From Campylobacterota bacterium (lineage in GTDB: Bacteria; Babelota; Babeliae; Babelales; RVW-14), in contig JACKCO010000003.1 in NCBI GenBank assembly GCA_020633995.1, positions 585,503-649,502 of the forward strand: DNA of 64,000 nucleotides, given 5' to 3'. The translations under genes and the position numbers were made by a program. This document shows, piece by piece, positions 1-64,000 of this stretch. How positions within the stretch are numbered: position 1 is the first letter of the stretch; each line of letters starts with the position of its first letter. The notes below the pieces were generated by a model that saw nothing but the letters and a program-made list of their open reading frames with translations, was not told the DNA's origin and did no database searches.

Positions 1-2
1 TA

Positions 3-668
3 GGAGAAGGGCATCCAGAGTTATTTAATAATCTGGGCTTGCTTCATTTTGCAAATAAATCGTTTGATACGGCTGAGTATTGTTTTAATCAAGCGCTTCG
101 TCTTAAACCAACGTATAGCAGAACGCTTTTGCATCTTGCTGAGTTGTATCACCAGAAAGATAACCTTGAGCAGGCCTATGAGTACCTTGAGCGGGCACTT
201 GTGGGTGACAGGCAAGATGAGGAGATGTATTACCTACATGGTTGGACGTGCAATGACCTTGGTAAACACGACAAAGCTATTGCAAGTCTTTTGCGTGTTC
301 CTAAAAATTACCGTCAAACGCAATTTTTGCTTGGCTGTGCATATTATCAAAAGCGTGACTACAAAAGTGCAGCGAGCCATTTTGACAATGCCTACAAACG
401 TGATTCAAGTAATACAACATATGCTTATAACTACGCTCAGGCACTTTTGAACCTGCATCGATACGATCAAGCATTGCCTCTTTTTAAACAGTGTAGTAAT
501 CTTGAGGGCCAGTTGCCTTATATTCCTTTGCATATTGCGCGATGTGAGTATGAGCTTGGGCACAAGCAAGAGTGCAAAAATGTGATTGACCAACTCATTG
601 CTCGAACACCGCACGAATGGATACGCAAAGACGCGCAGACATTCAAGCAGGAAAAAAAGTTGGCATAA
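3..668 (+). CDS. TPR repeat protein, 5' end outside window
   Basis: Frame is open from the window edge. Repeated 34-aa TPR-like units (AEYCFNQALRLKP, LEQAYEYLERAL, YYQKRDYKSAASHFDNAYKRD). Confidence 0.75.
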   Translation, partial: GEGHPELFNNLGLLHFANKSFDTAEYCFNQALRLKPTYSRTLLHLAELYHQKDNLEQAYEYLERALVGDRQDEEMYYLHGWTCNDLGKHDKAIASLLRVPKNYRQTQFLLGCAYYQKRDYKSAASHFDNAYKRDSSNTTYAYNYAQALLNLHRYDQALPLFKQCSNLEGQLPYIPLHIARCEYELGHKQECKNVIDQLIARTPHEWIRKDAQTFKQEKKLA

Positions 669-704
669 AAATAACGCATTAAAAATTTTTATAGCTTAGT
701 GTTG

Positions 705-736
705 GATAGCCTCCCGAAAATGGGAGGCTATCTTTA
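705..736 (+). terminator. Rho-independent terminator after the TPR gene
   Basis: Perfect 11-bp stem gatagcctccc / gggaggctatc with a gaaaa loop, then ttta. Confidence 0.6.
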
Positions 737-761
737 ATCGAAGAAACAGAAGGAACAGAAG

Positions 762-1772
762 ATGCTGCAAGAACTTACTGCATGGCCTGATAAACTGCAA
801 GCCGGACAAGATTTGGCATATACTTTTTTTCGTTCGTATCAAAAAAAAATGCCAAAAGATGTTACCAAGGTAGTCTTTGTTGGTATGGGCGGGTCGGGCA
901 TTGTTGGTCGCATAGCAAAGACGTTTCTTGATCGATCAACTAATATTATTTCTACAGTGCTTGATGGGAGCAAGTTTCCTGGTTGGGTTGATGATCAGAC
1001 GTTTGCTATCGTTATGTCTTACTCAGGCAATACTTGGGAGACAAATCAGTTGTTTGATCAGTTGCTAAAACGCTCAGTTCCTTGTGTTGTTCTTGCTCAT
1101 GGTGGGGTGCTTGAACAAAAATCTGCTGAATATGATATTCCATTTGCTTTGCTGCCAGCGTCACTAACTCCTCGTTCCGCATTGGGCAATTTTCTCGGTT
1201 TTGTTATGGAGCTATTTGATTTGATGGGTGTTCTTCCGGGTAAGGCATATCTTCAGGCATTTAAAAGTCATGCAGCTCAATTGATTCCAAAATTTTCTAA
1301 AAGACATTTTTTTGATGATTTTTTACCAATAGTTGAACACTATGATATTTTTCAGGTGTGGGGTGTGACTGGTGATAGTGATGTTGCAGCCTATCGAGCT
1401 CAAACACAGTTCAATGAAAATGCCAAGGTTTTAGCGTTGCATGCAAGCTTTCCAGAGCTTGCTCACAATGTACTGGAGGGGTTTTCAGGGCTGCGAGAGA
1501 AGGCTTTTGTAATTTTTGCCCATACGCAGTTTTTACCAGACAACTTGTCAGTGGCGGTAAAAGCAGTTGATAAGGTTTTGCAACAAAAGGGTTCGGTACT
1601 TTACAAAGTGCCTATTTTGGGGGATACTTTTGAGAAGCAGTTTTATAATATAATCTTGTGGTCCGACTTTGCTTCTATCTATTTGGGGCAGCTGAAAAAC
1701 CTTGATGTGGTCAGCGTACCGACGATAGAATCTTTTAAAAAAGAGCAGAAGCAACAAGGTGTAAATATTTGA
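762..1772 (+). CDS. SIS-domain bifunctional phosphoglucose/phosphomannose isomerase family protein
   Basis: VVFVGMGGSGIVGRIA and SYSGNTWET motifs are typical of SIS-type PGI/PMI. RBS-like aaggaaca lies upstream of the ATG. Confidence 0.7.
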   Translation: MLQELTAWPDKLQAGQDLAYTFFRSYQKKMPKDVTKVVFVGMGGSGIVGRIAKTFLDRSTNIISTVLDGSKFPGWVDDQTFAIVMSYSGNTWETNQLFDQLLKRSVPCVVLAHGGVLEQKSAEYDIPFALLPASLTPRSALGNFLGFVMELFDLMGVLPGKAYLQAFKSHAAQLIPKFSKRHFFDDFLPIVEHYDIFQVWGVTGDSDVAAYRAQTQFNENAKVLALHASFPELAHNVLEGFSGLREKAFVIFAHTQFLPDNLSVAVKAVDKVLQQKGSVLYKVPILGDTFEKQFYNIILWSDFASIYLGQLKNLDVVSVPTIESFKKEQKQQGVNI

Positions 1773-1782
1773 GGTTTAAAAC

Positions 1783-1986
1783 ATGAAAAATCAAATACAT
1801 CCAGAAGTACACGAAATAGATGCTCGTTGTGTATGTGGAAACTCGTTTGCAACGATTTCGACATCTTCTCGTTTGGAAATTGACATTTGTTCAGCGTGCC
1901 ATCCGTTCTTTACAGGTCAGCAAAAGTTTGTTGATACTGCAGGACGTATTGAGAAGTTCCAGCGTCGCTACGCAACAAAAAAATAA
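1783..1986 (+). CDS. rpmE: 50S ribosomal protein L31
   Basis: MKNQIHPE...CxC...CSACHPFFTGQQKFVDTAGRIEKFQRRY is the classic L31 sequence with its Cys motif. Confidence 0.95.
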   Translation: MKNQIHPEVHEIDARCVCGNSFATISTSSRLEIDICSACHPFFTGQQKFVDTAGRIEKFQRRYATKK

Positions 1987-2026
1987 TTATACGTTTTGGA
2001 CTTAATGGGGGTTTTCTTGTTTGTAT

Positions 2027-2070
2027 GCTGAGCATACTGATGACAGTTGTGGCTCAGCTTATTTTCTTTT
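2027..2070 (+). terminator. Possible terminator after rpmE
   Basis: 7-bp stem gctgagc/gctcagc with a large loop, followed by a T-rich tract. Confidence 0.35.
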
Positions 2071-2097
2071 ATCCACCCGAAATACTAAAAAAGTACA

Positions 2098-3180
2098 ATG
2101 ACAAAGTTATCAACATTTTCTGTTGATTGGGATCAATTGACAGCTCAGCATGAGTTGCTGTTGCAAAGGCTTGCAGATCCGGGGCTTGATGCTCGGGAAC
2201 GTGTTGGGGTACAGAAAAAAGAATCAGCGCTTTCGTCGTTGCTGGAACTGTACAAGCAAATAGTCGGTCTTGAAAATGATCTGGCTGAAAATAGAAAGCA
2301 CCTTGAGCATGAGCAGGGTGAGCTGTTGGAGCTTTATCAAGAGGAAGTCACACAGGCGGAACAGCAGCTTGAGCCTCTGTACAAAGAGTTGGAGGATCTG
2401 TTGTATCCAGCCGACGAGCATGATGACAATTCGGTGTTTCTCGAAATTCGTGCGGGAGCAGGGGGACAAGAGGCAGCACTATTTGCGACTGATTTGTTTA
2501 GAATGTACAGTAACTATGCATTGGCAAAGGGTTGGACTGTCAGCATTGTGGAGTCCAACGTCACAGATATTGGCGGCTATAAAGAGCTTGTTGTACACAT
2601 CAAGGGCAAAAAAGTATTCAAACATATGAAATTTGAATCAGGGGTTCACCGTGTTCAGCGTGTACCCAAGACTGAAACTGCTGGCCGTGTTCATACCTCA
2701 ACTGTAACGGTTGCTGTAATGCCAGAGGTGGAAGATGTTGAGGTTTCAATTTCGCCAAATGATTTACGTATTGACACCTATCGCTCAAGTGGCGCCGGTG
2801 GACAACACGTAAATACCACTGACTCGGCAATTCGCATTACCCACATACCCTCCGGGCTTGTGGTTACCTGCCAAGATGAGCGTTCTCAAACAAAAAACAA
2901 ATCAAAGGCGATGAAGGTTTTGCAAGCACGCTTATATGAGTTTGAACGTGAAAAACAAGAAGCTGAAATGAGTGCAAATCGTAAGCAGCAGGTAGGCTCT
3001 GGTGATCGTTCAGAAAAAATTAGAACATATAACTATCCACAAAATCGGGTGACTGATCATCGCATTAATTTGACGCTTAAAAAGCTTGATATCATTATGG
3101 AAGGTGATCTTGATGAGATCATCGCCGGCTTGCTTGACTGGGAAATGGCTCAGCGACGGGCTAAGGGTATTGAGTTGTGA
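2098..3180 (+). CDS. prfA: Peptide chain release factor 1
   Basis: GGQ motif ([23 protein letters not shown]) and an RF1-type PxT tripeptide ([17 protein letters not shown]). Ends in TGA. Confidence 0.95.
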
Positions 3181-3199
3181 TAGCTTGTGAGTGGAGGCT

Positions 3200-4267
3200 A
3201 TGGATAAAAAGAATATAGCAGTGCTTGTCTCGGGGGGTGTTGACAGTTCTGTCGCACTTGCGTTACTTAAAAAACAGGGACATTCTCTTACTGCTTATTA
3301 CCTTAAAATTTGGCTTGAAGATGAGCTTGCCTACCTTGGTGACTGCCCGTGGGAGCAGGACCTTGCCTATGTTCGGCAGGTGTGCGAACAACTTGATGTG
3401 CCATTGCGTGTTGTTAACTTGCAAGAAGAGTATTGGCAACATGTGGTACAGTACACTGTTGATCAGGTAAAAATTGGAAATACACCAAGCCCTGATTTGT
3501 TGTGTAACCAACGCATCAAGTTTGGCTGTTTTGTTGACTATGTAGGTGATGAGTTTGATGCTATTGCCACCGGTCACTACGCGCAACTTGAGGCCCATGG
3601 TGATTTGGTGACGCTCAAAAAAGCGTGTGATCCCGTTAAAGATCAAACCTATTTTCTTTCGGCCTTGAGCCAAGATCAGCTTAAACGGCTCATATTTCCC
3701 ATCGGCCACTTACCTAAGGCACAGGTGCGTGAGTTGGCTAAAGAATTTAATCTGCCTAACCAAACACGTAAAGATAGCTATGGTATTTGCTTTCTTGGCA
3801 AAATTAAGTTTAGCGAATTTGTAAAACACCATCTTGGCGAGCAACAAGGTGAATTGCGTGAGTACGAGACCGACAACGTCTTGGGAATGCATAACGGTTT
3901 TTGGTTTTACACCATTGGCCAACGCAAGGGTATTGGCCTGTCTGGTGGTCCATGGTTTGTTGTCGCCAAAGATACGAAAAAAAATATTGTTTATATCTCA
4001 AATCAATATTACTCGCCTGAAAAACGACGCAATGAGTTTACTGTTGCAGCGCCATATTGGATTGCAGGGATCAAGCCAAGTGTCGATGATGCTGTGCAGG
4101 TAAAGGTTCGCCATGGCGAAAGTGTGTATGCTTGCACGCTTGACTGGAAGGCTGATGGTGGTATGGCTGTTCACCTTGAGCAGGACGACCAGGGGTTAGC
4201 TCCGGGGCAATTTGCAGTTTTTTATCAGGACAATGTTTGTCTTGGATCTGGCGTTATCTCTTCATAA
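3200..4267 (+). CDS. mnmA: tRNA 2-thiouridine(34) synthase MnmA
   Basis: PP-loop VLVSGGVDSSVALALL and conserved MnmA blocks (DQTYFL, GICF). I prefer ATG 3200, which follows RBS gtggagg, over the track's GTG at 3191. Confidence 0.9.
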   Translation: MDKKNIAVLVSGGVDSSVALALLKKQGHSLTAYYLKIWLEDELAYLGDCPWEQDLAYVRQVCEQLDVPLRVVNLQEEYWQHVVQYTVDQVKIGNTPSPDLLCNQRIKFGCFVDYVGDEFDAIATGHYAQLEAHGDLVTLKKACDPVKDQTYFLSALSQDQLKRLIFPIGHLPKAQVRELAKEFNLPNQTRKDSYGICFLGKIKFSEFVKHHLGEQQGELREYETDNVLGMHNGFWFYTIGQRKGIGLSGGPWFVVAKDTKKNIVYISNQYYSPEKRRNEFTVAAPYWIAGIKPSVDDAVQVKVRHGESVYACTLDWKADGGMAVHLEQDDQGLAPGQFAVFYQDNVCLGSGVISS

Positions 4268-4367
4268 AATTCCTCTTTTTTCTCGACACTTGAGCCTCTT
4301 TATTCTTTTTTTTTACACTACTGAGTAGCTGTAATCAGATTAAGGTTGTTGCTCGGGGGGAGAAGAC

Positions 4368-5393
4368 ATGGGGTGTCGATTAGCTCTTTTATTGGGCTTA
4401 TGTGTTGCTGTTATATCGTGTTACGCTGCTGAACACAGTGGTGGATCTGTTGGTTTGAATGCTGCAAATTGTATTGATGCATTGAATGCTGCAATTGCTG
4501 GAAATGATATTGGGCAGGTTAGAACCATTTTGGCGATAATAGACCAGCAGGAGTTGATTGGTTGTGAGCATGCGCTTGCATGTAGAGCAATACGTGAAAA
4601 GCGTTTTTTTGATATTGAGAGATTATTCAATCGTCTCAGTGGGTTCATTAACCAAGTGCCGGTTGATAAAAATGGCCTTACGCCACTTGATTGGGCTTTG
4701 TACGTTGGCAACCCAGAAATAATTAGGCTTATTACCTACGACAAGCGTGCAGGGTACCGGCTACTGCTTCATCAAGCCTATAAATATCGTTATCTAGCGG
4801 CGGCAAAAAAACTTATTGTGCTTGGAGCAAATGCTGAACAATGTGATGGTCTTGGACGTAATGTGTTGCATGCACTTGCCTTGAGCGAGGGTGAATCATG
4901 TTGGGGTGACTTGAATTACCTGCATGATGTTTGCTTTCGATATCACAGGCTACAGAGAAAGAGATTTAGCGTTTTTGAGCATTTGATGGGATTGCCATCA
5001 ATACTTGATCTTGTCGATATTGCTATGGCAGGAGGCGTACGGATTAATGTGGTCGATAGACAGGGGAAAAATCCCTTACATTTTGCTGTTTGGTCTGGCG
5101 ATTTGGGCATGGTAGAAATATTGCTCAAAGAGTACGGCGCACGAGCTCGTAGCTACGATTTTTTTGGTTATTCTCCCTTGCATTATGCTGCCGCTCGTGG
5201 GCAAAACGGAATTGCTGCATTGTTGCTTGACGAGCAATGTAATGAATTTGAAAAAGACGAAGAAGGTAAGACGGCTTTGTACTGGATGTTAAAGTTTAAA
5301 AATCAAGCTGCTATTAGGCATGTTATAGCAGCGTACGGTTTGATGCGAAGGGAGTCTGATGAAGAAGTTACTGATGATGCTGTTGCTGAGTAG
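4368..5393 (+). CDS. Ankyrin-repeat protein with signal peptide
   Basis: N-terminal MGCRLALLLGLCVAVISCYAAE. ANK units include GKNPLHFAVWSGDLGMVEILLKEYGA and GYSPLHYAAARGQNGIAALLL. Confidence 0.85.
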   Translation: MGCRLALLLGLCVAVISCYAAEHSGGSVGLNAANCIDALNAAIAGNDIGQVRTILAIIDQQELIGCEHALACRAIREKRFFDIERLFNRLSGFINQVPVDKNGLTPLDWALYVGNPEIIRLITYDKRAGYRLLLHQAYKYRYLAAAKKLIVLGANAEQCDGLGRNVLHALALSEGESCWGDLNYLHDVCFRYHRLQRKRFSVFEHLMGLPSILDLVDIAMAGGVRINVVDRQGKNPLHFAVWSGDLGMVEILLKEYGARARSYDFFGYSPLHYAAARGQNGIAALLLDEQCNEFEKDEEGKTALYWMLKFKNQAAIRHVIAAYGLMRRESDEEVTDDAVAE

Positions 5394-6213
5394 TGTCAGT
5401 TTAGCGTTACATGCAATGTCTCGTGAAAGGCCAAGGATTTATGATGGTCGTTTGGGCAAAACTATGCAGTTGCACAAGTTAGCAGCAGCAGGCGAGGAAG
5501 AGGTAGTTTTTCACTTGCTTGTGCAGGAAGGTGAGTGTCCAAATTATCCTGACGAGTACGGTCTATCACCCCTGCATATTGCGATACAGCACGACCAAAC
5601 ACTGATAGCTGCATATTTGATGCAGTATGGCGGAGATATCAACGCTCGGGATAATACGCTTAGAACTCCGTTGCATGAGGCCGTTTATTATGAACGGCAT
5701 GATGTGGTAGAAGCTTTGCTGCAAATACGCTGGATTGATATTAATGCGCAAGATGGTTGGGGCCAGACGCCAATACATGAAGCTTCTGATTTAGATGATC
5801 CCACAATGTTTGGCATGCTTGTTAAAGCTGGGGCGGCGTGTAATGTTGTCGATACCAATGGCTTTACGCCTTTGCATCGGGCGGCGAATTTTGGATGTCT
5901 GGAAATAGTTACGTATTTGGTCATTTGTACAGACCTGGATATTAACCAGCAAGACAATACTGGCTGGACTCCACTGCACTGGGCTGTTATGGGTGGCGAT
6001 CTTGAAATTATTGAAGTATTGCTTCGTTACGGTGCTGATCGAAGCATTACAAATCAACAGGGGCAGACACCCCGACAGTTAGCATTAGATTTTTGTTTTG
6101 ATGAAGAGGCGGCGGCCTTGTTCGAGCAAATTAAGGAGCCGGATAGGATTGAAGGGCGGGAGATTACGGGAGATATTTATTCAAATGTTGCTTCTGTTGG
6201 TTTGATCAGATAA
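5359..6213 (+). CDS. Ankyrin-repeat protein with signal peptide
   Basis: MKKLLMMLLLSSVSLALHA signal. There are at least 5 canonical ANK units (GLSPLHIAIQHDQ..., RTPLHEAVYYERHDVVEALL, GFTPLHRAANFGCLEIVTYLV, GWTPLHWAVMGGDLEIIEVLLRYGAD). Overlaps the upstream ANK gene by 35 nt. Confidence 0.9.
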   Translation: MKKLLMMLLLSSVSLALHAMSRERPRIYDGRLGKTMQLHKLAAAGEEEVVFHLLVQEGECPNYPDEYGLSPLHIAIQHDQTLIAAYLMQYGGDINARDNTLRTPLHEAVYYERHDVVEALLQIRWIDINAQDGWGQTPIHEASDLDDPTMFGMLVKAGAACNVVDTNGFTPLHRAANFGCLEIVTYLVICTDLDINQQDNTGWTPLHWAVMGGDLEIIEVLLRYGADRSITNQQGQTPRQLALDFCFDEEAAALFEQIKEPDRIEGREITGDIYSNVASVGLIR

Positions 6214-6257
6214 CCTAGGTGGTCAATAGTGTTACATAGTCATCATATGGGAGAGTC

Positions 6258-6893
6258 ATGAAGTATATGGTATCTTGTAGTCTTATTTTTGTATTTTTTG
6301 TGAGTGTTGCGCATGGAGCTGAGGGGGGTGGACAAGGTCAGGCTGATGCACCAAGGAAAAGAAGCGCTTCGTTAAGAGACTTAGTTTTAAAAAAAAGTCA
6401 TTCAGGGGGAAGTCTTGGTGATACAGAGCAGGAACAATATGAAAGGTTATCTACAGAATCACCCACTGATGTTGATTTTAAACCGGGTGATGTTGGAGAT
6501 ACCGCTTTGATTATGTCTGTAAAAAAGGGAAGTAGGAGTTTGAGCGCAACAAATTTATTGCTTACTCATAATGCTAATCCTAATGTGGTCGATAATCAAA
6601 AGATGTCGGTATTGCATCATGCCTTAAGGAATAAAGATCGACAGCATTTTAACCTGTTGGTGACTAAGATGTCTTTGGGAAGTCTCAATGGTTTGGATAG
6701 CAGTGGCCTAGCTCCTTTGCACTATGCTATTTTGTGGGGTGATTTAGATGTTGTTGCAAAGTTATTAGAGAAAGGCGTAAACAAGATGCTTTTGACAGAA
6801 GCGGGACAGACTCCTTTGCAGCTTGTACAAAGCGCTGGTCATGATACTAAAACAAGTGTTATTCTTGCTGAGATGTTAAAACCTGAAAACTAG
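6258..6893 (+). CDS. Ankyrin-repeat protein with signal peptide
   Basis: MKYMVSCSLIFVFFVSVAHGAE signal. ANK units GDTALIMSVKKG...LLLTHNANPN and GLAPLHYAILWGDLDVVAKLLEKGVN. Confidence 0.85.
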   Translation: MKYMVSCSLIFVFFVSVAHGAEGGGQGQADAPRKRSASLRDLVLKKSHSGGSLGDTEQEQYERLSTESPTDVDFKPGDVGDTALIMSVKKGSRSLSATNLLLTHNANPNVVDNQKMSVLHHALRNKDRQHFNLLVTKMSLGSLNGLDSSGLAPLHYAILWGDLDVVAKLLEKGVNKMLLTEAGQTPLQLVQSAGHDTKTSVILAEMLKPEN

Positions 6894-6919
6894 AAAAGAT
6901 AGAAGGGTAAATCACGCAA

Positions 6920-7408
6920 ATGGTAGCTGCTATTATGTTCTTTTTTTTGGACCTTGTAGCATTTATATTTTTTGAAGGCTGGTATGTGCATGCATTACTA
7001 GCCTACTTTTTTTTACAGTTGTTGGAAGGCTCAGACGAGTTTTGGTATGTTGCCCGCCTTGCTGGCATATTGCTGCTTCTTCTCGTGCAGGATAGCCTAC
7101 GATTTGCCCATTTTGGTTTGAGTCTGAGCTACCTAATTCCCCTAGCACTGCTTGCTTGGTATGGTAGGCAGATAGTCTTGTACGCCCCTTGGAGCTTGAT
7201 ACATCTGCTTGTGCCGTGTGCTGTGCTAGCGGATAGCCTTTTCTTGCATCCTAAAAGTGTGCTTTCAAATGGCATTTTTTATTTGTCAATTCAGAAAATT
7301 TTTATTACTCTAATGGTAGGATATATGATTCTTTTGGGTACGCGGGGTAGTCGCTTTTTAGCTCATATTTGGGCCAAAAAGAGGAAAGTCTGGACTCCTT
7401 ACAGATAG
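6920..7408 (+). CDS. Polytopic membrane protein, unassigned (MreD-like size and topology only)
   Basis: About 5 hydrophobic segments and no recognisable motif. The last ~45 nt run into rnpB. Confidence 0.5.
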   Translation: MVAAIMFFFLDLVAFIFFEGWYVHALLAYFFLQLLEGSDEFWYVARLAGILLLLLVQDSLRFAHFGLSLSYLIPLALLAWYGRQIVLYAPWSLIHLLVPCAVLADSLFLHPKSVLSNGIFYLSIQKIFITLMVGYMILLGTRGSRFLAHIWAKKRKVWTPYR

Positions 7409-7734
7409 GATGCCTTGTTAGACAGGCTTCAGGTCGTCAAGCAAGGGGGGCGTGAGCCTATGGAAAGTGCCACAGAAAGCTATACCGCCAGAGAGGGTTA
7501 CCTTTTCTGGTAAGGGTGAAAACGTGCGGTAAGAGCGCACGAACAGCAGCGGCAATGTTGCTGTTGGGAAAACCCCATTCGGAGCAAGACAAAGTAGGCA
7601 GGTTGTTACGGGTTGATCTGTTCCCAATACCTGCGGGTATGTCGCATAGATAAATGATTGCCACTTGTTGTCAAAAGCCTTAGGCTAATGGCAATAAGTA
7701 CAAAATCCAGCTTACAAGTGTGCCCAAAACATAT
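7364..7734 (+). ncRNA. rnpB: RNase P RNA, bacterial type A (ends approximate)
   Basis: Universal conserved regions are present: GAGGAAAGTCTGGACTCC (CR-I), GGTAAGGGTGAAAACGTGCGGTAAGAGCGCAC (CR-IV) and ACAAAATCCAGCTTAC (CR-V). A P1-like pairing joins tttgggc (7368-7374) to gcccaaa (7722-7728). Confidence 0.9.
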
Positions 7735-7748
7735 ATCGAGAATATCTC

Positions 7749-8474
7749 ATGAGTGTGTGGTTTATTAGGTTATTAAACCTTCATTTTTGGTTAATACCAT
7801 TCTTTTTTTTCTTGTTCGGCTATACAGCTTCCTATTTTTACTTTCAGCGACAAGAGGTGCGTACGCCCAACGTGATAGGCAAGAATATCTATCACGCTCT
7901 ACTTTTGGCCCAAAAGAGTCGCTTAGGTCTTCGCTTAGCCGCTGAACGTGAAGATAGTGTTTTGCCAGAGGGAACAGTTCTTGATCAGGTGCCACGACCA
8001 TCGTTAGCCTCTCGTGTCAATCAGGACATATTTTTGACCGTATCAAAACGACCAAGCTTTGAGCAGGTGCCCGATTTTTGGGGGCAAGAATACAAGCAAA
8101 TACGCTCATACACTCGGAAAAATGATGTTTCACTTAAAGTTATCCATGTTCAGAGTAAGTATCCCAATGGTACCTGTATTGCGCAATATCCCTTGCCAGG
8201 TATGTCGCTGCAGGAAAAGAAAATGGCCGTCTGTTTGTCAGTGGGCACCGCCCCAATGCACATTGTGCCGGATGTACGTGGTATGGAGATAGAACGTGTT
8301 GCAGCAAGCCTGCGCAGTTTTGGTGTGCAATTTGAAAAGGTGCATACAGAGCCTGTTGAGCAACAGCATGAGTGTCATGAGTGTGTGGTTTTAGAACAAT
8401 TTCCTCTGCCTGGCTCAGTAGTTGACCGTAGCAAGGGGGCATTTATGCAGTTGCAAATCAAGAAAATAGTGTGA
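7749..8474 (+). CDS. Membrane-anchored protein with three PASTA-like domains and no kinase or PBP domain
   Basis: An N-terminal TM is followed by three units with the PASTA pattern (V)P(N/D)hxG...EGTVxxQxPxxG...hxLxVS, for example TPNVIGKNIYHALLLAQKSRLGL...PEGTVLDQVPRP...IFLTVSK. Confidence 0.7.
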   Translation: MSVWFIRLLNLHFWLIPFFFFLFGYTASYFYFQRQEVRTPNVIGKNIYHALLLAQKSRLGLRLAAEREDSVLPEGTVLDQVPRPSLASRVNQDIFLTVSKRPSFEQVPDFWGQEYKQIRSYTRKNDVSLKVIHVQSKYPNGTCIAQYPLPGMSLQEKKMAVCLSVGTAPMHIVPDVRGMEIERVAASLRSFGVQFEKVHTEPVEQQHECHECVVLEQFPLPGSVVDRSKGAFMQLQIKKIV

Positions 8475-8582
8475 AAAGCTTTTGACTTTGTACAAGAATG
8501 AATTATTATTGAAGTTCTCTCTTTTTACATGTTAAAGAGGTGTATGTGGCTATTTTTAGTAACAATTTTGAGGACTTAGTAC

Positions 8583-9269
8583 ATGAGTAATCACGGGCAT
8601 AATCATCACGATCAACTTTTAGAGCATCATCATGGTGTATTGGACGAAATAATCTGCCATTTCCCGTATGCAATTTTTTCAGTAGCATTCGCTATGATAG
8701 CGCTTAGCTTGCTGGCATATACAACTGATGATCAGCTTAATTCGTACATAACATTCACGCATCGATTGTTCCACAATTTTCACTTTCTACACTTGTTATT
8801 TGCAGCAACCGGAACGGTTTTAGCGTTAAGGCGATTCTCAAAAAATATAGTGTTAGATGTTCTCTTTGGCTTCTTGATTCCGGCATTTTTTTGTACAGTG
8901 TCAGATGCGATTATGCCGTACCTTGGGGGCAAGCTCATCAACCTTGACATGCATTTTCATTGGTGTTTTATCAGTGAATTACAAACGGTACTACCGTTTT
9001 TGTTTGTAGGGATTATAAATGGTATTGTGATGAGTAATCATTCCAAGAATCATCAGCTTGTTTATTCTGTTGGGTTTCATTTTGTGCATATTTTTGTCAG
9101 TTCTATGGCATCAATGTGTTACCTTGTTAGCTTTGGTTTCTATCAATGGTGGGATAGAATGGCATTTGTCTTCTTGTTTTTAATCGGTGCTGTTCTTATT
9201 CCGTGTACACTTGCAGATATCGTTGTTCCTGCCATTGTTTCTAAGGCAAAACGTTCTTTTAAGTCTTAA
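8583..9269 (+). CDS. Polytopic membrane protein with a His-rich N-terminus (possible metal transporter)
   Basis: MSNHGHNHHDQLLEHHHG followed by about 6 TM segments carrying intramembrane His clusters (HNFHFLH, HFHWCF, HFVHIF). RBS gagga. Confidence 0.6.
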   Translation: MSNHGHNHHDQLLEHHHGVLDEIICHFPYAIFSVAFAMIALSLLAYTTDDQLNSYITFTHRLFHNFHFLHLLFAATGTVLALRRFSKNIVLDVLFGFLIPAFFCTVSDAIMPYLGGKLINLDMHFHWCFISELQTVLPFLFVGIINGIVMSNHSKNHQLVYSVGFHFVHIFVSSMASMCYLVSFGFYQWWDRMAFVFLFLIGAVLIPCTLADIVVPAIVSKAKRSFKS

Positions 9270-9296
9270 GCTAGGGTTTTTAAGAGGTGAGCTTGG

Positions 9297-10388
9297 ATGA
9301 GATGTATTAGAGTTGAAAATGTATCTAAGTCCTATGATGGTGAGTTAGTTCTTGATAATCTCAGTTTGGAGATTCCAGCGGGGCAGTTTTTTGCATTGCT
9401 AGGACCTAGCGGGTGTGGTAAAACAAGTTTGCTTCGTCTCATTGCAGGCCTTGAAACCGTTGACTCGGGAAAAATTTTTTTAGGTGATGACGACATCACT
9501 CATCAGCCGATTTACAAGCGTCGTATTAATACTGTTTTTCAGCAATATGCGCTATTTCCTCACTTAACAGTTGCTGAAAATGTTGCGTATGCTCTACGAA
9601 TCAAAAATGTTACAGAAAAAGAAATTAGCAATCGTGTTCGTGAAGCGCTTAAGATGGTCAGGCTAAGTGGATTTGAGCAAAAGCATCCGCGAAACCTGTC
9701 TGGAGGGCAGCAGCAACGTGTTGCGATTGCACGGGCCATTATTAGCCAACCAGACGTCCTGTTGCTTGATGAACCGCTCGCAGCGCTTGATCTTAAGCTT
9801 AAAGAGCAGATGCTGATCGAGTTGAGTGAATTGCAAGAAAAATTGCAAACAACTTTTGTTTATGTGACGCATGACCAATTTGAAGCATTGACAGTAACTG
9901 ATCGTATGACGATCATGAATGTTAATGGGCGTATTGAGCAAATTGGCACGCCCAAAGAAATTTATGAATTCCCAGCATCACGCTTTGTAGCGACATTTGT
10001 GGGTAGTACGAATATCATTGAAGGTGTGTTTAGACTCGAATACAACGAGCAATTGCTCGAGGTTGAAGGCATTGGCATGTTTAAAGTTTATTTTTCTGCT
10101 CAGAAACCTTGGATGATTCCTGGATGTCGTTTATACATGAGTATTCGTCCTGAAAAAATATTGATTAGCAAAAAAGAGATTGCAGGCTTTTCAAATCACC
10201 TGAAAGGCATTGTGGTTGACCGTGTGTACCATGGTCGTTCTACTCAGTACCGTGTTAAGCTGAAAAATGGTAGTCTGCTGATTGTATTTGAACAGAATGA
10301 GGAACACTTCCCGCACGAAACAATTGACTATGATGATGAGGTAAATCTCTACTTTCAAAAAGAGAATATTGTTTTGTTGGAGCACTAA
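9297..10388 (+). CDS. potA: Spermidine/putrescine ABC transporter ATP-binding protein
   Basis: Walker A GPSGCGKTS, signature LSGGQQQRVAIARA, Walker B LLLDEP, and a PotA-type C-terminal regulatory domain. Confidence 0.9.
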   Translation: MRCIRVENVSKSYDGELVLDNLSLEIPAGQFFALLGPSGCGKTSLLRLIAGLETVDSGKIFLGDDDITHQPIYKRRINTVFQQYALFPHLTVAENVAYALRIKNVTEKEISNRVREALKMVRLSGFEQKHPRNLSGGQQQRVAIARAIISQPDVLLLDEPLAALDLKLKEQMLIELSELQEKLQTTFVYVTHDQFEALTVTDRMTIMNVNGRIEQIGTPKEIYEFPASRFVATFVGSTNIIEGVFRLEYNEQLLEVEGIGMFKVYFSAQKPWMIPGCRLYMSIRPEKILISKKEIAGFSNHLKGIVVDRVYHGRSTQYRVKLKNGSLLIVFEQNEEHFPHETIDYDDEVNLYFQKENIVLLEH

Positions 10389-11272
10389 TGAAATTTTTGA
10401 CAAATATTTTTGTCGAGGAACCTCCATTTTTGTTTGCATGCCCTGCACTTATGTGGCAGGTACTATTTTTATATTTGCCGCTATTTGTTTTAATGCTTCA
10501 TAGTTTCTCTTTTTTTGATCCAACCACGTACACTATTACTTTTACTTTTCAATTTTACCGGCAGGTTTTGAATTGGCTTTATTTTAGCATCATTGTTCGG
10601 TCATTTATTTTGGCATGCGCGACATCGGTGGTAACGCTTTTAGTAGCCTACCCTGTTGCCTATTTTCTTGCCATGAAAATTCCTAAGCGCTTTAGTCCAA
10701 TTTTGCTCTTTTCGTTACTGCTACCTTCATGGATAACAATTGTAGTACAAATATACGCCTGGTTTTTCTTCCTTGGTAGGAATGGACAGCTGAGTTATTT
10801 TTTATATAAAATTGGTATCTTTTCTCAGCCGTTGCACTTGTTGAATAATTATTTTGCGGTTTTAGTTGGCATGACTTCGTTTTTTTTGCCATTTATGATT
10901 TTGCCCATCTATGCAGTGCTTGAAAAAATGGACAAGAGATTGCTAGAAGTTTCAGCTGATTTGGGGGCAAATAGAATGCAAACTTTTTGGCGCGTTATTT
11001 TTCCATTATCGCTGCCTGGGGTATATGCGGGTCTTTTTCTAGTATTTATCCCTGCATTTGGCGAATTTGTCGTTCCCGCAATGCTTGGCGGGGGAAAGTA
11101 TTTGCTGTGGGGCAATGTTATTGTCGACAAATTTCTGCGTATTAGAAATTGGCGTGCAGGTTCTGCGGTTGCTGCAATGGGAATTGCTTGTATGATTTTA
11201 GCGCTGATAATTTTGTATCTCTTGCTTCGACTGATACGCTTGTTGAATAAAAAGTCATCACTAGCTCGGTAG
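10388..11272 (+). CDS. potB: Spermidine/putrescine ABC transporter permease
   Basis: Six-TM BPD-type permease with an EAA-like loop (LEVSADLGANRMQTFWRVIFP). TAATG overlap with potA. Confidence 0.85.
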   Translation: MKFLTNIFVEEPPFLFACPALMWQVLFLYLPLFVLMLHSFSFFDPTTYTITFTFQFYRQVLNWLYFSIIVRSFILACATSVVTLLVAYPVAYFLAMKIPKRFSPILLFSLLLPSWITIVVQIYAWFFFLGRNGQLSYFLYKIGIFSQPLHLLNNYFAVLVGMTSFFLPFMILPIYAVLEKMDKRLLEVSADLGANRMQTFWRVIFPLSLPGVYAGLFLVFIPAFGEFVVPAMLGGGKYLLWGNVIVDKFLRIRNWRAGSAVAAMGIACMILALIILYLLLRLIRLLNKKSSLAR

Positions 11273-11281
11273 GAGAAAAAA

Positions 11282-12079
11282 ATGATGACTGAGCCTCAAA
11301 AAAGCTTTTTTAAGCTTTTACATCCTTTTTATGTAGCTTTTGTTTATCTGTTTTTGTATTTGCCCATTTTGATTATGGTGCTTTTTTCATTTAATGATTC
11401 GGCAGACTCTGTCCACTGGGTGGGGTTTTCACTTCGGTGGTATCGCAAGTTAATCAATACTCCTGAGATTTTGAATGCACTTAAGGCGTCACTCATCGTA
11501 GCCGGCTTTACTACGGTGATCAGCGTTGTATTGGGAACATGTCTTGTGATGGCAAGTAAATGGTGGCGATCATCGATATTGTTTAACTTTTTTTATGCAA
11601 ATGTCCTGCTACCAGAGCTTATTTTGGCCATTAGTGTTTTAAGCATATTTACCTTTTTTCAAATACCTGTTGGTTATGGTAGTCTGATTACCGGCCATAC
11701 GGTACTTGGGCTTGGTTTTGTTATACCTATTGTGCGCGCACGGTTTATTGAGCTTGATCCAATGCTTACCGAAGCTTCGCTTGATTTGGGTGCGACGTAT
11801 CCTCAAACGGTTCGTAAAGTGGTTCTACCACTTCTTAAGCCATCTTTGATTGCTTCCGCTTTACTTGTTTTTACACTATCGATGGATGATTTTTTGATTT
11901 CATTTTTCTGTTGTGGGCCTGAGGTACAAACACTTTCTGTGTATGTGTATTCTATGATTAACATTAGTATTGATCCAACGATAAATGCTGTCTCTGCGGT
12001 GTTTCTGGCGATTAGTAGCTTGTTGGTTCTGCTTTTGTCGTCACTTAAAGTCATTGACCAGGTTATAACGTATGAATAG
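11282..12079 (+). CDS. potC: Spermidine/putrescine ABC transporter permease
   Basis: BPD-type permease with loop EASLDLGATYPQTVRKVVLP. Lies in the operon between potB and potD. Confidence 0.85.
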   Translation: MMTEPQKSFFKLLHPFYVAFVYLFLYLPILIMVLFSFNDSADSVHWVGFSLRWYRKLINTPEILNALKASLIVAGFTTVISVVLGTCLVMASKWWRSSILFNFFYANVLLPELILAISVLSIFTFFQIPVGYGSLITGHTVLGLGFVIPIVRARFIELDPMLTEASLDLGATYPQTVRKVVLPLLKPSLIASALLVFTLSMDDFLISFFCCGPEVQTLSVYVYSMINISIDPTINAVSAVFLAISSLLVLLLSSLKVIDQVITYE

Positions 12080-13181
12080 TGGAAATTTTTTTGTAAGTGC
12101 AATGCGTAAGTTTTTTATAGTAATGGTATATTTTGCGATACTTGCAGGATTTCTCTATTTTCCGGTACTTAAGGATTTTCTTCGTAGAGATGTTACGCTG
12201 AATGTTTATGTTTTGCCTGATCGCATATCATCACAGGCCATCAAGATTTTTGAACGGCATACGGGCGTCAAGGTTAACGTCAAATTTTTTGAATCAGATG
12301 AAGAGCTTTATGCAAAGTTTAAAATTACTGGCGGAGAGGGTTACGATGTTGTTTTGGCATCAGATTATACGGTGCACCCTTTAATCAAGGACGGTATGCT
12401 GACAAAGCTTGATCATGAAAAAATCCCTAGCATGAGAGAGCTGAATAAATTGCTTGTTGGCAAAGACTTTGATCCGCATAACACGTATTCACTTCCCCTT
12501 GGTTGGTTAGTGTATGGTGTTGTTTTCGATCGCAAACTTATTGTTGACCGAGATCTAATAGATGGTTTCGAGTTGCTTTATGCCAACCCTGCAGAGCTAG
12601 TCAAAAAAGGGATAGTGAAGAAGTCGTACAAGATTGCAATACCCGATGAGCCGCGGGAAATCTTTATGATGACGGCCCTGTCGTTGTATGGACGGGTAGA
12701 TGGTTTGCGTGATAAAAATTTAAATGAAATACAGAATTTGTTAATTAAACAGCGTGCATGGGTTGAGAGTTACTCTTTATCAAATATGCCACATTTTTTA
12801 TTGAGTGGTGTTGTGCCGGTAGCACTTTTCCCGACAGTCTATCTCAAACGTATATCAGGTGGCGCAACAAGCTTTGAATTTGTTGTGCCTAAGCAGGGTG
12901 GGCTTATGGTTCTTGAAAGTCTTGCGATTACTCGTACATGTAAAATTCCAGAACAAGCACATCAATTTATTGATTTTATTTTGTCGGAAGACATTGCCCG
13001 TATTCATGCTGAGACGTACAACTACTACGTTTCAAATCAAGTAGCGTATGGTTATCAGCGCGAGTTACTGGGGCCAGACCTTACTCCAGATGACCAGACC
13101 CTCGATAGGCTTTATTCCATAAGTCAGTATGTTCCGCTTGAAGTTATCGAAGATATTTGGCTAGCAGTGCGAGGCTCGTAA
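12072..13181 (+). CDS. potD: Spermidine/putrescine-binding periplasmic protein
   Basis: N-terminal anchor followed by a PotD/PotF-like substrate-binding fold (YDVVLASDY, GWLVYGVVF). Overlaps potC by 8 nt. An internal Met is an alternative start. Confidence 0.85.
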   Translation: MNSGNFFVSAMRKFFIVMVYFAILAGFLYFPVLKDFLRRDVTLNVYVLPDRISSQAIKIFERHTGVKVNVKFFESDEELYAKFKITGGEGYDVVLASDYTVHPLIKDGMLTKLDHEKIPSMRELNKLLVGKDFDPHNTYSLPLGWLVYGVVFDRKLIVDRDLIDGFELLYANPAELVKKGIVKKSYKIAIPDEPREIFMMTALSLYGRVDGLRDKNLNEIQNLLIKQRAWVESYSLSNMPHFLLSGVVPVALFPTVYLKRISGGATSFEFVVPKQGGLMVLESLAITRTCKIPEQAHQFIDFILSEDIARIHAETYNYYVSNQVAYGYQRELLGPDLTPDDQTLDRLYSISQYVPLEVIEDIWLAVRGS

Positions 13182-13205
13182 ATTATTTAAGAAAAGTGAG
13201 GATGC

Positions 13206-14459
13206 ATGAATCGAGTTATAACGCGCTTTGAAAAAATTAAGAGATTGTTTTTGAACAAAGAGGGGTACTTTGAAGAGGTTATACGTGAGTTTGAAAACAA
13301 AAAATCTAAGCGCTTATACCAAGAAGCATCACAACTTTTGGCCAAGGCACGAAATGAACAAGAAAGACTTAGTGAGCTTAAGCGGGTCATAGAGCGGGAT
13401 GATCTTGCAGGAGTCGATGAGTTCAAGGCCTTGTTAAAATCTTTCAAGAAAAATTACAGGGACTTAGTTGCTATAACCAAGCCGTTTTGGAAAGAGCTTC
13501 TTGAAGAGTTAATTATCCCACTTGCAATCATTATCATTTTACAAATGTTTGTTTTTGGTCTGTATCATGTTCCTTCCGGTTCGGCTGAGCCAAATTTGTT
13601 GGTGGGTGACCGCATCTGGGGAAATAAGACTGCCTATTACTTTAACCCCGTGCAGCGTGGCGATTTGGTTTTGCTTGATAACCCAGAATTTGTCTATGAC
13701 AAGTCAAGTAAGTTCAAGTATCTCTGGCAGCGGTATATTGGTATAGCAGTACCATTTTTAGGGATAGCAGAGGGGCCAGAGGTTCCAAACATGGTTAAAC
13801 GAGTTATAGCCATCCCCGGAGACACCATTGAAGGTAGAGTTGATGAAAACAATCACCCCGTTATTTATTTGAATGGTGAAGTGCTTAAAGAACCGTATGT
13901 CAATCAGCATCCACTGATTGTACTTAAAAAAACAGCTGGCCTGATAGATCAGTCCTGGGTGCCTTTTTTTAAGGTTCCAGATTTTATTCGTAGGCAGGAA
14001 AAGCTTGTTCGTTACACGCACGATATTACTCGTCCATATGATAAGCAGCCTTACTATTGCGTTGAAGAGGATGAAATAAAAACAAAGCCTGGCAGTAATA
14101 TGCCCATTTTGATTCAGCCAAATACTTCAACATCGAGTAGCGCGCTACTATGGGGAAGCGTTCAACGCATTAATCGTGATATCTTTGGACCCATTACTAT
14201 TCCTGAAGGAAAATATTGGGTTATGGGAGACAGTCGCAAGAATAGCGCAGACAGCCGTTGGTTTGGCTTACTAGATAGAAGTTTGATTTATGGGCGTGCG
14301 AGTTTTGTTTTGTACTCGGTTGATAGTGAGGAATCGTTTTGGATTTTTGATTTGATCAAGCATCCGGTTGCTTTTTGGACCAAGCATGTGCGATGGAATA
14401 GATTCTTTAAGCCGTTGTGGACGTACAATAGATGGAAAGGTTCAAAGACTGAGGAATAA
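13206..14459 (+). CDS. lepB: Signal peptidase I with a long N-terminal cytoplasmic extension (paralog 1)
   Basis: Box B SGSAEPNLLVGDRI, box D VKRVIAIPGDTIE and box E GDSRKNSADSRWFG. The single TM sits about 100 aa from the N-terminus. Confidence 0.85.
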   Translation: MNRVITRFEKIKRLFLNKEGYFEEVIREFENKKSKRLYQEASQLLAKARNEQERLSELKRVIERDDLAGVDEFKALLKSFKKNYRDLVAITKPFWKELLEELIIPLAIIIILQMFVFGLYHVPSGSAEPNLLVGDRIWGNKTAYYFNPVQRGDLVLLDNPEFVYDKSSKFKYLWQRYIGIAVPFLGIAEGPEVPNMVKRVIAIPGDTIEGRVDENNHPVIYLNGEVLKEPYVNQHPLIVLKKTAGLIDQSWVPFFKVPDFIRRQEKLVRYTHDITRPYDKQPYYCVEEDEIKTKPGSNMPILIQPNTSTSSSALLWGSVQRINRDIFGPITIPEGKYWVMGDSRKNSADSRWFGLLDRSLIYGRASFVLYSVDSEESFWIFDLIKHPVAFWTKHVRWNRFFKPLWTYNRWKGSKTEE

Positions 14460-14465
14460 AAAAGC

Positions 14466-14490
14466 GGGGCTGGGAAAAAACCCGAGCCCC
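14466..14490. terminator. Bidirectional terminator hairpin between the convergent lepB and Nudix genes
   Basis: ggggctggg aaaaaa cccgagcccc stem-loop, flanked by an A-run upstream and a T-rich tract downstream. Confidence 0.6.
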
Positions 14491-14533
14491 ACTTTGTTGA
14501 GGTTGAGAGCTTAGATAAATCCAAGCTTTTTTA

Positions 14534-15667
14534 TTACCTTGAGCTACGGCCTTTTCTGCTTGCTCTGGCATCGCGTGATCTACCACCGCGACCTTTGCTA
14601 CGACCGCCACTACGACTGCTTCGTCCTCCACCGCGACCACGACGAGAACCGCTTCTGTCACCTCTACGGCTTTGTTTTTCCATTCGTCCGCCTCGGCGAC
14701 CACCACGACCTCTGTCATGACGTCTTGGTTTATCACTTTCTTCTTCTGAGTCAGCATCTTCGCTAATCTTTTTAATGTTAGGATTTACAGAAAGAAAACC
14801 TTTGATCATCTTTTTACCAGCATGCTTATTGAATTTTTTGTAAGCATCAATAGCCATTTGTTTGTGATCTTTTGCAAACCATTCTGAATCAGGGATAGCT
14901 TCAATTTCTTCAAGCGTTGCAATGCGTACCTGGCCAGCTTCAGCAGTCTCTTTTGGAGTGTCTGACGTGATACCCGCATAGCAGAATGAGACGATATGTT
15001 GGCGAGCATCACGATGAGGATCGTCATAGACACCAATTAACTTGGTACTTTCAACAGGAACGCTAATCTCAACTTCTTCTGCCGCTTCGCGAATACCGCT
15101 TTCTACTGCAGTTTCAAAGTATTGAGTAAAGCCGCCAATTGGAGCCCATTTTTTATCTGCCTTACGTTCGATAATGATTAAGCCTTCAACCTTGCCTGTT
15201 GCTGGGTTCATGTAAAAAGTAAGCAAATCAGTCGCAGTGTAAGGACCCTCTTGGGTTGTTAGCATCCAATGAAAGGGTTCTGTAAGTTTTTCAGCAATTT
15301 CTCGGAATTGGTGATGCACTGCCAGGTAACGCATAACATCGTTAAATGAACAATCATAGCGTCCAATCGTTTTGCCTGGAAATTCATGTTCAAGTTCCTT
15401 TTGAAGATCTTCAGATAGCTGATTTTGGTCGATTGACTCTAAAAATTGTTTTACTGGACCTTTTTTGAATTCAAGTAGTAAGTTGCGAAGTTCTTGGAAT
15501 TTGTCGTAGGCGTATGATGTGCCGCGTTCTGCAGCACTTGCTTTGGCAGCATCAAGCTTTTTTTGTCCCAGTTCTTCAAGCTTTGCATTGAAAGTTACTT
15601 CAGCGTGTGCAAGGCCTGAAGTACTCAGTAAAAGACCTACTAGAAACAAATATCTTTTGGAGTACAT
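14534..15667 (-). CDS. Exported Nudix hydrolase with a C-terminal Arg/Gly-rich (RGG-like) tail
   Basis: Start chosen at MYSKRYLFLVGLLLSTSGLAHA (RBS gagagagga). Nudix box GFTQYFETAVESGIREAAEEVEI. The last 64 aa contain 23 Arg and 17 Gly by my count. Confidence 0.8.
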   Translation of the reverse strand: MYSKRYLFLVGLLLSTSGLAHAEVTFNAKLEELGQKKLDAAKASAAERGTSYAYDKFQELRNLLLEFKKGPVKQFLESIDQNQLSEDLQKELEHEFPGKTIGRYDCSFNDVMRYLAVHHQFREIAEKLTEPFHWMLTTQEGPYTATDLLTFYMNPATGKVEGLIIIERKADKKWAPIGGFTQYFETAVESGIREAAEEVEISVPVESTKLIGVYDDPHRDARQHIVSFCYAGITSDTPKETAEAGQVRIATLEEIEAIPDSEWFAKDHKQMAIDAYKKFNKHAGKKMIKGFLSVNPNIKKISEDADSEEESDKPRRHDRGRGGRRGGRMEKQSRRGDRSGSRRGRGGGRSSRSGGRSKGRGGRSRDARASRKGRSSR

Positions 15668-15889
15668 AATATCCTCTCTCGGAAATGGGTTTGACCTATG
15701 GTTAACTATCATAAATATGCCACAAGTTTATTAATAATTTCAATTATTTAATATTTTTAATCAGAGTTCGTCTTACATGTATCGTTGCCATTCTTTAAAA
15801 CGACCAAAAAAACCTTGAAAAAAGCCCGATTTTACGGCATGATTGAGTGGTAAAATGTTATATTACAGGTTTTAGGGAAGGATTATAAC

Positions 15890-16036
15890 GTGGGACAAAT
15901 AGGTAAAGTCGGCAAAAAGAATGTTTCTAAATGGACTAGAACCAAGCGTTTGAGCTGCTATATTTGTGTGCTCATGTCCCTCTCTCTGCTAAGCACGGTT
16001 TTTCAAAACCTTTTCATGATGCGCTTTGGCGCATAA
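15890..16036 (+). CDS. Candidate 48-aa small membrane protein (below the ORF-track cutoff)
   Basis: GTG start after gggaagga. MGQIGKVGKKNVSKWTRTKRLSCYICVLMSLSLLSTVFQNLFMMRFGA has a basic N-terminal half and a hydrophobic C-terminal half. Extended -10 tgttatatt at 15856-15864 and a hairpin terminator downstream. Confidence 0.25.
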   Translation: MGQIGKVGKKNVSKWTRTKRLSCYICVLMSLSLLSTVFQNLFMMRFGA

Positions 16037-16090
16037 TTTCCGATATATCTCTCGACACTTTTGTTACTCGTATTTAGTGCTATTTTTGTT

Positions 16091-16132
16091 TACAATGCAA
16101 GCAGCATTGTAGGCTTGTTTTCTTTCTATTTT
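16091..16132 (+). terminator. Hairpin plus T-tract just upstream of the permease RBS (terminator or attenuator)
   Basis: Perfect 8-bp stem tacaatgc/gcattgta with a 5-nt loop, followed by ggcttgttttctttctattttt. Confidence 0.4.
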
Positions 16133-16148
16133 TATAAGGAGTTTTCTT

Positions 16149-17453
16149 ATGTCTTCGCATACAAAAATATCGTTTTGGAGCGGTGTTTTAATGACTTTGA
16201 ATATTATCATCGGTGCTGGTGTGTATGTTAGCTCTCAAAAAATGGCCGAAATATCTAAAGATGCAAGCTTTTTTGGCTGGGGCGTTGTTGGGCTTTTGTT
16301 GTTACCCCTGGTATGGAGTTTCTCTTATTCGACAAAAATATTCACCGGCGAGGGGGGTGGCTTTTACCAATATTGTACTCGCGGTATTAATGAGACTGCC
16401 GGGTTTTTGGCGCATTGGTTGTATGTGCTTGGCTATATAGCTGCAGATGCTGTACTCGTAGTGGTTGTCAAGGATGAGCTTGCAAAAATTGAAGGATGCT
16501 CATTTTTTGCTGATTACGGCTTTTTGACGAGTGTAGGTCTAATTCTTGTTTTCTCGCTGCTTAATTTAATTGGTTTGCAAACGATCAGCAAGATACAGAG
16601 TTATGGTACAGTACTAAAAATAATCCCATTATTAATGGTTATTGGTTGGTTTATTTTGCACCCTAATATTGGAACCATCAATATTGCCACGCCAGACCTC
16701 ATGAGTATCCGCTATACAATTCCAGTGGCTATTTTTGCATTGTTTGGAACAGAAGCTTGTTGCAGTATTACTCATTTGATGGAAGGGGGGCAAGCACAGG
16801 CATCAAAAGTTATCTTTACTGCATTTGCCCTTGTTATGATCCTATACACTTCTTTTCATCTGGGCTTGGTAAGCATGATGGGAGGTTTTGGTCTTGCAGA
16901 TTATGGAACATCTCAATTCCCACAGTTTTTTGAATTCTCTGGTCCGATAACAGCTTTTTTACAAACATTTGTTGGTTTTGCGATTCTGTTTAGCATGATT
17001 AACACGTTATTTGGCATCATGCTTATGAATGTTACTAACTTGCAAACGCTTGCGGACAAAAAATTACTTCCGGGATCAGATGCATTGGTGAAAATGAATC
17101 GCCACCACAGGCCTGTAAGGCTTGTTTGGTTGCACGCTGCAGTGTTGACTGTTTTGGTTGCTTTCGTTTCTAATTTAGGAATCTTGATGGCATTGACCAG
17201 CCTTGGCCTGTGTGCTACGTACTTGCTCAATGTCGTAGCTGTTTTGAGAACGTCATGGTTGAAAAAAGCATACGTTGGATTTGTGGGCTCACTACTTGCA
17301 ATGGGATCGTGCGGTGTTTTGATGTATTACAGTTGGATCAAAATTCATGATGATGTGTTTACGCGATTTGTATACGCATCTCCAGTTATGCTTGGGGTAG
17401 TGCTTGGGCTTGTTTTATATAAAGTGGCAAAAAGCCGTCATGTACATGCATAA
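16149..17453 (+). CDS. APC-superfamily amino acid permease
   Basis: About 12 TM segments. The N-terminal block FWSGVLMTLNIIIGAGVYV is typical of APC transporters. Strong RBS aaggag. Confidence 0.8.
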   Translation: MSSHTKISFWSGVLMTLNIIIGAGVYVSSQKMAEISKDASFFGWGVVGLLLLPLVWSFSYSTKIFTGEGGGFYQYCTRGINETAGFLAHWLYVLGYIAADAVLVVVVKDELAKIEGCSFFADYGFLTSVGLILVFSLLNLIGLQTISKIQSYGTVLKIIPLLMVIGWFILHPNIGTINIATPDLMSIRYTIPVAIFALFGTEACCSITHLMEGGQAQASKVIFTAFALVMILYTSFHLGLVSMMGGFGLADYGTSQFPQFFEFSGPITAFLQTFVGFAILFSMINTLFGIMLMNVTNLQTLADKKLLPGSDALVKMNRHHRPVRLVWLHAAVLTVLVAFVSNLGILMALTSLGLCATYLLNVVAVLRTSWLKKAYVGFVGSLLAMGSCGVLMYYSWIKIHDDVFTRFVYASPVMLGVVLGLVLYKVAKSRHVHA

Positions 17454-17471
17454 GGTTAAAAGGACAGTATC

Positions 17472-34943: not shown

Positions 34944-35020
34944 TGGTGGGCGAAACAGGACTCGAACCTGTGACCCCCTGCTTGTAAGGCAGGTGCTCTA
35001 GCCAACTGAGCTATTCGCCC
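34944..35020 (-). tRNA. tRNA-Val (UAC), CCA encoded
   Basis: GGGCGAA/UUCGCCC acceptor, anticodon loop CUUACAA, T-loop GGUUCGAGUCC. Confidence 0.95.
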
Positions 35021-35194
35021 GTGTATTTGATGCATGCTTTGCTCAGAACAAGCTTTAAAAGCATTTATTTCAAAATATACAGGTAATACTAATCGAATTT
35101 TGGGCTCCTGTCAAAGTATTTTTTGCTAGATTTAGAGTGCCTTTCTTTTGATTTTACAGTTAATATTGATTTCTATTTGTATATATCTACTCAT

Positions 35195-35223
35195 TTGCCA
35201 TGTGTAAATATTTTTGTTAGAAT
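35195..35223 (+). promoter_or_regulatory. Sigma70-like promoter candidate upstream of the CPT-like gene
   Basis: TTGCCA - 17 nt - TAGAAT. Confidence 0.35.
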
Positions 35224-35322
35224 ATTAGGGCTTGAAAGGTTGCAAAACAAGGTCTTCTTTTATTATATCTACAGGTGGTAAAAGTATCGAATAGGAGCTA
35301 CCTAGTGGGTAAGGAGATGGTT

Positions 35323-36084
35323 ATGAACTTTGCTCAAGCTTTGACATTATATCTTTTGGTTTACGGAACATTATTGGCTAGCCAAGTAAGTGCAGAAAAC
35401 AGGCCGGAACAGCAGCAATTAACAGAAAAAAATAATGGGATTGTTATAATTCTAAACGGTTCCTCTGCGGTTGGTAAGTCAAGCATACAACGGGTTTTGC
35501 AAGAAACATTTACGGACGATCCGTTTTTGGCCATGGGAATAGACAAGTGTTTTGTTGAGTTATTGCCTAAGCGGTATATCACAACAATAGCTAAAAAGAA
35601 TAAAGAGGTCATTTGGGGAAGACCATCGATGGACGAAGAGGGCAATCCGCTTTTCTATGTCGATTTTGGTCCTAAGGGTAGGAAAATTATTTTAGGCATG
35701 AATAGTGCTATCGCTGCTTATGTACGACGAGGTAATAGTGTCATCGTTGATTACATAGCCTACGAACATGCCTGGCTTGATGACTTAGTACGTGAACTAC
35801 ATGACTGCACTGTTTACTTTGTAGCGGTAAAAGCCGACATTGCAGTGATTGAAAAGCGAGAGGCTGATCGTGGCATCTCACCGCGGGGACATGCACGTAC
35901 ACACTACCAGACAGTTCATGAAAATGCGATTTATGATTTTGAAGTTGATAACACTGAGTTAACGCCTGAGCAAGCTGCAGAACAAATTAAGGCGTTTATA
36001 GATCAGACGCCTGAGCCTCAAGCTTTTAAAATGATGTATACAAGGCTTGCAGAAAGGGAGGCAAGCGTAGTACCTGCGGCATAA
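35323..36084 (+). CDS. Chloramphenicol phosphotransferase-like (CPT family) P-loop kinase with signal peptide
   Basis: MNFAQALTLYLLVYGTLLASQVSA signal. IVIILNGSSAVGKSSIQRVLQ and LAMGID match the CPT P-loop and catalytic Asp region (from memory). RBS aaggag. Confidence 0.75.
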   Translation: MNFAQALTLYLLVYGTLLASQVSAENRPEQQQLTEKNNGIVIILNGSSAVGKSSIQRVLQETFTDDPFLAMGIDKCFVELLPKRYITTIAKKNKEVIWGRPSMDEEGNPLFYVDFGPKGRKIILGMNSAIAAYVRRGNSVIVDYIAYEHAWLDDLVRELHDCTVYFVAVKADIAVIEKREADRGISPRGHARTHYQTVHENAIYDFEVDNTELTPEQAAEQIKAFIDQTPEPQAFKMMYTRLAEREASVVPAA

Positions 36085-36107
36085 AATTTTTAGAAAGGAT
36101 TTAATGT

Positions 36108-37088
36108 ATGATGGGGGTTAGTGCAAGAAAGCTTATACTTTCACTTTTTGTGTTTTCCTTTGTTTGCCTGTGTACAAGTGTGGCGGACTGGTGTTTTAAC
36201 CCAGATACTGCTTACTTTCTAATTTCATCAGACTTTGAGCAAGTAAAGCCGCTTAACATGACTTCATACGAGCATGTCGCATTGTCTGACTCTAAGGTTT
36301 TAAAGCAAGAACCTGTTTATGCGCATGATATCGTCCGTGTTAGCAAAAAAGTTCGTATCAATGTTGAATATTGTGATAACGGCAAAGATAAAATTTTAAT
36401 TATAGGTCCGGGCTACAACAATAAAAAAGAGCATATGCAAGTTTATGCCCAAAAATTTAACCCCGAGTATGATATTTTGTTGTTTGACTACCGTTGGGCA
36501 AAGCTTAAGAAGTACTACATGAAGCTTTCAACAATTTTTCATCCACTTAATAAGCTTGTGTATCATCCAGTTCAGGAAGTTGAGGCCGTCGTAAACTATG
36601 CAAAATCGAAAAAAGAGTATCAACAGGTCATTGGCTTAGGAAAATGTTATAGTGCAACCGCCTTTATTATGGCCGAGCAAAAAGCACAAGAGGCTGGGGG
36701 GCGTTTATTTGACAAGCTCATTCTTGACAGTACCTGGTTGTCGCTGCGTGGCTTTATGAAAAGCATCTATAAAAAATCAAGCATTTTTGCGACGCCATTT
36801 CTTGGCTTTGCAAGTTTGTTTGTTCCTAAAGTTGGTGTCGAACGGCATATTCCCTACATTCAGGGTGTTCCAACACTTTTTATTCATGGATCTGGTGACA
36901 GTCTGGTCCCGCTTGATCATTTCAAACGCATTTGGCAGTCCGCTGTAAATCTTAGCCAAAAGGCTGTTTTAGTGACGCCGCATGAGCATGTGGAGCATCT
37001 TAGTAACACGCCATTTTATAAAAACGTTATTGACCAATTTATTAACTACGAATTTAGTGACTTTGTTGAAAAAATCACGTTAGCGTGA
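36108..37088 (+). CDS. Alpha/beta-hydrolase-fold protein with signal peptide and a possible Cys nucleophile
   Basis: Nucleophile-elbow-like VIGLGKCYSA (G-x-C-x-S), LFIHGSGDSLVP (Asp region) and TPHEHVEHL (His region). Hydrophobic N-terminus. Confidence 0.7.
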   Translation: MMGVSARKLILSLFVFSFVCLCTSVADWCFNPDTAYFLISSDFEQVKPLNMTSYEHVALSDSKVLKQEPVYAHDIVRVSKKVRINVEYCDNGKDKILIIGPGYNNKKEHMQVYAQKFNPEYDILLFDYRWAKLKKYYMKLSTIFHPLNKLVYHPVQEVEAVVNYAKSKKEYQQVIGLGKCYSATAFIMAEQKAQEAGGRLFDKLILDSTWLSLRGFMKSIYKKSSIFATPFLGFASLFVPKVGVERHIPYIQGVPTLFIHGSGDSLVPLDHFKRIWQSAVNLSQKAVLVTPHEHVEHLSNTPFYKNVIDQFINYEFSDFVEKITLA

Positions 37089-37096
37089 AAATAAAA

Positions 37097-37133
37097 AATA
37101 GGCGATAGATAAGCACTATCGCCTATTTTTTAT
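37097..37133. terminator. Strong bidirectional terminator
   Basis: Perfect 12-bp stem aataggcgatag / ctatcgcctatt, flanked by an A-run and a T-run. Confidence 0.7.
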
Positions 37134-37273
37134 TTCTTGCTTGCTTTCGTTCTTGGACCTTATGCATACTCATAATTGTCATTGGTAGCCAATGATGCCC
37201 ACTAGAACAAGTAGGGTTGGGGGACTCTCTTAAAATGGTGTGAGTGTTATAGGTGGTTATTATTTTTAAGAGG

Positions 37274-38947
37274 TTATATCTTATAATTCATAATAAAGTC
37301 TGTGAGCAGACGTACGCCTGCACCGGTACCACCTTCACCGAGGTAGTTGATCCCTGGAACCCTTTTTGCTGTGCCAGAGGTATCAATGTGTGCCCACTTA
37401 GTGTCGCGGATAAATTCACTTAAAAAACAACCACCAGAGATGCAGCCCGCAAGATAAGTATTTGAAGGTGTGTTGGCGACGTCAGCAACGGATGATTTAT
37501 TTGCTTGCTTGTAGTCTTCGTCAAATGGCATTTGCCAAACTCTATCACCACTACGTTGTCCACTGGTAACAAGTTGATTGGTAAGATTTTTGTCATTACT
37601 CACAAGGCCAGCATAAAAGTGTCCCAGAGCATGTTTGCAAGCTCCAGTTAGGGTTGCTATATCGATAATAACATCTGGCTGATAAAAGCTTTCAGCATAG
37701 CAAAGTGCATCAGACAAAATAAGGCGACCTTCAGCATCGGTATTTTTAACTTCGATACTTTTACCATTCATCGCTCTGATAATATCGTCTTGACGAGCTG
37801 CATTGCCATCAGGCATGTTCTCAACCATGGGGGTGATTCCAACAACATTGACGGCTGGTTTTAGTTGAGCAATTACGCTCATGGTTGCGATAACTGCAGC
37901 AGCGCCACACATGTCATACTTCATGTCTGTCATGCCGGTGGCTGGTTTCAAGCTAACGCCACCAGTATCAAAGGTTACACCCTTGCCGCACAGGGCAATA
38001 GTTGGTGCGTTTTCAAGGCCAGAATCGTACTCAAGAATAACAAATTTTCCATCTTGTTGTGAGCCGCTGGTAACCGCGAGGAAACCGCCCATTTTTAGTT
38101 CCTCTGCATCTTCTTCCTCCAGGATAGTGCAGCTAAAATCATATTTTTCTGCAAGTCTTTTTGCTTCTGTAGCAAATTCTGATGGAGTTAAAATATTTGC
38201 GGGTAGATCTCCCCAATGACGTGCCATATTAGTTGCATTTCCCAGTATATTGCCAAATTCGACTGCTGTGTTGTTTTCGTCAGTTTTTTCAAGGCCTGTC
38301 AGCCAAACCACACATGGGTTATTTTTTGCGTCTTCATTGTTTGATTTAAATGTGTCAAATGAATAGTATGCCAAGTGATAAGCACATGTTGCATGATGTA
38401 TTAAGTTTTGCGTATTGATATCAAAAAAACTTGCATCGGGTAGTGCTAGAGCGACATTATTTGCTTGTAATTTTTTTGCTTCTTTCACCGCATGGCCAAT
38501 TGCTCGTCTGAATAGCTCAAGGTTACGCTCTCCTGTGTGGTGGAGTTCGCCCAGCCCGACGAACAGACAGTGAGAGCGGCCTTCATCTGTTGGTGTATAA
38601 AGGTAGGTTTGGCCTACTTTACCCTCAAAATGAACTCGTTTGAGTATGGTTATAATTTGCTCTTGCATGCTTTCTTCAATGTTTTCCAAGGCTTGTGCTG
38701 TATTGAGTGGTACTAACTCGTGGTTGACAAAAACGACATGAACATTTGCTTGAGTCTGCCATAGGCTTTGTGGACTGAGTTTAACGGCTACATTGCTGTT
38801 ATAGATGGCAACATCGGGGCAACGTTTTTGTTCGCCATCTATTCGATGCTTACGCAATGATTGTTTTGTTTTTGCGGTTGCCGACGTAAGACTTACAAAC
38901 AACGCCATGATACAACACAATGCACGAGCTAAGGTCATCTGTTTCAC
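37274..38947 (-). CDS. pepA: M17 leucyl aminopeptidase with signal peptide and an extended N-terminus
   Basis: NTDAEGRLILSDAL signature and VTFDTGGVSLKP. N-terminus MKQMTLARALCCIMALFVSLTSATA. Confidence 0.9.
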   Translation of the reverse strand: MKQMTLARALCCIMALFVSLTSATAKTKQSLRKHRIDGEQKRCPDVAIYNSNVAVKLSPQSLWQTQANVHVVFVNHELVPLNTAQALENIEESMQEQIITILKRVHFEGKVGQTYLYTPTDEGRSHCLFVGLGELHHTGERNLELFRRAIGHAVKEAKKLQANNVALALPDASFFDINTQNLIHHATCAYHLAYYSFDTFKSNNEDAKNNPCVVWLTGLEKTDENNTAVEFGNILGNATNMARHWGDLPANILTPSEFATEAKRLAEKYDFSCTILEEEDAEELKMGGFLAVTSGSQQDGKFVILEYDSGLENAPTIALCGKGVTFDTGGVSLKPATGMTDMKYDMCGAAAVIATMSVIAQLKPAVNVVGITPMVENMPDGNAARQDDIIRAMNGKSIEVKNTDAEGRLILSDALCYAESFYQPDVIIDIATLTGACKHALGHFYAGLVSNDKNLTNQLVTSGQRSGDRVWQMPFDEDYKQANKSSVADVANTPSNTYLAGCISGGCFLSEFIRDTKWAHIDTSGTAKRVPGINYLGEGGTGAGVRLLTDFIMNYKI

Positions 38948-39059
38948 GATTTTCTCCTTTTTTTTTAAAATAAAAAACCAGCCTTCCTTATACTTTGTGT
39001 TTCAGCATAAAGAAGGCTGGTGAATCGTCAACGAGAAAATGCTGTGATGTACTGAGGTG

Positions 39060-40583
39060 TTATTTGTAGCTCATCACAAATTCGGTTAAAAGTCTGATGC
39101 CTGCACCCGTTGCACCCTTTCCTAGGTAATTTACAGCTGGTACGTCGTTTGATGTTCCTGCTATGTCAATGTGTGCCCATTTTGCTTTATCAACAAACTC
39201 GCTTAAAAAGCATGCGCCAATGATGGTACCTGCAAGGTATGCTCGTGAGCCTGAATTGTTGACGTCGGCAACGTCAGAATCATTAGATTTTTTGTAGTCT
39301 TCATCAAATGGTAGTGGCCAAACTCGATCACCAGTCAAGGTGCCGGCTTCGACAAGTTTTTTGCTCAATGCTTCATCGTTGCCCATGATGCCCGAGTAAA
39401 AGTGTCCAAGTGCATGGACGCAGGCGCCGGTTAGTGTTGCGATATCGATGATAATTTCTGGAGAATAAAATTTTTCAGCATAGCAGAGTGCGTCGGCTAA
39501 AATAAGTCGACCTTCCGCGTCGGTGTTTTGAATCTCGATGGTTTTACCGTTAAGTGCGGTAACGACATCGTCTTGACGTGAGGCATTTCCGCCCGGCATG
39601 TTTTCAACCAGCGGGGTAATACCAACGACATTAACTTTAGGCTTAAACACAGACAAAATACTCATGGTTGCCAGTACCGCAGCAGCTCCAGACATATCGT
39701 ATTTCATGCCGGTCATGTAGTTTGATGGCTTCAGGCTAATGCCCCCGGTGTCAAACATGACGCCCTTTCCGCACAAAGCAATGGTCGGGGCATCTTTTTT
39801 ATCAGTATGGTATTCAAGAACAATAAATTTGCCTTCCTGCTCAGAGCCTCGGTCTACAGAAAGAAATGCTCCCATGCCAAGCTCTTGTGCTCGTTCTTGG
39901 CCAAATATGGTCGCCTTAAGTCCATGTTTGTCAGCCAGCTCTTGTGCTTGTTTGGCAAGCTCGGTTGGGGTGAGAATGTTTGCTGGTAGGTCAGCCCAGT
40001 GACGTGCCATATTCATAGCTTGCCCAATGGTTTGGCCGTGTGTAAGGCGCGGAATAAAATGTTCCTGCTCAATTGCACTGTCAACGGCGATAAAAAGTTT
40101 GCCGTTCCATTCTTTGCCTTTTTTGCCTGTTTTAAAAGTAATAAATTCATAGTCGGCCATATAAGCAGTGATGACGAGTTGTTTGAGTAGCTCAGTATCG
40201 TTGACATTAAACTTGTCTACTGCTGGTAGGGCAACAACAGCGTTTTGAATGGAAAGTCTTTTAAGCTGGCCAATGCCTGAGCCGATTGCGCGGCGTAAGA
40301 TTTCCAGGTTGCGGTCCCAGCTGTCAGGTAGGCTACCAACTCCAATAAAAATGAACTGAATGAGCTTGTCATTTTTACTTTCGGTTAAAACAAAAGACTG
40401 GCCTTTTTTCCCTTCGAATTGATGCTTTTTTAAAATATCTTTTAGTCGGGTGTAGTAATTCTGTTCAATATGTTCAAGATTTGCCTCGGGTGTCAGAGAG
40501 CTTAGCTTGTCATCAAGCAGCAAAATATAACCCTCAACGTCGTTGTCCCAAAATTTTTTTTGGCTTAAAGCAACGTTCAACAT
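39060..40583 (-). CDS. pepA: M17 leucyl aminopeptidase (cytoplasmic-type paralog)
   Basis: NTDAEGRLILADAL and VMFDTGGISLKP. No signal peptide. Confidence 0.9.
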   Translation of the reverse strand: MLNVALSQKKFWDNDVEGYILLLDDKLSSLTPEANLEHIEQNYYTRLKDILKKHQFEGKKGQSFVLTESKNDKLIQFIFIGVGSLPDSWDRNLEILRRAIGSGIGQLKRLSIQNAVVALPAVDKFNVNDTELLKQLVITAYMADYEFITFKTGKKGKEWNGKLFIAVDSAIEQEHFIPRLTHGQTIGQAMNMARHWADLPANILTPTELAKQAQELADKHGLKATIFGQERAQELGMGAFLSVDRGSEQEGKFIVLEYHTDKKDAPTIALCGKGVMFDTGGISLKPSNYMTGMKYDMSGAAAVLATMSILSVFKPKVNVVGITPLVENMPGGNASRQDDVVTALNGKTIEIQNTDAEGRLILADALCYAEKFYSPEIIIDIATLTGACVHALGHFYSGIMGNDEALSKKLVEAGTLTGDRVWPLPFDEDYKKSNDSDVADVNNSGSRAYLAGTIIGACFLSEFVDKAKWAHIDIAGTSNDVPAVNYLGKGATGAGIRLLTEFVMSYK

Positions 40584-40605
40584 AGAAAAACCTTTCTGTT
40601 GTGTG

Positions 40606-40980
40606 TTATTTTTTCTCGATATTTTTTAGCGCATCATGAAGTGCATGAAGGCACAGCAGGGCGCACTTGAGGCGAGTTGGTCCTAGATCAAGTCCAACCA
40701 TAGTTTTGATTGTTGTCTGATTGAGATTTTTTGCGTGATCAACGCTGTTGCCAAGACATTCTTCTGTCAGCATAGATGCAGCTGCCTGACTGATAACACA
40801 TCCCGAGCCTTGAAAGCCGATGTCTGAAATAGTGTGTCCGTCCAGTTTTCCCATAATGCTGACTTTATCGCCGCATGATGGATTGAATTGTGCACACATA
40901 AAGTCAGGTTGATCAACCACTTTATTGTTGCTGGGATACTTGAAATGTTCTATCAGTTCTTCTTGATACAGATTGTTCAT
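40606..40980 (-). CDS. sufU: SUF-type Fe-S cluster scaffold / sulfur acceptor SufU (NifU N-terminal-like)
   Basis: NPSCGDKV, GSGCVISQAAASMLTE and LKCALLCLHAL give the three conserved Cys regions. Confidence 0.85.
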   Translation of the reverse strand: MNNLYQEELIEHFKYPSNNKVVDQPDFMCAQFNPSCGDKVSIMGKLDGHTISDIGFQGSGCVISQAAASMLTEECLGNSVDHAKNLNQTTIKTMVGLDLGPTRLKCALLCLHALHDALKNIEKK

Positions 40981-42223
40981 GGCTTTTTTTATTTGAAAGT
41001 GACCTAATGCTTGTCAGTGTTTGCTCAAGTCCTATGAGCAATTTTTTAATATCTTCTGAGTTATTGTAGGCGCAAAGGCTTGCTCGTAGCAGTGACTGAA
41101 CGCCCAGTAGGTTTGCCAGAGGCTGTGCGCAATGATGTCCGGCGCGTAGCGCAACGCCGTGCATGCCTAGAAATGTTGCTACGTCATGTGCGTGTGCGTC
41201 TTCAACCCAAAAACTGACCAAGTGGCCTGATGAGCGTAGTTTGTTCTTGTTGCCAGCTATATGAACGCCATCAAGTTTTTCAAGTCCGTCAATCAGTTGA
41301 GCACATAGTCCAGCTTCATGCTTTTTTAGTTCGTCAAAATCTATATTTTTTTCGATGTAGTCAATGGCAGCGCCAAGGCCAATAACGCTTGCAATAGGCG
41401 GGGTGCCCGCTTCAAATTTTTGTGGTGCTTGTGCCCAGGTGGCATCATTGAAGGTCGCAGAAAAAATCATCGAACCACCAACCTGGTAGGGCCGAACGTC
41501 ATCATGCAGTGCTTGCTTGATGTAAAGAACACCAACCCCAGTTGGACCAAACATTTTATGCGGCGAAAAAACAACAAAATCTGCACCAAGCTTTTGTACG
41601 TCAAGTCTTGCATGCGCAGGTGTTTGTGCTGCATCAACCAGTACTCGTGCACCAACGGCGTGAGCTTTTTTAATGACAGCTTCAAGTTGGCCATCCTGCC
41701 AGATGTCACCGATAACATTTGAGCTCTGGGTTACTGTAATCAATCTGGTTTTACTTGTAATGACAGATTGTGCGTCATCACATTCAAACGTTTGTGTGTT
41801 GAGTGGGACAAACACGAGCTTAGCGCCAGTTTGCTTTGCCACTAGTTGCCATGGAAGCAGATTTGCATGGTGCTCTGTTTTGGTTAAAACGATCTCATCA
41901 CCTGCTTTGAGATGATCCAGTGCCCAGCTGTGCGCTACAAAGTTGATACTTTCTGTCGTACCCTTGGTAAAGACAACTTCACATGAGCTGGCAGCATTGA
42001 TAAATTTTGCTACTTTTTCACGTGTTTGTTCATACAGCATTGTGGCACGCTCGCCTAGGGGATAGATTGCACGATGTACGTTTGCATTAGCCTCTTTATA
42101 GTAGTTTGAGATAGCATCAATAACTACTTCAGGCTTTTGGCTTGTTGCGCCACTATCCAGGTAGCTGAGTGCAGGGTTATTTGCAAGTAATGGGAAATCG
42201 TTTTTTACTTTTTTAAAGTCCAT
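40922..42223 (-). CDS. sufS: Cysteine desulfurase SufS (class V aminotransferase)
   Basis: PLP lysine context FSPHKMFGPTGVGVLY and active-site Cys RAGHHCAQPL. The C-terminal tail overlaps sufU by 59 nt. Confidence 0.9.
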   Translation of the reverse strand: MDFKKVKNDFPLLANNPALSYLDSGATSQKPEVVIDAISNYYKEANANVHRAIYPLGERATMLYEQTREKVAKFINAASSCEVVFTKGTTESINFVAHSWALDHLKAGDEIVLTKTEHHANLLPWQLVAKQTGAKLVFVPLNTQTFECDDAQSVITSKTRLITVTQSSNVIGDIWQDGQLEAVIKKAHAVGARVLVDAAQTPAHARLDVQKLGADFVVFSPHKMFGPTGVGVLYIKQALHDDVRPYQVGGSMIFSATFNDATWAQAPQKFEAGTPPIASVIGLGAAIDYIEKNIDFDELKKHEAGLCAQLIDGLEKLDGVHIAGNKNKLRSSGHLVSFWVEDAHAHDVATFLGMHGVALRAGHHCAQPLANLLGVQSLLRASLCAYNNSEDIKKLLIGLEQTLTSIRSLSNKKSHEQSVSRRTDRTFQVSQQQ

Positions 42224-42262
42224 ACTGTAATTTATTTTTTGATATGGGATATAGATTTTTAC

Positions 42263-43450
42263 CTAGTATAAACGATTATCACTGTTTTTGTAAGCGCTGC
42301 TTGGTGGTCCATTAAGAAATAACATCAACTGAAAATTTATTTTCATCATGGAGAGGCAGCCTGCATTATAGGGGTTAGCCAGTAGATGCAAAGAATCCTG
42401 CGATATTTTATCAGATATATCAACTTGTTCTTTTTTTTCAAAGTCAAAAAAGTGTACATCAAAGTATTCTTGATTGAATTTATTGCAGTGGTAGCTTGTT
42501 ATAGCGATTAATGATTTTCCAGATGTTGAGAAAAAAAGATCAGTAAATCTGCATTTTTTCCAACTACTAAAGCTGGCTATGTGCTCGCCAGTCCTATCAT
42601 AAACATAAATAATGTGTGGATCGTCTGGTGTTGTGTATGCGGCAAACTGGCCGTTGGGGGCAAAGGCAAAGCATGAGATGTTCTTTTTTGTAGGGCGGAG
42701 TTCACCGTTTTCAAGAGCAATCATGGAGACGTTAGTGCCATGTTGTACAGCAAGCAGTGAACTGTTTGGATTGAAGCCTATGAGTTTTATAGGCTTGGTA
42801 AAGCTTAAGCATTCATGTTCGTTTTTTTCTAAGTTGAAAATATAAATACAGTTTTCGGTTTCGCTGCGTGTTTGAACAATCAGAAAGTTGCCGCAGGGGC
42901 TGAAAAGCATTGTAACGAGTTCGCTGTTGGAAAAGGGGGCTGAGAAGTCATGTGTTTGTTCATCGTCTTTGTTGTAAATTGCTATCTTATTTTCATCGTT
43001 GTGTGAGTAATATTTTGCTAAACCATTGTGTAATGGATGAGGCGCAACATAATGTATTAACTGATCTTGTCCGAGCTTGTTGCAGCTTTTTTCTTTGCCA
43101 AAACTGTATTTAGATTTTACACGTTTTACATCTTGTATGATTGTTTTTCCACATCCTGTGTAGTAATATTCGATATGAGTATCGAATACTAAAAGAAATG
43201 AGTCTCCATTATAATTAAAAGCAAACTGTTTGAAGTTTTTGTTTTCAATCTGAAGCTCGTCACGAAGATATTCGCCTTTTGCATTCTTTCTGTAGATAGT
43301 GATGGTTCCATGGTCACAAATTGCCCTGTGATCGCCACGTGGGGTCTGAAAAAAACCATATTCAAAACAATAGGATTTTTCGCTTGCTTGTATGAAGTTT
43401 GGTGACAAGATAGATATGATGGAGAGAAAGACTGGTAAATATTTTTTCAT
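42263..43450 (-). CDS. Secreted beta-propeller-like (WD40/TolB-like repeat) protein
   Basis: Signal MKKYLPVFLSIISILSPNFIQA. Recurrent F(S/N/A)P.G..(L/A)(I/A)(V/Y) strands: FSPCGNFLIVQT, FNPNSSLLAVQH, FAPNGQFAAYTT, FSTSGKSLIAIT. Confidence 0.55.
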   Translation of the reverse strand: MKKYLPVFLSIISILSPNFIQASEKSYCFEYGFFQTPRGDHRAICDHGTITIYRKNAKGEYLRDELQIENKNFKQFAFNYNGDSFLLVFDTHIEYYYTGCGKTIIQDVKRVKSKYSFGKEKSCNKLGQDQLIHYVAPHPLHNGLAKYYSHNDENKIAIYNKDDEQTHDFSAPFSNSELVTMLFSPCGNFLIVQTRSETENCIYIFNLEKNEHECLSFTKPIKLIGFNPNSSLLAVQHGTNVSMIALENGELRPTKKNISCFAFAPNGQFAAYTTPDDPHIIYVYDRTGEHIASFSSWKKCRFTDLFFSTSGKSLIAITSYHCNKFNQEYFDVHFFDFEKKEQVDISDKISQDSLHLLANPYNAGCLSMMKINFQLMLFLNGPPSSAYKNSDNRLY

Positions 43451-43528
43451 TAGAACCTTGTTTTTTGTTTGGACACTTTATACCTTACGAAATTGTACCA
43501 ACAATTATTTTTTAAGAGGAGTAAGTTC

Positions 43529-43987
43529 ATGAAAAATGTTGGATATCTTTTTTTATTTGCAGGCTTTTTACTCACCAGTAGTTATGTTGAGGCAAAAAAG
43601 AGAATGAAAGGAGATGGAATGGTAGCGCAAAATCATTTAGGCATTCGTGAGGTTAAAGCAGAAGCGTTAAAAGACGAAATGGCCAATAATCCAAATTTGG
43701 TCGTTATTAATGTTTTGGCTAAGGAGTATTTTAATGATGCTCATATAACTGGTTCAATTAATAAATCACTTGATAATCTTGATGAATTACTCAACGAATA
43801 CAGCGAAAATACCCCGCTGGTTGTTTACTGCGCGTCATATCAATGTAGTGCAAGTCGTGATGCCTATAAAAAGCTTGTTGAAATGGGCTTTACTAATGTG
43901 CGTGCTTATGAGGGCGGCATGAAAGAGTGGCTGGCGAAAGGCTTTTCCCATGAGGGGCCTGCTGCAAAGGATTATCTCAAAAAGTAG
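43529..43987 (+). CDS. Rhodanese-domain protein with signal peptide
   Basis: MKNVGYLFLFAGFLLTSSYVEA signal. Active-site loop VVYCASYQCSAS and the C-terminal YEGGMKEW. RBS aagaggag. Confidence 0.8.
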   Translation: MKNVGYLFLFAGFLLTSSYVEAKKRMKGDGMVAQNHLGIREVKAEALKDEMANNPNLVVINVLAKEYFNDAHITGSINKSLDNLDELLNEYSENTPLVVYCASYQCSASRDAYKKLVEMGFTNVRAYEGGMKEWLAKGFSHEGPAAKDYLKK

Positions 43988-44010
43988 GGAAAAAAACTAG
44001 CGTCGATTAA

Positions 44011-44038
44011 AAAGCCCCCATTTTCGGGGGCTTTTTTT
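44011..44038 (+). terminator. Rho-independent terminator
   Basis: gccccc attttc gggggc stem-loop followed by ttttttt. Confidence 0.7.
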
Positions 44039-44100
44039 ATTGGTGAGCTCTTGGTAGACTTGGCCACATACTTGTATTTTGAATTAGACGTAGAGGTATT

Positions 44101-44595
44101 ATGGCAAAAAAGATATTTCTTTTTATTAGTTTTATTACGCTGTTTACAGTATCAACAGCTGCCAATGTTTTTGCAGCAGAGCCTTTGGAAAATGATAGTT
44201 TGGGGGCAATAGGGAATGCATTGCGGTTGTCAAATGTTACAGAGTTTGAAAAAATTATTCCTAGTTTGTTATCTGCTGGTGACGAATTATTAAAATGTGA
44301 TACTAATTTTTTTATCAAAATGAGTCCTCGTAGAGATAGGCATGTTATTCAAATAGCCTTGTTATGGGCTCTAAATCTTCATGAACGGTTTCGTGAAGCT
44401 GCTGAGTTGTTTGTTTGTCTTGACTCGAAAACGTGCGCGTTACTTATTATTAAAAGTGAAGAGAGGCGTTATCAGGGATTTGCAAAAAAGCTTTTTGAGC
44501 AATTATCAGCAGGCAAGAAACGAGAGGTCCATGGTGAACTTTTTGAGCAGGAATATGGCGTCTTAGCTACAGGGTTAATTAATCAAAAAGATTAA
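44101..44595 (+). CDS. Secreted hypothetical protein
   Basis: Signal MAKKIFLFISFITLFTVSTAANVFA. No recognisable domain. Confidence 0.5.
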   Translation: MAKKIFLFISFITLFTVSTAANVFAAEPLENDSLGAIGNALRLSNVTEFEKIIPSLLSAGDELLKCDTNFFIKMSPRRDRHVIQIALLWALNLHERFREAAELFVCLDSKTCALLIIKSEERRYQGFAKKLFEQLSAGKKREVHGELFEQEYGVLATGLINQKD

Positions 44596-44619
44596 AAAAC
44601 TACGGAGAAAGGAGAACGT

Positions 44620-45657
44620 ATGGCAACACGAGCGATCGTTACTGGAGTGTTTGGGCAAGATGGGTCGTACCTGGCTGAGTTTTTGCTTGGGCAAGGGTAT
44701 GAAGTGTATGGCGTCTATCGCCGTTGCATTGCTCATGGTGAGGATGAAAATGTTGCACATCTAAAAAATCACCAAAATTTCAAACTTGTTGAAAGCGATA
44801 TTCTCGAGTATAGCTCATTGACTGAATTGATCAGCGACACTAAGCCAGAGTTTTTTTTCAATCTTGCAGCACAAAGTCATGTAGGTTACTCTTTCAAAGT
44901 TCCTATAGAAACGTTTCGCGTAGATGCTGAGGCGGTTATTGCACAGCTTGATATCATTCGTCGTGTCTCGCCAAAAACACGATATTATCAAGCAAGTACC
45001 AGTGAAATGTTTGGGGGTATTGATTGTCCCAAACATGGGTATACAGAGCAGCACCCACTTAATCCTTGCTCGCCTTATGCAGTAGCAAAAGTTGCCGCTC
45101 ATCATGCGGTTAAAAATTATCGTCAAGCATATGGTTTGTTTGCTTGTTCGGGAATTTTGTTTAATCACAGTAGCCCGCGACGAGGGTATGATTTTGCAAC
45201 GCGCAAAATTACTCACGGAGTTGCACAAATTGTCGCAGGTAAGCAGCAATATCTACCTATGGGTAACATGGATGCATTTCGTGATGAGGGGCATGCAAAA
45301 GATTATGTAAAGGCACAATATTTGATGTTGATGCAAGACAAAGCTGATGACTATGTTGTAGCAACGGGCGATGGTGCAACTATCAGGCAAATGCTTGAGT
45401 ATGTTTGTCAGCTTGCAGGCCTTGCCTACGATGATGTCTATCGCATGAACCCAGAGTTTATGCGGCCAAGTGATGTACCGTTTTTACTCGGTGATTCGTC
45501 AAAAATACGTAGCATTGGTTGGCAGCCTGAGTACGATTGGAAAAAGCTGCTCAAGGAGATGTTTGAGCATGACTGCAGTTTGCAAAGCTCTGCCAATGTA
45601 AATAGTCTGCAGATTAAAAGGACACAGGAATTTACAAGCAAGACTGCTAGGACTTAG
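44620..45657 (+). CDS. gmd: GDP-mannose 4,6-dehydratase
   Basis: AIVTGVFGQDGSYLAEFLLGQGYEVYG, STSEMFG, SPYAVAK and ILFNHSSPRRG are colinear with E. coli Gmd (from memory). RBS aaggaga. Confidence 0.9.
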   Translation: MATRAIVTGVFGQDGSYLAEFLLGQGYEVYGVYRRCIAHGEDENVAHLKNHQNFKLVESDILEYSSLTELISDTKPEFFFNLAAQSHVGYSFKVPIETFRVDAEAVIAQLDIIRRVSPKTRYYQASTSEMFGGIDCPKHGYTEQHPLNPCSPYAVAKVAAHHAVKNYRQAYGLFACSGILFNHSSPRRGYDFATRKITHGVAQIVAGKQQYLPMGNMDAFRDEGHAKDYVKAQYLMLMQDKADDYVVATGDGATIRQMLEYVCQLAGLAYDDVYRMNPEFMRPSDVPFLLGDSSKIRSIGWQPEYDWKKLLKEMFEHDCSLQSSANVNSLQIKRTQEFTSKTART

Positions 45658-46412
45658 TATTTGTTGAGAAGGTCTTGAATTTCTTCACAGACAGGTAAGT
45701 CATCTATGCTAATCGTAAAAATGTTGCTGTCCAGATCAAACCTTGTGAGTGCTGCTTCTTTGTTTGCGCCCATCGCAAGCAGACTTCTTACGACATCGGT
45801 GTTTTGAGATTCGCATGCGGTATAAAGTAGGGTTTTACTAAGGATTGTTGGCTGGTAGTTGATATTTTCCTTAAATGTTGGATGCCTGTTAATTAGTTTC
45901 AGTACAACTGTCCATGGTTGCCATTGACAGGCTGCATGTAAGACAGATGGAGCATCTGATTTTTTAAGCTCTATGGTAACGTCTGCGCCATGATGTAAAA
46001 GAAGGTCAATCATTTCTTCATCTGCGTATAAAACAGCGCAATATAATGGAGTTTTTCCCTTGTGATCTTGTACGTTTACTACGATTTGAGGAGATTGAGT
46101 ATTCTCTAAAATGTGTTTTGCGTGTGTGTAATCGTTGTTAAAAATTGCATCGAAGAGTTTTTCGGCGCTTGAAACGTCACCAGAGACAGTTTTTATAAGT
46201 TGAATTTCTTTTTTTCTAGTTGTAGAAATTGTTTTCTCGGGGCTGTCACTCTCAAAATAAACACCCCCATATTTTTTTATTATAGTTCTGTAGTCTTTTG
46301 AAAGTTTAGTTTTGGGGTAGCTGTAATTTCTCCTAATTTGTTCGAGTGAAAAAAGCGAAGCAGCGCAAGCATTGATAATAAAAATAGTAAATATGTATTT
46401 TTTCATGGTCAT
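45654..46412 (-). CDS. Ankyrin-repeat protein with signal peptide
   Basis: Signal MTMKKYIFTIFIINACAASLFS. ANK units GKTPLYCAVLYADEEMIDLLLHHGADV and TLLYTACESQNTDVVRSLLAMGAN. Confidence 0.8.
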   Translation of the reverse strand: MTMKKYIFTIFIINACAASLFSLEQIRRNYSYPKTKLSKDYRTIIKKYGGVYFESDSPEKTISTTRKKEIQLIKTVSGDVSSAEKLFDAIFNNDYTHAKHILENTQSPQIVVNVQDHKGKTPLYCAVLYADEEMIDLLLHHGADVTIELKKSDAPSVLHAACQWQPWTVVLKLINRHPTFKENINYQPTILSKTLLYTACESQNTDVVRSLLAMGANKEAALTRFDLDSNIFTISIDDLPVCEEIQDLLNKY

Positions 46413-46541
46413 AATATGTTCCTAATTTAGAATTTTGGACAACCAAAGTACTCTATGTTTCAACCGTTTACAAGTAGAATTTTGCAAGCAATGCCACTTG
46501 GGTAAGCCTTCATTTTTTAGTAAACTGTCAGAGTCAATGGA

Positions 46542-47096
46542 TTGGGTTGGTGTAAAAAGTCTATTATAAAAGGGTTTTGTGTGCAGGATGGGATTGAATG
46601 GGTTGACCTAGTCGACCAAAATGATTGTGTGGTCAAACAAGTCTGTCGTAATCAAGCTATGCTTGATGGACTTAAGTATATTCGTGCCATTAACGTATTT
46701 ATCATAAACCAGCAGGGAAAGTTGTGGATTCCTCGTCGGGCAAAAACAAAACGTTTTTACCCAGGGTGTCTAGATGTTGGGGTTGGTGGATGCGTGCAAG
46801 CAGGCGAGACTTACGACCAAGCTTGTAAGCGTGAGCTTCAGGAAGAAATTGGTGACAGTTGGAAAAACAAACATATTCGTTCGGTTGTCAAGCTAAGCCC
46901 AGTCAATAACCCGGTTTCATCATTCATGCACGTCTATGAAATGCTTGTTCCAACCGGTTTTGAAATTTCTTACCCTTCTGAGGAATTTACGGAGCATTTT
47001 TGGCTAACGCCTTATGAGGTTATTGATCGTGTTGCTCGTGGTGACGGGGCAAAAAGTGACTTGCTGCATCTCATAAAAATAGTGTATAAAATTTGA
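46542..47096 (+). CDS. Nudix hydrolase (IDI-like long form; start uncertain, GTG 46581 is an alternative)
   Basis: Nudix box GGCVQAGETYDQACKRELQEEIGD, preceded by VDLVDQND...RAINVFIINQQGKLWIPRR. Confidence 0.8.
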   Translation: MGWCKKSIIKGFCVQDGIEWVDLVDQNDCVVKQVCRNQAMLDGLKYIRAINVFIINQQGKLWIPRRAKTKRFYPGCLDVGVGGCVQAGETYDQACKRELQEEIGDSWKNKHIRSVVKLSPVNNPVSSFMHVYEMLVPTGFEISYPSEEFTEHFWLTPYEVIDRVARGDGAKSDLLHLIKIVYKI

Positions 47097-47115
47097 TCTA
47101 ACAGCGGGAACGGTC

Positions 47116-48645
47116 ATGCAGCATAGTTTTTTCAAAGATCAAAAACATAAAATCACAAAAGTTCTCATTGCCAATCGTGGCGAGATAGCGCTTCGTATCC
47201 AGCATACATGTGCGATGTTGGGTGTTAAAACAGTTGCGGTGTATGAGCAAAGCGATCAGTACTGTAAATTTGTGACTAGTGCAAATCAAGCTTACCAACT
47301 TTCAGGGCAGGGTGCGTTGGCCTACATGGCCCATGAAGAAATTATCGAAATTGCATTACGTGCTGGTGCTGATGGGCTCCACCCAGGCTATGGCTTTCTG
47401 TCGGAAAATGCCATTTTTGCTCAAAAAGTTGTTGATGCCGGGCTTGTGTGGATTGGGCCACGACCAGAAGTTATTGAGTTGATGGGAGACAAGGCACGCG
47501 CACGCAAATTTGCGCTGCAGCTTAATATTCCACTTGTGCCGGGCAAGGCGGTCTCCGTAACAGATGCTGACGCCAATCAGCAAGCGCGTTTAGTTGCCCA
47601 GGAAATCGGTTTTCCATTATTGCTCAAGGATCCGTTAGGAGGTGGCGGCAAGGGAATGCGTTGTGTTATGCAGATGCAAGATTTTGATAAGGCCTGGCAA
47701 GCGCTGTGTGGGCAGGTACAGCGTACGACAAAGGCTCAATCGATTGTTATTGAGCGCTATGTTCCGGTAGCACGGCACGTTGAAGTGCAAGTTGCAGGAG
47801 ACGGGGCTGAGGTGCAGCATTTTTATGAGCGTGAATGTTCAATTCAACGTCGGCACCAAAAAATTATTGAAGAAGCTCCATGTCGGTTTGTAGCGCAAAG
47901 TGTTTTGGAAAGAATGTACAAGGCCGCATGTCGACTGGCTGTTGCTGTTGGTTACGATAGTATTGGAACAGTCGAGTTCATGGTATGTCCTGATGGTCAG
48001 TTTTATTTTCTTGAAATGAATACACGTCTGCAGGTTGAGCATTCGGTTACAGAAATGACCACGGGAGTTGACCTGGTTGCCTTGCAGCTTGAGCTTGCAG
48101 CGTTTAAAAAATTACCTGTGTGGGCAACCACTGTGGTGCGACAAGGACATGCAATTGAATGTCGTGTGTATGCAGAAGATGCGGCTCAAAAATTTATGCC
48201 ATCAACAGGCATGGTCAATGTCGTCAGTATGCCAGGTGGACCAGATGTGCGCATAGACGCTGATGTATTTGCAGGTTTTGAAGTATCGCAGTTTTTTGAT
48301 CCGATGATTGCAAAGCTTACTGTGAGCGGGACTAGTCGAGAGCATGCTCAGAGCAAGATGGCACATGTATTGCAGCAATGTATCTTGCTTGGTGTTAAAA
48401 CAAATTGTGTATTCTTGCGTAATGTTCTTGGCTCACATGAATTTGTTCGCGGTGACTTTCATACTCGTTGGCTAGAAGACCCTGATGTACTACAGCGTTT
48501 AAATACTACCGATCACAATGAACTGGAAGAAATACTTGCTGCTTGTGTTGTTTTACTCGTTCAATCAAAAGAAAAAAAGCAAGTGAGTGGTGGTGGCGAC
48601 CAGCGAGTATGTGCATATGGGTGGAGGAGACAAACATGGGGTTGA
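47116..48645 (+). CDS. accC: Biotin carboxylase (ATP-grasp) with a C-terminal extension
   Basis: KVLIANRGEIALRI, the glycine-rich ATP-grasp loop and EMNTRLQVEHSVTE. At 509 aa it is longer than typical AccC. Ends in TGA. Confidence 0.9.
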   Translation: MQHSFFKDQKHKITKVLIANRGEIALRIQHTCAMLGVKTVAVYEQSDQYCKFVTSANQAYQLSGQGALAYMAHEEIIEIALRAGADGLHPGYGFLSENAIFAQKVVDAGLVWIGPRPEVIELMGDKARARKFALQLNIPLVPGKAVSVTDADANQQARLVAQEIGFPLLLKDPLGGGGKGMRCVMQMQDFDKAWQALCGQVQRTTKAQSIVIERYVPVARHVEVQVAGDGAEVQHFYERECSIQRRHQKIIEEAPCRFVAQSVLERMYKAACRLAVAVGYDSIGTVEFMVCPDGQFYFLEMNTRLQVEHSVTEMTTGVDLVALQLELAAFKKLPVWATTVVRQGHAIECRVYAEDAAQKFMPSTGMVNVVSMPGGPDVRIDADVFAGFEVSQFFDPMIAKLTVSGTSREHAQSKMAHVLQQCILLGVKTNCVFLRNVLGSHEFVRGDFHTRWLEDPDVLQRLNTTDHNELEEILAACVVLLVQSKEKKQVSGGGDQRVCAYGWRRQTWG

Positions 48646-49220
48646 AAAAGTTTTTTGTTAACGGTAAATCAGCTCCAGTTAGCGTTGTGCAAGTTAATGA
48701 CATGGTAGCTGTCGAGCATAACGACAAGAAATATCAGGTTGAGCTCATTGCTTATGATGTCGTTACTGGCAGAGCTGTTGTACGAGCCAACGGTCAGCAG
48801 TATGTTATTTTTATTCCCTGTGAAAACGTTAACAGAAAAGAATCGATTGATGTGAGTGTTAATGGAAACATGCACGTTGTTGAGCAGGTTAACGTGAGGT
48901 CAAAAAAAATGACGATGCATGGGGCTCAGAAAACGGTAATTAACGATGTTGAACTTGTCAGCCCTGTTACGGGAAAAGTTATTCGTATTCTTACCCAAGC
49001 AGGGAAATATGTTAGTAAGAGCCAGCCATTGGTTGTTATAGAATCAATGAAAATGGAAAATGAAATCTGTGCACAAGTGGATGGATTTGTCAAAACTATT
49101 TTGATCAGTGAGGGGAATGTAGTACGATCAGGTCAGCGTTTAGTTGAGTTTGATTGTAAGAGAGAGGGTGATGGAGATGCAAAGTATGAAGGGATCAAAG
49201 AAACATCTCAAAGTAGGTGA
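48636..49220 (+). CDS. Biotin carboxyl carrier protein-like (BT-like region plus biotinyl domain)
   Basis: Biotinylation motif VIESMKMENEI within a biotinyl/lipoyl fold. ATG 48636 follows RBS ggaggaga and overlaps the accC stop by 10 nt. Confidence 0.8.
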   Translation: MGLKKFFVNGKSAPVSVVQVNDMVAVEHNDKKYQVELIAYDVVTGRAVVRANGQQYVIFIPCENVNRKESIDVSVNGNMHVVEQVNVRSKKMTMHGAQKTVINDVELVSPVTGKVIRILTQAGKYVSKSQPLVVIESMKMENEICAQVDGFVKTILISEGNVVRSGQRLVEFDCKREGDGDAKYEGIKETSQSR

Positions 49221-49947
49221 TGTTGCACGACAGCTTGGAGTCAAAAAATTTCTTATCAGAGAGTGGGAAAAAGAGTTTGGGGTACTTTCAGGACGGTGTA
49301 GACCGCGTACCGACATGACAGCTCAGGATAAGTTGGAAGTTTTTGCACGTATCAAAGAGCTTATCTGTAAATATGGTAAAAGTATTGCCGATGTAAAAAA
49401 GGAAGTGTTGCAGACTTCTACAAGTAGTGTAACGCCAGCTACACAAACAACAACTGATTTAGAGTTAACCCATCACGTTCAAGAGCCGGTAGAGGCTGCT
49501 CATGTTGAACAAGAAACGGCTCAATCAACTGAGGAATCAGTGGAAACTGCTTCCACTCAGCAATCAATGGACCAAGACCTTGTTGCGTCTGTTGAGCCAA
49601 CGCGACAAGCTGAACAATCCAGCGAATGTCTAGCCAAAGACGAATCAGAGCAAGCAGCGCCTTTTCGTGCTGGGCCAATTCTTGAACATGATCAAGAAAG
49701 CAATGAGCAAGAGAACGACGATGATGTGGTAGAACGTCATTATCAGGAAGATGATGCGGAGGATGTTGAGACCGGCTATTGTGTTGTTAACGCAGCCATT
49801 GTGGACAGAACTTCAGATGTTGAGCAGGCTGAATCAGAGTCGTTGAATCGAGCAAGAGATACTGCACTCAATTTTGATAATCATACGCGCAGTCAGCTAC
49901 GTGATCTTAAACAACACCTTATTAAGCTCAAGCAGCTTTTGCAGTAG
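49171..49947 (+). CDS. MerR-type HTH protein with a long acidic, disordered tail (start uncertain: 49171, 49177 or 49186)
   Basis: LKVGDVARQLGVKKFLIREWEKEFG is a MerR-like HTH. The remaining ~190 aa are rich in E, D, Q, T and S. Overlaps the BCCP 3' end. Confidence 0.65.
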   Translation: MEMQSMKGSKKHLKVGDVARQLGVKKFLIREWEKEFGVLSGRCRPRTDMTAQDKLEVFARIKELICKYGKSIADVKKEVLQTSTSSVTPATQTTTDLELTHHVQEPVEAAHVEQETAQSTEESVETASTQQSMDQDLVASVEPTRQAEQSSECLAKDESEQAAPFRAGPILEHDQESNEQENDDDVVERHYQEDDAEDVETGYCVVNAAIVDRTSDVEQAESESLNRARDTALNFDNHTRSQLRDLKQHLIKLKQLLQ

Positions 49948-49948
49948 A

Positions 49949-51175
49949 TTAGGGCTGAATAATCATTGCTGCATTGAAAATAGGCATATAGACCGCAACC
50001 ATAACAAACGCAATAATCAGTCCAACTAAAACGAGTAGAAGTGGCTGAATTGTGGTTGTGAGTGTATGTACTTTTTGTTCAAGCTCTTGAGTTACCAAAT
50101 CGTGAGCGCTCCTGACAGCATTTTGTAGTTGTCCCGACTGTTCACCAGCCCAAAATAGAGCGATCAATTTTTTTGAAAAGAACAATGAGCCATTATGTTC
50201 AAGTGCTAGAGAAAGGCTGGATCCTTGCTCTAGTTCATGTACGATAGAGGCAAGAACAGTTTTGATGTAGACATTGTTTGTTACGTTGCTTGCAAGTTTG
50301 AGTCCCGGGCAGAGCGGAATGCCAGCAGTAAGGCTGAGTAGAAGTGCGTGTAAAAAGCGAGAAAGGTTTGCCGCAACCAGAATTGATTTAACGCCGGGCA
50401 GTTTTATGGTGATCCAGTCTTTGTAGAGAGCAAGAGGTTTAAGATGGCCGATAAGACTGAAAAGGGCTGGACTTAGAAGCAGGGCAAATGCCACTAGGCT
50501 ACCGTAAGTCGTTCGTAAAAATGTACTTAAAGAAAAAATAACACGGGTACTAAATGGCAGTGAATTACGCATTGATAAGAGTAAGTGTTCAAACTGTGGG
50601 ATAATGAAGATAAACAGTGCAAGTAGTAAGAGCATACAAAAAACAAGGGTGAGCATAGGGAGGAACAGGGCCTTTTTGAGTGCCTGTTCCCGCGCAAGTT
50701 TTTGGTCTAAGTACGTACTCAGAAGTGTTAGTATTTCGGGGAGTTTGCCCGTTTGTTCTCCAACATCGATCATACGGGTGATGAACGGATTAAAGACCTT
50801 GGGAAATTGTTGCATGCTTTGCGCAAGTTTTTCACCTTCTTTTATGTTTACAATAATGATTTGAGTAATATCTTTGAGTTTTGGGTGATTGGCATGACTT
50901 GTGTATAAAACCAGCGCATTGAGGAGTGGTAGGCCGTTGCCAATGAGCTGGGCAAGATGATTGCACCACAAAAATAGATCATACGTTGTAATGGGCCGAT
51001 AAATAAGCGGTTTAGTTAACAGGGAGTATCTTTGTGAACCTGTCTGCTTACAGGAGAGAAGGGCAATATGACGAGAAAGGAGATCTGCTTGTAGTTCTTG
51101 CTCTGAGAGCGCCTGTGCTGTTCCTTTAACTGTTTTGCCGGCGGTGGTCATGCCTTTCCATCGGTATGTTTGCAT
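49949..51175 (-). CDS. Type II secretion system F / type IV pilus assembly PilC-family inner-membrane protein
   Basis: Two GspF-type repeats, each with a cytoplasmic helical domain followed by TM segments. About 400 aa with family-typical blocks (GEQTGKLPEIL, GEQSGQL). Confidence 0.85.
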   Translation of the reverse strand: MQTYRWKGMTTAGKTVKGTAQALSEQELQADLLSRHIALLSCKQTGSQRYSLLTKPLIYRPITTYDLFLWCNHLAQLIGNGLPLLNALVLYTSHANHPKLKDITQIIIVNIKEGEKLAQSMQQFPKVFNPFITRMIDVGEQTGKLPEILTLLSTYLDQKLAREQALKKALFLPMLTLVFCMLLLLALFIFIIPQFEHLLLSMRNSLPFSTRVIFSLSTFLRTTYGSLVAFALLLSPALFSLIGHLKPLALYKDWITIKLPGVKSILVAANLSRFLHALLLSLTAGIPLCPGLKLASNVTNNVYIKTVLASIVHELEQGSSLSLALEHNGSLFFSKKLIALFWAGEQSGQLQNAVRSAHDLVTQELEQKVHTLTTTIQPLLLVLVGLIIAFVMVAVYMPIFNAAMIIQP

Positions 51176-51474
51176 TATTCTATCCGCATTTGTTGCTCAA
51201 GGCCCAGTTTTGCCAGTGCTTGCTCATACGAAAGATCCGTGTTAATAGACAGAACTTTCTTGCGTGACGTGAGTCCATGGGTTATTGATACATCGCTTTG
51301 ACTGATCTTAAGTTGTTTGGCTAGAAACTTTATCAGCTCTTTGTTTGCTTTGCCATCAGTAGGGGCGCTTTTGACAAAACATTTGATTATGCCCGACTTG
51401 TCGCTTATTATCGCTTGTTTGCCTGATTGTGGTACGACTTTAATTTCTAATGAAATGCTCATAAATGTGCTCAT
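51175..51474 (-). CDS. yggU: DUF167 / YggU-family protein
   Basis: KVVPQSGKQAI...VKSAPTDGKANKELIKFLAKQLKISQSDVSITHGLTSRKKVLSI is the typical YggU pattern. Confidence 0.8.
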   Translation of the reverse strand: MSTFMSISLEIKVVPQSGKQAIISDKSGIIKCFVKSAPTDGKANKELIKFLAKQLKISQSDVSITHGLTSRKKVLSINTDLSYEQALAKLGLEQQMRIE

Positions 51475-51584
51475 TTTTTATAAAAAATATGCAGAAAAAA
51501 CAAGACAACTCGATTATTATGTTTTATAATATCTTGCAAGTAATCAGAAAAGCCAGTTTTAATTGGCTTTTTAAATAAAATATT

Positions 51585-51658
51585 GTGCCCATAGCTCAAT
51601 TGGATAGAGCATCAGACTACGGATCTGAAGGTTAGAGGTTCGACTCCTCTTGGGCACA
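51585..51658 (+). tRNA. tRNA-Arg (ACG), CCA not encoded
   Basis: GUGCCCA/UGGGCAC acceptor, anticodon loop CUACGGA, T-loop GGUUCGACUCC. Confidence 0.95.
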
Positions 51659-51704
51659 TATTATTTTTCAAATAGGATCTTTTGCATGATTTTTGTTTTG
51701 TCGT

Positions 51705-51796
51705 GGAGAGATGGCTGAGTGGTCGAAAGCGCTCGCCTGCTAAGCGGGTATCTGGGGTGACCCGGATCGAGGGTTCGAATCCCTCTCTCTCCACCA
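51705..51796 (+). tRNA. tRNA-Ser (GCU), long variable arm, CCA encoded
   Basis: GGAGAGA/UCUCUCC acceptor, anticodon loop CUGCUAA, variable arm UGGGGUGACCCGGA, T-loop GGUUCGAAUCC. Confidence 0.95.
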
Positions 51797-51842
51797 CTTG
51801 TTTAGTTGCAAGCAAAGCAAAATCCTGTCTTCAAAGCTTACC

Positions 51843-51931
51843 GGAGAGGTGGCTGAGTGGTTGAAAGCAACGGTCTTGAAAACCGTCAGTCCGGGTGACC
51901 GGGCTCGTGGGTTCGAATCCCACCCTCTCCA
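51843..51931 (+). tRNA. tRNA-Ser (UGA), long variable arm, CCA not encoded
   Basis: GGAGAGG/CCUCUCC acceptor, anticodon loop CUUGAAA, variable arm CCGGGUGACCGGG, T-loop GGUUCGAAUCC. Confidence 0.95.
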
Positions 51932-51947
51932 TTTTTTAAAAATTATT

Positions 51948-52466
51948 TTACGAATTTGGTTTGCGTGCCAGATTGATGGGGATGGGCTCTTTGGGGTACT
52001 TACCAGCTAAGATGTTCGGTAAGTATTCGGTTATTCCTATGGGATAGATGATATATTTACACTTGGCCATTTGCTCTAATGAAAGCCACGCAATTTTTTT
52101 AATGACCATTTTTTCAGCATCAGTTAAATTTTCAAGATTAACATTTTGTTTTGTTGTGTGTGCTACGATGAATTGCTGTTTAAGTAGTGTGTGAGTACCT
52201 GAAAGTACAAGCTCAAATTCACCAATCCAGACAATAGGGCCAAGTGTAATCTCAGTTGCGGGAATTCCCGTTTCTTCATAAATTTCACGTAAAGCCGCAT
52301 CCTCAAGGGTTTCGTCAGCTTCTAGGCTGCCACCTATCATTTGCCAAAAAGGGCCATGGTAGGTTCCGTCAGAAGCAGTAGTTTTTGGATCGTCTGTGTA
52401 AAGCATGAGGAGCTCGTTTTTGTTATTGAGTAGAAGCACCTTGATACTTTTTCTTGTAGCTAACAT
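51948..52466 (-). CDS. Nudix hydrolase
   Basis: Nudix box GGSLEADETLEDAALREIYEETGI. Confidence 0.85.
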   Translation of the reverse strand: MLATRKSIKVLLLNNKNELLMLYTDDPKTTASDGTYHGPFWQMIGGSLEADETLEDAALREIYEETGIPATEITLGPIVWIGEFELVLSGTHTLLKQQFIVAHTTKQNVNLENLTDAEKMVIKKIAWLSLEQMAKCKYIIYPIGITEYLPNILAGKYPKEPIPINLARKPNS

Positions 52467-52712
52467 GTGATTTCCCCTTTTACATTGCTTACTTTTTATG
52501 ATAGGTTCAAAAGATAGTTTTTATTCTACAATAAATAGGCCCCATTACAACAACGAAAGTAAGTGGTGCGCATGAAAGTTTCAGTATACATCAGCTAAAT
52601 TAGGGGTAGTATAAGCTTTTATACTGCTTCATCTTTTTTCTTATATTTTTTTACATAGTTTCGTTTTAACTATGCAGCTTTGTGTTGCATATAAAATAAG
52701 AAGGTACATGAC

Positions 52713-53897
52713 ATGCCGTATTTTCGCTGTACAGCGATATATTGGATATCCATTGCTATGGGTATGAATGTAACTATTTGTTTAGCTCATAATGAAAGAA
52801 TAAATACAATGAGTAATTCGAACGTAAGACAAGACGTTGAAAAAAAATCATTTCCACAAGAGCTCCAAAGGCCGTTTTCGTACCATGAACATGACATAAG
52901 ATACGAAAATAAAAAAGCAGGGATAACGCTTGCGGGAACATTAACGCTACCTCAAGGTGACGGTCCCTTTCCTGTAGTCATATTGGTTGCTGGGTATGGA
53001 CCGCAAAACAGAAATGCAGAGATGATGGGGCATAAGCCGTTTCTTGTGCTAGCTGACCATCTGACAAAACGGGGAGTTGCTGTTTTGCGTTTTGATAAAC
53101 GCGGGGCAGGTATGTCAATGGGGCAGTACCAAGGTGCAACGAGTCGTGATTTTGCAGATGATGTGTGCGCAAGTATTGATTACCTTAAAACACGACCTGA
53201 AGTGGACGCAAGCAAAATAGGGCTTGCTGGTCATAGCGAAGGGGGCATGATAGCGTCCATGGTTACCGCAGAGCGTAGTGATCTGGCATTTTTGATATTA
53301 CTTGCAGGTGTTTGTAAGACTGATATTGACTATATGCTTGAGCAAGCTGCGTACAGGCTGCACCTTGACGGGGCGACAGATGAGCTTATTGCCCATGACA
53401 AAGAGGTTCGTAGGCAAATGTTGACTGTTGTTTTAGAAGAGTCTAATGCAGACCTTGCTGAGGAAAAGCTCAATGCAATATTTGAAAGATATTGGAAGAA
53501 TCTATCTCAGCAGCAGCAAAAAGAATCTGAAAAGATTATGTTTGTGATTAGTGAGAAAAACGCTAAGGCCATGATCAAGGTATTCAATGGGGCTTGGTAT
53601 CGCTATTTCCTGACATGTAAGCCTGCTGAAATGTTTGAAAGCATTTCGGTACCAGTGTTGGCCATTAATGGGAGTCGTGATGCTATCATATCATCGCACC
53701 TCGTGTTGCCCACGCTCAGGGAAAGCTTTGCTAAAGGTGGAAATAGTGATTGTACTATTTCCGAGCTGCCAAATCTTAATCATATGTTTCAGACATGTCA
53801 GATAGGTTCAATGGCAGAGTATGCAACGCTTAAGGAGACCATGGCTCCGTTAGCGCTCGATACTATTGCTGATTGGATTACAGATCGTTTTTGTTAG
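52713..53897 (+). CDS. Alpha/beta hydrolase (Ser nucleophile); start uncertain
   Basis: GLAGHSEGG nucleophile elbow and a C-terminal LPNLNHMF His region. Confidence 0.75.
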   Translation: MPYFRCTAIYWISIAMGMNVTICLAHNERINTMSNSNVRQDVEKKSFPQELQRPFSYHEHDIRYENKKAGITLAGTLTLPQGDGPFPVVILVAGYGPQNRNAEMMGHKPFLVLADHLTKRGVAVLRFDKRGAGMSMGQYQGATSRDFADDVCASIDYLKTRPEVDASKIGLAGHSEGGMIASMVTAERSDLAFLILLAGVCKTDIDYMLEQAAYRLHLDGATDELIAHDKEVRRQMLTVVLEESNADLAEEKLNAIFERYWKNLSQQQQKESEKIMFVISEKNAKAMIKVFNGAWYRYFLTCKPAEMFESISVPVLAINGSRDAIISSHLVLPTLRESFAKGGNSDCTISELPNLNHMFQTCQIGSMAEYATLKETMAPLALDTIADWITDRFC

Positions 53898-53977
53898 GAC
53901 CATAAAGTACTTTGATACGGAGGGAGGGAAACCTCTCTCCATTGTTTTGATAGCGCTTGAAGTTAGGAGCTTAGGAC

Positions 53978-54832
53978 ATGAAAAAAGAAATCGATTTTAT
54001 CAATGTAAAGTCTGAAGCAAGGATAACTGAACAAGTACATGAATCTCTTGGTACAATCAAGCAGATTTTAGGGCAAGATTTACTAGGAGTATATCTATAC
54101 GGATCATCCATAGTAGGTGGTCTTGAAAAGTATAGTGACATTGATTTATTTATTGTCTGCAATAGAGCTACAACTCATGAAGAAAAAGTTATGCTTGTGC
54201 AATCTTTGCTTAAGATTTCTGGTATATACATGAAGGGTAAGAAGCTACCTATTGAGATGACGATAGTTGAAAAAGCTGAAGTTAATCCCTGGCGTTATCC
54301 CCCTCGATTTGATTTTCAATATGGCGAGTGGTTACGAGAGGAATTTGAGGCCGGTAATATGGAGCCATGGCCAGATAAAAAAATGCCAGATCTTGCGTTG
54401 CTCATTACGCAAGTATTGTTAGCCAGCAATACATTAGCTGGGGTTGAGCCAGACCAAGTACTATGCAAAGTGCCGTATAAAGATTTTATGGCCGCCATAG
54501 CCGATGCATTACCCAACTTAATGGTGGAGCTTGATGGTGATATTCGTAATGTGTTGCTAACGTTTGCTCGAATCTGGAGTACCGTGGTAACTGACCAAAT
54601 TCGTTGCAAACCAGCAGCTGCAGATTGGGCCCTTGAGCGGCTGCCTCAAAAATATCGTCCGGTCATTGAACGGGCAAGATTGATTTGCAAAGGAGAGGAA
54701 AAAGAACGTTGGGATGACGTACTTCCGCTCGTGAAACCCTGTGCTGAGTTTATGTTAGGTCAAGCAAAGAATAGGGTTGCTGAAATTATGTTGTCTGACA
54801 ATTTTAATAGGATTATTGAGATTGCCTTATGA
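53978..54832 (+). CDS. Aminoglycoside nucleotidyltransferase ANT(3'')/AadA-like
   Basis: Colinear with AadA (from memory): LLGVYLYGSSIVGGLEKYSDIDLFIV, NPWRYPPRFDFQYGEW, NVLLTFARIWSTVVTDQI..K..AADWALERLPQKYRPVIERAR. RBS aggag. Confidence 0.85.
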   Translation: MKKEIDFINVKSEARITEQVHESLGTIKQILGQDLLGVYLYGSSIVGGLEKYSDIDLFIVCNRATTHEEKVMLVQSLLKISGIYMKGKKLPIEMTIVEKAEVNPWRYPPRFDFQYGEWLREEFEAGNMEPWPDKKMPDLALLITQVLLASNTLAGVEPDQVLCKVPYKDFMAAIADALPNLMVELDGDIRNVLLTFARIWSTVVTDQIRCKPAAADWALERLPQKYRPVIERARLICKGEEKERWDDVLPLVKPCAEFMLGQAKNRVAEIMLSDNFNRIIEIAL

Positions 54833-54965
54833 TTGTAGGCTTTTTAGTGCCTTTGTGACAGTGGCTTGAGTATTTGTTTTTGCAAAGTGGGTGACAGGAC
54901 GTTGTCAATAATGGTACTTTTCATTATGCGATCAGTATGATTTTAAGTTTAAAAGAGGACAGACC

Positions 54966-55415
54966 ATGAGTGAGCAGATTATTTTACGTGCTCGAGCGTT
55001 GATTGTCGACAATGGACATGTGCTTTTGACTCGTGCACACAAGCAGCCAAGTTATACGTATTTACTTGGGGGTAAGGTTGAGTACGGCGAGCCAATCATG
55101 ACCGCGCTTGCGCGTGAGCTGGGTGAAGAGATGGGGATTCATGCTCATATCGGTAAGTTTATAGGGTGCATGGAGCATAGCTGGAATGTTGATAGTCAGT
55201 TGGTGCATGAAATCAACTTTATTTTCCATGTAATAGGTGATAATCTTACGAGTCAACAGACCCCTCAGTCGCAGGAAGAGCACATAAGCTTTGAATGGGT
55301 CGCTTTTGATCAATTAAAGGAAGCAAATATTTTGCCAAAGACGTTGGCGACGTATGTGCCTGTATGGGCAGAGCATAAAGATTACGACTATTTTATGAGC
55401 AAAATGAAGGCATGA
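54966..55415 (+). CDS. Nudix hydrolase
   Basis: Nudix box GGKVEYGEPIMTALARELGEEMGI. Its stop overlaps the next ATG (ATGA). Confidence 0.85.
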   Translation: MSEQIILRARALIVDNGHVLLTRAHKQPSYTYLLGGKVEYGEPIMTALARELGEEMGIHAHIGKFIGCMEHSWNVDSQLVHEINFIFHVIGDNLTSQQTPQSQEEHISFEWVAFDQLKEANILPKTLATYVPVWAEHKDYDYFMSKMKA

Positions 55416-55918
55416 AGATAGCTATTTTTGGTTGTCCAGGTAGTGGCAAGAGTACTTTTGCAACAAAGATTTCAAAAAAGTTGAGTATTCCGGTTTACCA
55501 TTTGGATAAGTATTTTTTTAAGCATGATTGGCAAGAAGTGGGGTTAGAGAATTTTGTGAAGCGGCAGAAGGAGATTCTAGCCTTAGACAGGTGGATTGTT
55601 GAGGGGTGTAGCATGCGTTCGCTAGAGTTGCGCTTTCAGGCTGCAGATCTATTAATCTGCCTAGACATTACCCGTCGAGTTTGTTTGTGGCGCGTAGTTA
55701 AGCGTTGGTGGGCGGGACGTACAACAGATTGTAAGCCAGAAAACTGTCCAGAGAAGCTTCGCCTTAGGTTTTTGAAGTATGTTTGGAATTACCGAAAGCG
55801 TTATCGCCCAGATTCTAGTTACATCCAAAATTTGGCACAAAAGTATCCAAACAAAAAGCTTCTTGTTTTTACGTCAAATAAGTTAGCCGAGCAGTGGCTT
55901 GAGGATGTGACTATTTAA
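55412..55918 (+). CDS. P-loop NTPase/kinase, topology-modulation-protein (FlaR)-like
   Basis: IAIFGCPGSGKSTFATKISKKLSIPVYHLDKYFF followed by WIVEG...LICLD..R.VCLWRVVKR. Confidence 0.8.
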   Translation: MKIAIFGCPGSGKSTFATKISKKLSIPVYHLDKYFFKHDWQEVGLENFVKRQKEILALDRWIVEGCSMRSLELRFQAADLLICLDITRRVCLWRVVKRWWAGRTTDCKPENCPEKLRLRFLKYVWNYRKRYRPDSSYIQNLAQKYPNKKLLVFTSNKLAEQWLEDVTI

Positions 55919-55923
55919 ATAAT

Positions 55924-56847
55924 TTACGTCCACAAGAACTCGAAGTTATCGTGCATATTTTTGAAAAAGTCATCGGTTGAGAGATCAAACTCTTTTTTAG
56001 TTTTGTTGTATGAGCCGGCAACAAGCAGTGTTGTTATCCCTGCAAGAAAAATAGGCAAAGCAAGAGATATTGATGCTTTTTTTCGATCATAATAAAAAAG
56101 CGGACTAATGTGCTTTTGAAGTAGACGAAGTTTTGTCATTATTTCTTCTTTTTGCTGATTGAGTGTCAGAAGCGTTTCATCCTTAATATGTTTGTCAAGA
56201 GAGGCATTACTGAGTGTGTAAATATCTTCAAGAATGCGATCAAGTTCTGCTTGTAGTTGAGTAATACGTTTTTTACGTTCCTCACTATCTTCCGGGCTAT
56301 ACTCAACAGGTTCATGGAGTTGCGGCAGTGGTATACTGGATTGTTCTAGTCGTGGTCTGTATGGTTTCCAGCGGATATAGGGAAGGTATAAATTATCATA
56401 AAAAGCAATCTTGTAAGGAGAATGTGTAAAAATAAAAAAGTATATGCTCCATGCAAGAAATGCATACAGAGCGTGCGTGTAGGGCAAAAGGTGCTTTTGA
56501 TTTAGTTGAATAAGTAGTTTTTTAGTGTATGGAGGCAGCTTCTGAAGTGGTTGTATATTTTTTTGGCCATCGTAGTTGTTGGTCATGGGGATATGCTTTT
56601 TAAGTCGATCGACCAATGCTATGTATTGTTCTTTGCTAAACTGTTGGTACAGGTGAGATGTTTTTTTTGTGTTGTATTCTTCTCTTACTATATCATCGTC
56701 TTGAGCTAATTTGTAAAGCTCCAAAAGCTTGTTTTGCTTGCTAGGCTTGTTGTTCAATCCAGAAGTGGGTGACTGACTTGCCTGCATGCCAACAGTTAAC
56801 TTGAGTAATACAATGAGTGTGATAGCTACGTAACCCTTGAGTTTCAC
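55924..56847 (-). CDS. Hypothetical membrane protein with a coiled-coil segment and signal peptide
   Basis: Signal-like N-terminus, two internal TM segments and a heptad-like region RKKRITQLQAELDRILEDIY. Confidence 0.5.
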   Translation of the reverse strand: MKLKGYVAITLIVLLKLTVGMQASQSPTSGLNNKPSKQNKLLELYKLAQDDDIVREEYNTKKTSHLYQQFSKEQYIALVDRLKKHIPMTNNYDGQKNIQPLQKLPPYTKKLLIQLNQKHLLPYTHALYAFLAWSIYFFIFTHSPYKIAFYDNLYLPYIRWKPYRPRLEQSSIPLPQLHEPVEYSPEDSEERKKRITQLQAELDRILEDIYTLSNASLDKHIKDETLLTLNQQKEEIMTKLRLLQKHISPLFYYDRKKASISLALPIFLAGITTLLVAGSYNKTKKEFDLSTDDFFKNMHDNFEFLWT

Positions 56848-57071
56848 ACGACCCTTTTAATATTCTGTTATACAATTTGTTATAATATTTATCTGTTTAA
56901 ATGTGACTGTGATTATACTTAAAATGTGCTTCAAAGACAAGTGATGCAAAGTTCTTGCTGATTAGTAAAGCCTTTTTAAATTCTTGTATTCTTTGTGTAA
57001 TTATTGATATCTTAACGGTGTCTTTTGCAGGGCTGATACAATGATTGATTTAAAGAAGAAGGGGATGTCTC

Positions 57072-57830
57072 ATGAAGCAAAATGTCTTGTATCTTATGTT
57101 TATTACCTTGTCGGTAAGTTTTTTTGTGGGATCTCCTTTTGGAGAAGCCGATCGAGGTAATGTTGTTTCAGATCCACCATTTGTTAGCCTTGAGCCTGGA
57201 GAGCAAAGTTTTCAAGCTGTTATTTATGATGAGGAAACAGCAACTATTATTAAGGATTTGAGCTTTTCTGGTCAGACGAGTATTGATGGGGTTAAGCATG
57301 AAGATAATGATTCAAATACTAAGCTTGAATTATCCAAAATTTTAGAAATTCATGTTGAGGATTCCCATTTTCCTAGTGAACGATATCGCGATGGCGATTG
57401 GGCGAAAGTAACTGTCAGAACAACGACAGATAAGGAAATTGCGAACTTGCTGATACCTAGAAGAGTGAGTATTTGTGGGATTGATGCAAAAACAAATCTC
57501 AATAAATCATGGTTTTTAAGTAATATAGATAGGATTGAAAAGATCACAACCGAACCATTTAAACTTCCTGAAGAACCTGCAAAAGTAATTAAAGAAGCAG
57601 TTGTTGATAAGGTAGAGGATAGTTCCAGCAGTAATCAAAATGCTGTTGAAATCGTTATAAAAAAAGAGGAACGCCCCATGCCCTTGAAGAGGGGTATCAC
57701 ACTTGCAGAGCGCGAGCGATTTCATGGTGATGAACATAAGGGGGTTATGGAATCGTTTACAGATATTCTTAGGGCTATTGTTGCTTTTATAAAAGCAGTT
57801 TTTGCATTTTTTAGACGCCTTCTGTGGTAA
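57072..57830 (+). CDS. Hypothetical secreted protein with a hydrophobic C-terminal tail
   Basis: Signal MKQNVLYLMFITLSVSFFVGSPFG and C-terminal ILRAIVAFIKAVFAFFRRLLW. Confidence 0.5.
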   Translation: MKQNVLYLMFITLSVSFFVGSPFGEADRGNVVSDPPFVSLEPGEQSFQAVIYDEETATIIKDLSFSGQTSIDGVKHEDNDSNTKLELSKILEIHVEDSHFPSERYRDGDWAKVTVRTTTDKEIANLLIPRRVSICGIDAKTNLNKSWFLSNIDRIEKITTEPFKLPEEPAKVIKEAVVDKVEDSSSSNQNAVEIVIKKEERPMPLKRGITLAERERFHGDEHKGVMESFTDILRAIVAFIKAVFAFFRRLLW

Positions 57831-57833
57831 GGA

Positions 57834-58037
57834 ATGCTCTTGAAAATGATGACGGCTAAGCAAAAGTTTTTGTTTGTGATCAAGAAAATTGCTGGAATTT
57901 TTCTTATTATTGCAGGAATTTTTGGTTTGTTTTTGCCATTTTTACAAGGTATAGCAATGATAGCGTCTGGTATTTTTTTGCTTGATGGGCGTATATTTAG
58001 CGCATTGGCAAAGAAGATCAAGGGGCTAAAGCCGTAG
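57834..58037 (+). CDS. Small two-TM membrane protein
   Basis: IAGIFLIIAGIFGLFLPFLQGIAMIASGIFLL forms a hydrophobic hairpin. Follows the upstream stop by 4 nt. Confidence 0.4.
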   Translation: MLLKMMTAKQKFLFVIKKIAGIFLIIAGIFGLFLPFLQGIAMIASGIFLLDGRIFSALAKKIKGLKP

Positions 58038-58044
58038 TGTCATG

Positions 58045-58215
58045 CTACTGCTTCAGGTGTTTAAGTATTTGAGCATAAATAGAGTCTGATTCGATCTTTA
58101 GACCAAAATATGGTCCTAAAAATTTAGCCAACATAAAAAAGATAAAAATAGTTGCAATGAGCGAAAGGCTAAGTAAAAAAAAGGCCTGAACAAAAAAAGT
58201 TATCATTACATTCAT
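58045..58215 (-). CDS. Candidate 56-aa membrane protein coupled to the upstream lipoprotein gene
   Basis: Its ATG overlaps the lipoprotein TGA (ATGA at 58212-58215). MNVMITFFVQAFFLLSLSLIATIFIFFMLAKFLGPYFGLKIESDSIYAQILKHLKQ. Below the ORF-track cutoff. Confidence 0.35.
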   Translation of the reverse strand: MNVMITFFVQAFFLLSLSLIATIFIFFMLAKFLGPYFGLKIESDSIYAQILKHLKQ

Positions 58216-58748
58216 GCTGTTAAGTCTCCTCGTCCTTTAATAAAAACGTAGATGCTTGACGGTGTGTCATTATGCTCCTGCCTGAGAGATATGACACATT
58301 GTTTTGTAGGTTTTTGACAAGCGAAAAGGCCTTCCTGTGTACTTGAAAAATCAGAGATGTCCCAACCTGCAAGTTCCATTTCGCGCAAGTAAAATGTTTT
58401 GAGTTGTTTTAATTTCTGCTTACCAGAGTACTGTAAAAAAGTAGTAGAAATATCTATCTCGGCGACAGAGTCTTCCTCCAGTTTCGTGGTAGGAAAGCAC
58501 GACGATGAGTATGAAGATGAGGTGGCATGCAGTTCAAAACCTGTCGGAACAGGTATGTCAAAATGCTTTGCTTGAATTATTTGAGCGTCGAATAAAGGAG
58601 CCTGCAAGGCGGCTTGTGTCACTTCCCGATACGATAAGTTACAGGGCGTTTTTTTTTCTTTACTGCATGATGAAAGCAAAAAACAAGATATAGTCAAAAA
58701 AAATTTCGCCAAGCGACAAACGACTTGCGTACTCCTTTTTCCCCGCAT
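58212..58748 (-). CDS. Lipoprotein (hypothetical)
   Basis: Lipobox FLLSSC after a basic and hydrophobic N-terminus. Confidence 0.65.
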   Translation of the reverse strand: MRGKRSTQVVCRLAKFFLTISCFLLSSCSKEKKTPCNLSYREVTQAALQAPLFDAQIIQAKHFDIPVPTGFELHATSSSYSSSCFPTTKLEEDSVAEIDISTTFLQYSGKQKLKQLKTFYLREMELAGWDISDFSSTQEGLFACQKPTKQCVISLRQEHNDTPSSIYVFIKGRGDLTA

Positions 58749-58769
58749 AAAGCACCATATGCTTTAAGG

Positions 58770-59198
58770 CTATTCTGCTGCAGCTTGAGTAGTAGGGTTT
58801 TTTTGATTTTGCTCGCTTGAAGCTGCTTTATCTTTAAAGATAATTTTTTCTTCGACTTTAGCTGCTTTGCCTAAGCGATCACGTAGGTAGTAAAGTTTTG
58901 CTCTACGCACAACACCTTGTTTAACAAGCGTAATATCTTTGATGTTTTTTGAGTAGTATGGGAAAATTTTTTCAACACCAATGTTGTTAGCACCCAGTTT
59001 GCGAACGGTAAACGTTGAGGAAATGCCCTTTTTATGCATGCTAATAACGTTGCCTGTGAACAGCTGTATACGTTCTTTGCCACCTTCTTTGACGATTTGA
59101 TCGACTTGGATGGTGTCACCAACTTTGAACTCAGGAAAATTACGGTCGTAAACACCGTGATCAAGGATTGTTTCTTTTGTTAATTTTTTTGCTTTCAT
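58770..59198 (-). CDS. rplS: 50S ribosomal protein L19 with a C-terminal extension
   Basis: FKVGDTIQV...ERIQLFTGNVISMHKKGISSTFTVRK...GVEKIFPYYS...VRRAKLYYLR. Confidence 0.95.
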   Translation of the reverse strand: MKAKKLTKETILDHGVYDRNFPEFKVGDTIQVDQIVKEGGKERIQLFTGNVISMHKKGISSTFTVRKLGANNIGVEKIFPYYSKNIKDITLVKQGVVRRAKLYYLRDRLGKAAKVEEKIIFKDKAASSEQNQKNPTTQAAAE

Positions 59199-59264
59199 GA
59201 TTGACCTTGCTTTAGTTTGTACACAAAAAATACTGCAATGTTTTCAAAAAAACTTGAGTTATTC

Positions 59265-59293
59265 AGTATATATTGCTTTTTCTTGCTTAGCAA
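59265..59293 (-). promoter_or_regulatory. Sigma70-like promoter candidate for rplS
   Basis: On the minus strand: TTGCTA - 17 nt - TATACT, about 65 nt upstream of the rplS ATG. Confidence 0.4.
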
Positions 59294-59335
59294 TACTTAA
59301 CATATTTCACGACTTTGTATTCCTATTAGTATTTT

Positions 59336-60691
59336 TTACATAGAAAGTTTTTTATTAAGTCCAAGCCAGCGGTCAAGTACAATAGCGATAGCAGCCCTAA
59401 CCGACAGGTGTCGATAATTACTCATGCCAGCAACAGGGGTGAGTAAGAAATCACTTTGTTCAAGTACTTCGTCTGCAAGGCCAAGCCCAGTGCCAAATAA
59501 AATGAGTACAGGCCTGTTATGCTGCCAAACAGTTCCCTGGCTGTGATAGTCAATCACTTGTCCGTGGCCATGGTATTTTGCGGATGTACTTATAATGAGC
59601 GGGGACTGACCTTCTTTTTGTCTGATGGTTTCAATGACATGGTCAAGGTTTGGAGAGGGAATAAGTTTTGCTACTGCGTCGTAACGACTCTTGTTATATT
59701 TTTTACCCTCTTCCGAATGCCAAAACTGCAAAAATGTTTGGAGTATTTTTTGTTGATCCTTTAAGCATGAAACGACAAAGTAATTTTCGATGCCATATGT
59801 TGCACATGAGCGAGCACCGTCATGGATGTCTAATGATGCAATTGATGTGTGCCCACTTTCATTGTCTTTGAGTCTAATTTGACTATGAAGCAGCGCAACA
59901 TAGTGGTTTGGAATTTGTTGTTTGCAAAGATCAGTTTGTGCGTCGGTTAAAGACTGAGTTCTCAACCAATCAAAACGGGTTAAGAGTGTTTTTTTACAGG
60001 CTTGCTCTTGGCGCCATTGATTGATTTTTTCATGATTGCCAGAACGTACGATGTCTGGGATTCGCTTTCCCTTCCACTCTACCGGCAGCCCATAATGAGG
60101 GTGGTCAAGGAATGGTCCCTTGAAAGATTCTTGTTCGACTGACTGCTCATTGCCTACAACGCCAGGAATGAGACGTAAAAGACCTTCAAGTAGCACTTGA
60201 GCTGGTAGGTCGCCTCCCATGAGTACGTAGTCTCCAATTGAGATGCTGGCATCAGCGTATTCTTGTTCAACCCGAGCATCGATGCCTTCATATCGAGCAC
60301 ACACCAAAATGAGGTGACCGTCAGGATTTTGAGCCATTGTTTCTAACGTCTTGCTCGTGTCTTGAGGTGTAATTTTTTCCGCAAATTTTTGTAGCATGTG
60401 TTGGTCAAGTCGTTGCCCCTGAGGAGAAAAGAAGATCTTAAATCCCGGACCATGCTCATCTTGTGCGTGATCGATAGCTAGTTGCAATAATTCAGGTTTA
60501 ATGATCATGCCTGGGCCTGGGCCGCAGGTTGGCTCGTCAATTCGTTCTTTTACAGGACAAAATTGCGACAGTTTGAGCAAGTTAAATTTGACAATGCCTG
60601 CATCAACAGCTCGAGCCACAAGGCTTGTGTTGATGAAAGATTCGTGTAGTTCTGGGAAGACAGAGATAATTGTAATTTTCATTGTATGCAT
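59336..60691 (-). CDS. trmD: tRNA (guanine37-N1)-methyltransferase TrmD fused to a second, TM1570-like SPOUT domain
   Basis: The N-terminal ~240 aa are TrmD (ISVFPE, LVCARYEGIDARV, SIGDYVLMGGDLPA, RSGNHEKI). The C-terminal ~200 aa have HYVALLH, SLDIHDGARSCATYG, ILFGTGLGL and YRHLSVRAAIAIVLDRW. Confidence 0.9.
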   Translation of the reverse strand: MHTMKITIISVFPELHESFINTSLVARAVDAGIVKFNLLKLSQFCPVKERIDEPTCGPGPGMIIKPELLQLAIDHAQDEHGPGFKIFFSPQGQRLDQHMLQKFAEKITPQDTSKTLETMAQNPDGHLILVCARYEGIDARVEQEYADASISIGDYVLMGGDLPAQVLLEGLLRLIPGVVGNEQSVEQESFKGPFLDHPHYGLPVEWKGKRIPDIVRSGNHEKINQWRQEQACKKTLLTRFDWLRTQSLTDAQTDLCKQQIPNHYVALLHSQIRLKDNESGHTSIASLDIHDGARSCATYGIENYFVVSCLKDQQKILQTFLQFWHSEEGKKYNKSRYDAVAKLIPSPNLDHVIETIRQKEGQSPLIISTSAKYHGHGQVIDYHSQGTVWQHNRPVLILFGTGLGLADEVLEQSDFLLTPVAGMSNYRHLSVRAAIAIVLDRWLGLNKKLSM

Positions 60692-60758
60692 TTTGAGTAA
60701 AAAAAGAGGCTGACAACGTCAGCCTCTTTAAAAAATGTTCTATTTATGTATTAGCTAC

Positions 60759-60998
60759 TTATTCAAGAATTTCAAGTACAGCACGCTTCTGCTCTTTTGA
60801 TGCTGCTGCATGAACAAGCGTTCTGATAGAACGAGCGGTTCTACCTTCTTTGCCGATAACTTTTCCTAAGTCTTCTGGGGAAACGTGCAGCTCAATTATA
60901 ATTGACTGTTCTCCGCTTACTTCTGTTACAGATACTTGCTCTGGCCTATCAACAAGCTTTTTTACAATAAACTCAACAAGTTCCTTAAGTACGCTCAT
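60759..60998 (-). CDS. KH-domain RNA-binding protein (YlqC/UPF0109)
   Basis: [19 protein letters not shown] GxxG KH motif. About 79 aa, positioned next to rpsP. Confidence 0.85.
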
Positions 60999-61078
60999 TA
61001 TTTTCTCCTAATGGAATAGTCATGTAACGACGCTGAAAAAAGAGATGAGTTTGTTTTAGGTGCTAAAAAGGTCTACGT

Positions 61079-61339
61079 TTAGCTTGCGGCAGTTGTCTTG
61101 CCAGCTGCTTTATGTGATTTAAGCAACTTTGCTACAGTCTGTGAGCATTGTGCTCCGTTTGACACCCATTTTTGAATACCTTCAGTATTCAACTGAACGA
61201 TTTCATGTTTAATTGGGTCGTAGGTGCCCAGGTTATCAAGAAACGCACCATCACGTTTTTTACGTGAGTCCATGGCAACGATTCGCCAATAAGGACGATT
61301 TTTTCTGCCTAAGCGACTGAGCCGAATTGTAACAGCCAT
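61079..61339 (-). CDS. rpsP: 30S ribosomal protein S16
   Basis: MAVTIRLSRLGRKNRPYWRIVAMDSRKKRDGAFLDNLGTYDP. Confidence 0.95.
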   Translation of the reverse strand: MAVTIRLSRLGRKNRPYWRIVAMDSRKKRDGAFLDNLGTYDPIKHEIVQLNTEGIQKWVSNGAQCSQTVAKLLKSHKAAGKTTAAS

Positions 61340-61431
61340 TCTTTGTTATCCTTTCCGTAGTCTCTCTTCTGTATTTCGTTTATCGAAAGTGTATTTCCCA
61401 AAAACAGAATTTATTATATACGCTCGATTTG

Positions 61432-62796
61432 CTATACCAACATACTGCATATGGTTAGTGCGGCAACAGTGAAGAATTTTCCAAATTTGCCACTTCTCTT
61501 AAACATTCTAACAAATTGTTTACTTTGTTCAAATCTTTCCAGCAATTGGTTGATATCTTGAACTTGAACTCCAGCCCCCTGGGCGACCCTTTTTTTGCGT
61601 GAAGCGTCGAATATAGCGGGTGCAAGGCGTTCTTTGGGGGTCATTGAGCAGATAATGGCCTTAAATTTTTTTATTTCTGTTTGTCCTTTTTCCATGGCGT
61701 CTTGTGGGAGTGAATGAAAGCCTGGTAGGTAGCGTGTTATCTTTTGCAGCGAGCCAAGTTTGTCAATCATCTGAATTTGATCAAGAAACTCGTTGAGTGA
61801 AAAATTACCGCTAAAAAGTTTTTTTGATAAATTTTCTTGCTTTTGTTCGTCAATATCTTCAGATGCCTTTTCAATCAGGGTCATGATATCACCCATACCC
61901 AAAATGCGTGTTGTCATACGCTCTGGAATGAAATGTTCAAGGTCATCTATTTTTTCACCGCTCCCAACAAAAGCTATCGGCTTTTTGAGTGCATAGCGAA
62001 ATGCAAAGGCGGCGCCACCGCGAGTGTCACTGTCCATTTTACTTAAAATAACTGAGTCAAAGCCGATTTCATCATTAAAGCTTTTTGCAATGTTAAGTGA
62101 TTCTTGGCCCGTCATTGCATCAAGGACCAAAATTTTGTAACGAGGTGTTAGTTTTGCATTAATTTGTTTGAGTTCTTCCATCAACTGCTGATCAATATGC
62201 AAGCGTCCAGCGGTATCTAGAAAGAGATGTTCATATTGATTTTTTTTGAAATGATCATAAATTTCGCGGGCAGCACTGACGGGGTCAGTTGACTGAGCTC
62301 GATAAAAATCAGTATCAACCTGCTTTGCCAAAATTTCCAACTGATCAATGGCTGCGGGGCGATAAAAGTCAACAGAGGCAAGTAAAACCGCGCGTTGTTT
62401 GCCTCGTTGCTTTGCTTGTTTTTTTATCCAATGAGTGAGTTTGGCAATAGTAGTTGTTTTACCAGAGCCTTGCAACCCCATGACCATAAGTACAGATGGG
62501 ATTTGAAACGATGTAGGAGAAAGGGCCTTGGCCCCGCCAAGAAAATCAAGCAGTTTTTGATGAACAATTTTGATCATTTGTTGACCAGGGTTGAGTGACT
62601 TGGTGACTTTTTGTCCAACAATTTCACCTTTTACTTGATTCAAAAATTCTTTAACGATATCAAAAGGAACGTCAGCCTCAAGCAATGCCTCTTCTATTTG
62701 TTTAGTTGCCTGTGCGATGTTTTCTTCGCTAAGGCGCCCCTTGTCTTTGAGCCAACTTAAAACACCTGAGAATTTTTGAGAAAGAAAATCAAACAT
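61432..62796 (-). CDS. ffh: Signal recognition particle protein Ffh
   Basis: N, G and M domains: GLQGSGKTTT, DTAGRL, SKMDSDTRGGAA, and a Met-rich M-domain region. Confidence 0.95.
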   Translation of the reverse strand: MFDFLSQKFSGVLSWLKDKGRLSEENIAQATKQIEEALLEADVPFDIVKEFLNQVKGEIVGQKVTKSLNPGQQMIKIVHQKLLDFLGGAKALSPTSFQIPSVLMVMGLQGSGKTTTIAKLTHWIKKQAKQRGKQRAVLLASVDFYRPAAIDQLEILAKQVDTDFYRAQSTDPVSAAREIYDHFKKNQYEHLFLDTAGRLHIDQQLMEELKQINAKLTPRYKILVLDAMTGQESLNIAKSFNDEIGFDSVILSKMDSDTRGGAAFAFRYALKKPIAFVGSGEKIDDLEHFIPERMTTRILGMGDIMTLIEKASEDIDEQKQENLSKKLFSGNFSLNEFLDQIQMIDKLGSLQKITRYLPGFHSLPQDAMEKGQTEIKKFKAIICSMTPKERLAPAIFDASRKKRVAQGAGVQVQDINQLLERFEQSKQFVRMFKRSGKFGKFFTVAALTICSMLV

Positions 62797-62902
62797 GTAA
62801 GCCCCTAGTCTGCGTAGCCTATAAAACCTTTAAAAACAATAGCTTTAAAGTAAGAAAACTAGCACAAAATAGGGGCTTTAACAACCTATTTACAGATTGT
62901 GA

Positions 62903-64000
62903 TTAGCGTCGTGATGGACGTGGTGGGCGTGGTGGCCTTACGTTGTTTTGGCTATCTTTTCGTTTATCAAGTGCAATATTTTCCCACGCATTAACGGAAA
63001 TAAGTGAGTCAAGATCGTCATACGAGCTTTCAGTAACGAGCAGTTTTCCGCTTGAGTTTGCATACGTGACATAGTAGTTTTGTTCGTTTGCGTAGGCAAT
63101 ATTTTTGGTTACCAGCGATGTTGATTGACGAGCAAAGTCTTTGATGCCAAAGCTGTTATTTGCTGGTGAGTCACCGTCGTTGAGTGCTGTGGTGTTGCCA
63201 ACCAATGCTGCGCATTCAGCACCAGACAGGCATATGCCAAACGCTTCACCAGCACCACCGTTGTGGCAGCGTGAAACACAATCTTTTATCAATGACTTTT
63301 TGTCGGTTACTTCATCTTTATTATCGCAAAGTAAAAATCCTGCAGCTTGAGAGTCAGTCTCTCTTCGCTCCGCAGACTCTCCTGTGCATGCCATGCAAAC
63401 GGCTTCGCAATGTAAGAACTGTGTGCATTTGCTAGCCTCTGATTCAAAGCCAACAGCTTGCTTAGGATCGTCAAGGCGATCTGTCGCATGTGCACGGAGG
63501 TTGTATGCTTTACAGTCTTCAAATCGGTTTGCTAGACAGTTTCTTGACGTGAAACCAAATGTTGATCGATATGATGAAAGCAGTGCGCAGTCGCAATTGT
63601 TGATCAAGTTTGAGTTTGAGCCCTCTTCACAAAGAAATCCGATTGATCTGCCAGTTGGATTAACAATTGTTTCTTCGCTATCGTGTTGTGAATGCATGTC
63701 TCCGGTGTAGCAGTTCTCAATGAGATTTGCACTTGAGCCATTTAGGCATGAAACACCGACTACGTCACCATTGCTTGTGGTGCAATTGTTTACCGCGCAG
63801 TCTTTAATCAAGCAGCTGTTGCAATATGAGAGTGAAATTCCCCAGACATCATTACCTTTGTAGCGTTTTTGCTCAAAGTCAGGATAGTTTGCTCCTCCTG
63901 CAAGATCACTCAACACAATGCCAGTTACACCTTTATTTTCAAGACCGGAAACGTTGCAGTTTTTAATGCTGATGCCATCAACACAGTCAAGGCGTATGCC
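62903..64000 (-). CDS. Cys-rich parallel beta-helix repeat protein with a Pro/Arg C-terminal tail (5' end outside window)
   Basis: The frame stays open to the window edge (GIRLDCVDGISIKNCNVSGLENKGVTGIVL...). Recurrent ~22-25-aa units N(L/C)(I/L)xNC...G(F/V)...; C-terminus RPPRPPRPSRR. Confidence 0.6.
   Translation of the reverse strand, partial: GIRLDCVDGISIKNCNVSGLENKGVTGIVLSDLAGGANYPDFEQKRYKGNDVWGISLSYCNSCLIKDCAVNNCTTSNGDVVGVSCLNGSSANLIENCYTGDMHSQHDSEETIVNPTGRSIGFLCEEGSNSNLINNCDCALLSSYRSTFGFTSRNCLANRFEDCKAYNLRAHATDRLDDPKQAVGFESEASKCTQFLHCEAVCMACTGESAERRETDSQAAGFLLCDNKDEVTDKKSLIKDCVSRCHNGGAGEAFGICLSGAECAALVGNTTALNDGDSPANNSFGIKDFARQSTSLVTKNIAYANEQNYYVTYANSSGKLLVTESSYDDLDSLISVNAWENIALDKRKDSQNNVRPPRPPRPSRR

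Follow-up and report, generated by a model that had tools for sequence, protein, structure and literature searches.

The 64-kb stretch of DNA analysed here (the window), part of a 728-kb contig, raises the question of why so many of its genes, including some for enzymes that usually reside in the cytoplasm, should begin with what reads as a Sec signal peptide. The original prediction counted at least 20 open reading frames (ORFs) with a basic, hydrophobic, AxA-type N-terminus and proposed a Sec-dependent route to a eukaryotic host. We asked whether these N-termini are real export signals, and where the proteins bearing them might go. The organism itself belongs to the Dependentiae (TM6, Babeliales-like); it lives as an obligate parasite inside protist cells and has a diderm envelope. 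Placement by ribosomal proteins, as had been suggested, leads to this phylum: RpsP and RplS, like a KH protein, are 66 to 87% identical to TM6/Babeliales loci, and no GTDB representative exceeds 72% identity in Ffh.

All window ORFs of at least 80 aa (n = 68) were scored with a home-made rule-based classifier. To be flagged, an ORF must have a positively charged n-region and an uncharged run of no fewer than 10 residues whose mean Kyte-Doolittle hydropathy is at least 1.9; it must also show either a lipobox or small residues at -3/-1, and no additional transmembrane (TM) segment. This classifier is crude, with an estimated sensitivity of ∼65% on the proteins regarded as exported in E. coli. 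The strict heuristic found a signal-like N-terminus in 18 of the 68 ORFs (26.5%), and inspection by eye added five more (marked in Table 1), so that the predicted number of at least 20 held up, at ∼23 of 68 by crude heuristic plus eye. Run identically on four 50-kb segments of E. coli K-12 (200 kb), the pipeline flagged 24 of 179 ORFs (13.4%), almost all of them known exported proteins such as OmpA, DppA, XylF, MalS, and CysP. The loci around ffh in 29 other Dependentiae genomes (520 kb) gave 126 of 499 (25.3%). The very high signal-peptide density that had been claimed is thus borne out, with the window (Fisher test, p = 0.022) and the Dependentiae loci (p = 0.001) both enriched over E. coli and the former resembling the latter (p = 0.88). 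About one-third of the window's genes are confirmed to begin with export signals, ankyrin proteins and usually cytoplasmic enzymes among them.

Table 1. Features of the window discussed in the text; a slash marks the predicted cleavage site, and the note "by eye" marks N-termini added by inspection.
Feature	Coordinates	Strand	Evidence
Ankyrin protein 1, signal peptide or lipobox (MGCRLALLLGLCVAVIS/C)	4368..5393	+	Pfam Ank_2 5.9e-23
Ankyrin protein 2, signal peptide (MKKLLMMLLLSSVSLALHA/M), early mature region +3	5359..6213	+	Pfam Ank 7.3e-43
Ankyrin protein 3, signal peptide (…VSVAHG/AEGGG), PRKR patch	6258..6893	+	Pfam Ank_2 4.5e-21
ABC-transporter solute-binding protein, N-terminal signal or anchor	12072..13181	+	Pfam SBP_bac_1/8
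LepB (signal peptidase I) copy 1, 417 aa, catalytic Ser/Lys boxes intact	13206..14459	+	Peptidase_S26 1.8e-36
Signal peptide, Nudix hydrolase, C-terminal RGG-rich tail	14534..15667	-	NUDIX 5.2e-8; PDB 2yyh 1.9e-14
LepB copy 2, 415 aa, 52% identical to copy 1	17472..18719	+	Peptidase_S26 1.9e-40
Methyltransferase 1, signal peptide (…WGNAFA/AE), SAM motif I degenerate (EVGCDSG)	20790..21653	+	Pfam Methyltransf_11, alignment
Methyltransferase 2, signal peptide, SAM motif I degenerate (EVECRSG)	21677..22543	+	Pfam, alignment
Methyltransferase 3 (Tam-like), signal peptide, motif I intact (VLDVGCGTG)	22618..23475	+	Pfam Methyltransf_25 9e-22
Signal peptide (by eye), acidic disordered region, KRKR…KKSR (NLS-like), helical C-terminal domain	25800..26981	-	Sequence, low-confidence AF2 model
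Signal peptide, CYTH/class IV adenylate-cyclase-like domain, EIEIK motif	27191..27853	+	CYTH 1.1e-19
Signal peptide, acidic repeats, C-terminal KKRKR (NLS-like)	28955..29428	-	Sequence
Weak ankyrin-like protein, signal peptide	30322..31251	-	Ank families E ∼2e-4, near/below cut-offs
SDR oxidoreductase, N-terminal hydrophobic segment, probable signal anchor	32777..33640	-	adh_short 8.2e-29, domain from residue 41
CPT-like P-loop kinase, N-terminal hydrophobic segment (…LLASQVSA/E; by eye)	35323..36084	+	CPT 3.5e-38
Signal peptide, unassigned protein, weak alpha/beta-hydrolase-like C-terminus	36108..37088	+	PDB matches only E≥0.04
M17 leucyl aminopeptidase, signal peptide, ∼45-aa basic linker, 557 aa	37274..38947	-	Peptidase_M17 5e-118
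Signal-less M17 paralogue (P0002), 507 aa, 52% identical	39060..40583	-	Directly upstream of signal-bearing M17
Signal peptide, WD40-like beta-propeller	42263..43450	-	Sub-threshold WD40 families, DUF5711 33.3 bits
Rhodanese, signal peptide (start M21), KKRMK right after cleavage site	43529..43987	+	Rhodanese 9.5e-16
Signal peptide, 164-aa protein, no assigned family	44101..44595	+	Heuristic classifier
Ankyrin protein 4, signal peptide	45654..46412	-	Ank_3 1.4e-13
GspF/PilC-family platform protein, lone T2SS/T4P gene of window	49949..51175	-	T2SSF 6.4e-47
Alpha/beta hydrolase (EstD-like), weak atypical hydrophobic N-terminus	52713..53897	+	Hydrolase_4 9.2e-15
N-terminal signal or TM segment (by eye), C-terminal TM segment, no assigned family	55924..56847	-	Sequence
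Signal peptide (by eye), hydrophobic C-terminal tail, no assigned family	57072..57830	+	Sequence
Probable lipoprotein (…CFLLSS/C; by eye)	58212..58748	-	Sequence
Ffh (SRP54)	61432..62796	-	≤72% identity to TM6/Babeliales MAGs

In their anatomy, these N-termini look like genuine Sec/signal peptidase I signals. The uncharged stretch averages 18.5 aa, with an N-flank charge of +1.7 and a C-flank charge of ∼0, resembling the exported set of E. coli, and in 21 candidates Ala or Gly occupies -1, with the mature part beginning polar or acidic right after it. The signals are, moreover, N-terminal add-ons relative to the nearest signal-less homologues or paralogues: the Pfam domains of the CYTH, CPT, SDR, rhodanese, and M17 proteins begin 25 to 70 residues in, the tandem class I methyltransferases carry ∼20 extra N-terminal residues compared with Tam-like homologues, and methyltransferase 3 is the sole signal-bearing sequence among its 120 best homologues. 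An excellent example is given by the M17 pair, in which the signal-less copy is the cytoplasmic counterpart of the signal-bearing one. An N-terminal extension with a signal occurs in 8 of 120 M17 homologues, spread over several separate clades; the tandem M17 layout is present in two further Dependentiae loci (L037 and L038), with the order nifS-nifU-M17-M17(SP) recurring in L037.

Pfam and NCBIfam searches confirmed the predicted Nudix-RGG, methyltransferase, CYTH, CPT-like kinase, M17, SDR, rhodanese, and propeller domains, and the catalytic motifs are intact in the CPT-like kinase (P-loop), the CYTH protein (ExExK), the Nudix hydrolase (Nudix box), and methyltransferase 3 (motif I). The CYTH protein scores 68.1 bits against NCBIfam cyaB (cut-off, 57.95) and matches a TTM structure in the PDB (1e-9); the rhodanese shows a weak PspE match. 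The Nudix-RGG protein, which starts at M16 of a long ORF, is an ORFan whose homologue search at E≤1e-5 returned only itself. Ankyrin repeats had been claimed for five proteins, four of which are clear while the fifth lies near or below the family cut-offs, and NLS-like patches (KRKR and KKRKR) were found in both proteins said to bear them. These two are distant paralogues, the longer one having no match in a Pfam search. As for the alpha/beta hydrolase listed among the signal-bearing proteins, the EstD-like domain stands, and its N-terminus is weakly signal-like by eye and went unflagged by the heuristic. Some homologues of the probable lipoprotein in Dependentiae loci are flagged as lipoproteins.

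The export machinery visible in the window agrees with what had been listed, namely one GspF/PilC and two LepB genes (T2SSF and Peptidase_S26 families), both LepB copies having intact catalytic boxes in the alignment; Ffh counts as a further component. Also as predicted, no type III, IV, or VI secretion family was matched among the window ORFs searched with Pfam/NCBIfam, about a dozen ORFs being identified by eye only. The solute-binding protein is expected to be periplasmic and so provides a positive control from within the window. Genes for an amino-acid permease and for an ABC importer of the polyamine type lie beside those of the signal-bearing enzymes.

The prediction had also held that the enzymes are unfit for a periplasm. 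This is apt for the CPT-like kinase, the methyltransferases, and the SDR, which depend on cytoplasm-type metabolites, and by substrate for Nudix and CYTH. However, E. coli PspE is a precedent for a rhodanese in the periplasm, beta-propellers (TolB, BamB) and alpha/beta hydrolases are routinely periplasmic, and M17 requires metal ions only. Because these proteins have no need for a cytoplasmic cofactor, the premise that the enzymes cannot work outside the cytoplasm was overstated.

Could the signals be something else? Wrongly extended ORFs, or an AT-rich bias toward Lys, Ile, Phe, and Leu, might yield apparent signals that are untranslated or non-functional; indeed, a downstream start is required to expose the signal in four ORFs (Nudix, CYTH, CPT, rhodanese), and an early version of our heuristic gave Rossmann-fold false positives. 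Yet GGAG-type Shine-Dalgarno motifs lie 5 to 10 nt 5′ of most signal-encoding start codons, and independent public gene calls use identical starts (P0001, 557 aa; P0121, 285 aa; P0241, 377 aa; P0242, 253 aa; CYTH, 220 aa). In the signal-bearing M17 (aaaggag-GTG), codons 31 to 87 offer no alternative start. Internal-Met pseudo-N-termini (2/184 flagged for the window, 7/1337 for the Dependentiae loci, and 4/655 for E. coli) and shuffled N-termini (2 to 3%) scored 0.5 to 3% overall versus 26% for real N-termini, and the heuristic flagged no signal on the window's housekeeping proteins MetG, Ffh, PrfA, AccC, RplS, and RpsP. Amino-acid composition is ruled out as the cause, and an artefact of start codons or composition, largely refuted by these motifs, gene calls, and controls, strikes us as extremely improbable. 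A better case, albeit still an improbable one, can be made for uncleaved single-pass anchors in the SDR, the CPT-like kinase, and possibly M17 and rhodanese, tethering them to the inner membrane with the catalytic domain in some cases still cytoplasmic alongside its cofactors. The heuristic classed the SDR, whose 24 uncharged residues are not accompanied by an AxA site, as an anchor. Among the 40 nearest CPT representatives, one of them from a Babeliales MAG, 23 carry a signal, anchor, or lipobox; the closest homologues have TM-helix-like segments of ∼20.6 aa, after which come aromatic and basic residues, with flanks of +1.56 (N) and +1.76 (C), which makes the orientation ambiguous, and only ∼10 residues to the P-loop strand. 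The C-flank is more positive than the N-flank in 5 of the 23 candidates (Ank-2, MTase-1, M17, rhodanese, Ank-4), and the charge just past the segment reaches +5 in M17 and +4 in rhodanese; such a basic early mature region is atypical of exported proteins and would impede export in E. coli. Against anchoring in general, 18 of 23 candidates have a C-flank no more positive than the N-flank together with a small residue at -1, the window CPT, although its n-region is devoid of Lys and Arg, has an acidic C-flank and a VSA/E site, and signal-bearing M17 homologues elsewhere start their mature part neutral or acidic. Since the SDR lacks an AxA site and CPT homologues are anchor-like, attachment to the membrane, perhaps on its cytoplasmic side, is a serious alternative for the two, and both the SDR and the CPT family look more like membrane anchors.

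It is also possible, though on balance we think it unlikely, that the signals are real and that M17, rhodanese, hydrolases, CYTH, Nudix, kinase, methyltransferases, and SDR mostly stay in the periplasm, where porins would admit ATP, SAM, nucleotides, and peptides from the host cytosol and the enzymes would act on host metabolites ahead of import by inner-membrane transporters. Periplasmic rhodanese and beta-propellers are, as stated above, established, and a periplasmic M17 would free amino acids for uptake; the permease and importer genes close by also speak for this reading. Conversely, we know of no direct evidence that any bacterial periplasm contains SAM or NAD(P)H. A role in the periplasm is not obvious for NLS-like patches, an RGG tail, or ankyrin/WD40 modules, and most of the enzymes in question are lineage-specific or ORFans, as suits rapidly evolving effectors more than enzymes of core nutrient processing. 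Dependentiae do import host ATP through translocases (PMC6561590, PMC4776705), and this ATP must therefore traverse the periplasm; dark-staining periplasmic material is seen in Chromulinavorax destructans. Moreover, Rickettsia RARP-1, a Sec-signal ankyrin-repeat protein of another obligate intracellular bacterium (bioRxiv 10.1101/2022.02.23.481736), is periplasmic by experiment; a signal plus ankyrin repeats is therefore no proof of host delivery.

The reading we favour, and hold to be fairly probable, is that this Dependentiae parasite uses genuine Sec export signals and that a eukaryote-directed subset of the proteins crosses the outer membrane toward the host. N-terminal signals would route the proteins via SecYEG, signal peptidase I would cleave most of them, the two LepB paralogues looking active, and the products would be set free in the periplasm. 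From there, the subset with ankyrin, WD40-like, NLS-like, or RGG features would pass the outer membrane through the T2SS/T4P-like apparatus of the phylum (represented here by GspF/PilC, with two GspD copies in the literature) or in outer-membrane vesicles (OMVs), and the host cytosol would supply the exported enzymes with ATP, SAM, and NAD(P)H. Such enzymes may originate when a copy of a cytoplasmic enzyme gains a signal, the adjacent pepA pair (M17) being the clearest case. Export and cleavage, outer-membrane crossing, and host targets are what we infer; the window sequence holds nothing indicating how proteins cross the outer membrane or are delivered into the host. The proposed Sec-dependent export is supported in part by the Sec-type signals, their add-on nature, and a published proposal for the phylum, minus its premise of cytoplasm-only enzymes. 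A periplasm continuous with the host, the other option raised, would be reasonable for an energy parasite importing host ATP.

The phenomenon is real but has been reported for Dependentiae before. In C. destructans, 44% of proteins and 78% of ankyrin proteins carry signal peptides (Deeg et al. 2019, PMC6561590); Sec export was proposed and OMVs were observed, and a specialised effector injection system was not described (PMC6561590). The phylum is diderm and energy-parasitic (PMC6561590, PMC4776705), with a T2SS/T4P core and two gspD copies in all TM6 genomes examined (Yeoh et al. 2016, PMC4776705). The window shares phylum and phenomenon with C. destructans, its four clear ankyrin proteins and the weak one all bearing signals. 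In contrast, the NUDIX and M17 enzymes of C. destructans are listed as cytoplasmic, whereas here, of six Nudix and two M17 genes, one each has a signal, as do the methyltransferases, the CYTH/CyaB-like enzyme, the CPT-like kinase, and the SDR. Given the limited identity of Ffh noted above, the lineage differs from C. destructans. Phytoplasmas, some of whose effectors carry NLSs, have no outer membrane; Dependentiae, being diderm, need a second step over it. Phytoplasmas and 'Candidatus Liberibacter asiaticus' (e.g., SDE1; PMC7662370) are similar in being reduced-genome, intracellular bacteria that, without type III secretion, release effectors into the host cytoplasm by classical signal peptides, although Liberibacter effectors are mostly small and devoid of enzyme domains. 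Legionella pneumophila, an amoeba-associated intracellular diderm, secretes >25 Sec-dependent enzymes and eukaryote-like proteins through its T2SS (PMC6617341). However, its ankyrin, kinase, and methyltransferase effectors go via Dot/Icm (type IV) rather than Sec/T2SS, and the window shows a GspF/PilC homologue only.

What this locus adds to the picture of Dependentiae is the add-on nature of the signals, which the nearest homologues lack, and an M17 aminopeptidase, predicted to be exported, beside a paralogue that has no signal, a layout also seen in other contigs of Dependentiae. It also adds that several of the listed enzymes have no need for a cytoplasmic cofactor, and that the SDR and the CPT family seem more anchor-like.

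Export signals were called with a rule-based classifier calibrated on E. coli and run with the same settings on all three data sets. To count as positive, an N-terminus had to carry a charge of +1 or more in its n-region. It also needed 10 or more consecutive uncharged residues, including a 10-residue window whose mean Kyte-Doolittle value was at least 1.9, and either small residues at −3/−1 or a lipobox; proteins with a TM segment further on were excluded, and ATG codons up to 30 codons downstream were tried as alternative starts. An initial version with an 8-residue core was dropped, having flagged the Rossmann-type N-termini of MnmA, a GDP-mannose dehydratase-like protein, a SIS protein and TrmD, and the core requirement was raised to at least 10 uncharged residues to remove such calls. 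Signal peptides or lipoprotein signals were then called in 18 of the 68 ORFs of the window (26.5%), against 24 of 179 in four 50-kb segments of E. coli K-12 (13.4%) and 126 of 499 in 29 Dependentiae loci (~520 kb centred on ffh; 25.3%, a conservative estimate because these loci are weighted to housekeeping genes). Both the window (Fisher test, p=0.022) and the Dependentiae loci (p=0.001) were thus richer in signals than E. coli, and indistinguishable from each other (p=0.88). Nearly all of the E. coli calls are known exported proteins; two false positives and several misses were noted. Five further signal-like N-termini of the window, missed by the heuristic, were recognized by eye, bringing the best count to ~23/68 (34%), in agreement with the original prediction of at least 20.

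An artefact of start-codon choice, annotation or composition is essentially excluded as a source of these calls. Pseudo-N-termini at internal methionines scored positive in 2/184 cases in the window, 7/1337 in the Dependentiae loci and 4/655 in E. coli, and shuffled N-terminal 40-mers in 2 to 3%; most of the start codons that encode a signal have a GGAG-type Shine-Dalgarno motif in front of them, and the independently made public gene calls agree on these starts; and none of the window's housekeeping proteins was called positive. An "effector island" was likewise rejected, since signal-bearing genes are scattered over the whole window among housekeeping genes. The latter (prfA, mnmA, metG, ffh, rpsP, trmD, rplS, rpmE, iscS/nifU and accC), together with five tRNAs and RNase P RNA, are interspersed with many lineage-specific genes. 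The RNase P RNA overlaps one small ORF and the 3′ end of another, both of which are probably not genes.

For phylum placement, Ffh was scanned against one genome per GTDB species, which returned 30 loci, 29 of them real relatives with 53 to 72% identity. Most are MAGs labelled candidate division TM6, Candidatus Dependentiae or Candidatus Babeliales, and several carry the label "uncultured Pseudomonadota." RpsP, RplS, TrmD and a KH protein are 59 to 87% identical to the same Dependentiae loci. This placement by marker proteins, proposed as a check in the original prediction, identifies TM6/Babeliales/Dependentiae genomes as the closest; judged from these protein sequences, the source organism belongs to Dependentiae and has no near relative among sequenced representatives. 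Since the markers put all of these genomes in Dependentiae, the "uncultured Pseudomonadota" labels and that of the 728,521-bp source contig itself ("MAG: Epsilonproteobacteria bacterium"/Campylobacterota) are probably wrong. The window has ~41% G+C over 64 kb. All of its 4-kb bins from 1 to 64000 show a positive GC skew, whatever the gene strand, indicating that the window lies entirely on one replichore. The protein record of the third tandem methyltransferase (MTase-3) was traced to two Logan contigs, both 100% identical to the window, leaving no strain variation to analyse. TrmD (tRNA m1G37 methyltransferase), at 451 aa, includes as a fusion partner a further domain of SAM-dependent RNA methyltransferases (Pfam Methyltrn_RNA_4), and a homologue of similar length occurs in most of the Dependentiae loci. 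Upstream of ffh lies the gene of a Cys-rich 337-aa protein with no family match and no signal at its called GTG start, which ends in PPRPPRPSRR.

Positions of the features discussed, in window coordinates
Feature	Position	Strand
Ank-1	4368-5393	+
Ank-2	5359-6213	+
ORF overlapped by RNase P RNA at its 3′ end	6920-7408	+
RNase P RNA, bacterial class A (221 bits)	7335-7730	+
ORF overlapped by RNase P RNA	7418-7627	-
LepB	13206-14459	+
Nudix-RGG	14534-15667	-
LepB	17472-18719	+
MTase-1	20790-21653	+
MTase-2	21677-22543	+
MTase-3	22618-23475	+
Three multi-pass membrane proteins	23515-25287	-
Nudix	25299-25721	
Larger NLS-like protein	25800-26981	-
CYTH, putative CyaB-like	27191-27853	+
Smaller NLS-like protein	28955-29428	-
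Nudix	31807-32247	
SDR	32777-33640	-
GNAT Acetyltransf_8	34271-34816	-
CPT-like phosphotransferase	35323-36084	+
ORF with marginal alpha/beta-hydrolase match	36108-37088	
iscS, nifU, M17, M17-signal	37274-42223	-
M17, signal-bearing	37274-38947	-
M17, signal-less	39060-40583	-
Rhodanese	43529-43987	+
Nudix	46542-47096	
Nudix	51948-52466	
AadA-like nucleotidyltransferase	53978-54832	+
Nudix	54966-55415	
ORF with lipobox	58212-58748	
TrmD fusion	59336-60691	-
Ffh	61432-62796	-
Cys-rich protein	62903-63916	-

The anatomy of the 23 N-termini is largely that of classical signal peptides. The n-region charge is at least +1 in 22 of them (mean, +1.74), the exception being the CPT-like kinase, with a charge of 0 and no basic residue; the mean length of the uncharged stretch is 18.5 aa, including a hydrophobic core of 10 to 14 aa, and the mean charge over the 15 residues past it is +0.09. 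The corresponding values for the E. coli positives are 20.0 aa for the stretch, +1.92 for the N-flank and −0.92 after the stretch. Position −1 is A, G or S in about 21 of the 23, mostly A or G right before an acidic or polar residue (for example AHA|E, AFA|A, VEA|A, VSA|E, SVA|D and IQA|S), and the early mature region is neutral or acidic in most. Lipoboxes ([LVI][ASTVI][GAS]C at the h-region end) are found in one ORF (LSS|C) and, as an alternative to SPase I cleavage, in the ankyrin protein Ank-1 (VIS|C). Tat signals were rejected, none of the 23 N-termini containing an RR motif (S/T-R-R-x-F-L-K). Going by these features, most of the 23 carry real export signals, predicted to be of the Sec/SPase I type.

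Searches of Pfam and NCBIfam bore out the domain list of the original prediction. All five ankyrin proteins, four clear and one weak, have signals. The list further comprises an M17 aminopeptidase, an SDR, a rhodanese, a WD40-like propeller, an alpha/beta hydrolase, a CPT-like kinase and three tandem class-I methyltransferases; in every enzyme the catalytic domain starts 25 to 70 residues past the start codon, right behind the hydrophobic segment. The CYTH protein has EIEIK (the ExExK signature) at its mature N-terminus and, with scores above the cut-offs of Pfam CYTH (71.3 > 23.2 bits) and NCBIfam cyaB, class IV adenylate cyclase (68.1 > 57.95), is putatively CyaB-like. The RGG-tailed Nudix protein (Pfam, 33.4 > 21.1 bits; RGG tail of 60 residues) has the Nudix box GFTQYFETAVESGIREAAEEVEI (consensus GX5EX7REUXEEXGU), with all catalytic Glu and Arg residues, an intact REAAEE motif and E in place of the final G; a homologue search at E<=1e-5 returned nothing except itself. 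Six Nudix genes in 64 kb is an unusual local density, and only the RGG-tailed one carries a signal. Each of the three methyltransferases is ~20 residues longer at the N-terminus than its Tam-like homologues. SAM motif I (VLDVGCGxG) is intact in MTase-3 (VLDVGCGTG), the only signal carrier among its best 120 homologues, and degenerate in MTase-1 (EVGCDSG) and MTase-2 (EVECRSG), which may be pseudoenzymes or binders of something else. Between this trio and a Nudix gene lie three tandem multi-pass membrane proteins of no known family, two of which (201 and 192 aa) are 40% identical; the third (159 aa) has a similar N-terminus by eye (MxxxHxRFY) and no BLAST match to the other two.

Two paralogues with acidic LDQ[ST]T.LN.S-type repeats and a SPIK motif match no family and carry basic NLS-like patches (KRKR…KKSR in the larger, KKRKR in the smaller), making them candidates for host-nucleus-targeted proteins; a single-sequence AlphaFold model of the larger reached a pLDDT of 36.5. 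For the ORF downstream of the CPT-like gene, a PDB sequence search gave only a marginal alpha/beta-hydrolase match, in the tail. Among the Pfam matches of the 126 signal-positive proteins of the 29 Dependentiae loci, TPR and ankyrin families predominate, which is uninformative on enzymes, and blastp found no orthologues of the window's signal-bearing enzymes in these loci, with matches confined to ankyrin, lipoprotein and housekeeping proteins.

The clearest case of a putatively exported duplicate is M17. The signal-bearing gene (557 aa), which has no alternative start from codon 31 to codon 87, adjoins a signal-less paralogue (507 aa) of 52% identity. Signal-like extensions occur in 8 of the best 120 M17 homologues, all of them 539 to 565 aa long, and in a neighbour-joining tree the signal-bearing proteins split into at least four separate groups. 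The window's order of iscS, nifU, M17 and M17-signal recurs on an unrelated metagenome contig (L037, 2011-7089) as nifS-like, nifU, M17 (508 aa) and M17 (565 aa, signal), and a further contig (L038, 4974-11632) has one signal-less and two signal-bearing copies together. Copies within a contig are more alike (77% in L037) than are signal-bearing copies among themselves, suggesting repeated duplication or gene conversion; the pattern would be compatible with several rounds of duplication and signal gain, or with a single old duplication whose copies gene conversion has kept alike.

As for the machinery, matches to T2SSF and Peptidase_S26 agree with the lone GspF/PilC gene and two LepB copies noted before, the former being the only T2SS gene within the window. 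The two LepB proteins (~415 aa, 52% identical) both keep the catalytic Ser and Lys boxes, are extended at the N-terminus by ~95 cytoplasmic residues and have a large insertion within S26; the genes of Nudix-RGG and of an amino-acid permease lie between theirs. A heavy secretory load may be the reason for having two SPases. In the reading that we favour, the signals would be functional, this load would be processed by the LepB paralogues, and the proteins would arrive in the periplasm, from which those with eukaryote-directed modules would pass on to the host via a T2SS-like secretin or vesicles, there to draw ATP, SAM and NAD(P)H from the host. Taken as a whole, we regard this chain of events as moderately probable. 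Its better-supported half, export across the inner membrane, is likely for most candidates; delivery into the host is a tentative proposal.

The main rival to host delivery is that the enzymes stay in a periplasm that equilibrates with the metabolites of the host cytosol. ATP/ADP translocases are typical of the TM6 phylum (PMC4776705), and ATP must pass the periplasm to get to them, which makes this plausible; M17, rhodanese, the hydrolases and the propeller moreover require no cytoplasmic cofactor, so the earlier claim that the signal-bearing enzymes are unfit for work outside the cytoplasm was overstated for about half of the list. On the whole, we consider this rival rather unlikely.

A second rival, quite improbable in our estimate, takes the segments of the SDR, the CPT family, M17 and rhodanese for uncleaved anchors, possibly facing the cytoplasm. 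Basic early mature regions hinder export in E. coli, and such regions follow the segments of M17 (KTKQSLRKHR…, +5 in 18 residues), rhodanese (KKRMK, +4 in 5) and the ankyrin protein Ank-2 (+3); the SDR is without a cleavage motif. The CPT-like protein has an intact Walker A (GSSAVGKS) and scores above the Pfam CPT threshold (131.5 > 22 bits) and falls short of NCBIfam's equivalog threshold for a true chloramphenicol phosphotransferase (80.5 < 250). In an exhaustive HMMER search, 23 of its 40 nearest cluster representatives, one annotated as a Babeliales MAG protein, had an N-terminal signal, anchor or lipobox, vs 14 of the next 110. These segments resemble TM helices, an uncharged run of 20.6 residues leading into aromatic and basic ones (N-flank +1.56, C-flank +1.76), so that cleavage, and even orientation, is uncertain for this family. 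The original reading of the N-termini as export signals holds, save for a few, the SDR and the CPT-type segments, that are probably anchors. The CPT-like protein is also one of three antibiotic-modifying-type enzymes in the window, with a GNAT acetyltransferase and an AadA-like nucleotidyltransferase, and the only one with a hydrophobic N-terminus.

Sec-dependent phytoplasma effectors are a functionally similar system to the proposed route. So are the Sec-delivered effectors of Liberibacter (PMC7662370) and the Legionella T2SS substrates (PMC6617341). Rickettsia RARP-1, which likewise combines ankyrin repeats with a Sec signal, calls for caution, since it turned out to be periplasmic (bioRxiv 10.1101/2022.02.23.481736). 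Within the phylum, the isolate Chromulinavorax destructans has an inner and an outer membrane, with outer-membrane vesicles seen in food vacuoles, and takes ATP from its host; signal peptides were reported for 44% of its proteins and 78% of its ankyrin proteins, and the Sec system was put forward as export route (PMC6561590). All TM6 genomes examined share, as part of their core, components of a T2SS and possibly of a type IV pilus, including two copies of gspD and lacking pilQ (PMC4776705), and neither genome study describes a type III, IV or VI secretion system (PMC6561590, PMC4776705). Both the central observation and a Sec-dependent route to the host have therefore already been published for Dependentiae (Deeg 2019, Yeoh 2016). 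The window matches the signal-rich proteome pattern of Deeg 2019 (26% by heuristic to 34% by eye, vs 13% in E. coli; ankyrin proteins, 5/5); it differs from C. destructans, where NUDIX and M17 enzymes are listed as cytoplasmic (PMC6561590), in having one Nudix and one M17 protein with a signal. It adds another Dependentiae genome with the kind of proteome described in 2019, contributing detail and no new principle. Its additional features are modest: signal-bearing duplicates of cytoplasmic enzymes, a CyaB-like CYTH protein, an ORFan Nudix-RGG protein and putatively secreted NLS-bearing proteins.

A broader reading, which we hold to be speculative and rather doubtful, is that Dependentiae repeatedly convert housekeeping cytoplasmic enzymes to exported ones by tandem duplication and then signal-peptide gain, pepA and exported pepA being the clearest case. 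The nucleotide-, ATP- and SAM-dependent reactions of the CyaB-like CYTH protein, Nudix-RGG, the CPT-like kinase and the Tam-like methyltransferases would then take place outside the cytoplasmic membrane, and Nudix-RGG and the NLS-bearing proteins would have host RNA as their target or be active in the nucleus of the host. If so, the site of this exported chemistry would be either the host interior itself or a periplasm in metabolic continuity with the host cytosol. The tandem pepA/exported-pepA pairs offer a simple model for the birth of new exported proteins, and the cyclase-like CYTH, Nudix-RGG, kinase, methyltransferases and NLS-bearing proteins are concrete candidates for testing the host route. 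The phylum Dependentiae is widespread, parasitizes protists and has hardly any cultured members; should its large repertoire of signal-bearing proteins really arrive in the host, Sec together with a T2SS-like or vesicle step would be its principal route for effectors.

Follow-up and report, generated by a model that had tools for sequence, protein, structure and literature searches.

A putative exported Nudix hydrolase with an RG/RGG-rich tail in a Dependentiae genome

Background

Can a bacterial protein that begins with an export signal and ends in an arginine- and glycine-rich tail of eukaryotic appearance be an enzyme aimed at a host, and on what would it act? The question is raised by an open reading frame (ORF) on the minus strand of a 64-kb stretch of genomic DNA (the window, here and below, is this whole stretch), which an earlier note had read as a Nudix enzyme tethered to RNA and directed at capped RNA or nucleotide-sugar pools of a host. 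The source genome, labelled Epsilonproteobacteria by NCBI, is that of a member of the Dependentiae (TM6), and the LepB paralogs flanking the gene have relatives in Dependentiae only. The members of this phylum are obligate parasites that live inside protist cells. To our knowledge, they are widespread and nearly uncultured, with large Sec-dependent secretomes that are still all but uncharacterised. Their effector arsenal has been viewed as a set of Sec-signal-bearing hydrolases and ankyrin proteins (PMC6561590), and a type II secretion system belongs to the core of the phylum (PMC4776705).

Results

Gene model and architecture

The ORF encodes 377 aa and ends in a TAA stop codon (Table 1); a sequence search found the identical protein (P0001) in NCBI. 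GAGAGGA precedes ATG 15667 by 4-5 nt, and an alternative start at ATG 15712, which would open an ORF of 392 aa, has no Shine-Dalgarno sequence on inspection. A consensus scan returned a sigma-70-like promoter match further upstream, the count of such matches across the region being at chance level. At the other end the tail stops at the stop codon and is followed by an intrinsic terminator, which sits between the convergent lepB and Nudix genes and reads, on the minus strand, GGGGCTCGGG-TTTTTT-CCCAGCCCC and then GCTTTTTTATT. Two run-level Logan assemblies show 100% identity with the window, SRR12358676 across 9.1 kb and SRR12358675 across 4.5 kb; since they are independent and reproduce the sequence exactly, tail included, an assembly artefact is excluded.

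The signal, the Nudix domain, the acidic linker (SEDADSEEESD, at residues 302-312) and the RG/RGG tail named in the earlier note are all found in the translation; what that anatomy overlooked is a helical region of 118 aa (residues 23-140). In AlphaFold2 models this region forms four helices at pLDDT of about 60-92. It is common to the relatives P0002-P0012 and P0018, and it yielded neither a Pfam match nor, with Foldseek, a PDB match at E<=0.001.

Table 1. Features of the Nudix gene and of its immediate surroundings (window coordinates)
Feature	Position	Strand	Basis
Complete ORF, predicted exported Nudix hydrolase with RG-rich tail	14534..15667	-	ORF list and translation; NCBI MCB9493110.1
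Predicted signal peptide, residues 1-22, MYSKRYLFLVGLLLSTSGLAHA, cleavage between AHA and EV	15602..15667	-	n/h/c anatomy by inspection
Four-helix N-terminal region, residues 23-140, family-specific	15248..15601	-	AlphaFold2 models
Nudix domain, ADP-ribose pyrophosphatase/NrtR-like clade, with C-terminal helices, residues 141-295	14783..15247	-	Pfam, PDB, Foldseek
Nudix box GFTQYFETAVESGIREAAEEVEI, residues 179-201	15065..15133	-	Sequence
Acidic linker SEDADSEEESD, residues 302-312, net charge -7	14732..14764	-	Sequence
Disordered RG/RGG- and RS-rich polycationic tail, residues 313-377	14537..14731	-	Composition, motif counts, pLDDT
Shine-Dalgarno-like AGAGAGGA	15672..15679	-	Read from sequence; 4-5 nt 5' of ATG 15667
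Sigma-70-like promoter match, TTGAAA, 18 nt spacer, TG-CATATT	15714..15743	-	Consensus scan; weak evidence
Intrinsic terminator hairpin and T-run	14457..14492	-	Terminator scan and sequence reading

Export signal

The N-terminus looks like a cleavable Sec signal, as had been proposed. By inspection and a crude heuristic, it consists of an n-region MYSKRY (charge +2), a hydrophobic, uncharged h-region of 13 residues (LFLVGLLLSTSGL) and a c-region in which A-H-A occupies positions -3 to -1 before a glutamate, so that the canonical regions and an AXA site are in place; inspection finds all the hallmarks of a Sec/SPI substrate, namely the n-region charge, an h-region of 10-15 residues and small residues at -3 and -1. 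Taken as a hint of an effector, however, the signal is not special to this gene, for by the crude heuristic about 40% of the ORFs of at least 150 aa in the 64-kb window have a signal-like N-terminus. Given this proportion among the larger ORFs, ankyrin proteins included, export appears to be the norm in this genome, and signal peptides are so common in it that many may mean residence in the periplasm only. Along the same line, signal peptides are reported on 44% of the CDS of Chromulinavorax (PMC6561590).

In the window there are five signal-bearing ankyrin proteins, two signal-bearing ORFans with KRKR motifs resembling nuclear localisation signals, and a T2SS-F gene. The proposal of a host-directed effector keeps its plausibility from the T2SS-F gene, from the secreted hydrolases of the phylum and from the source, a Dependentiae parasite genome, but it loses weight by the commonness of export signals. 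Two further Nudix genes of the window are both signal-less. Among 12 relatives of the protein, a signal-like hydrophobic segment opens eight and is missing from four, one of them P0003, whose start lies 13 nt past the upstream gene; because some members have no signal peptide, the family combining the helical and Nudix parts is not obligatorily exported.

Nudix domain

Pfam NUDIX (PF00293) matches residues 163-259 at E=4.9e-8 (33.5 bits, cut-off 21.1). Set against GX5EX7REUXEEXGU, the Nudix box deviates at two non-catalytic positions only (U to A at 195, G to E at 200), in agreement with its earlier description as near-canonical, and the catalytic glutamates, whose absence had been named as a reason to doubt hydrolase activity, are all there: E194, E197 and E198 are invariant in 13/13 members of the family alignment. 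Residues 141-300 are modelled by AlphaFold2 at pLDDT 89-98 and, as the model and Foldseek agree, have the alpha/beta/alpha Nudix fold; a Foldseek search of the PDB gave 556 matches at E<=0.001, the best 50 of which are all Nudix-fold.

The best match is PDB 2yyh, whether by sequence (E=1.9e-14), by family profile (4.1e-28) or by fold (Foldseek; TM 0.86, rmsd 2.1-2.5 Å, 33% identity). Behind it, Foldseek ranks NadM-Nudix, NrtR and CDP-Chase, and the family profile ranks NadM-Nudix ADPRase, AraR/NrtR, CDP-Chase and NUDT9/TRPM2; the top sequence, profile and structure neighbours also take in 2fml, 3i9x, 2qjt, 2qjo, 3gz8 (with bound ADP-ribose) and the ADPRase 4kyx, and weak NCBIfam matches are to NadM-Nudix models. 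All three comparisons, of sequence, family profile and fold, place the domain in the ADP-ribose pyrophosphatase/NrtR-like clade (COG1051 type).

As to the substrate, Dunn et al. (cited in PMC5389931) associated ADPRases with a proline about 16 residues downstream of the Nudix box. P217, 16 residues past I201, lies at this position in the X-loop and is a proline in 10/13 family members; as an ADPRase mark read from the sequence it is suggestive only. The NADH-type motif SQPWPFPQS was looked for in the protein and is absent. The enzyme is a putative NDP-X hydrolase, probably acting on a substrate of the ADP-ribose/NAD type, an assignment that is weak because the closest solved structure, 2YYH, is itself without assigned function (PMC5389931).

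The tail and the family

The tail had been counted as 64 aa with 23 arginines and 17 glycines; both counts are borne out, its length being 65 aa, with 11 serines and a net charge of +23. It holds four RGG and seven RG motifs, one di-RGG (RGGRRGG) and one tri-RG (RGRGGRRG), as well as six RS and six SR dipeptides, and it is predicted to be disordered (AlphaFold2 pLDDT <50 over residues 314-374). Clustered di-RGG and tri-RG motifs with spacers of 0-4 residues in a disordered region, by which RG/RGG proteins are recognised, are all present. At the genome's arginine frequency of 4.1%, the probability of at least 23 arginines in 65 residues is about 6e-16. A segment of charge +23 is disfavoured in Sec translocation against the proton-motive force.

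The DNA encoding the tail shows no tandem or microsatellite repeat, and its synonymous codons are mixed and typical of the genome, which rules out a DNA microsatellite; its GC content is 0.487, against 0.41 for the window. Because it has no DNA repeat and mixed, genome-typical codons, and because it runs counter to the AT bias of the genome, the tail looks selected.

About 12 relatives, at 38-47% identity, share the helical and Nudix parts, and none of them has an RG tail. One of them, P0005, independently has a disordered extension of its own with a K/R cluster at its end, a parallel that favours selection over slippage. Among some 15 billion proteins there is no ortholog above 50% identity. 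Word-indexed searches with the full protein and with its tail-less core recovered the protein itself only, and the family-profile search recovered P0001, P0018 and generic Nudix domains only; a motif scan of GTDB species genomes gave 43 pattern matches with no relative among them, and a scan of JGI metagenomes gave three distant COG1051 proteins, all tail-less. A check of synteny at 32 Dependentiae loci showed no member of the family at 10 kb or less from lepB.

The suggestion that Nudix proteins with RG tails might be found elsewhere met with no instance among the family relatives or the 183 nearest Nudix proteins, and a second segment of this type is present neither in these 183 proteins nor in about 600 kb of Dependentiae DNA, so that a recurring Dependentiae module is rejected. 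Searched alone, the tail gave tblastn matches that are compositional noise in high-GC loci, and no homologous PDB chain with phmmer. Two other candidate accounts of the tail were also dismissed: a generic C-terminal secretion signal, as the other signal-bearing ORFs of the window show no charge trend (mean net charge of the last 20 residues, +0.13), and fusion with a small downstream gene, as the ORF 3' of the closest relative's gene is unrelated.

Discussion

A tentative role

The best explanation, which falls just short of being probable, is that of a Sec-exported NDP-X Nudix hydrolase with a polycationic tail that serves to bind polyanions or to reach nuclear or RNP compartments of the host, the protein being a plausible host-directed effector. 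After Sec translocation it would be released via the type II secretion system of the phylum, or by vesicles or lysis. It would then hydrolyse a host nucleoside-diphosphate-X compound, most likely of the ADP-ribose or NAD(H) type. The gain would be either nucleotides scavenged for a bacterium that makes neither nucleotides nor cofactors, or a disturbance of NAD/ADP-ribose signalling in the host like that caused by Avr3b and RipN. The tail would be an electrostatic tether to polyanions such as RNA, DNA and possibly poly-ADP-ribose or acidic lipids; in a eukaryotic host it might also direct the protein, as a non-classical signal, to the nucleus, the nucleolus or RNP granules. RG/RGG regions are indeed import signals for Transportin-1 (TNPO1), and RS(Y) regions for Transportin-3 (TNPO3) (PMC7165476). 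A bolder and rather unlikely form of this explanation makes the protein a bacterial nucleomodulin: transportins, together with condensates of RNA and poly-ADP-ribose (nucleolus, speckles, stress granules), would concentrate a secreted ADP-ribose/NAD-type Nudix enzyme at sites where it could remove polymers of ADP-ribose, NAD caps or similar NDP-X groups, the tail being a non-classical import signal that targets condensates.

Alternative explanations

The protein may instead never be free in the host cytosol. As a periplasmic or surface scavenger, it would break down imported or leaked NDP-X (NAD, ADP-ribose, nucleotide sugars), yielding NMPs and sugar phosphates to be taken up, its tail gripping the anionic envelope (LPS, outer membrane) or captured nucleic acid. 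This account, somewhat unlikely, fits the ADPRase-clade fold and the genomic setting: TM6 genomes encode no biosynthesis of nucleotides and cofactors and rely on transporters instead (PMC4776705), uptake genes lie nearby (a potABCD-like ABC system at 9297-13181 and an amino-acid permease at 16149-17453), and many housekeeping-type enzymes of the window (an M17 peptidase, an SDR, a CYTH protein, methyltransferases) carry signal-like N-termini. It does not explain why relatives with the same presumed job are tail-less; furthermore, the near-neutral C-termini of the other exported proteins give no sign of envelope-anchoring tails, and a plain anchor of Lys/Arg would not call for anything as specific as an RG/RS composition.

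Unlikely on the evidence of its DNA is a tail without function, added recently by drift or by loss of a stop codon to an ordinary exported Dependentiae Nudix protein. In favour of this account, the tail is predicted to be disordered, is confined to a single lineage, is missing from all relatives and has no detectable homolog; yet the relatives that lack it, in answer to the earlier note's own check for low-complexity drift, are only 38-47% identical, and the DNA opposes simple drift. There is neither tandem nor microsatellite structure, the diverse synonymous codons match genome usage, and the DNA of the tail, at 0.487 GC in a genome of 41% GC, deviates in the direction contrary to that expected from read-through into an AT-rich spacer. 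The arginine content (P about 6e-16) and the acidic-then-basic pattern, with a terminator directly after it, argue in the same direction.

The idea of an RNA-tethered decapping effector, removing m7G caps or the 5' pyrophosphate from host mRNA, is improbable. Several Nudix clades include enzymes able to decap, and an NAD-type Nudix enzyme could in principle strip NAD caps, as NudC does. Eukaryotic RG/RGG and RS regions, moreover, bind RNA and drive condensates (PMC7165476). Nonetheless, the link once drawn to Dcp2, to the poxvirus enzymes D9/D10 and to RppH does not hold, as sequence, profile and fold show no preference for decapping enzymes and all point to the ADPRase/NrtR-like clade. RppH (4s2y) ranks only 34th by fold, at TM 0.49, and Dcp2 is not among the best 50 PDB matches of Foldseek, nor is a viral decapping enzyme among the best 50 BFVD matches; there is no DCP2 or RppH family HMM match in Pfam or NCBIfam, and no decapping enzyme in the family-profile search at E<=1e-3.

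It is very improbable that the N-terminus is no working export signal and that the protein is a cytoplasmic, RNA-associated Nudix enzyme with a tail comparable to the C-termini of bacterial RNA helicases and RNases. Bacterial RNA enzymes with basic disordered tails are known, and four family members have no signal peptide, but the n/h/c regions, the AXA site and the acidic +1 residue are of the textbook kind, most relatives have signal-like N-termini, and the window already contains two signal-less Nudix genes. Finally, positively charged C-termini are type IV secretion (T4SS) signals in Agrobacterium and Rickettsiales, and the arginine-rich C-terminus might be the translocation signal for a dedicated machine, as in VirB/D4-type T4SS substrates. 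This is scarcely credible here, given that other signal-bearing proteins of the window have no positive trend in C-terminal charge, that what is reported of TM6 core genomes is a T2SS and parts of a type IV pilus, not a T4SS (PMC4776705), and that a 65-aa RG/RS tract far exceeds such signals in length.

What the preferred reading, an exported hydrolase with a functional tail, would imply depends on the tail. If it targets host RNA or nuclear compartments, the protein would be the first bacterial effector with a borrowed disordered targeting module of the RG/RGG type, and the Nudix-effector strategy of plant pathogens would extend to parasites of protists; if it is inert, the gene is one more exported hydrolase in a parasite genome. 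The small exported family with a helical N-domain and a Nudix domain offers a tractable entry to the ways in which Dependentiae might tap or disturb host NAD/ADP-ribose pools.

Comparison with known systems

The closest known structure, O67435 of Aquifex aeolicus (2YYH), has the RDxR and xDH motifs past the Nudix box in common with the present protein; it differs in being a cytoplasmic single domain of 139 aa, with no signal, helical N-domain or tail. The next-best profile and fold matches, NadM-Nudix and NrtR/AraR of the COG1051 clade (2QJT, 2QJO, 3GZ8, 5BS6), share with it a TxD strand, a Pro-containing X-loop and a C-terminal DH motif, but they are cytoplasmic, fused to an NMN adenylyltransferase or to a winged-helix DNA-binding domain, and only about 20% identical; NrtR regulators differ further in that the catalytic glutamates are intact in the present protein. 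RppH, Dcp2 and the viral D9/D10 enzymes have the Nudix fold and catalytic box in common with it and are not preferentially similar.

By concept, a secretion signal joined to a Nudix domain for use in a eukaryotic host, the protein can be likened to Avr3b of Phytophthora, RipN/Hpx26 of Ralstonia and CtNUDIX of Colletotrichum, pathogen effectors that are secreted into eukaryotic hosts (PMC4981494, PMC3213090, PMC6637912). Avr3b hydrolyses NADH and ADP-ribose (PMC3213090), and RipN, which is found in the ER and in the nucleus of the host, changes the NADH/NAD ratio (PMC6637912). These effectors come from plant pathogens, are delivered by RXLR or T3SS, and are in no case reported with an RG/RGG tail, whereas the present protein has a predicted Sec signal and comes from a parasite of protists. 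Its tail, in turn, is like the RG/RGG and RS regions of CIRBP, FUS and other eukaryotic proteins in its predicted disorder and in its grammar of di-RGG, tri-RG and RS/SR motifs, a likeness of composition only, with no detectable homology, and the tail here belongs to a bacterial enzyme bearing a predicted export signal.

Architecture of the Nudix protein

The Nudix gene starts at ATG 15667, with AGAGAGGA 4-5 nt upstream, whereas ATG 15712, opening an alternative 392-aa ORF, lacks a ribosome-binding site; from one promoter match, a weak one, transcription would start downstream of the latter codon. The protein is identical to MCB9493110.1 (NCBI; 'MAG: NUDIX hydrolase [Epsilonproteobacteria bacterium]'), and two Logan run-level assemblies, independent of each other and of 9.1 kb and 4.5 kb, carry its DNA at 100% identity; therefore, the tail is not an assembly or frameshift artefact.

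The four parts read by the earlier note, namely export signal, Nudix fold, acidic linker and Arg/Gly-rich tail, are all found in the translated ORF, and its count of 23 Arg and 17 Gly is correct, over 65 rather than 64 residues. Absent from that description is a helical region of 118 aa between signal and Nudix domain, which has no Pfam match and, when modelled alone (pLDDT 77), no PDB match by Foldseek at E<=0.001. Pfam NUDIX covers residues 163-259 (E=4.9e-8, score over the gathering cut-off). The box is near-canonical, as had been proposed: its two deviations from consensus, A195 and E200, are non-catalytic, and the catalytic E194, E197 and E198 are kept and invariant in the alignment of all 13 family members. 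In the AlphaFold2 model built from this alignment, the Nudix domain (residues 141-300) reaches pLDDT 89-98, residues 23-132 form four helices (60-87), and residues 314-374 stay below 50, as a disordered segment would. Residues 23-312, the mature body, are acidic (net charge -15, pI 5.1), as opposed to the strongly basic tail.

Features of the window and parts of the Nudix protein
Feature	Position	Strand	Details
Nudix ORF	14534-15667	minus	377 aa + TAA
Promoter match, weak	15743-15714	minus	
G+C hairpin and T-run	14457-14492		~40 nt past Nudix stop codon, between Nudix gene and convergent lepB
Nudix protein, signal-like N-terminus			MYSKRYLFLVGLLLSTSGLAHA/EV
Nudix protein, Nudix box	residues 179-201		GFTQYFETAVESGIREAAEEVEI
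Nudix protein, acidic linker	residues 302-312		SEDADSEEESD
Nudix protein, terminal tail	residues 313-377		65 aa; 23 Arg, 17 Gly, 11 Ser; net charge +23
LepB paralogs (signal peptidase I, S26)	13206-14459, 17472-18719	plus	bracket Nudix gene and amino-acid permease
Ankyrin-repeat proteins (3 of 5)	4368-5393, 5359-6213, 6258-6893	plus	signal-like N-termini
Ankyrin-repeat proteins (2 of 5)	30322-31251, 45654-46412	minus	signal-like N-termini
Further Nudix gene	46542-47096	plus	Pfam E ~1e-14; no signal, no tail
Further Nudix gene	51948-52466	minus	Pfam E ~1e-14; no signal, no tail
Class I SAM methyltransferases, three in tandem	20790-21653, 21677-22543, 22618-23475	plus	signal-like N-terminus each
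M17 leucyl aminopeptidases, adjacent	37274-38947, 39060-40583	minus	
CYTH (triphosphate tunnel) enzyme	27167-27853	plus	signal-like N-terminus
SDR	32777-33640	minus	signal-like N-terminus
Chloramphenicol-phosphotransferase-like kinase	35275-36084	plus	signal-like N-terminus
WD40-like beta-propeller protein	42263-43450	minus	signal-like N-terminus
Signal-bearing ORFans	25800-26981, 28955-29428	minus	no Pfam match
TrmD (tRNA m1G methyltransferase) with C-terminal Methyltrn_RNA_4 SAM-dependent RNA methyltransferase domain	59336-60691	minus	one 451-aa protein
RNase P RNA, class A	7335-7730	plus	221 bits
Paralogous small membrane proteins, three in tandem	23515-24120, 24146-24724, 24808-25287	minus	common N-terminal H(A/C)(K/R)FYK.FL motifs

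Relatives and clade

Word-indexed searches of 5.8 billion clusters match the window protein only; HMMER, run exhaustively on 1.84 billion cluster representatives, recovers a small family of 12 relatives (P0002-P0012 and P0018; 235-334 aa, 38-47% identity) that have the Nudix domain, the helical region and a C-terminal WFAxDH motif in common. Orthologs at more than 50% identity were not found, nor was the family in GTDB species genomes (motif scan), within 10 kb of lepB at 32 Dependentiae loci, or in JGI metagenomes, which instead gave three distant COG1051 proteins without a tail. The relatives' contigs are bacterial and also carry SecA/FtsZ genes, ankyrin arrays and peptidases of the M17 and C11 types; FtsZ and M17 from these contigs are 45-57% identical to Dependentiae loci. 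The closest relative, P0002 (43% identity, with a signal peptide and no tail), adjoins a C11 peptidase and shares both sequencing runs with the window protein (Logan SRR12358676/SRR12358675); it may come from a co-occurring member of Dependentiae or be a paralog that the same genome encodes.

Sequence, family profile and fold point to identical nearest relatives. Aquifex 2YYH is the best solved relative by sequence (E=1.9e-14) and first in the family-profile search (4.1e-28), followed by 2FML, 3I9X, the Francisella and Synechocystis NadM-Nudix ADP-ribose pyrophosphatases, AraR/NrtR, CDP-Chase, ADPRase and NUDT9/TRPM2; the Foldseek ranking agrees (TM 0.86 to 2YYH). P217, 16 residues past the Nudix box, stands where a proline is associated with ADP-ribose diphosphatases, and the NADH-type SQPWPFPQS motif is not present (PMC5389931). 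By all computable criteria the protein belongs to the Nudix superfamily and to its ADPRase/NrtR-like clade; since no function has been assigned to 2YYH itself (PMC5389931), the substrate, ADP-ribose or NAD-type, is inferred rather than found.

Genomic context

The two LepB paralogs (52% mutual identity) are each extended by ~90 aa at the N-terminus and have a conserved HVRWNRFFK motif at the C-terminus, an architecture that appears specific to Dependentiae. Their relatives at 42-57% identity come from Dependentiae/TM6/Babeliales MAGs only, several labelled 'uncultured Pseudomonadota'; thus, the Epsilonproteobacteria/Campylobacterota label of the source MAG at NCBI is almost certainly wrong.

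The ankyrin-repeat proteins (three of the five genes in tandem) are typical of the Dependentiae effector arsenal and, together with a T2SS-F gene and frequent signals, are hallmarks of this parasitic phylum. In Chromulinavorax, signal peptides are found on 44% of CDS, and effectors are seen in its secreted hydrolases and ankyrin proteins (PMC6561590); the window pattern agrees with published accounts of this organism and of TM6 (PMC6561590, PMC4776705). Signal-like N-termini also occur on usually cytoplasmic enzymes. Cases in point are the three methyltransferases, for whose class they are unusual; the CYTH, SDR, kinase and WD40-like proteins, cytoplasmic-type yet apparently exported; and the M17 pair, which looks like exported and cytoplasmic paralogs, one member having ~50 extra N-terminal aa that include a signal-like segment, the other no such extension. 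The two further Nudix genes are presumably housekeeping cytoplasmic enzymes. Common to the two ORFans are an ISPIK motif, repeated motifs of the L(D/E)QTT.. type and classical NLS-like KRKR clusters (GEKRKRAP; C-terminal KKRKRDGEN); both are candidate secreted nuclear-targeted proteins.

Elsewhere in the window, the RNase P RNA and a membrane-like ORF of 162 aa (6920-7408, plus strand) overlap over the final ~70 nt of the latter; the overlap is genuine unless the ORF has been called too long. The ORF at 62903-63916 (minus), whose 5' end may fall outside the window, has no Pfam match and a Pro/Arg-rich basic C-terminal tail (...NNVRPPRPPRPSRR).

Discussion

The best-supported account, a tentative one, makes the protein a Nudix hydrolase of the ADPRase clade that is exported by Sec and may leave through the T2SS. 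Host-derived NDP-X compounds would be its substrates, and its tail would tether it to polyanions or serve inside the host as a non-classical nuclear/RNP targeting signal. The type II secretion system is core in TM6 genomes (PMC4776705); export is plausible, yet not distinctive for the Nudix gene, since about 40% of window ORFs of at least 150 aa have signal-like N-termini.

A scavenging enzyme kept in the periplasm or at the surface is conceivable, if rather unlikely. TM6 genomes lack nucleotide and cofactor biosynthesis (PMC4776705).

It is improbable that the tail is an inert lineage-specific extension. The search for Nudix proteins with RG tails elsewhere, suggested by the earlier note, found none among the 12 relatives (in P0005, a disordered extension is present and closes with a K/R cluster); no comparable Arg-rich segment occurs in the 183 nearest Nudix proteins, and no second one of its kind in the window or in ~600 kb of Dependentiae DNA. 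At the genome's 4.1% Arg, 23 or more Arg among 65 residues would arise with a probability of ~6e-16. The absence of a tandem DNA repeat, the mixed Arg/Gly/Ser codons (CGT/AGA/CGC/CGA; GGT/GGC/GGA) matching genome usage, and a GC of 0.487 versus 0.41 for the window, the opposite of what read-through into an AT-rich spacer would give, argue that the tail was selected, not slipped. It contains 4 RGG, 7 RG, 1 di-RGG, 1 tri-RG and 12 RS/SR dipeptides, an RG/RGG grammar recognised by pattern only. Its RGD tripeptide (RRGDRS; residues 334-336, 14660-14668) is probably a by-product of this composition.

The decapping effector first proposed, of the type of Dcp2, the poxvirus enzymes or RppH, is quite unlikely: RppH ranks only 34th by fold (TM 0.49), and no Dcp2 is among the best 50 Foldseek matches. 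The viral-structure library returns generic/COG1051 Nudix proteins, not poxvirus or ASFV decapping enzymes, and membership of the decapping families is rejected.

That the signal is non-functional and the protein an RNA-associated Nudix of the cytoplasm is very improbable; signal-like N-termini are found in 8 of the 12 relatives and absent from four, genuinely so in P0003, because its start lies only 13 nt past the upstream gene. Hardly credible is a T4SS-like C-terminal translocation signal: the other signal-bearing window ORFs have no C-terminal positive charge (mean net +0.13, last 20 residues), hence the basic tail is not a generic secretion tag.

The protein is a singleton in a MAG, it has no close orthologs and its function is predicted; these are the chief weaknesses. 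The exported ADPRase-clade hydrolase with a tethering or targeting tail is supported by the KRKR motifs of the two ORFans and by precedents: RG/RGG and RS(Y) regions are nuclear import signals for Transportin-1 and Transportin-3, respectively (PMC7165476), the secreted Nudix effector Avr3b hydrolyses NADH and ADP-ribose (PMC3213090), and RipN enters the host nucleus and alters the NADH/NAD ratio (PMC6637912). To sum up, secreted Nudix effectors are of an already known kind; new are a bacterial version with a Sec signal in a parasite of protists, the helical N-domain peculiar to the family and, most of all, the fusion, seen as a singleton, of Nudix to what reads as a eukaryote-like RG/RS disordered tail.
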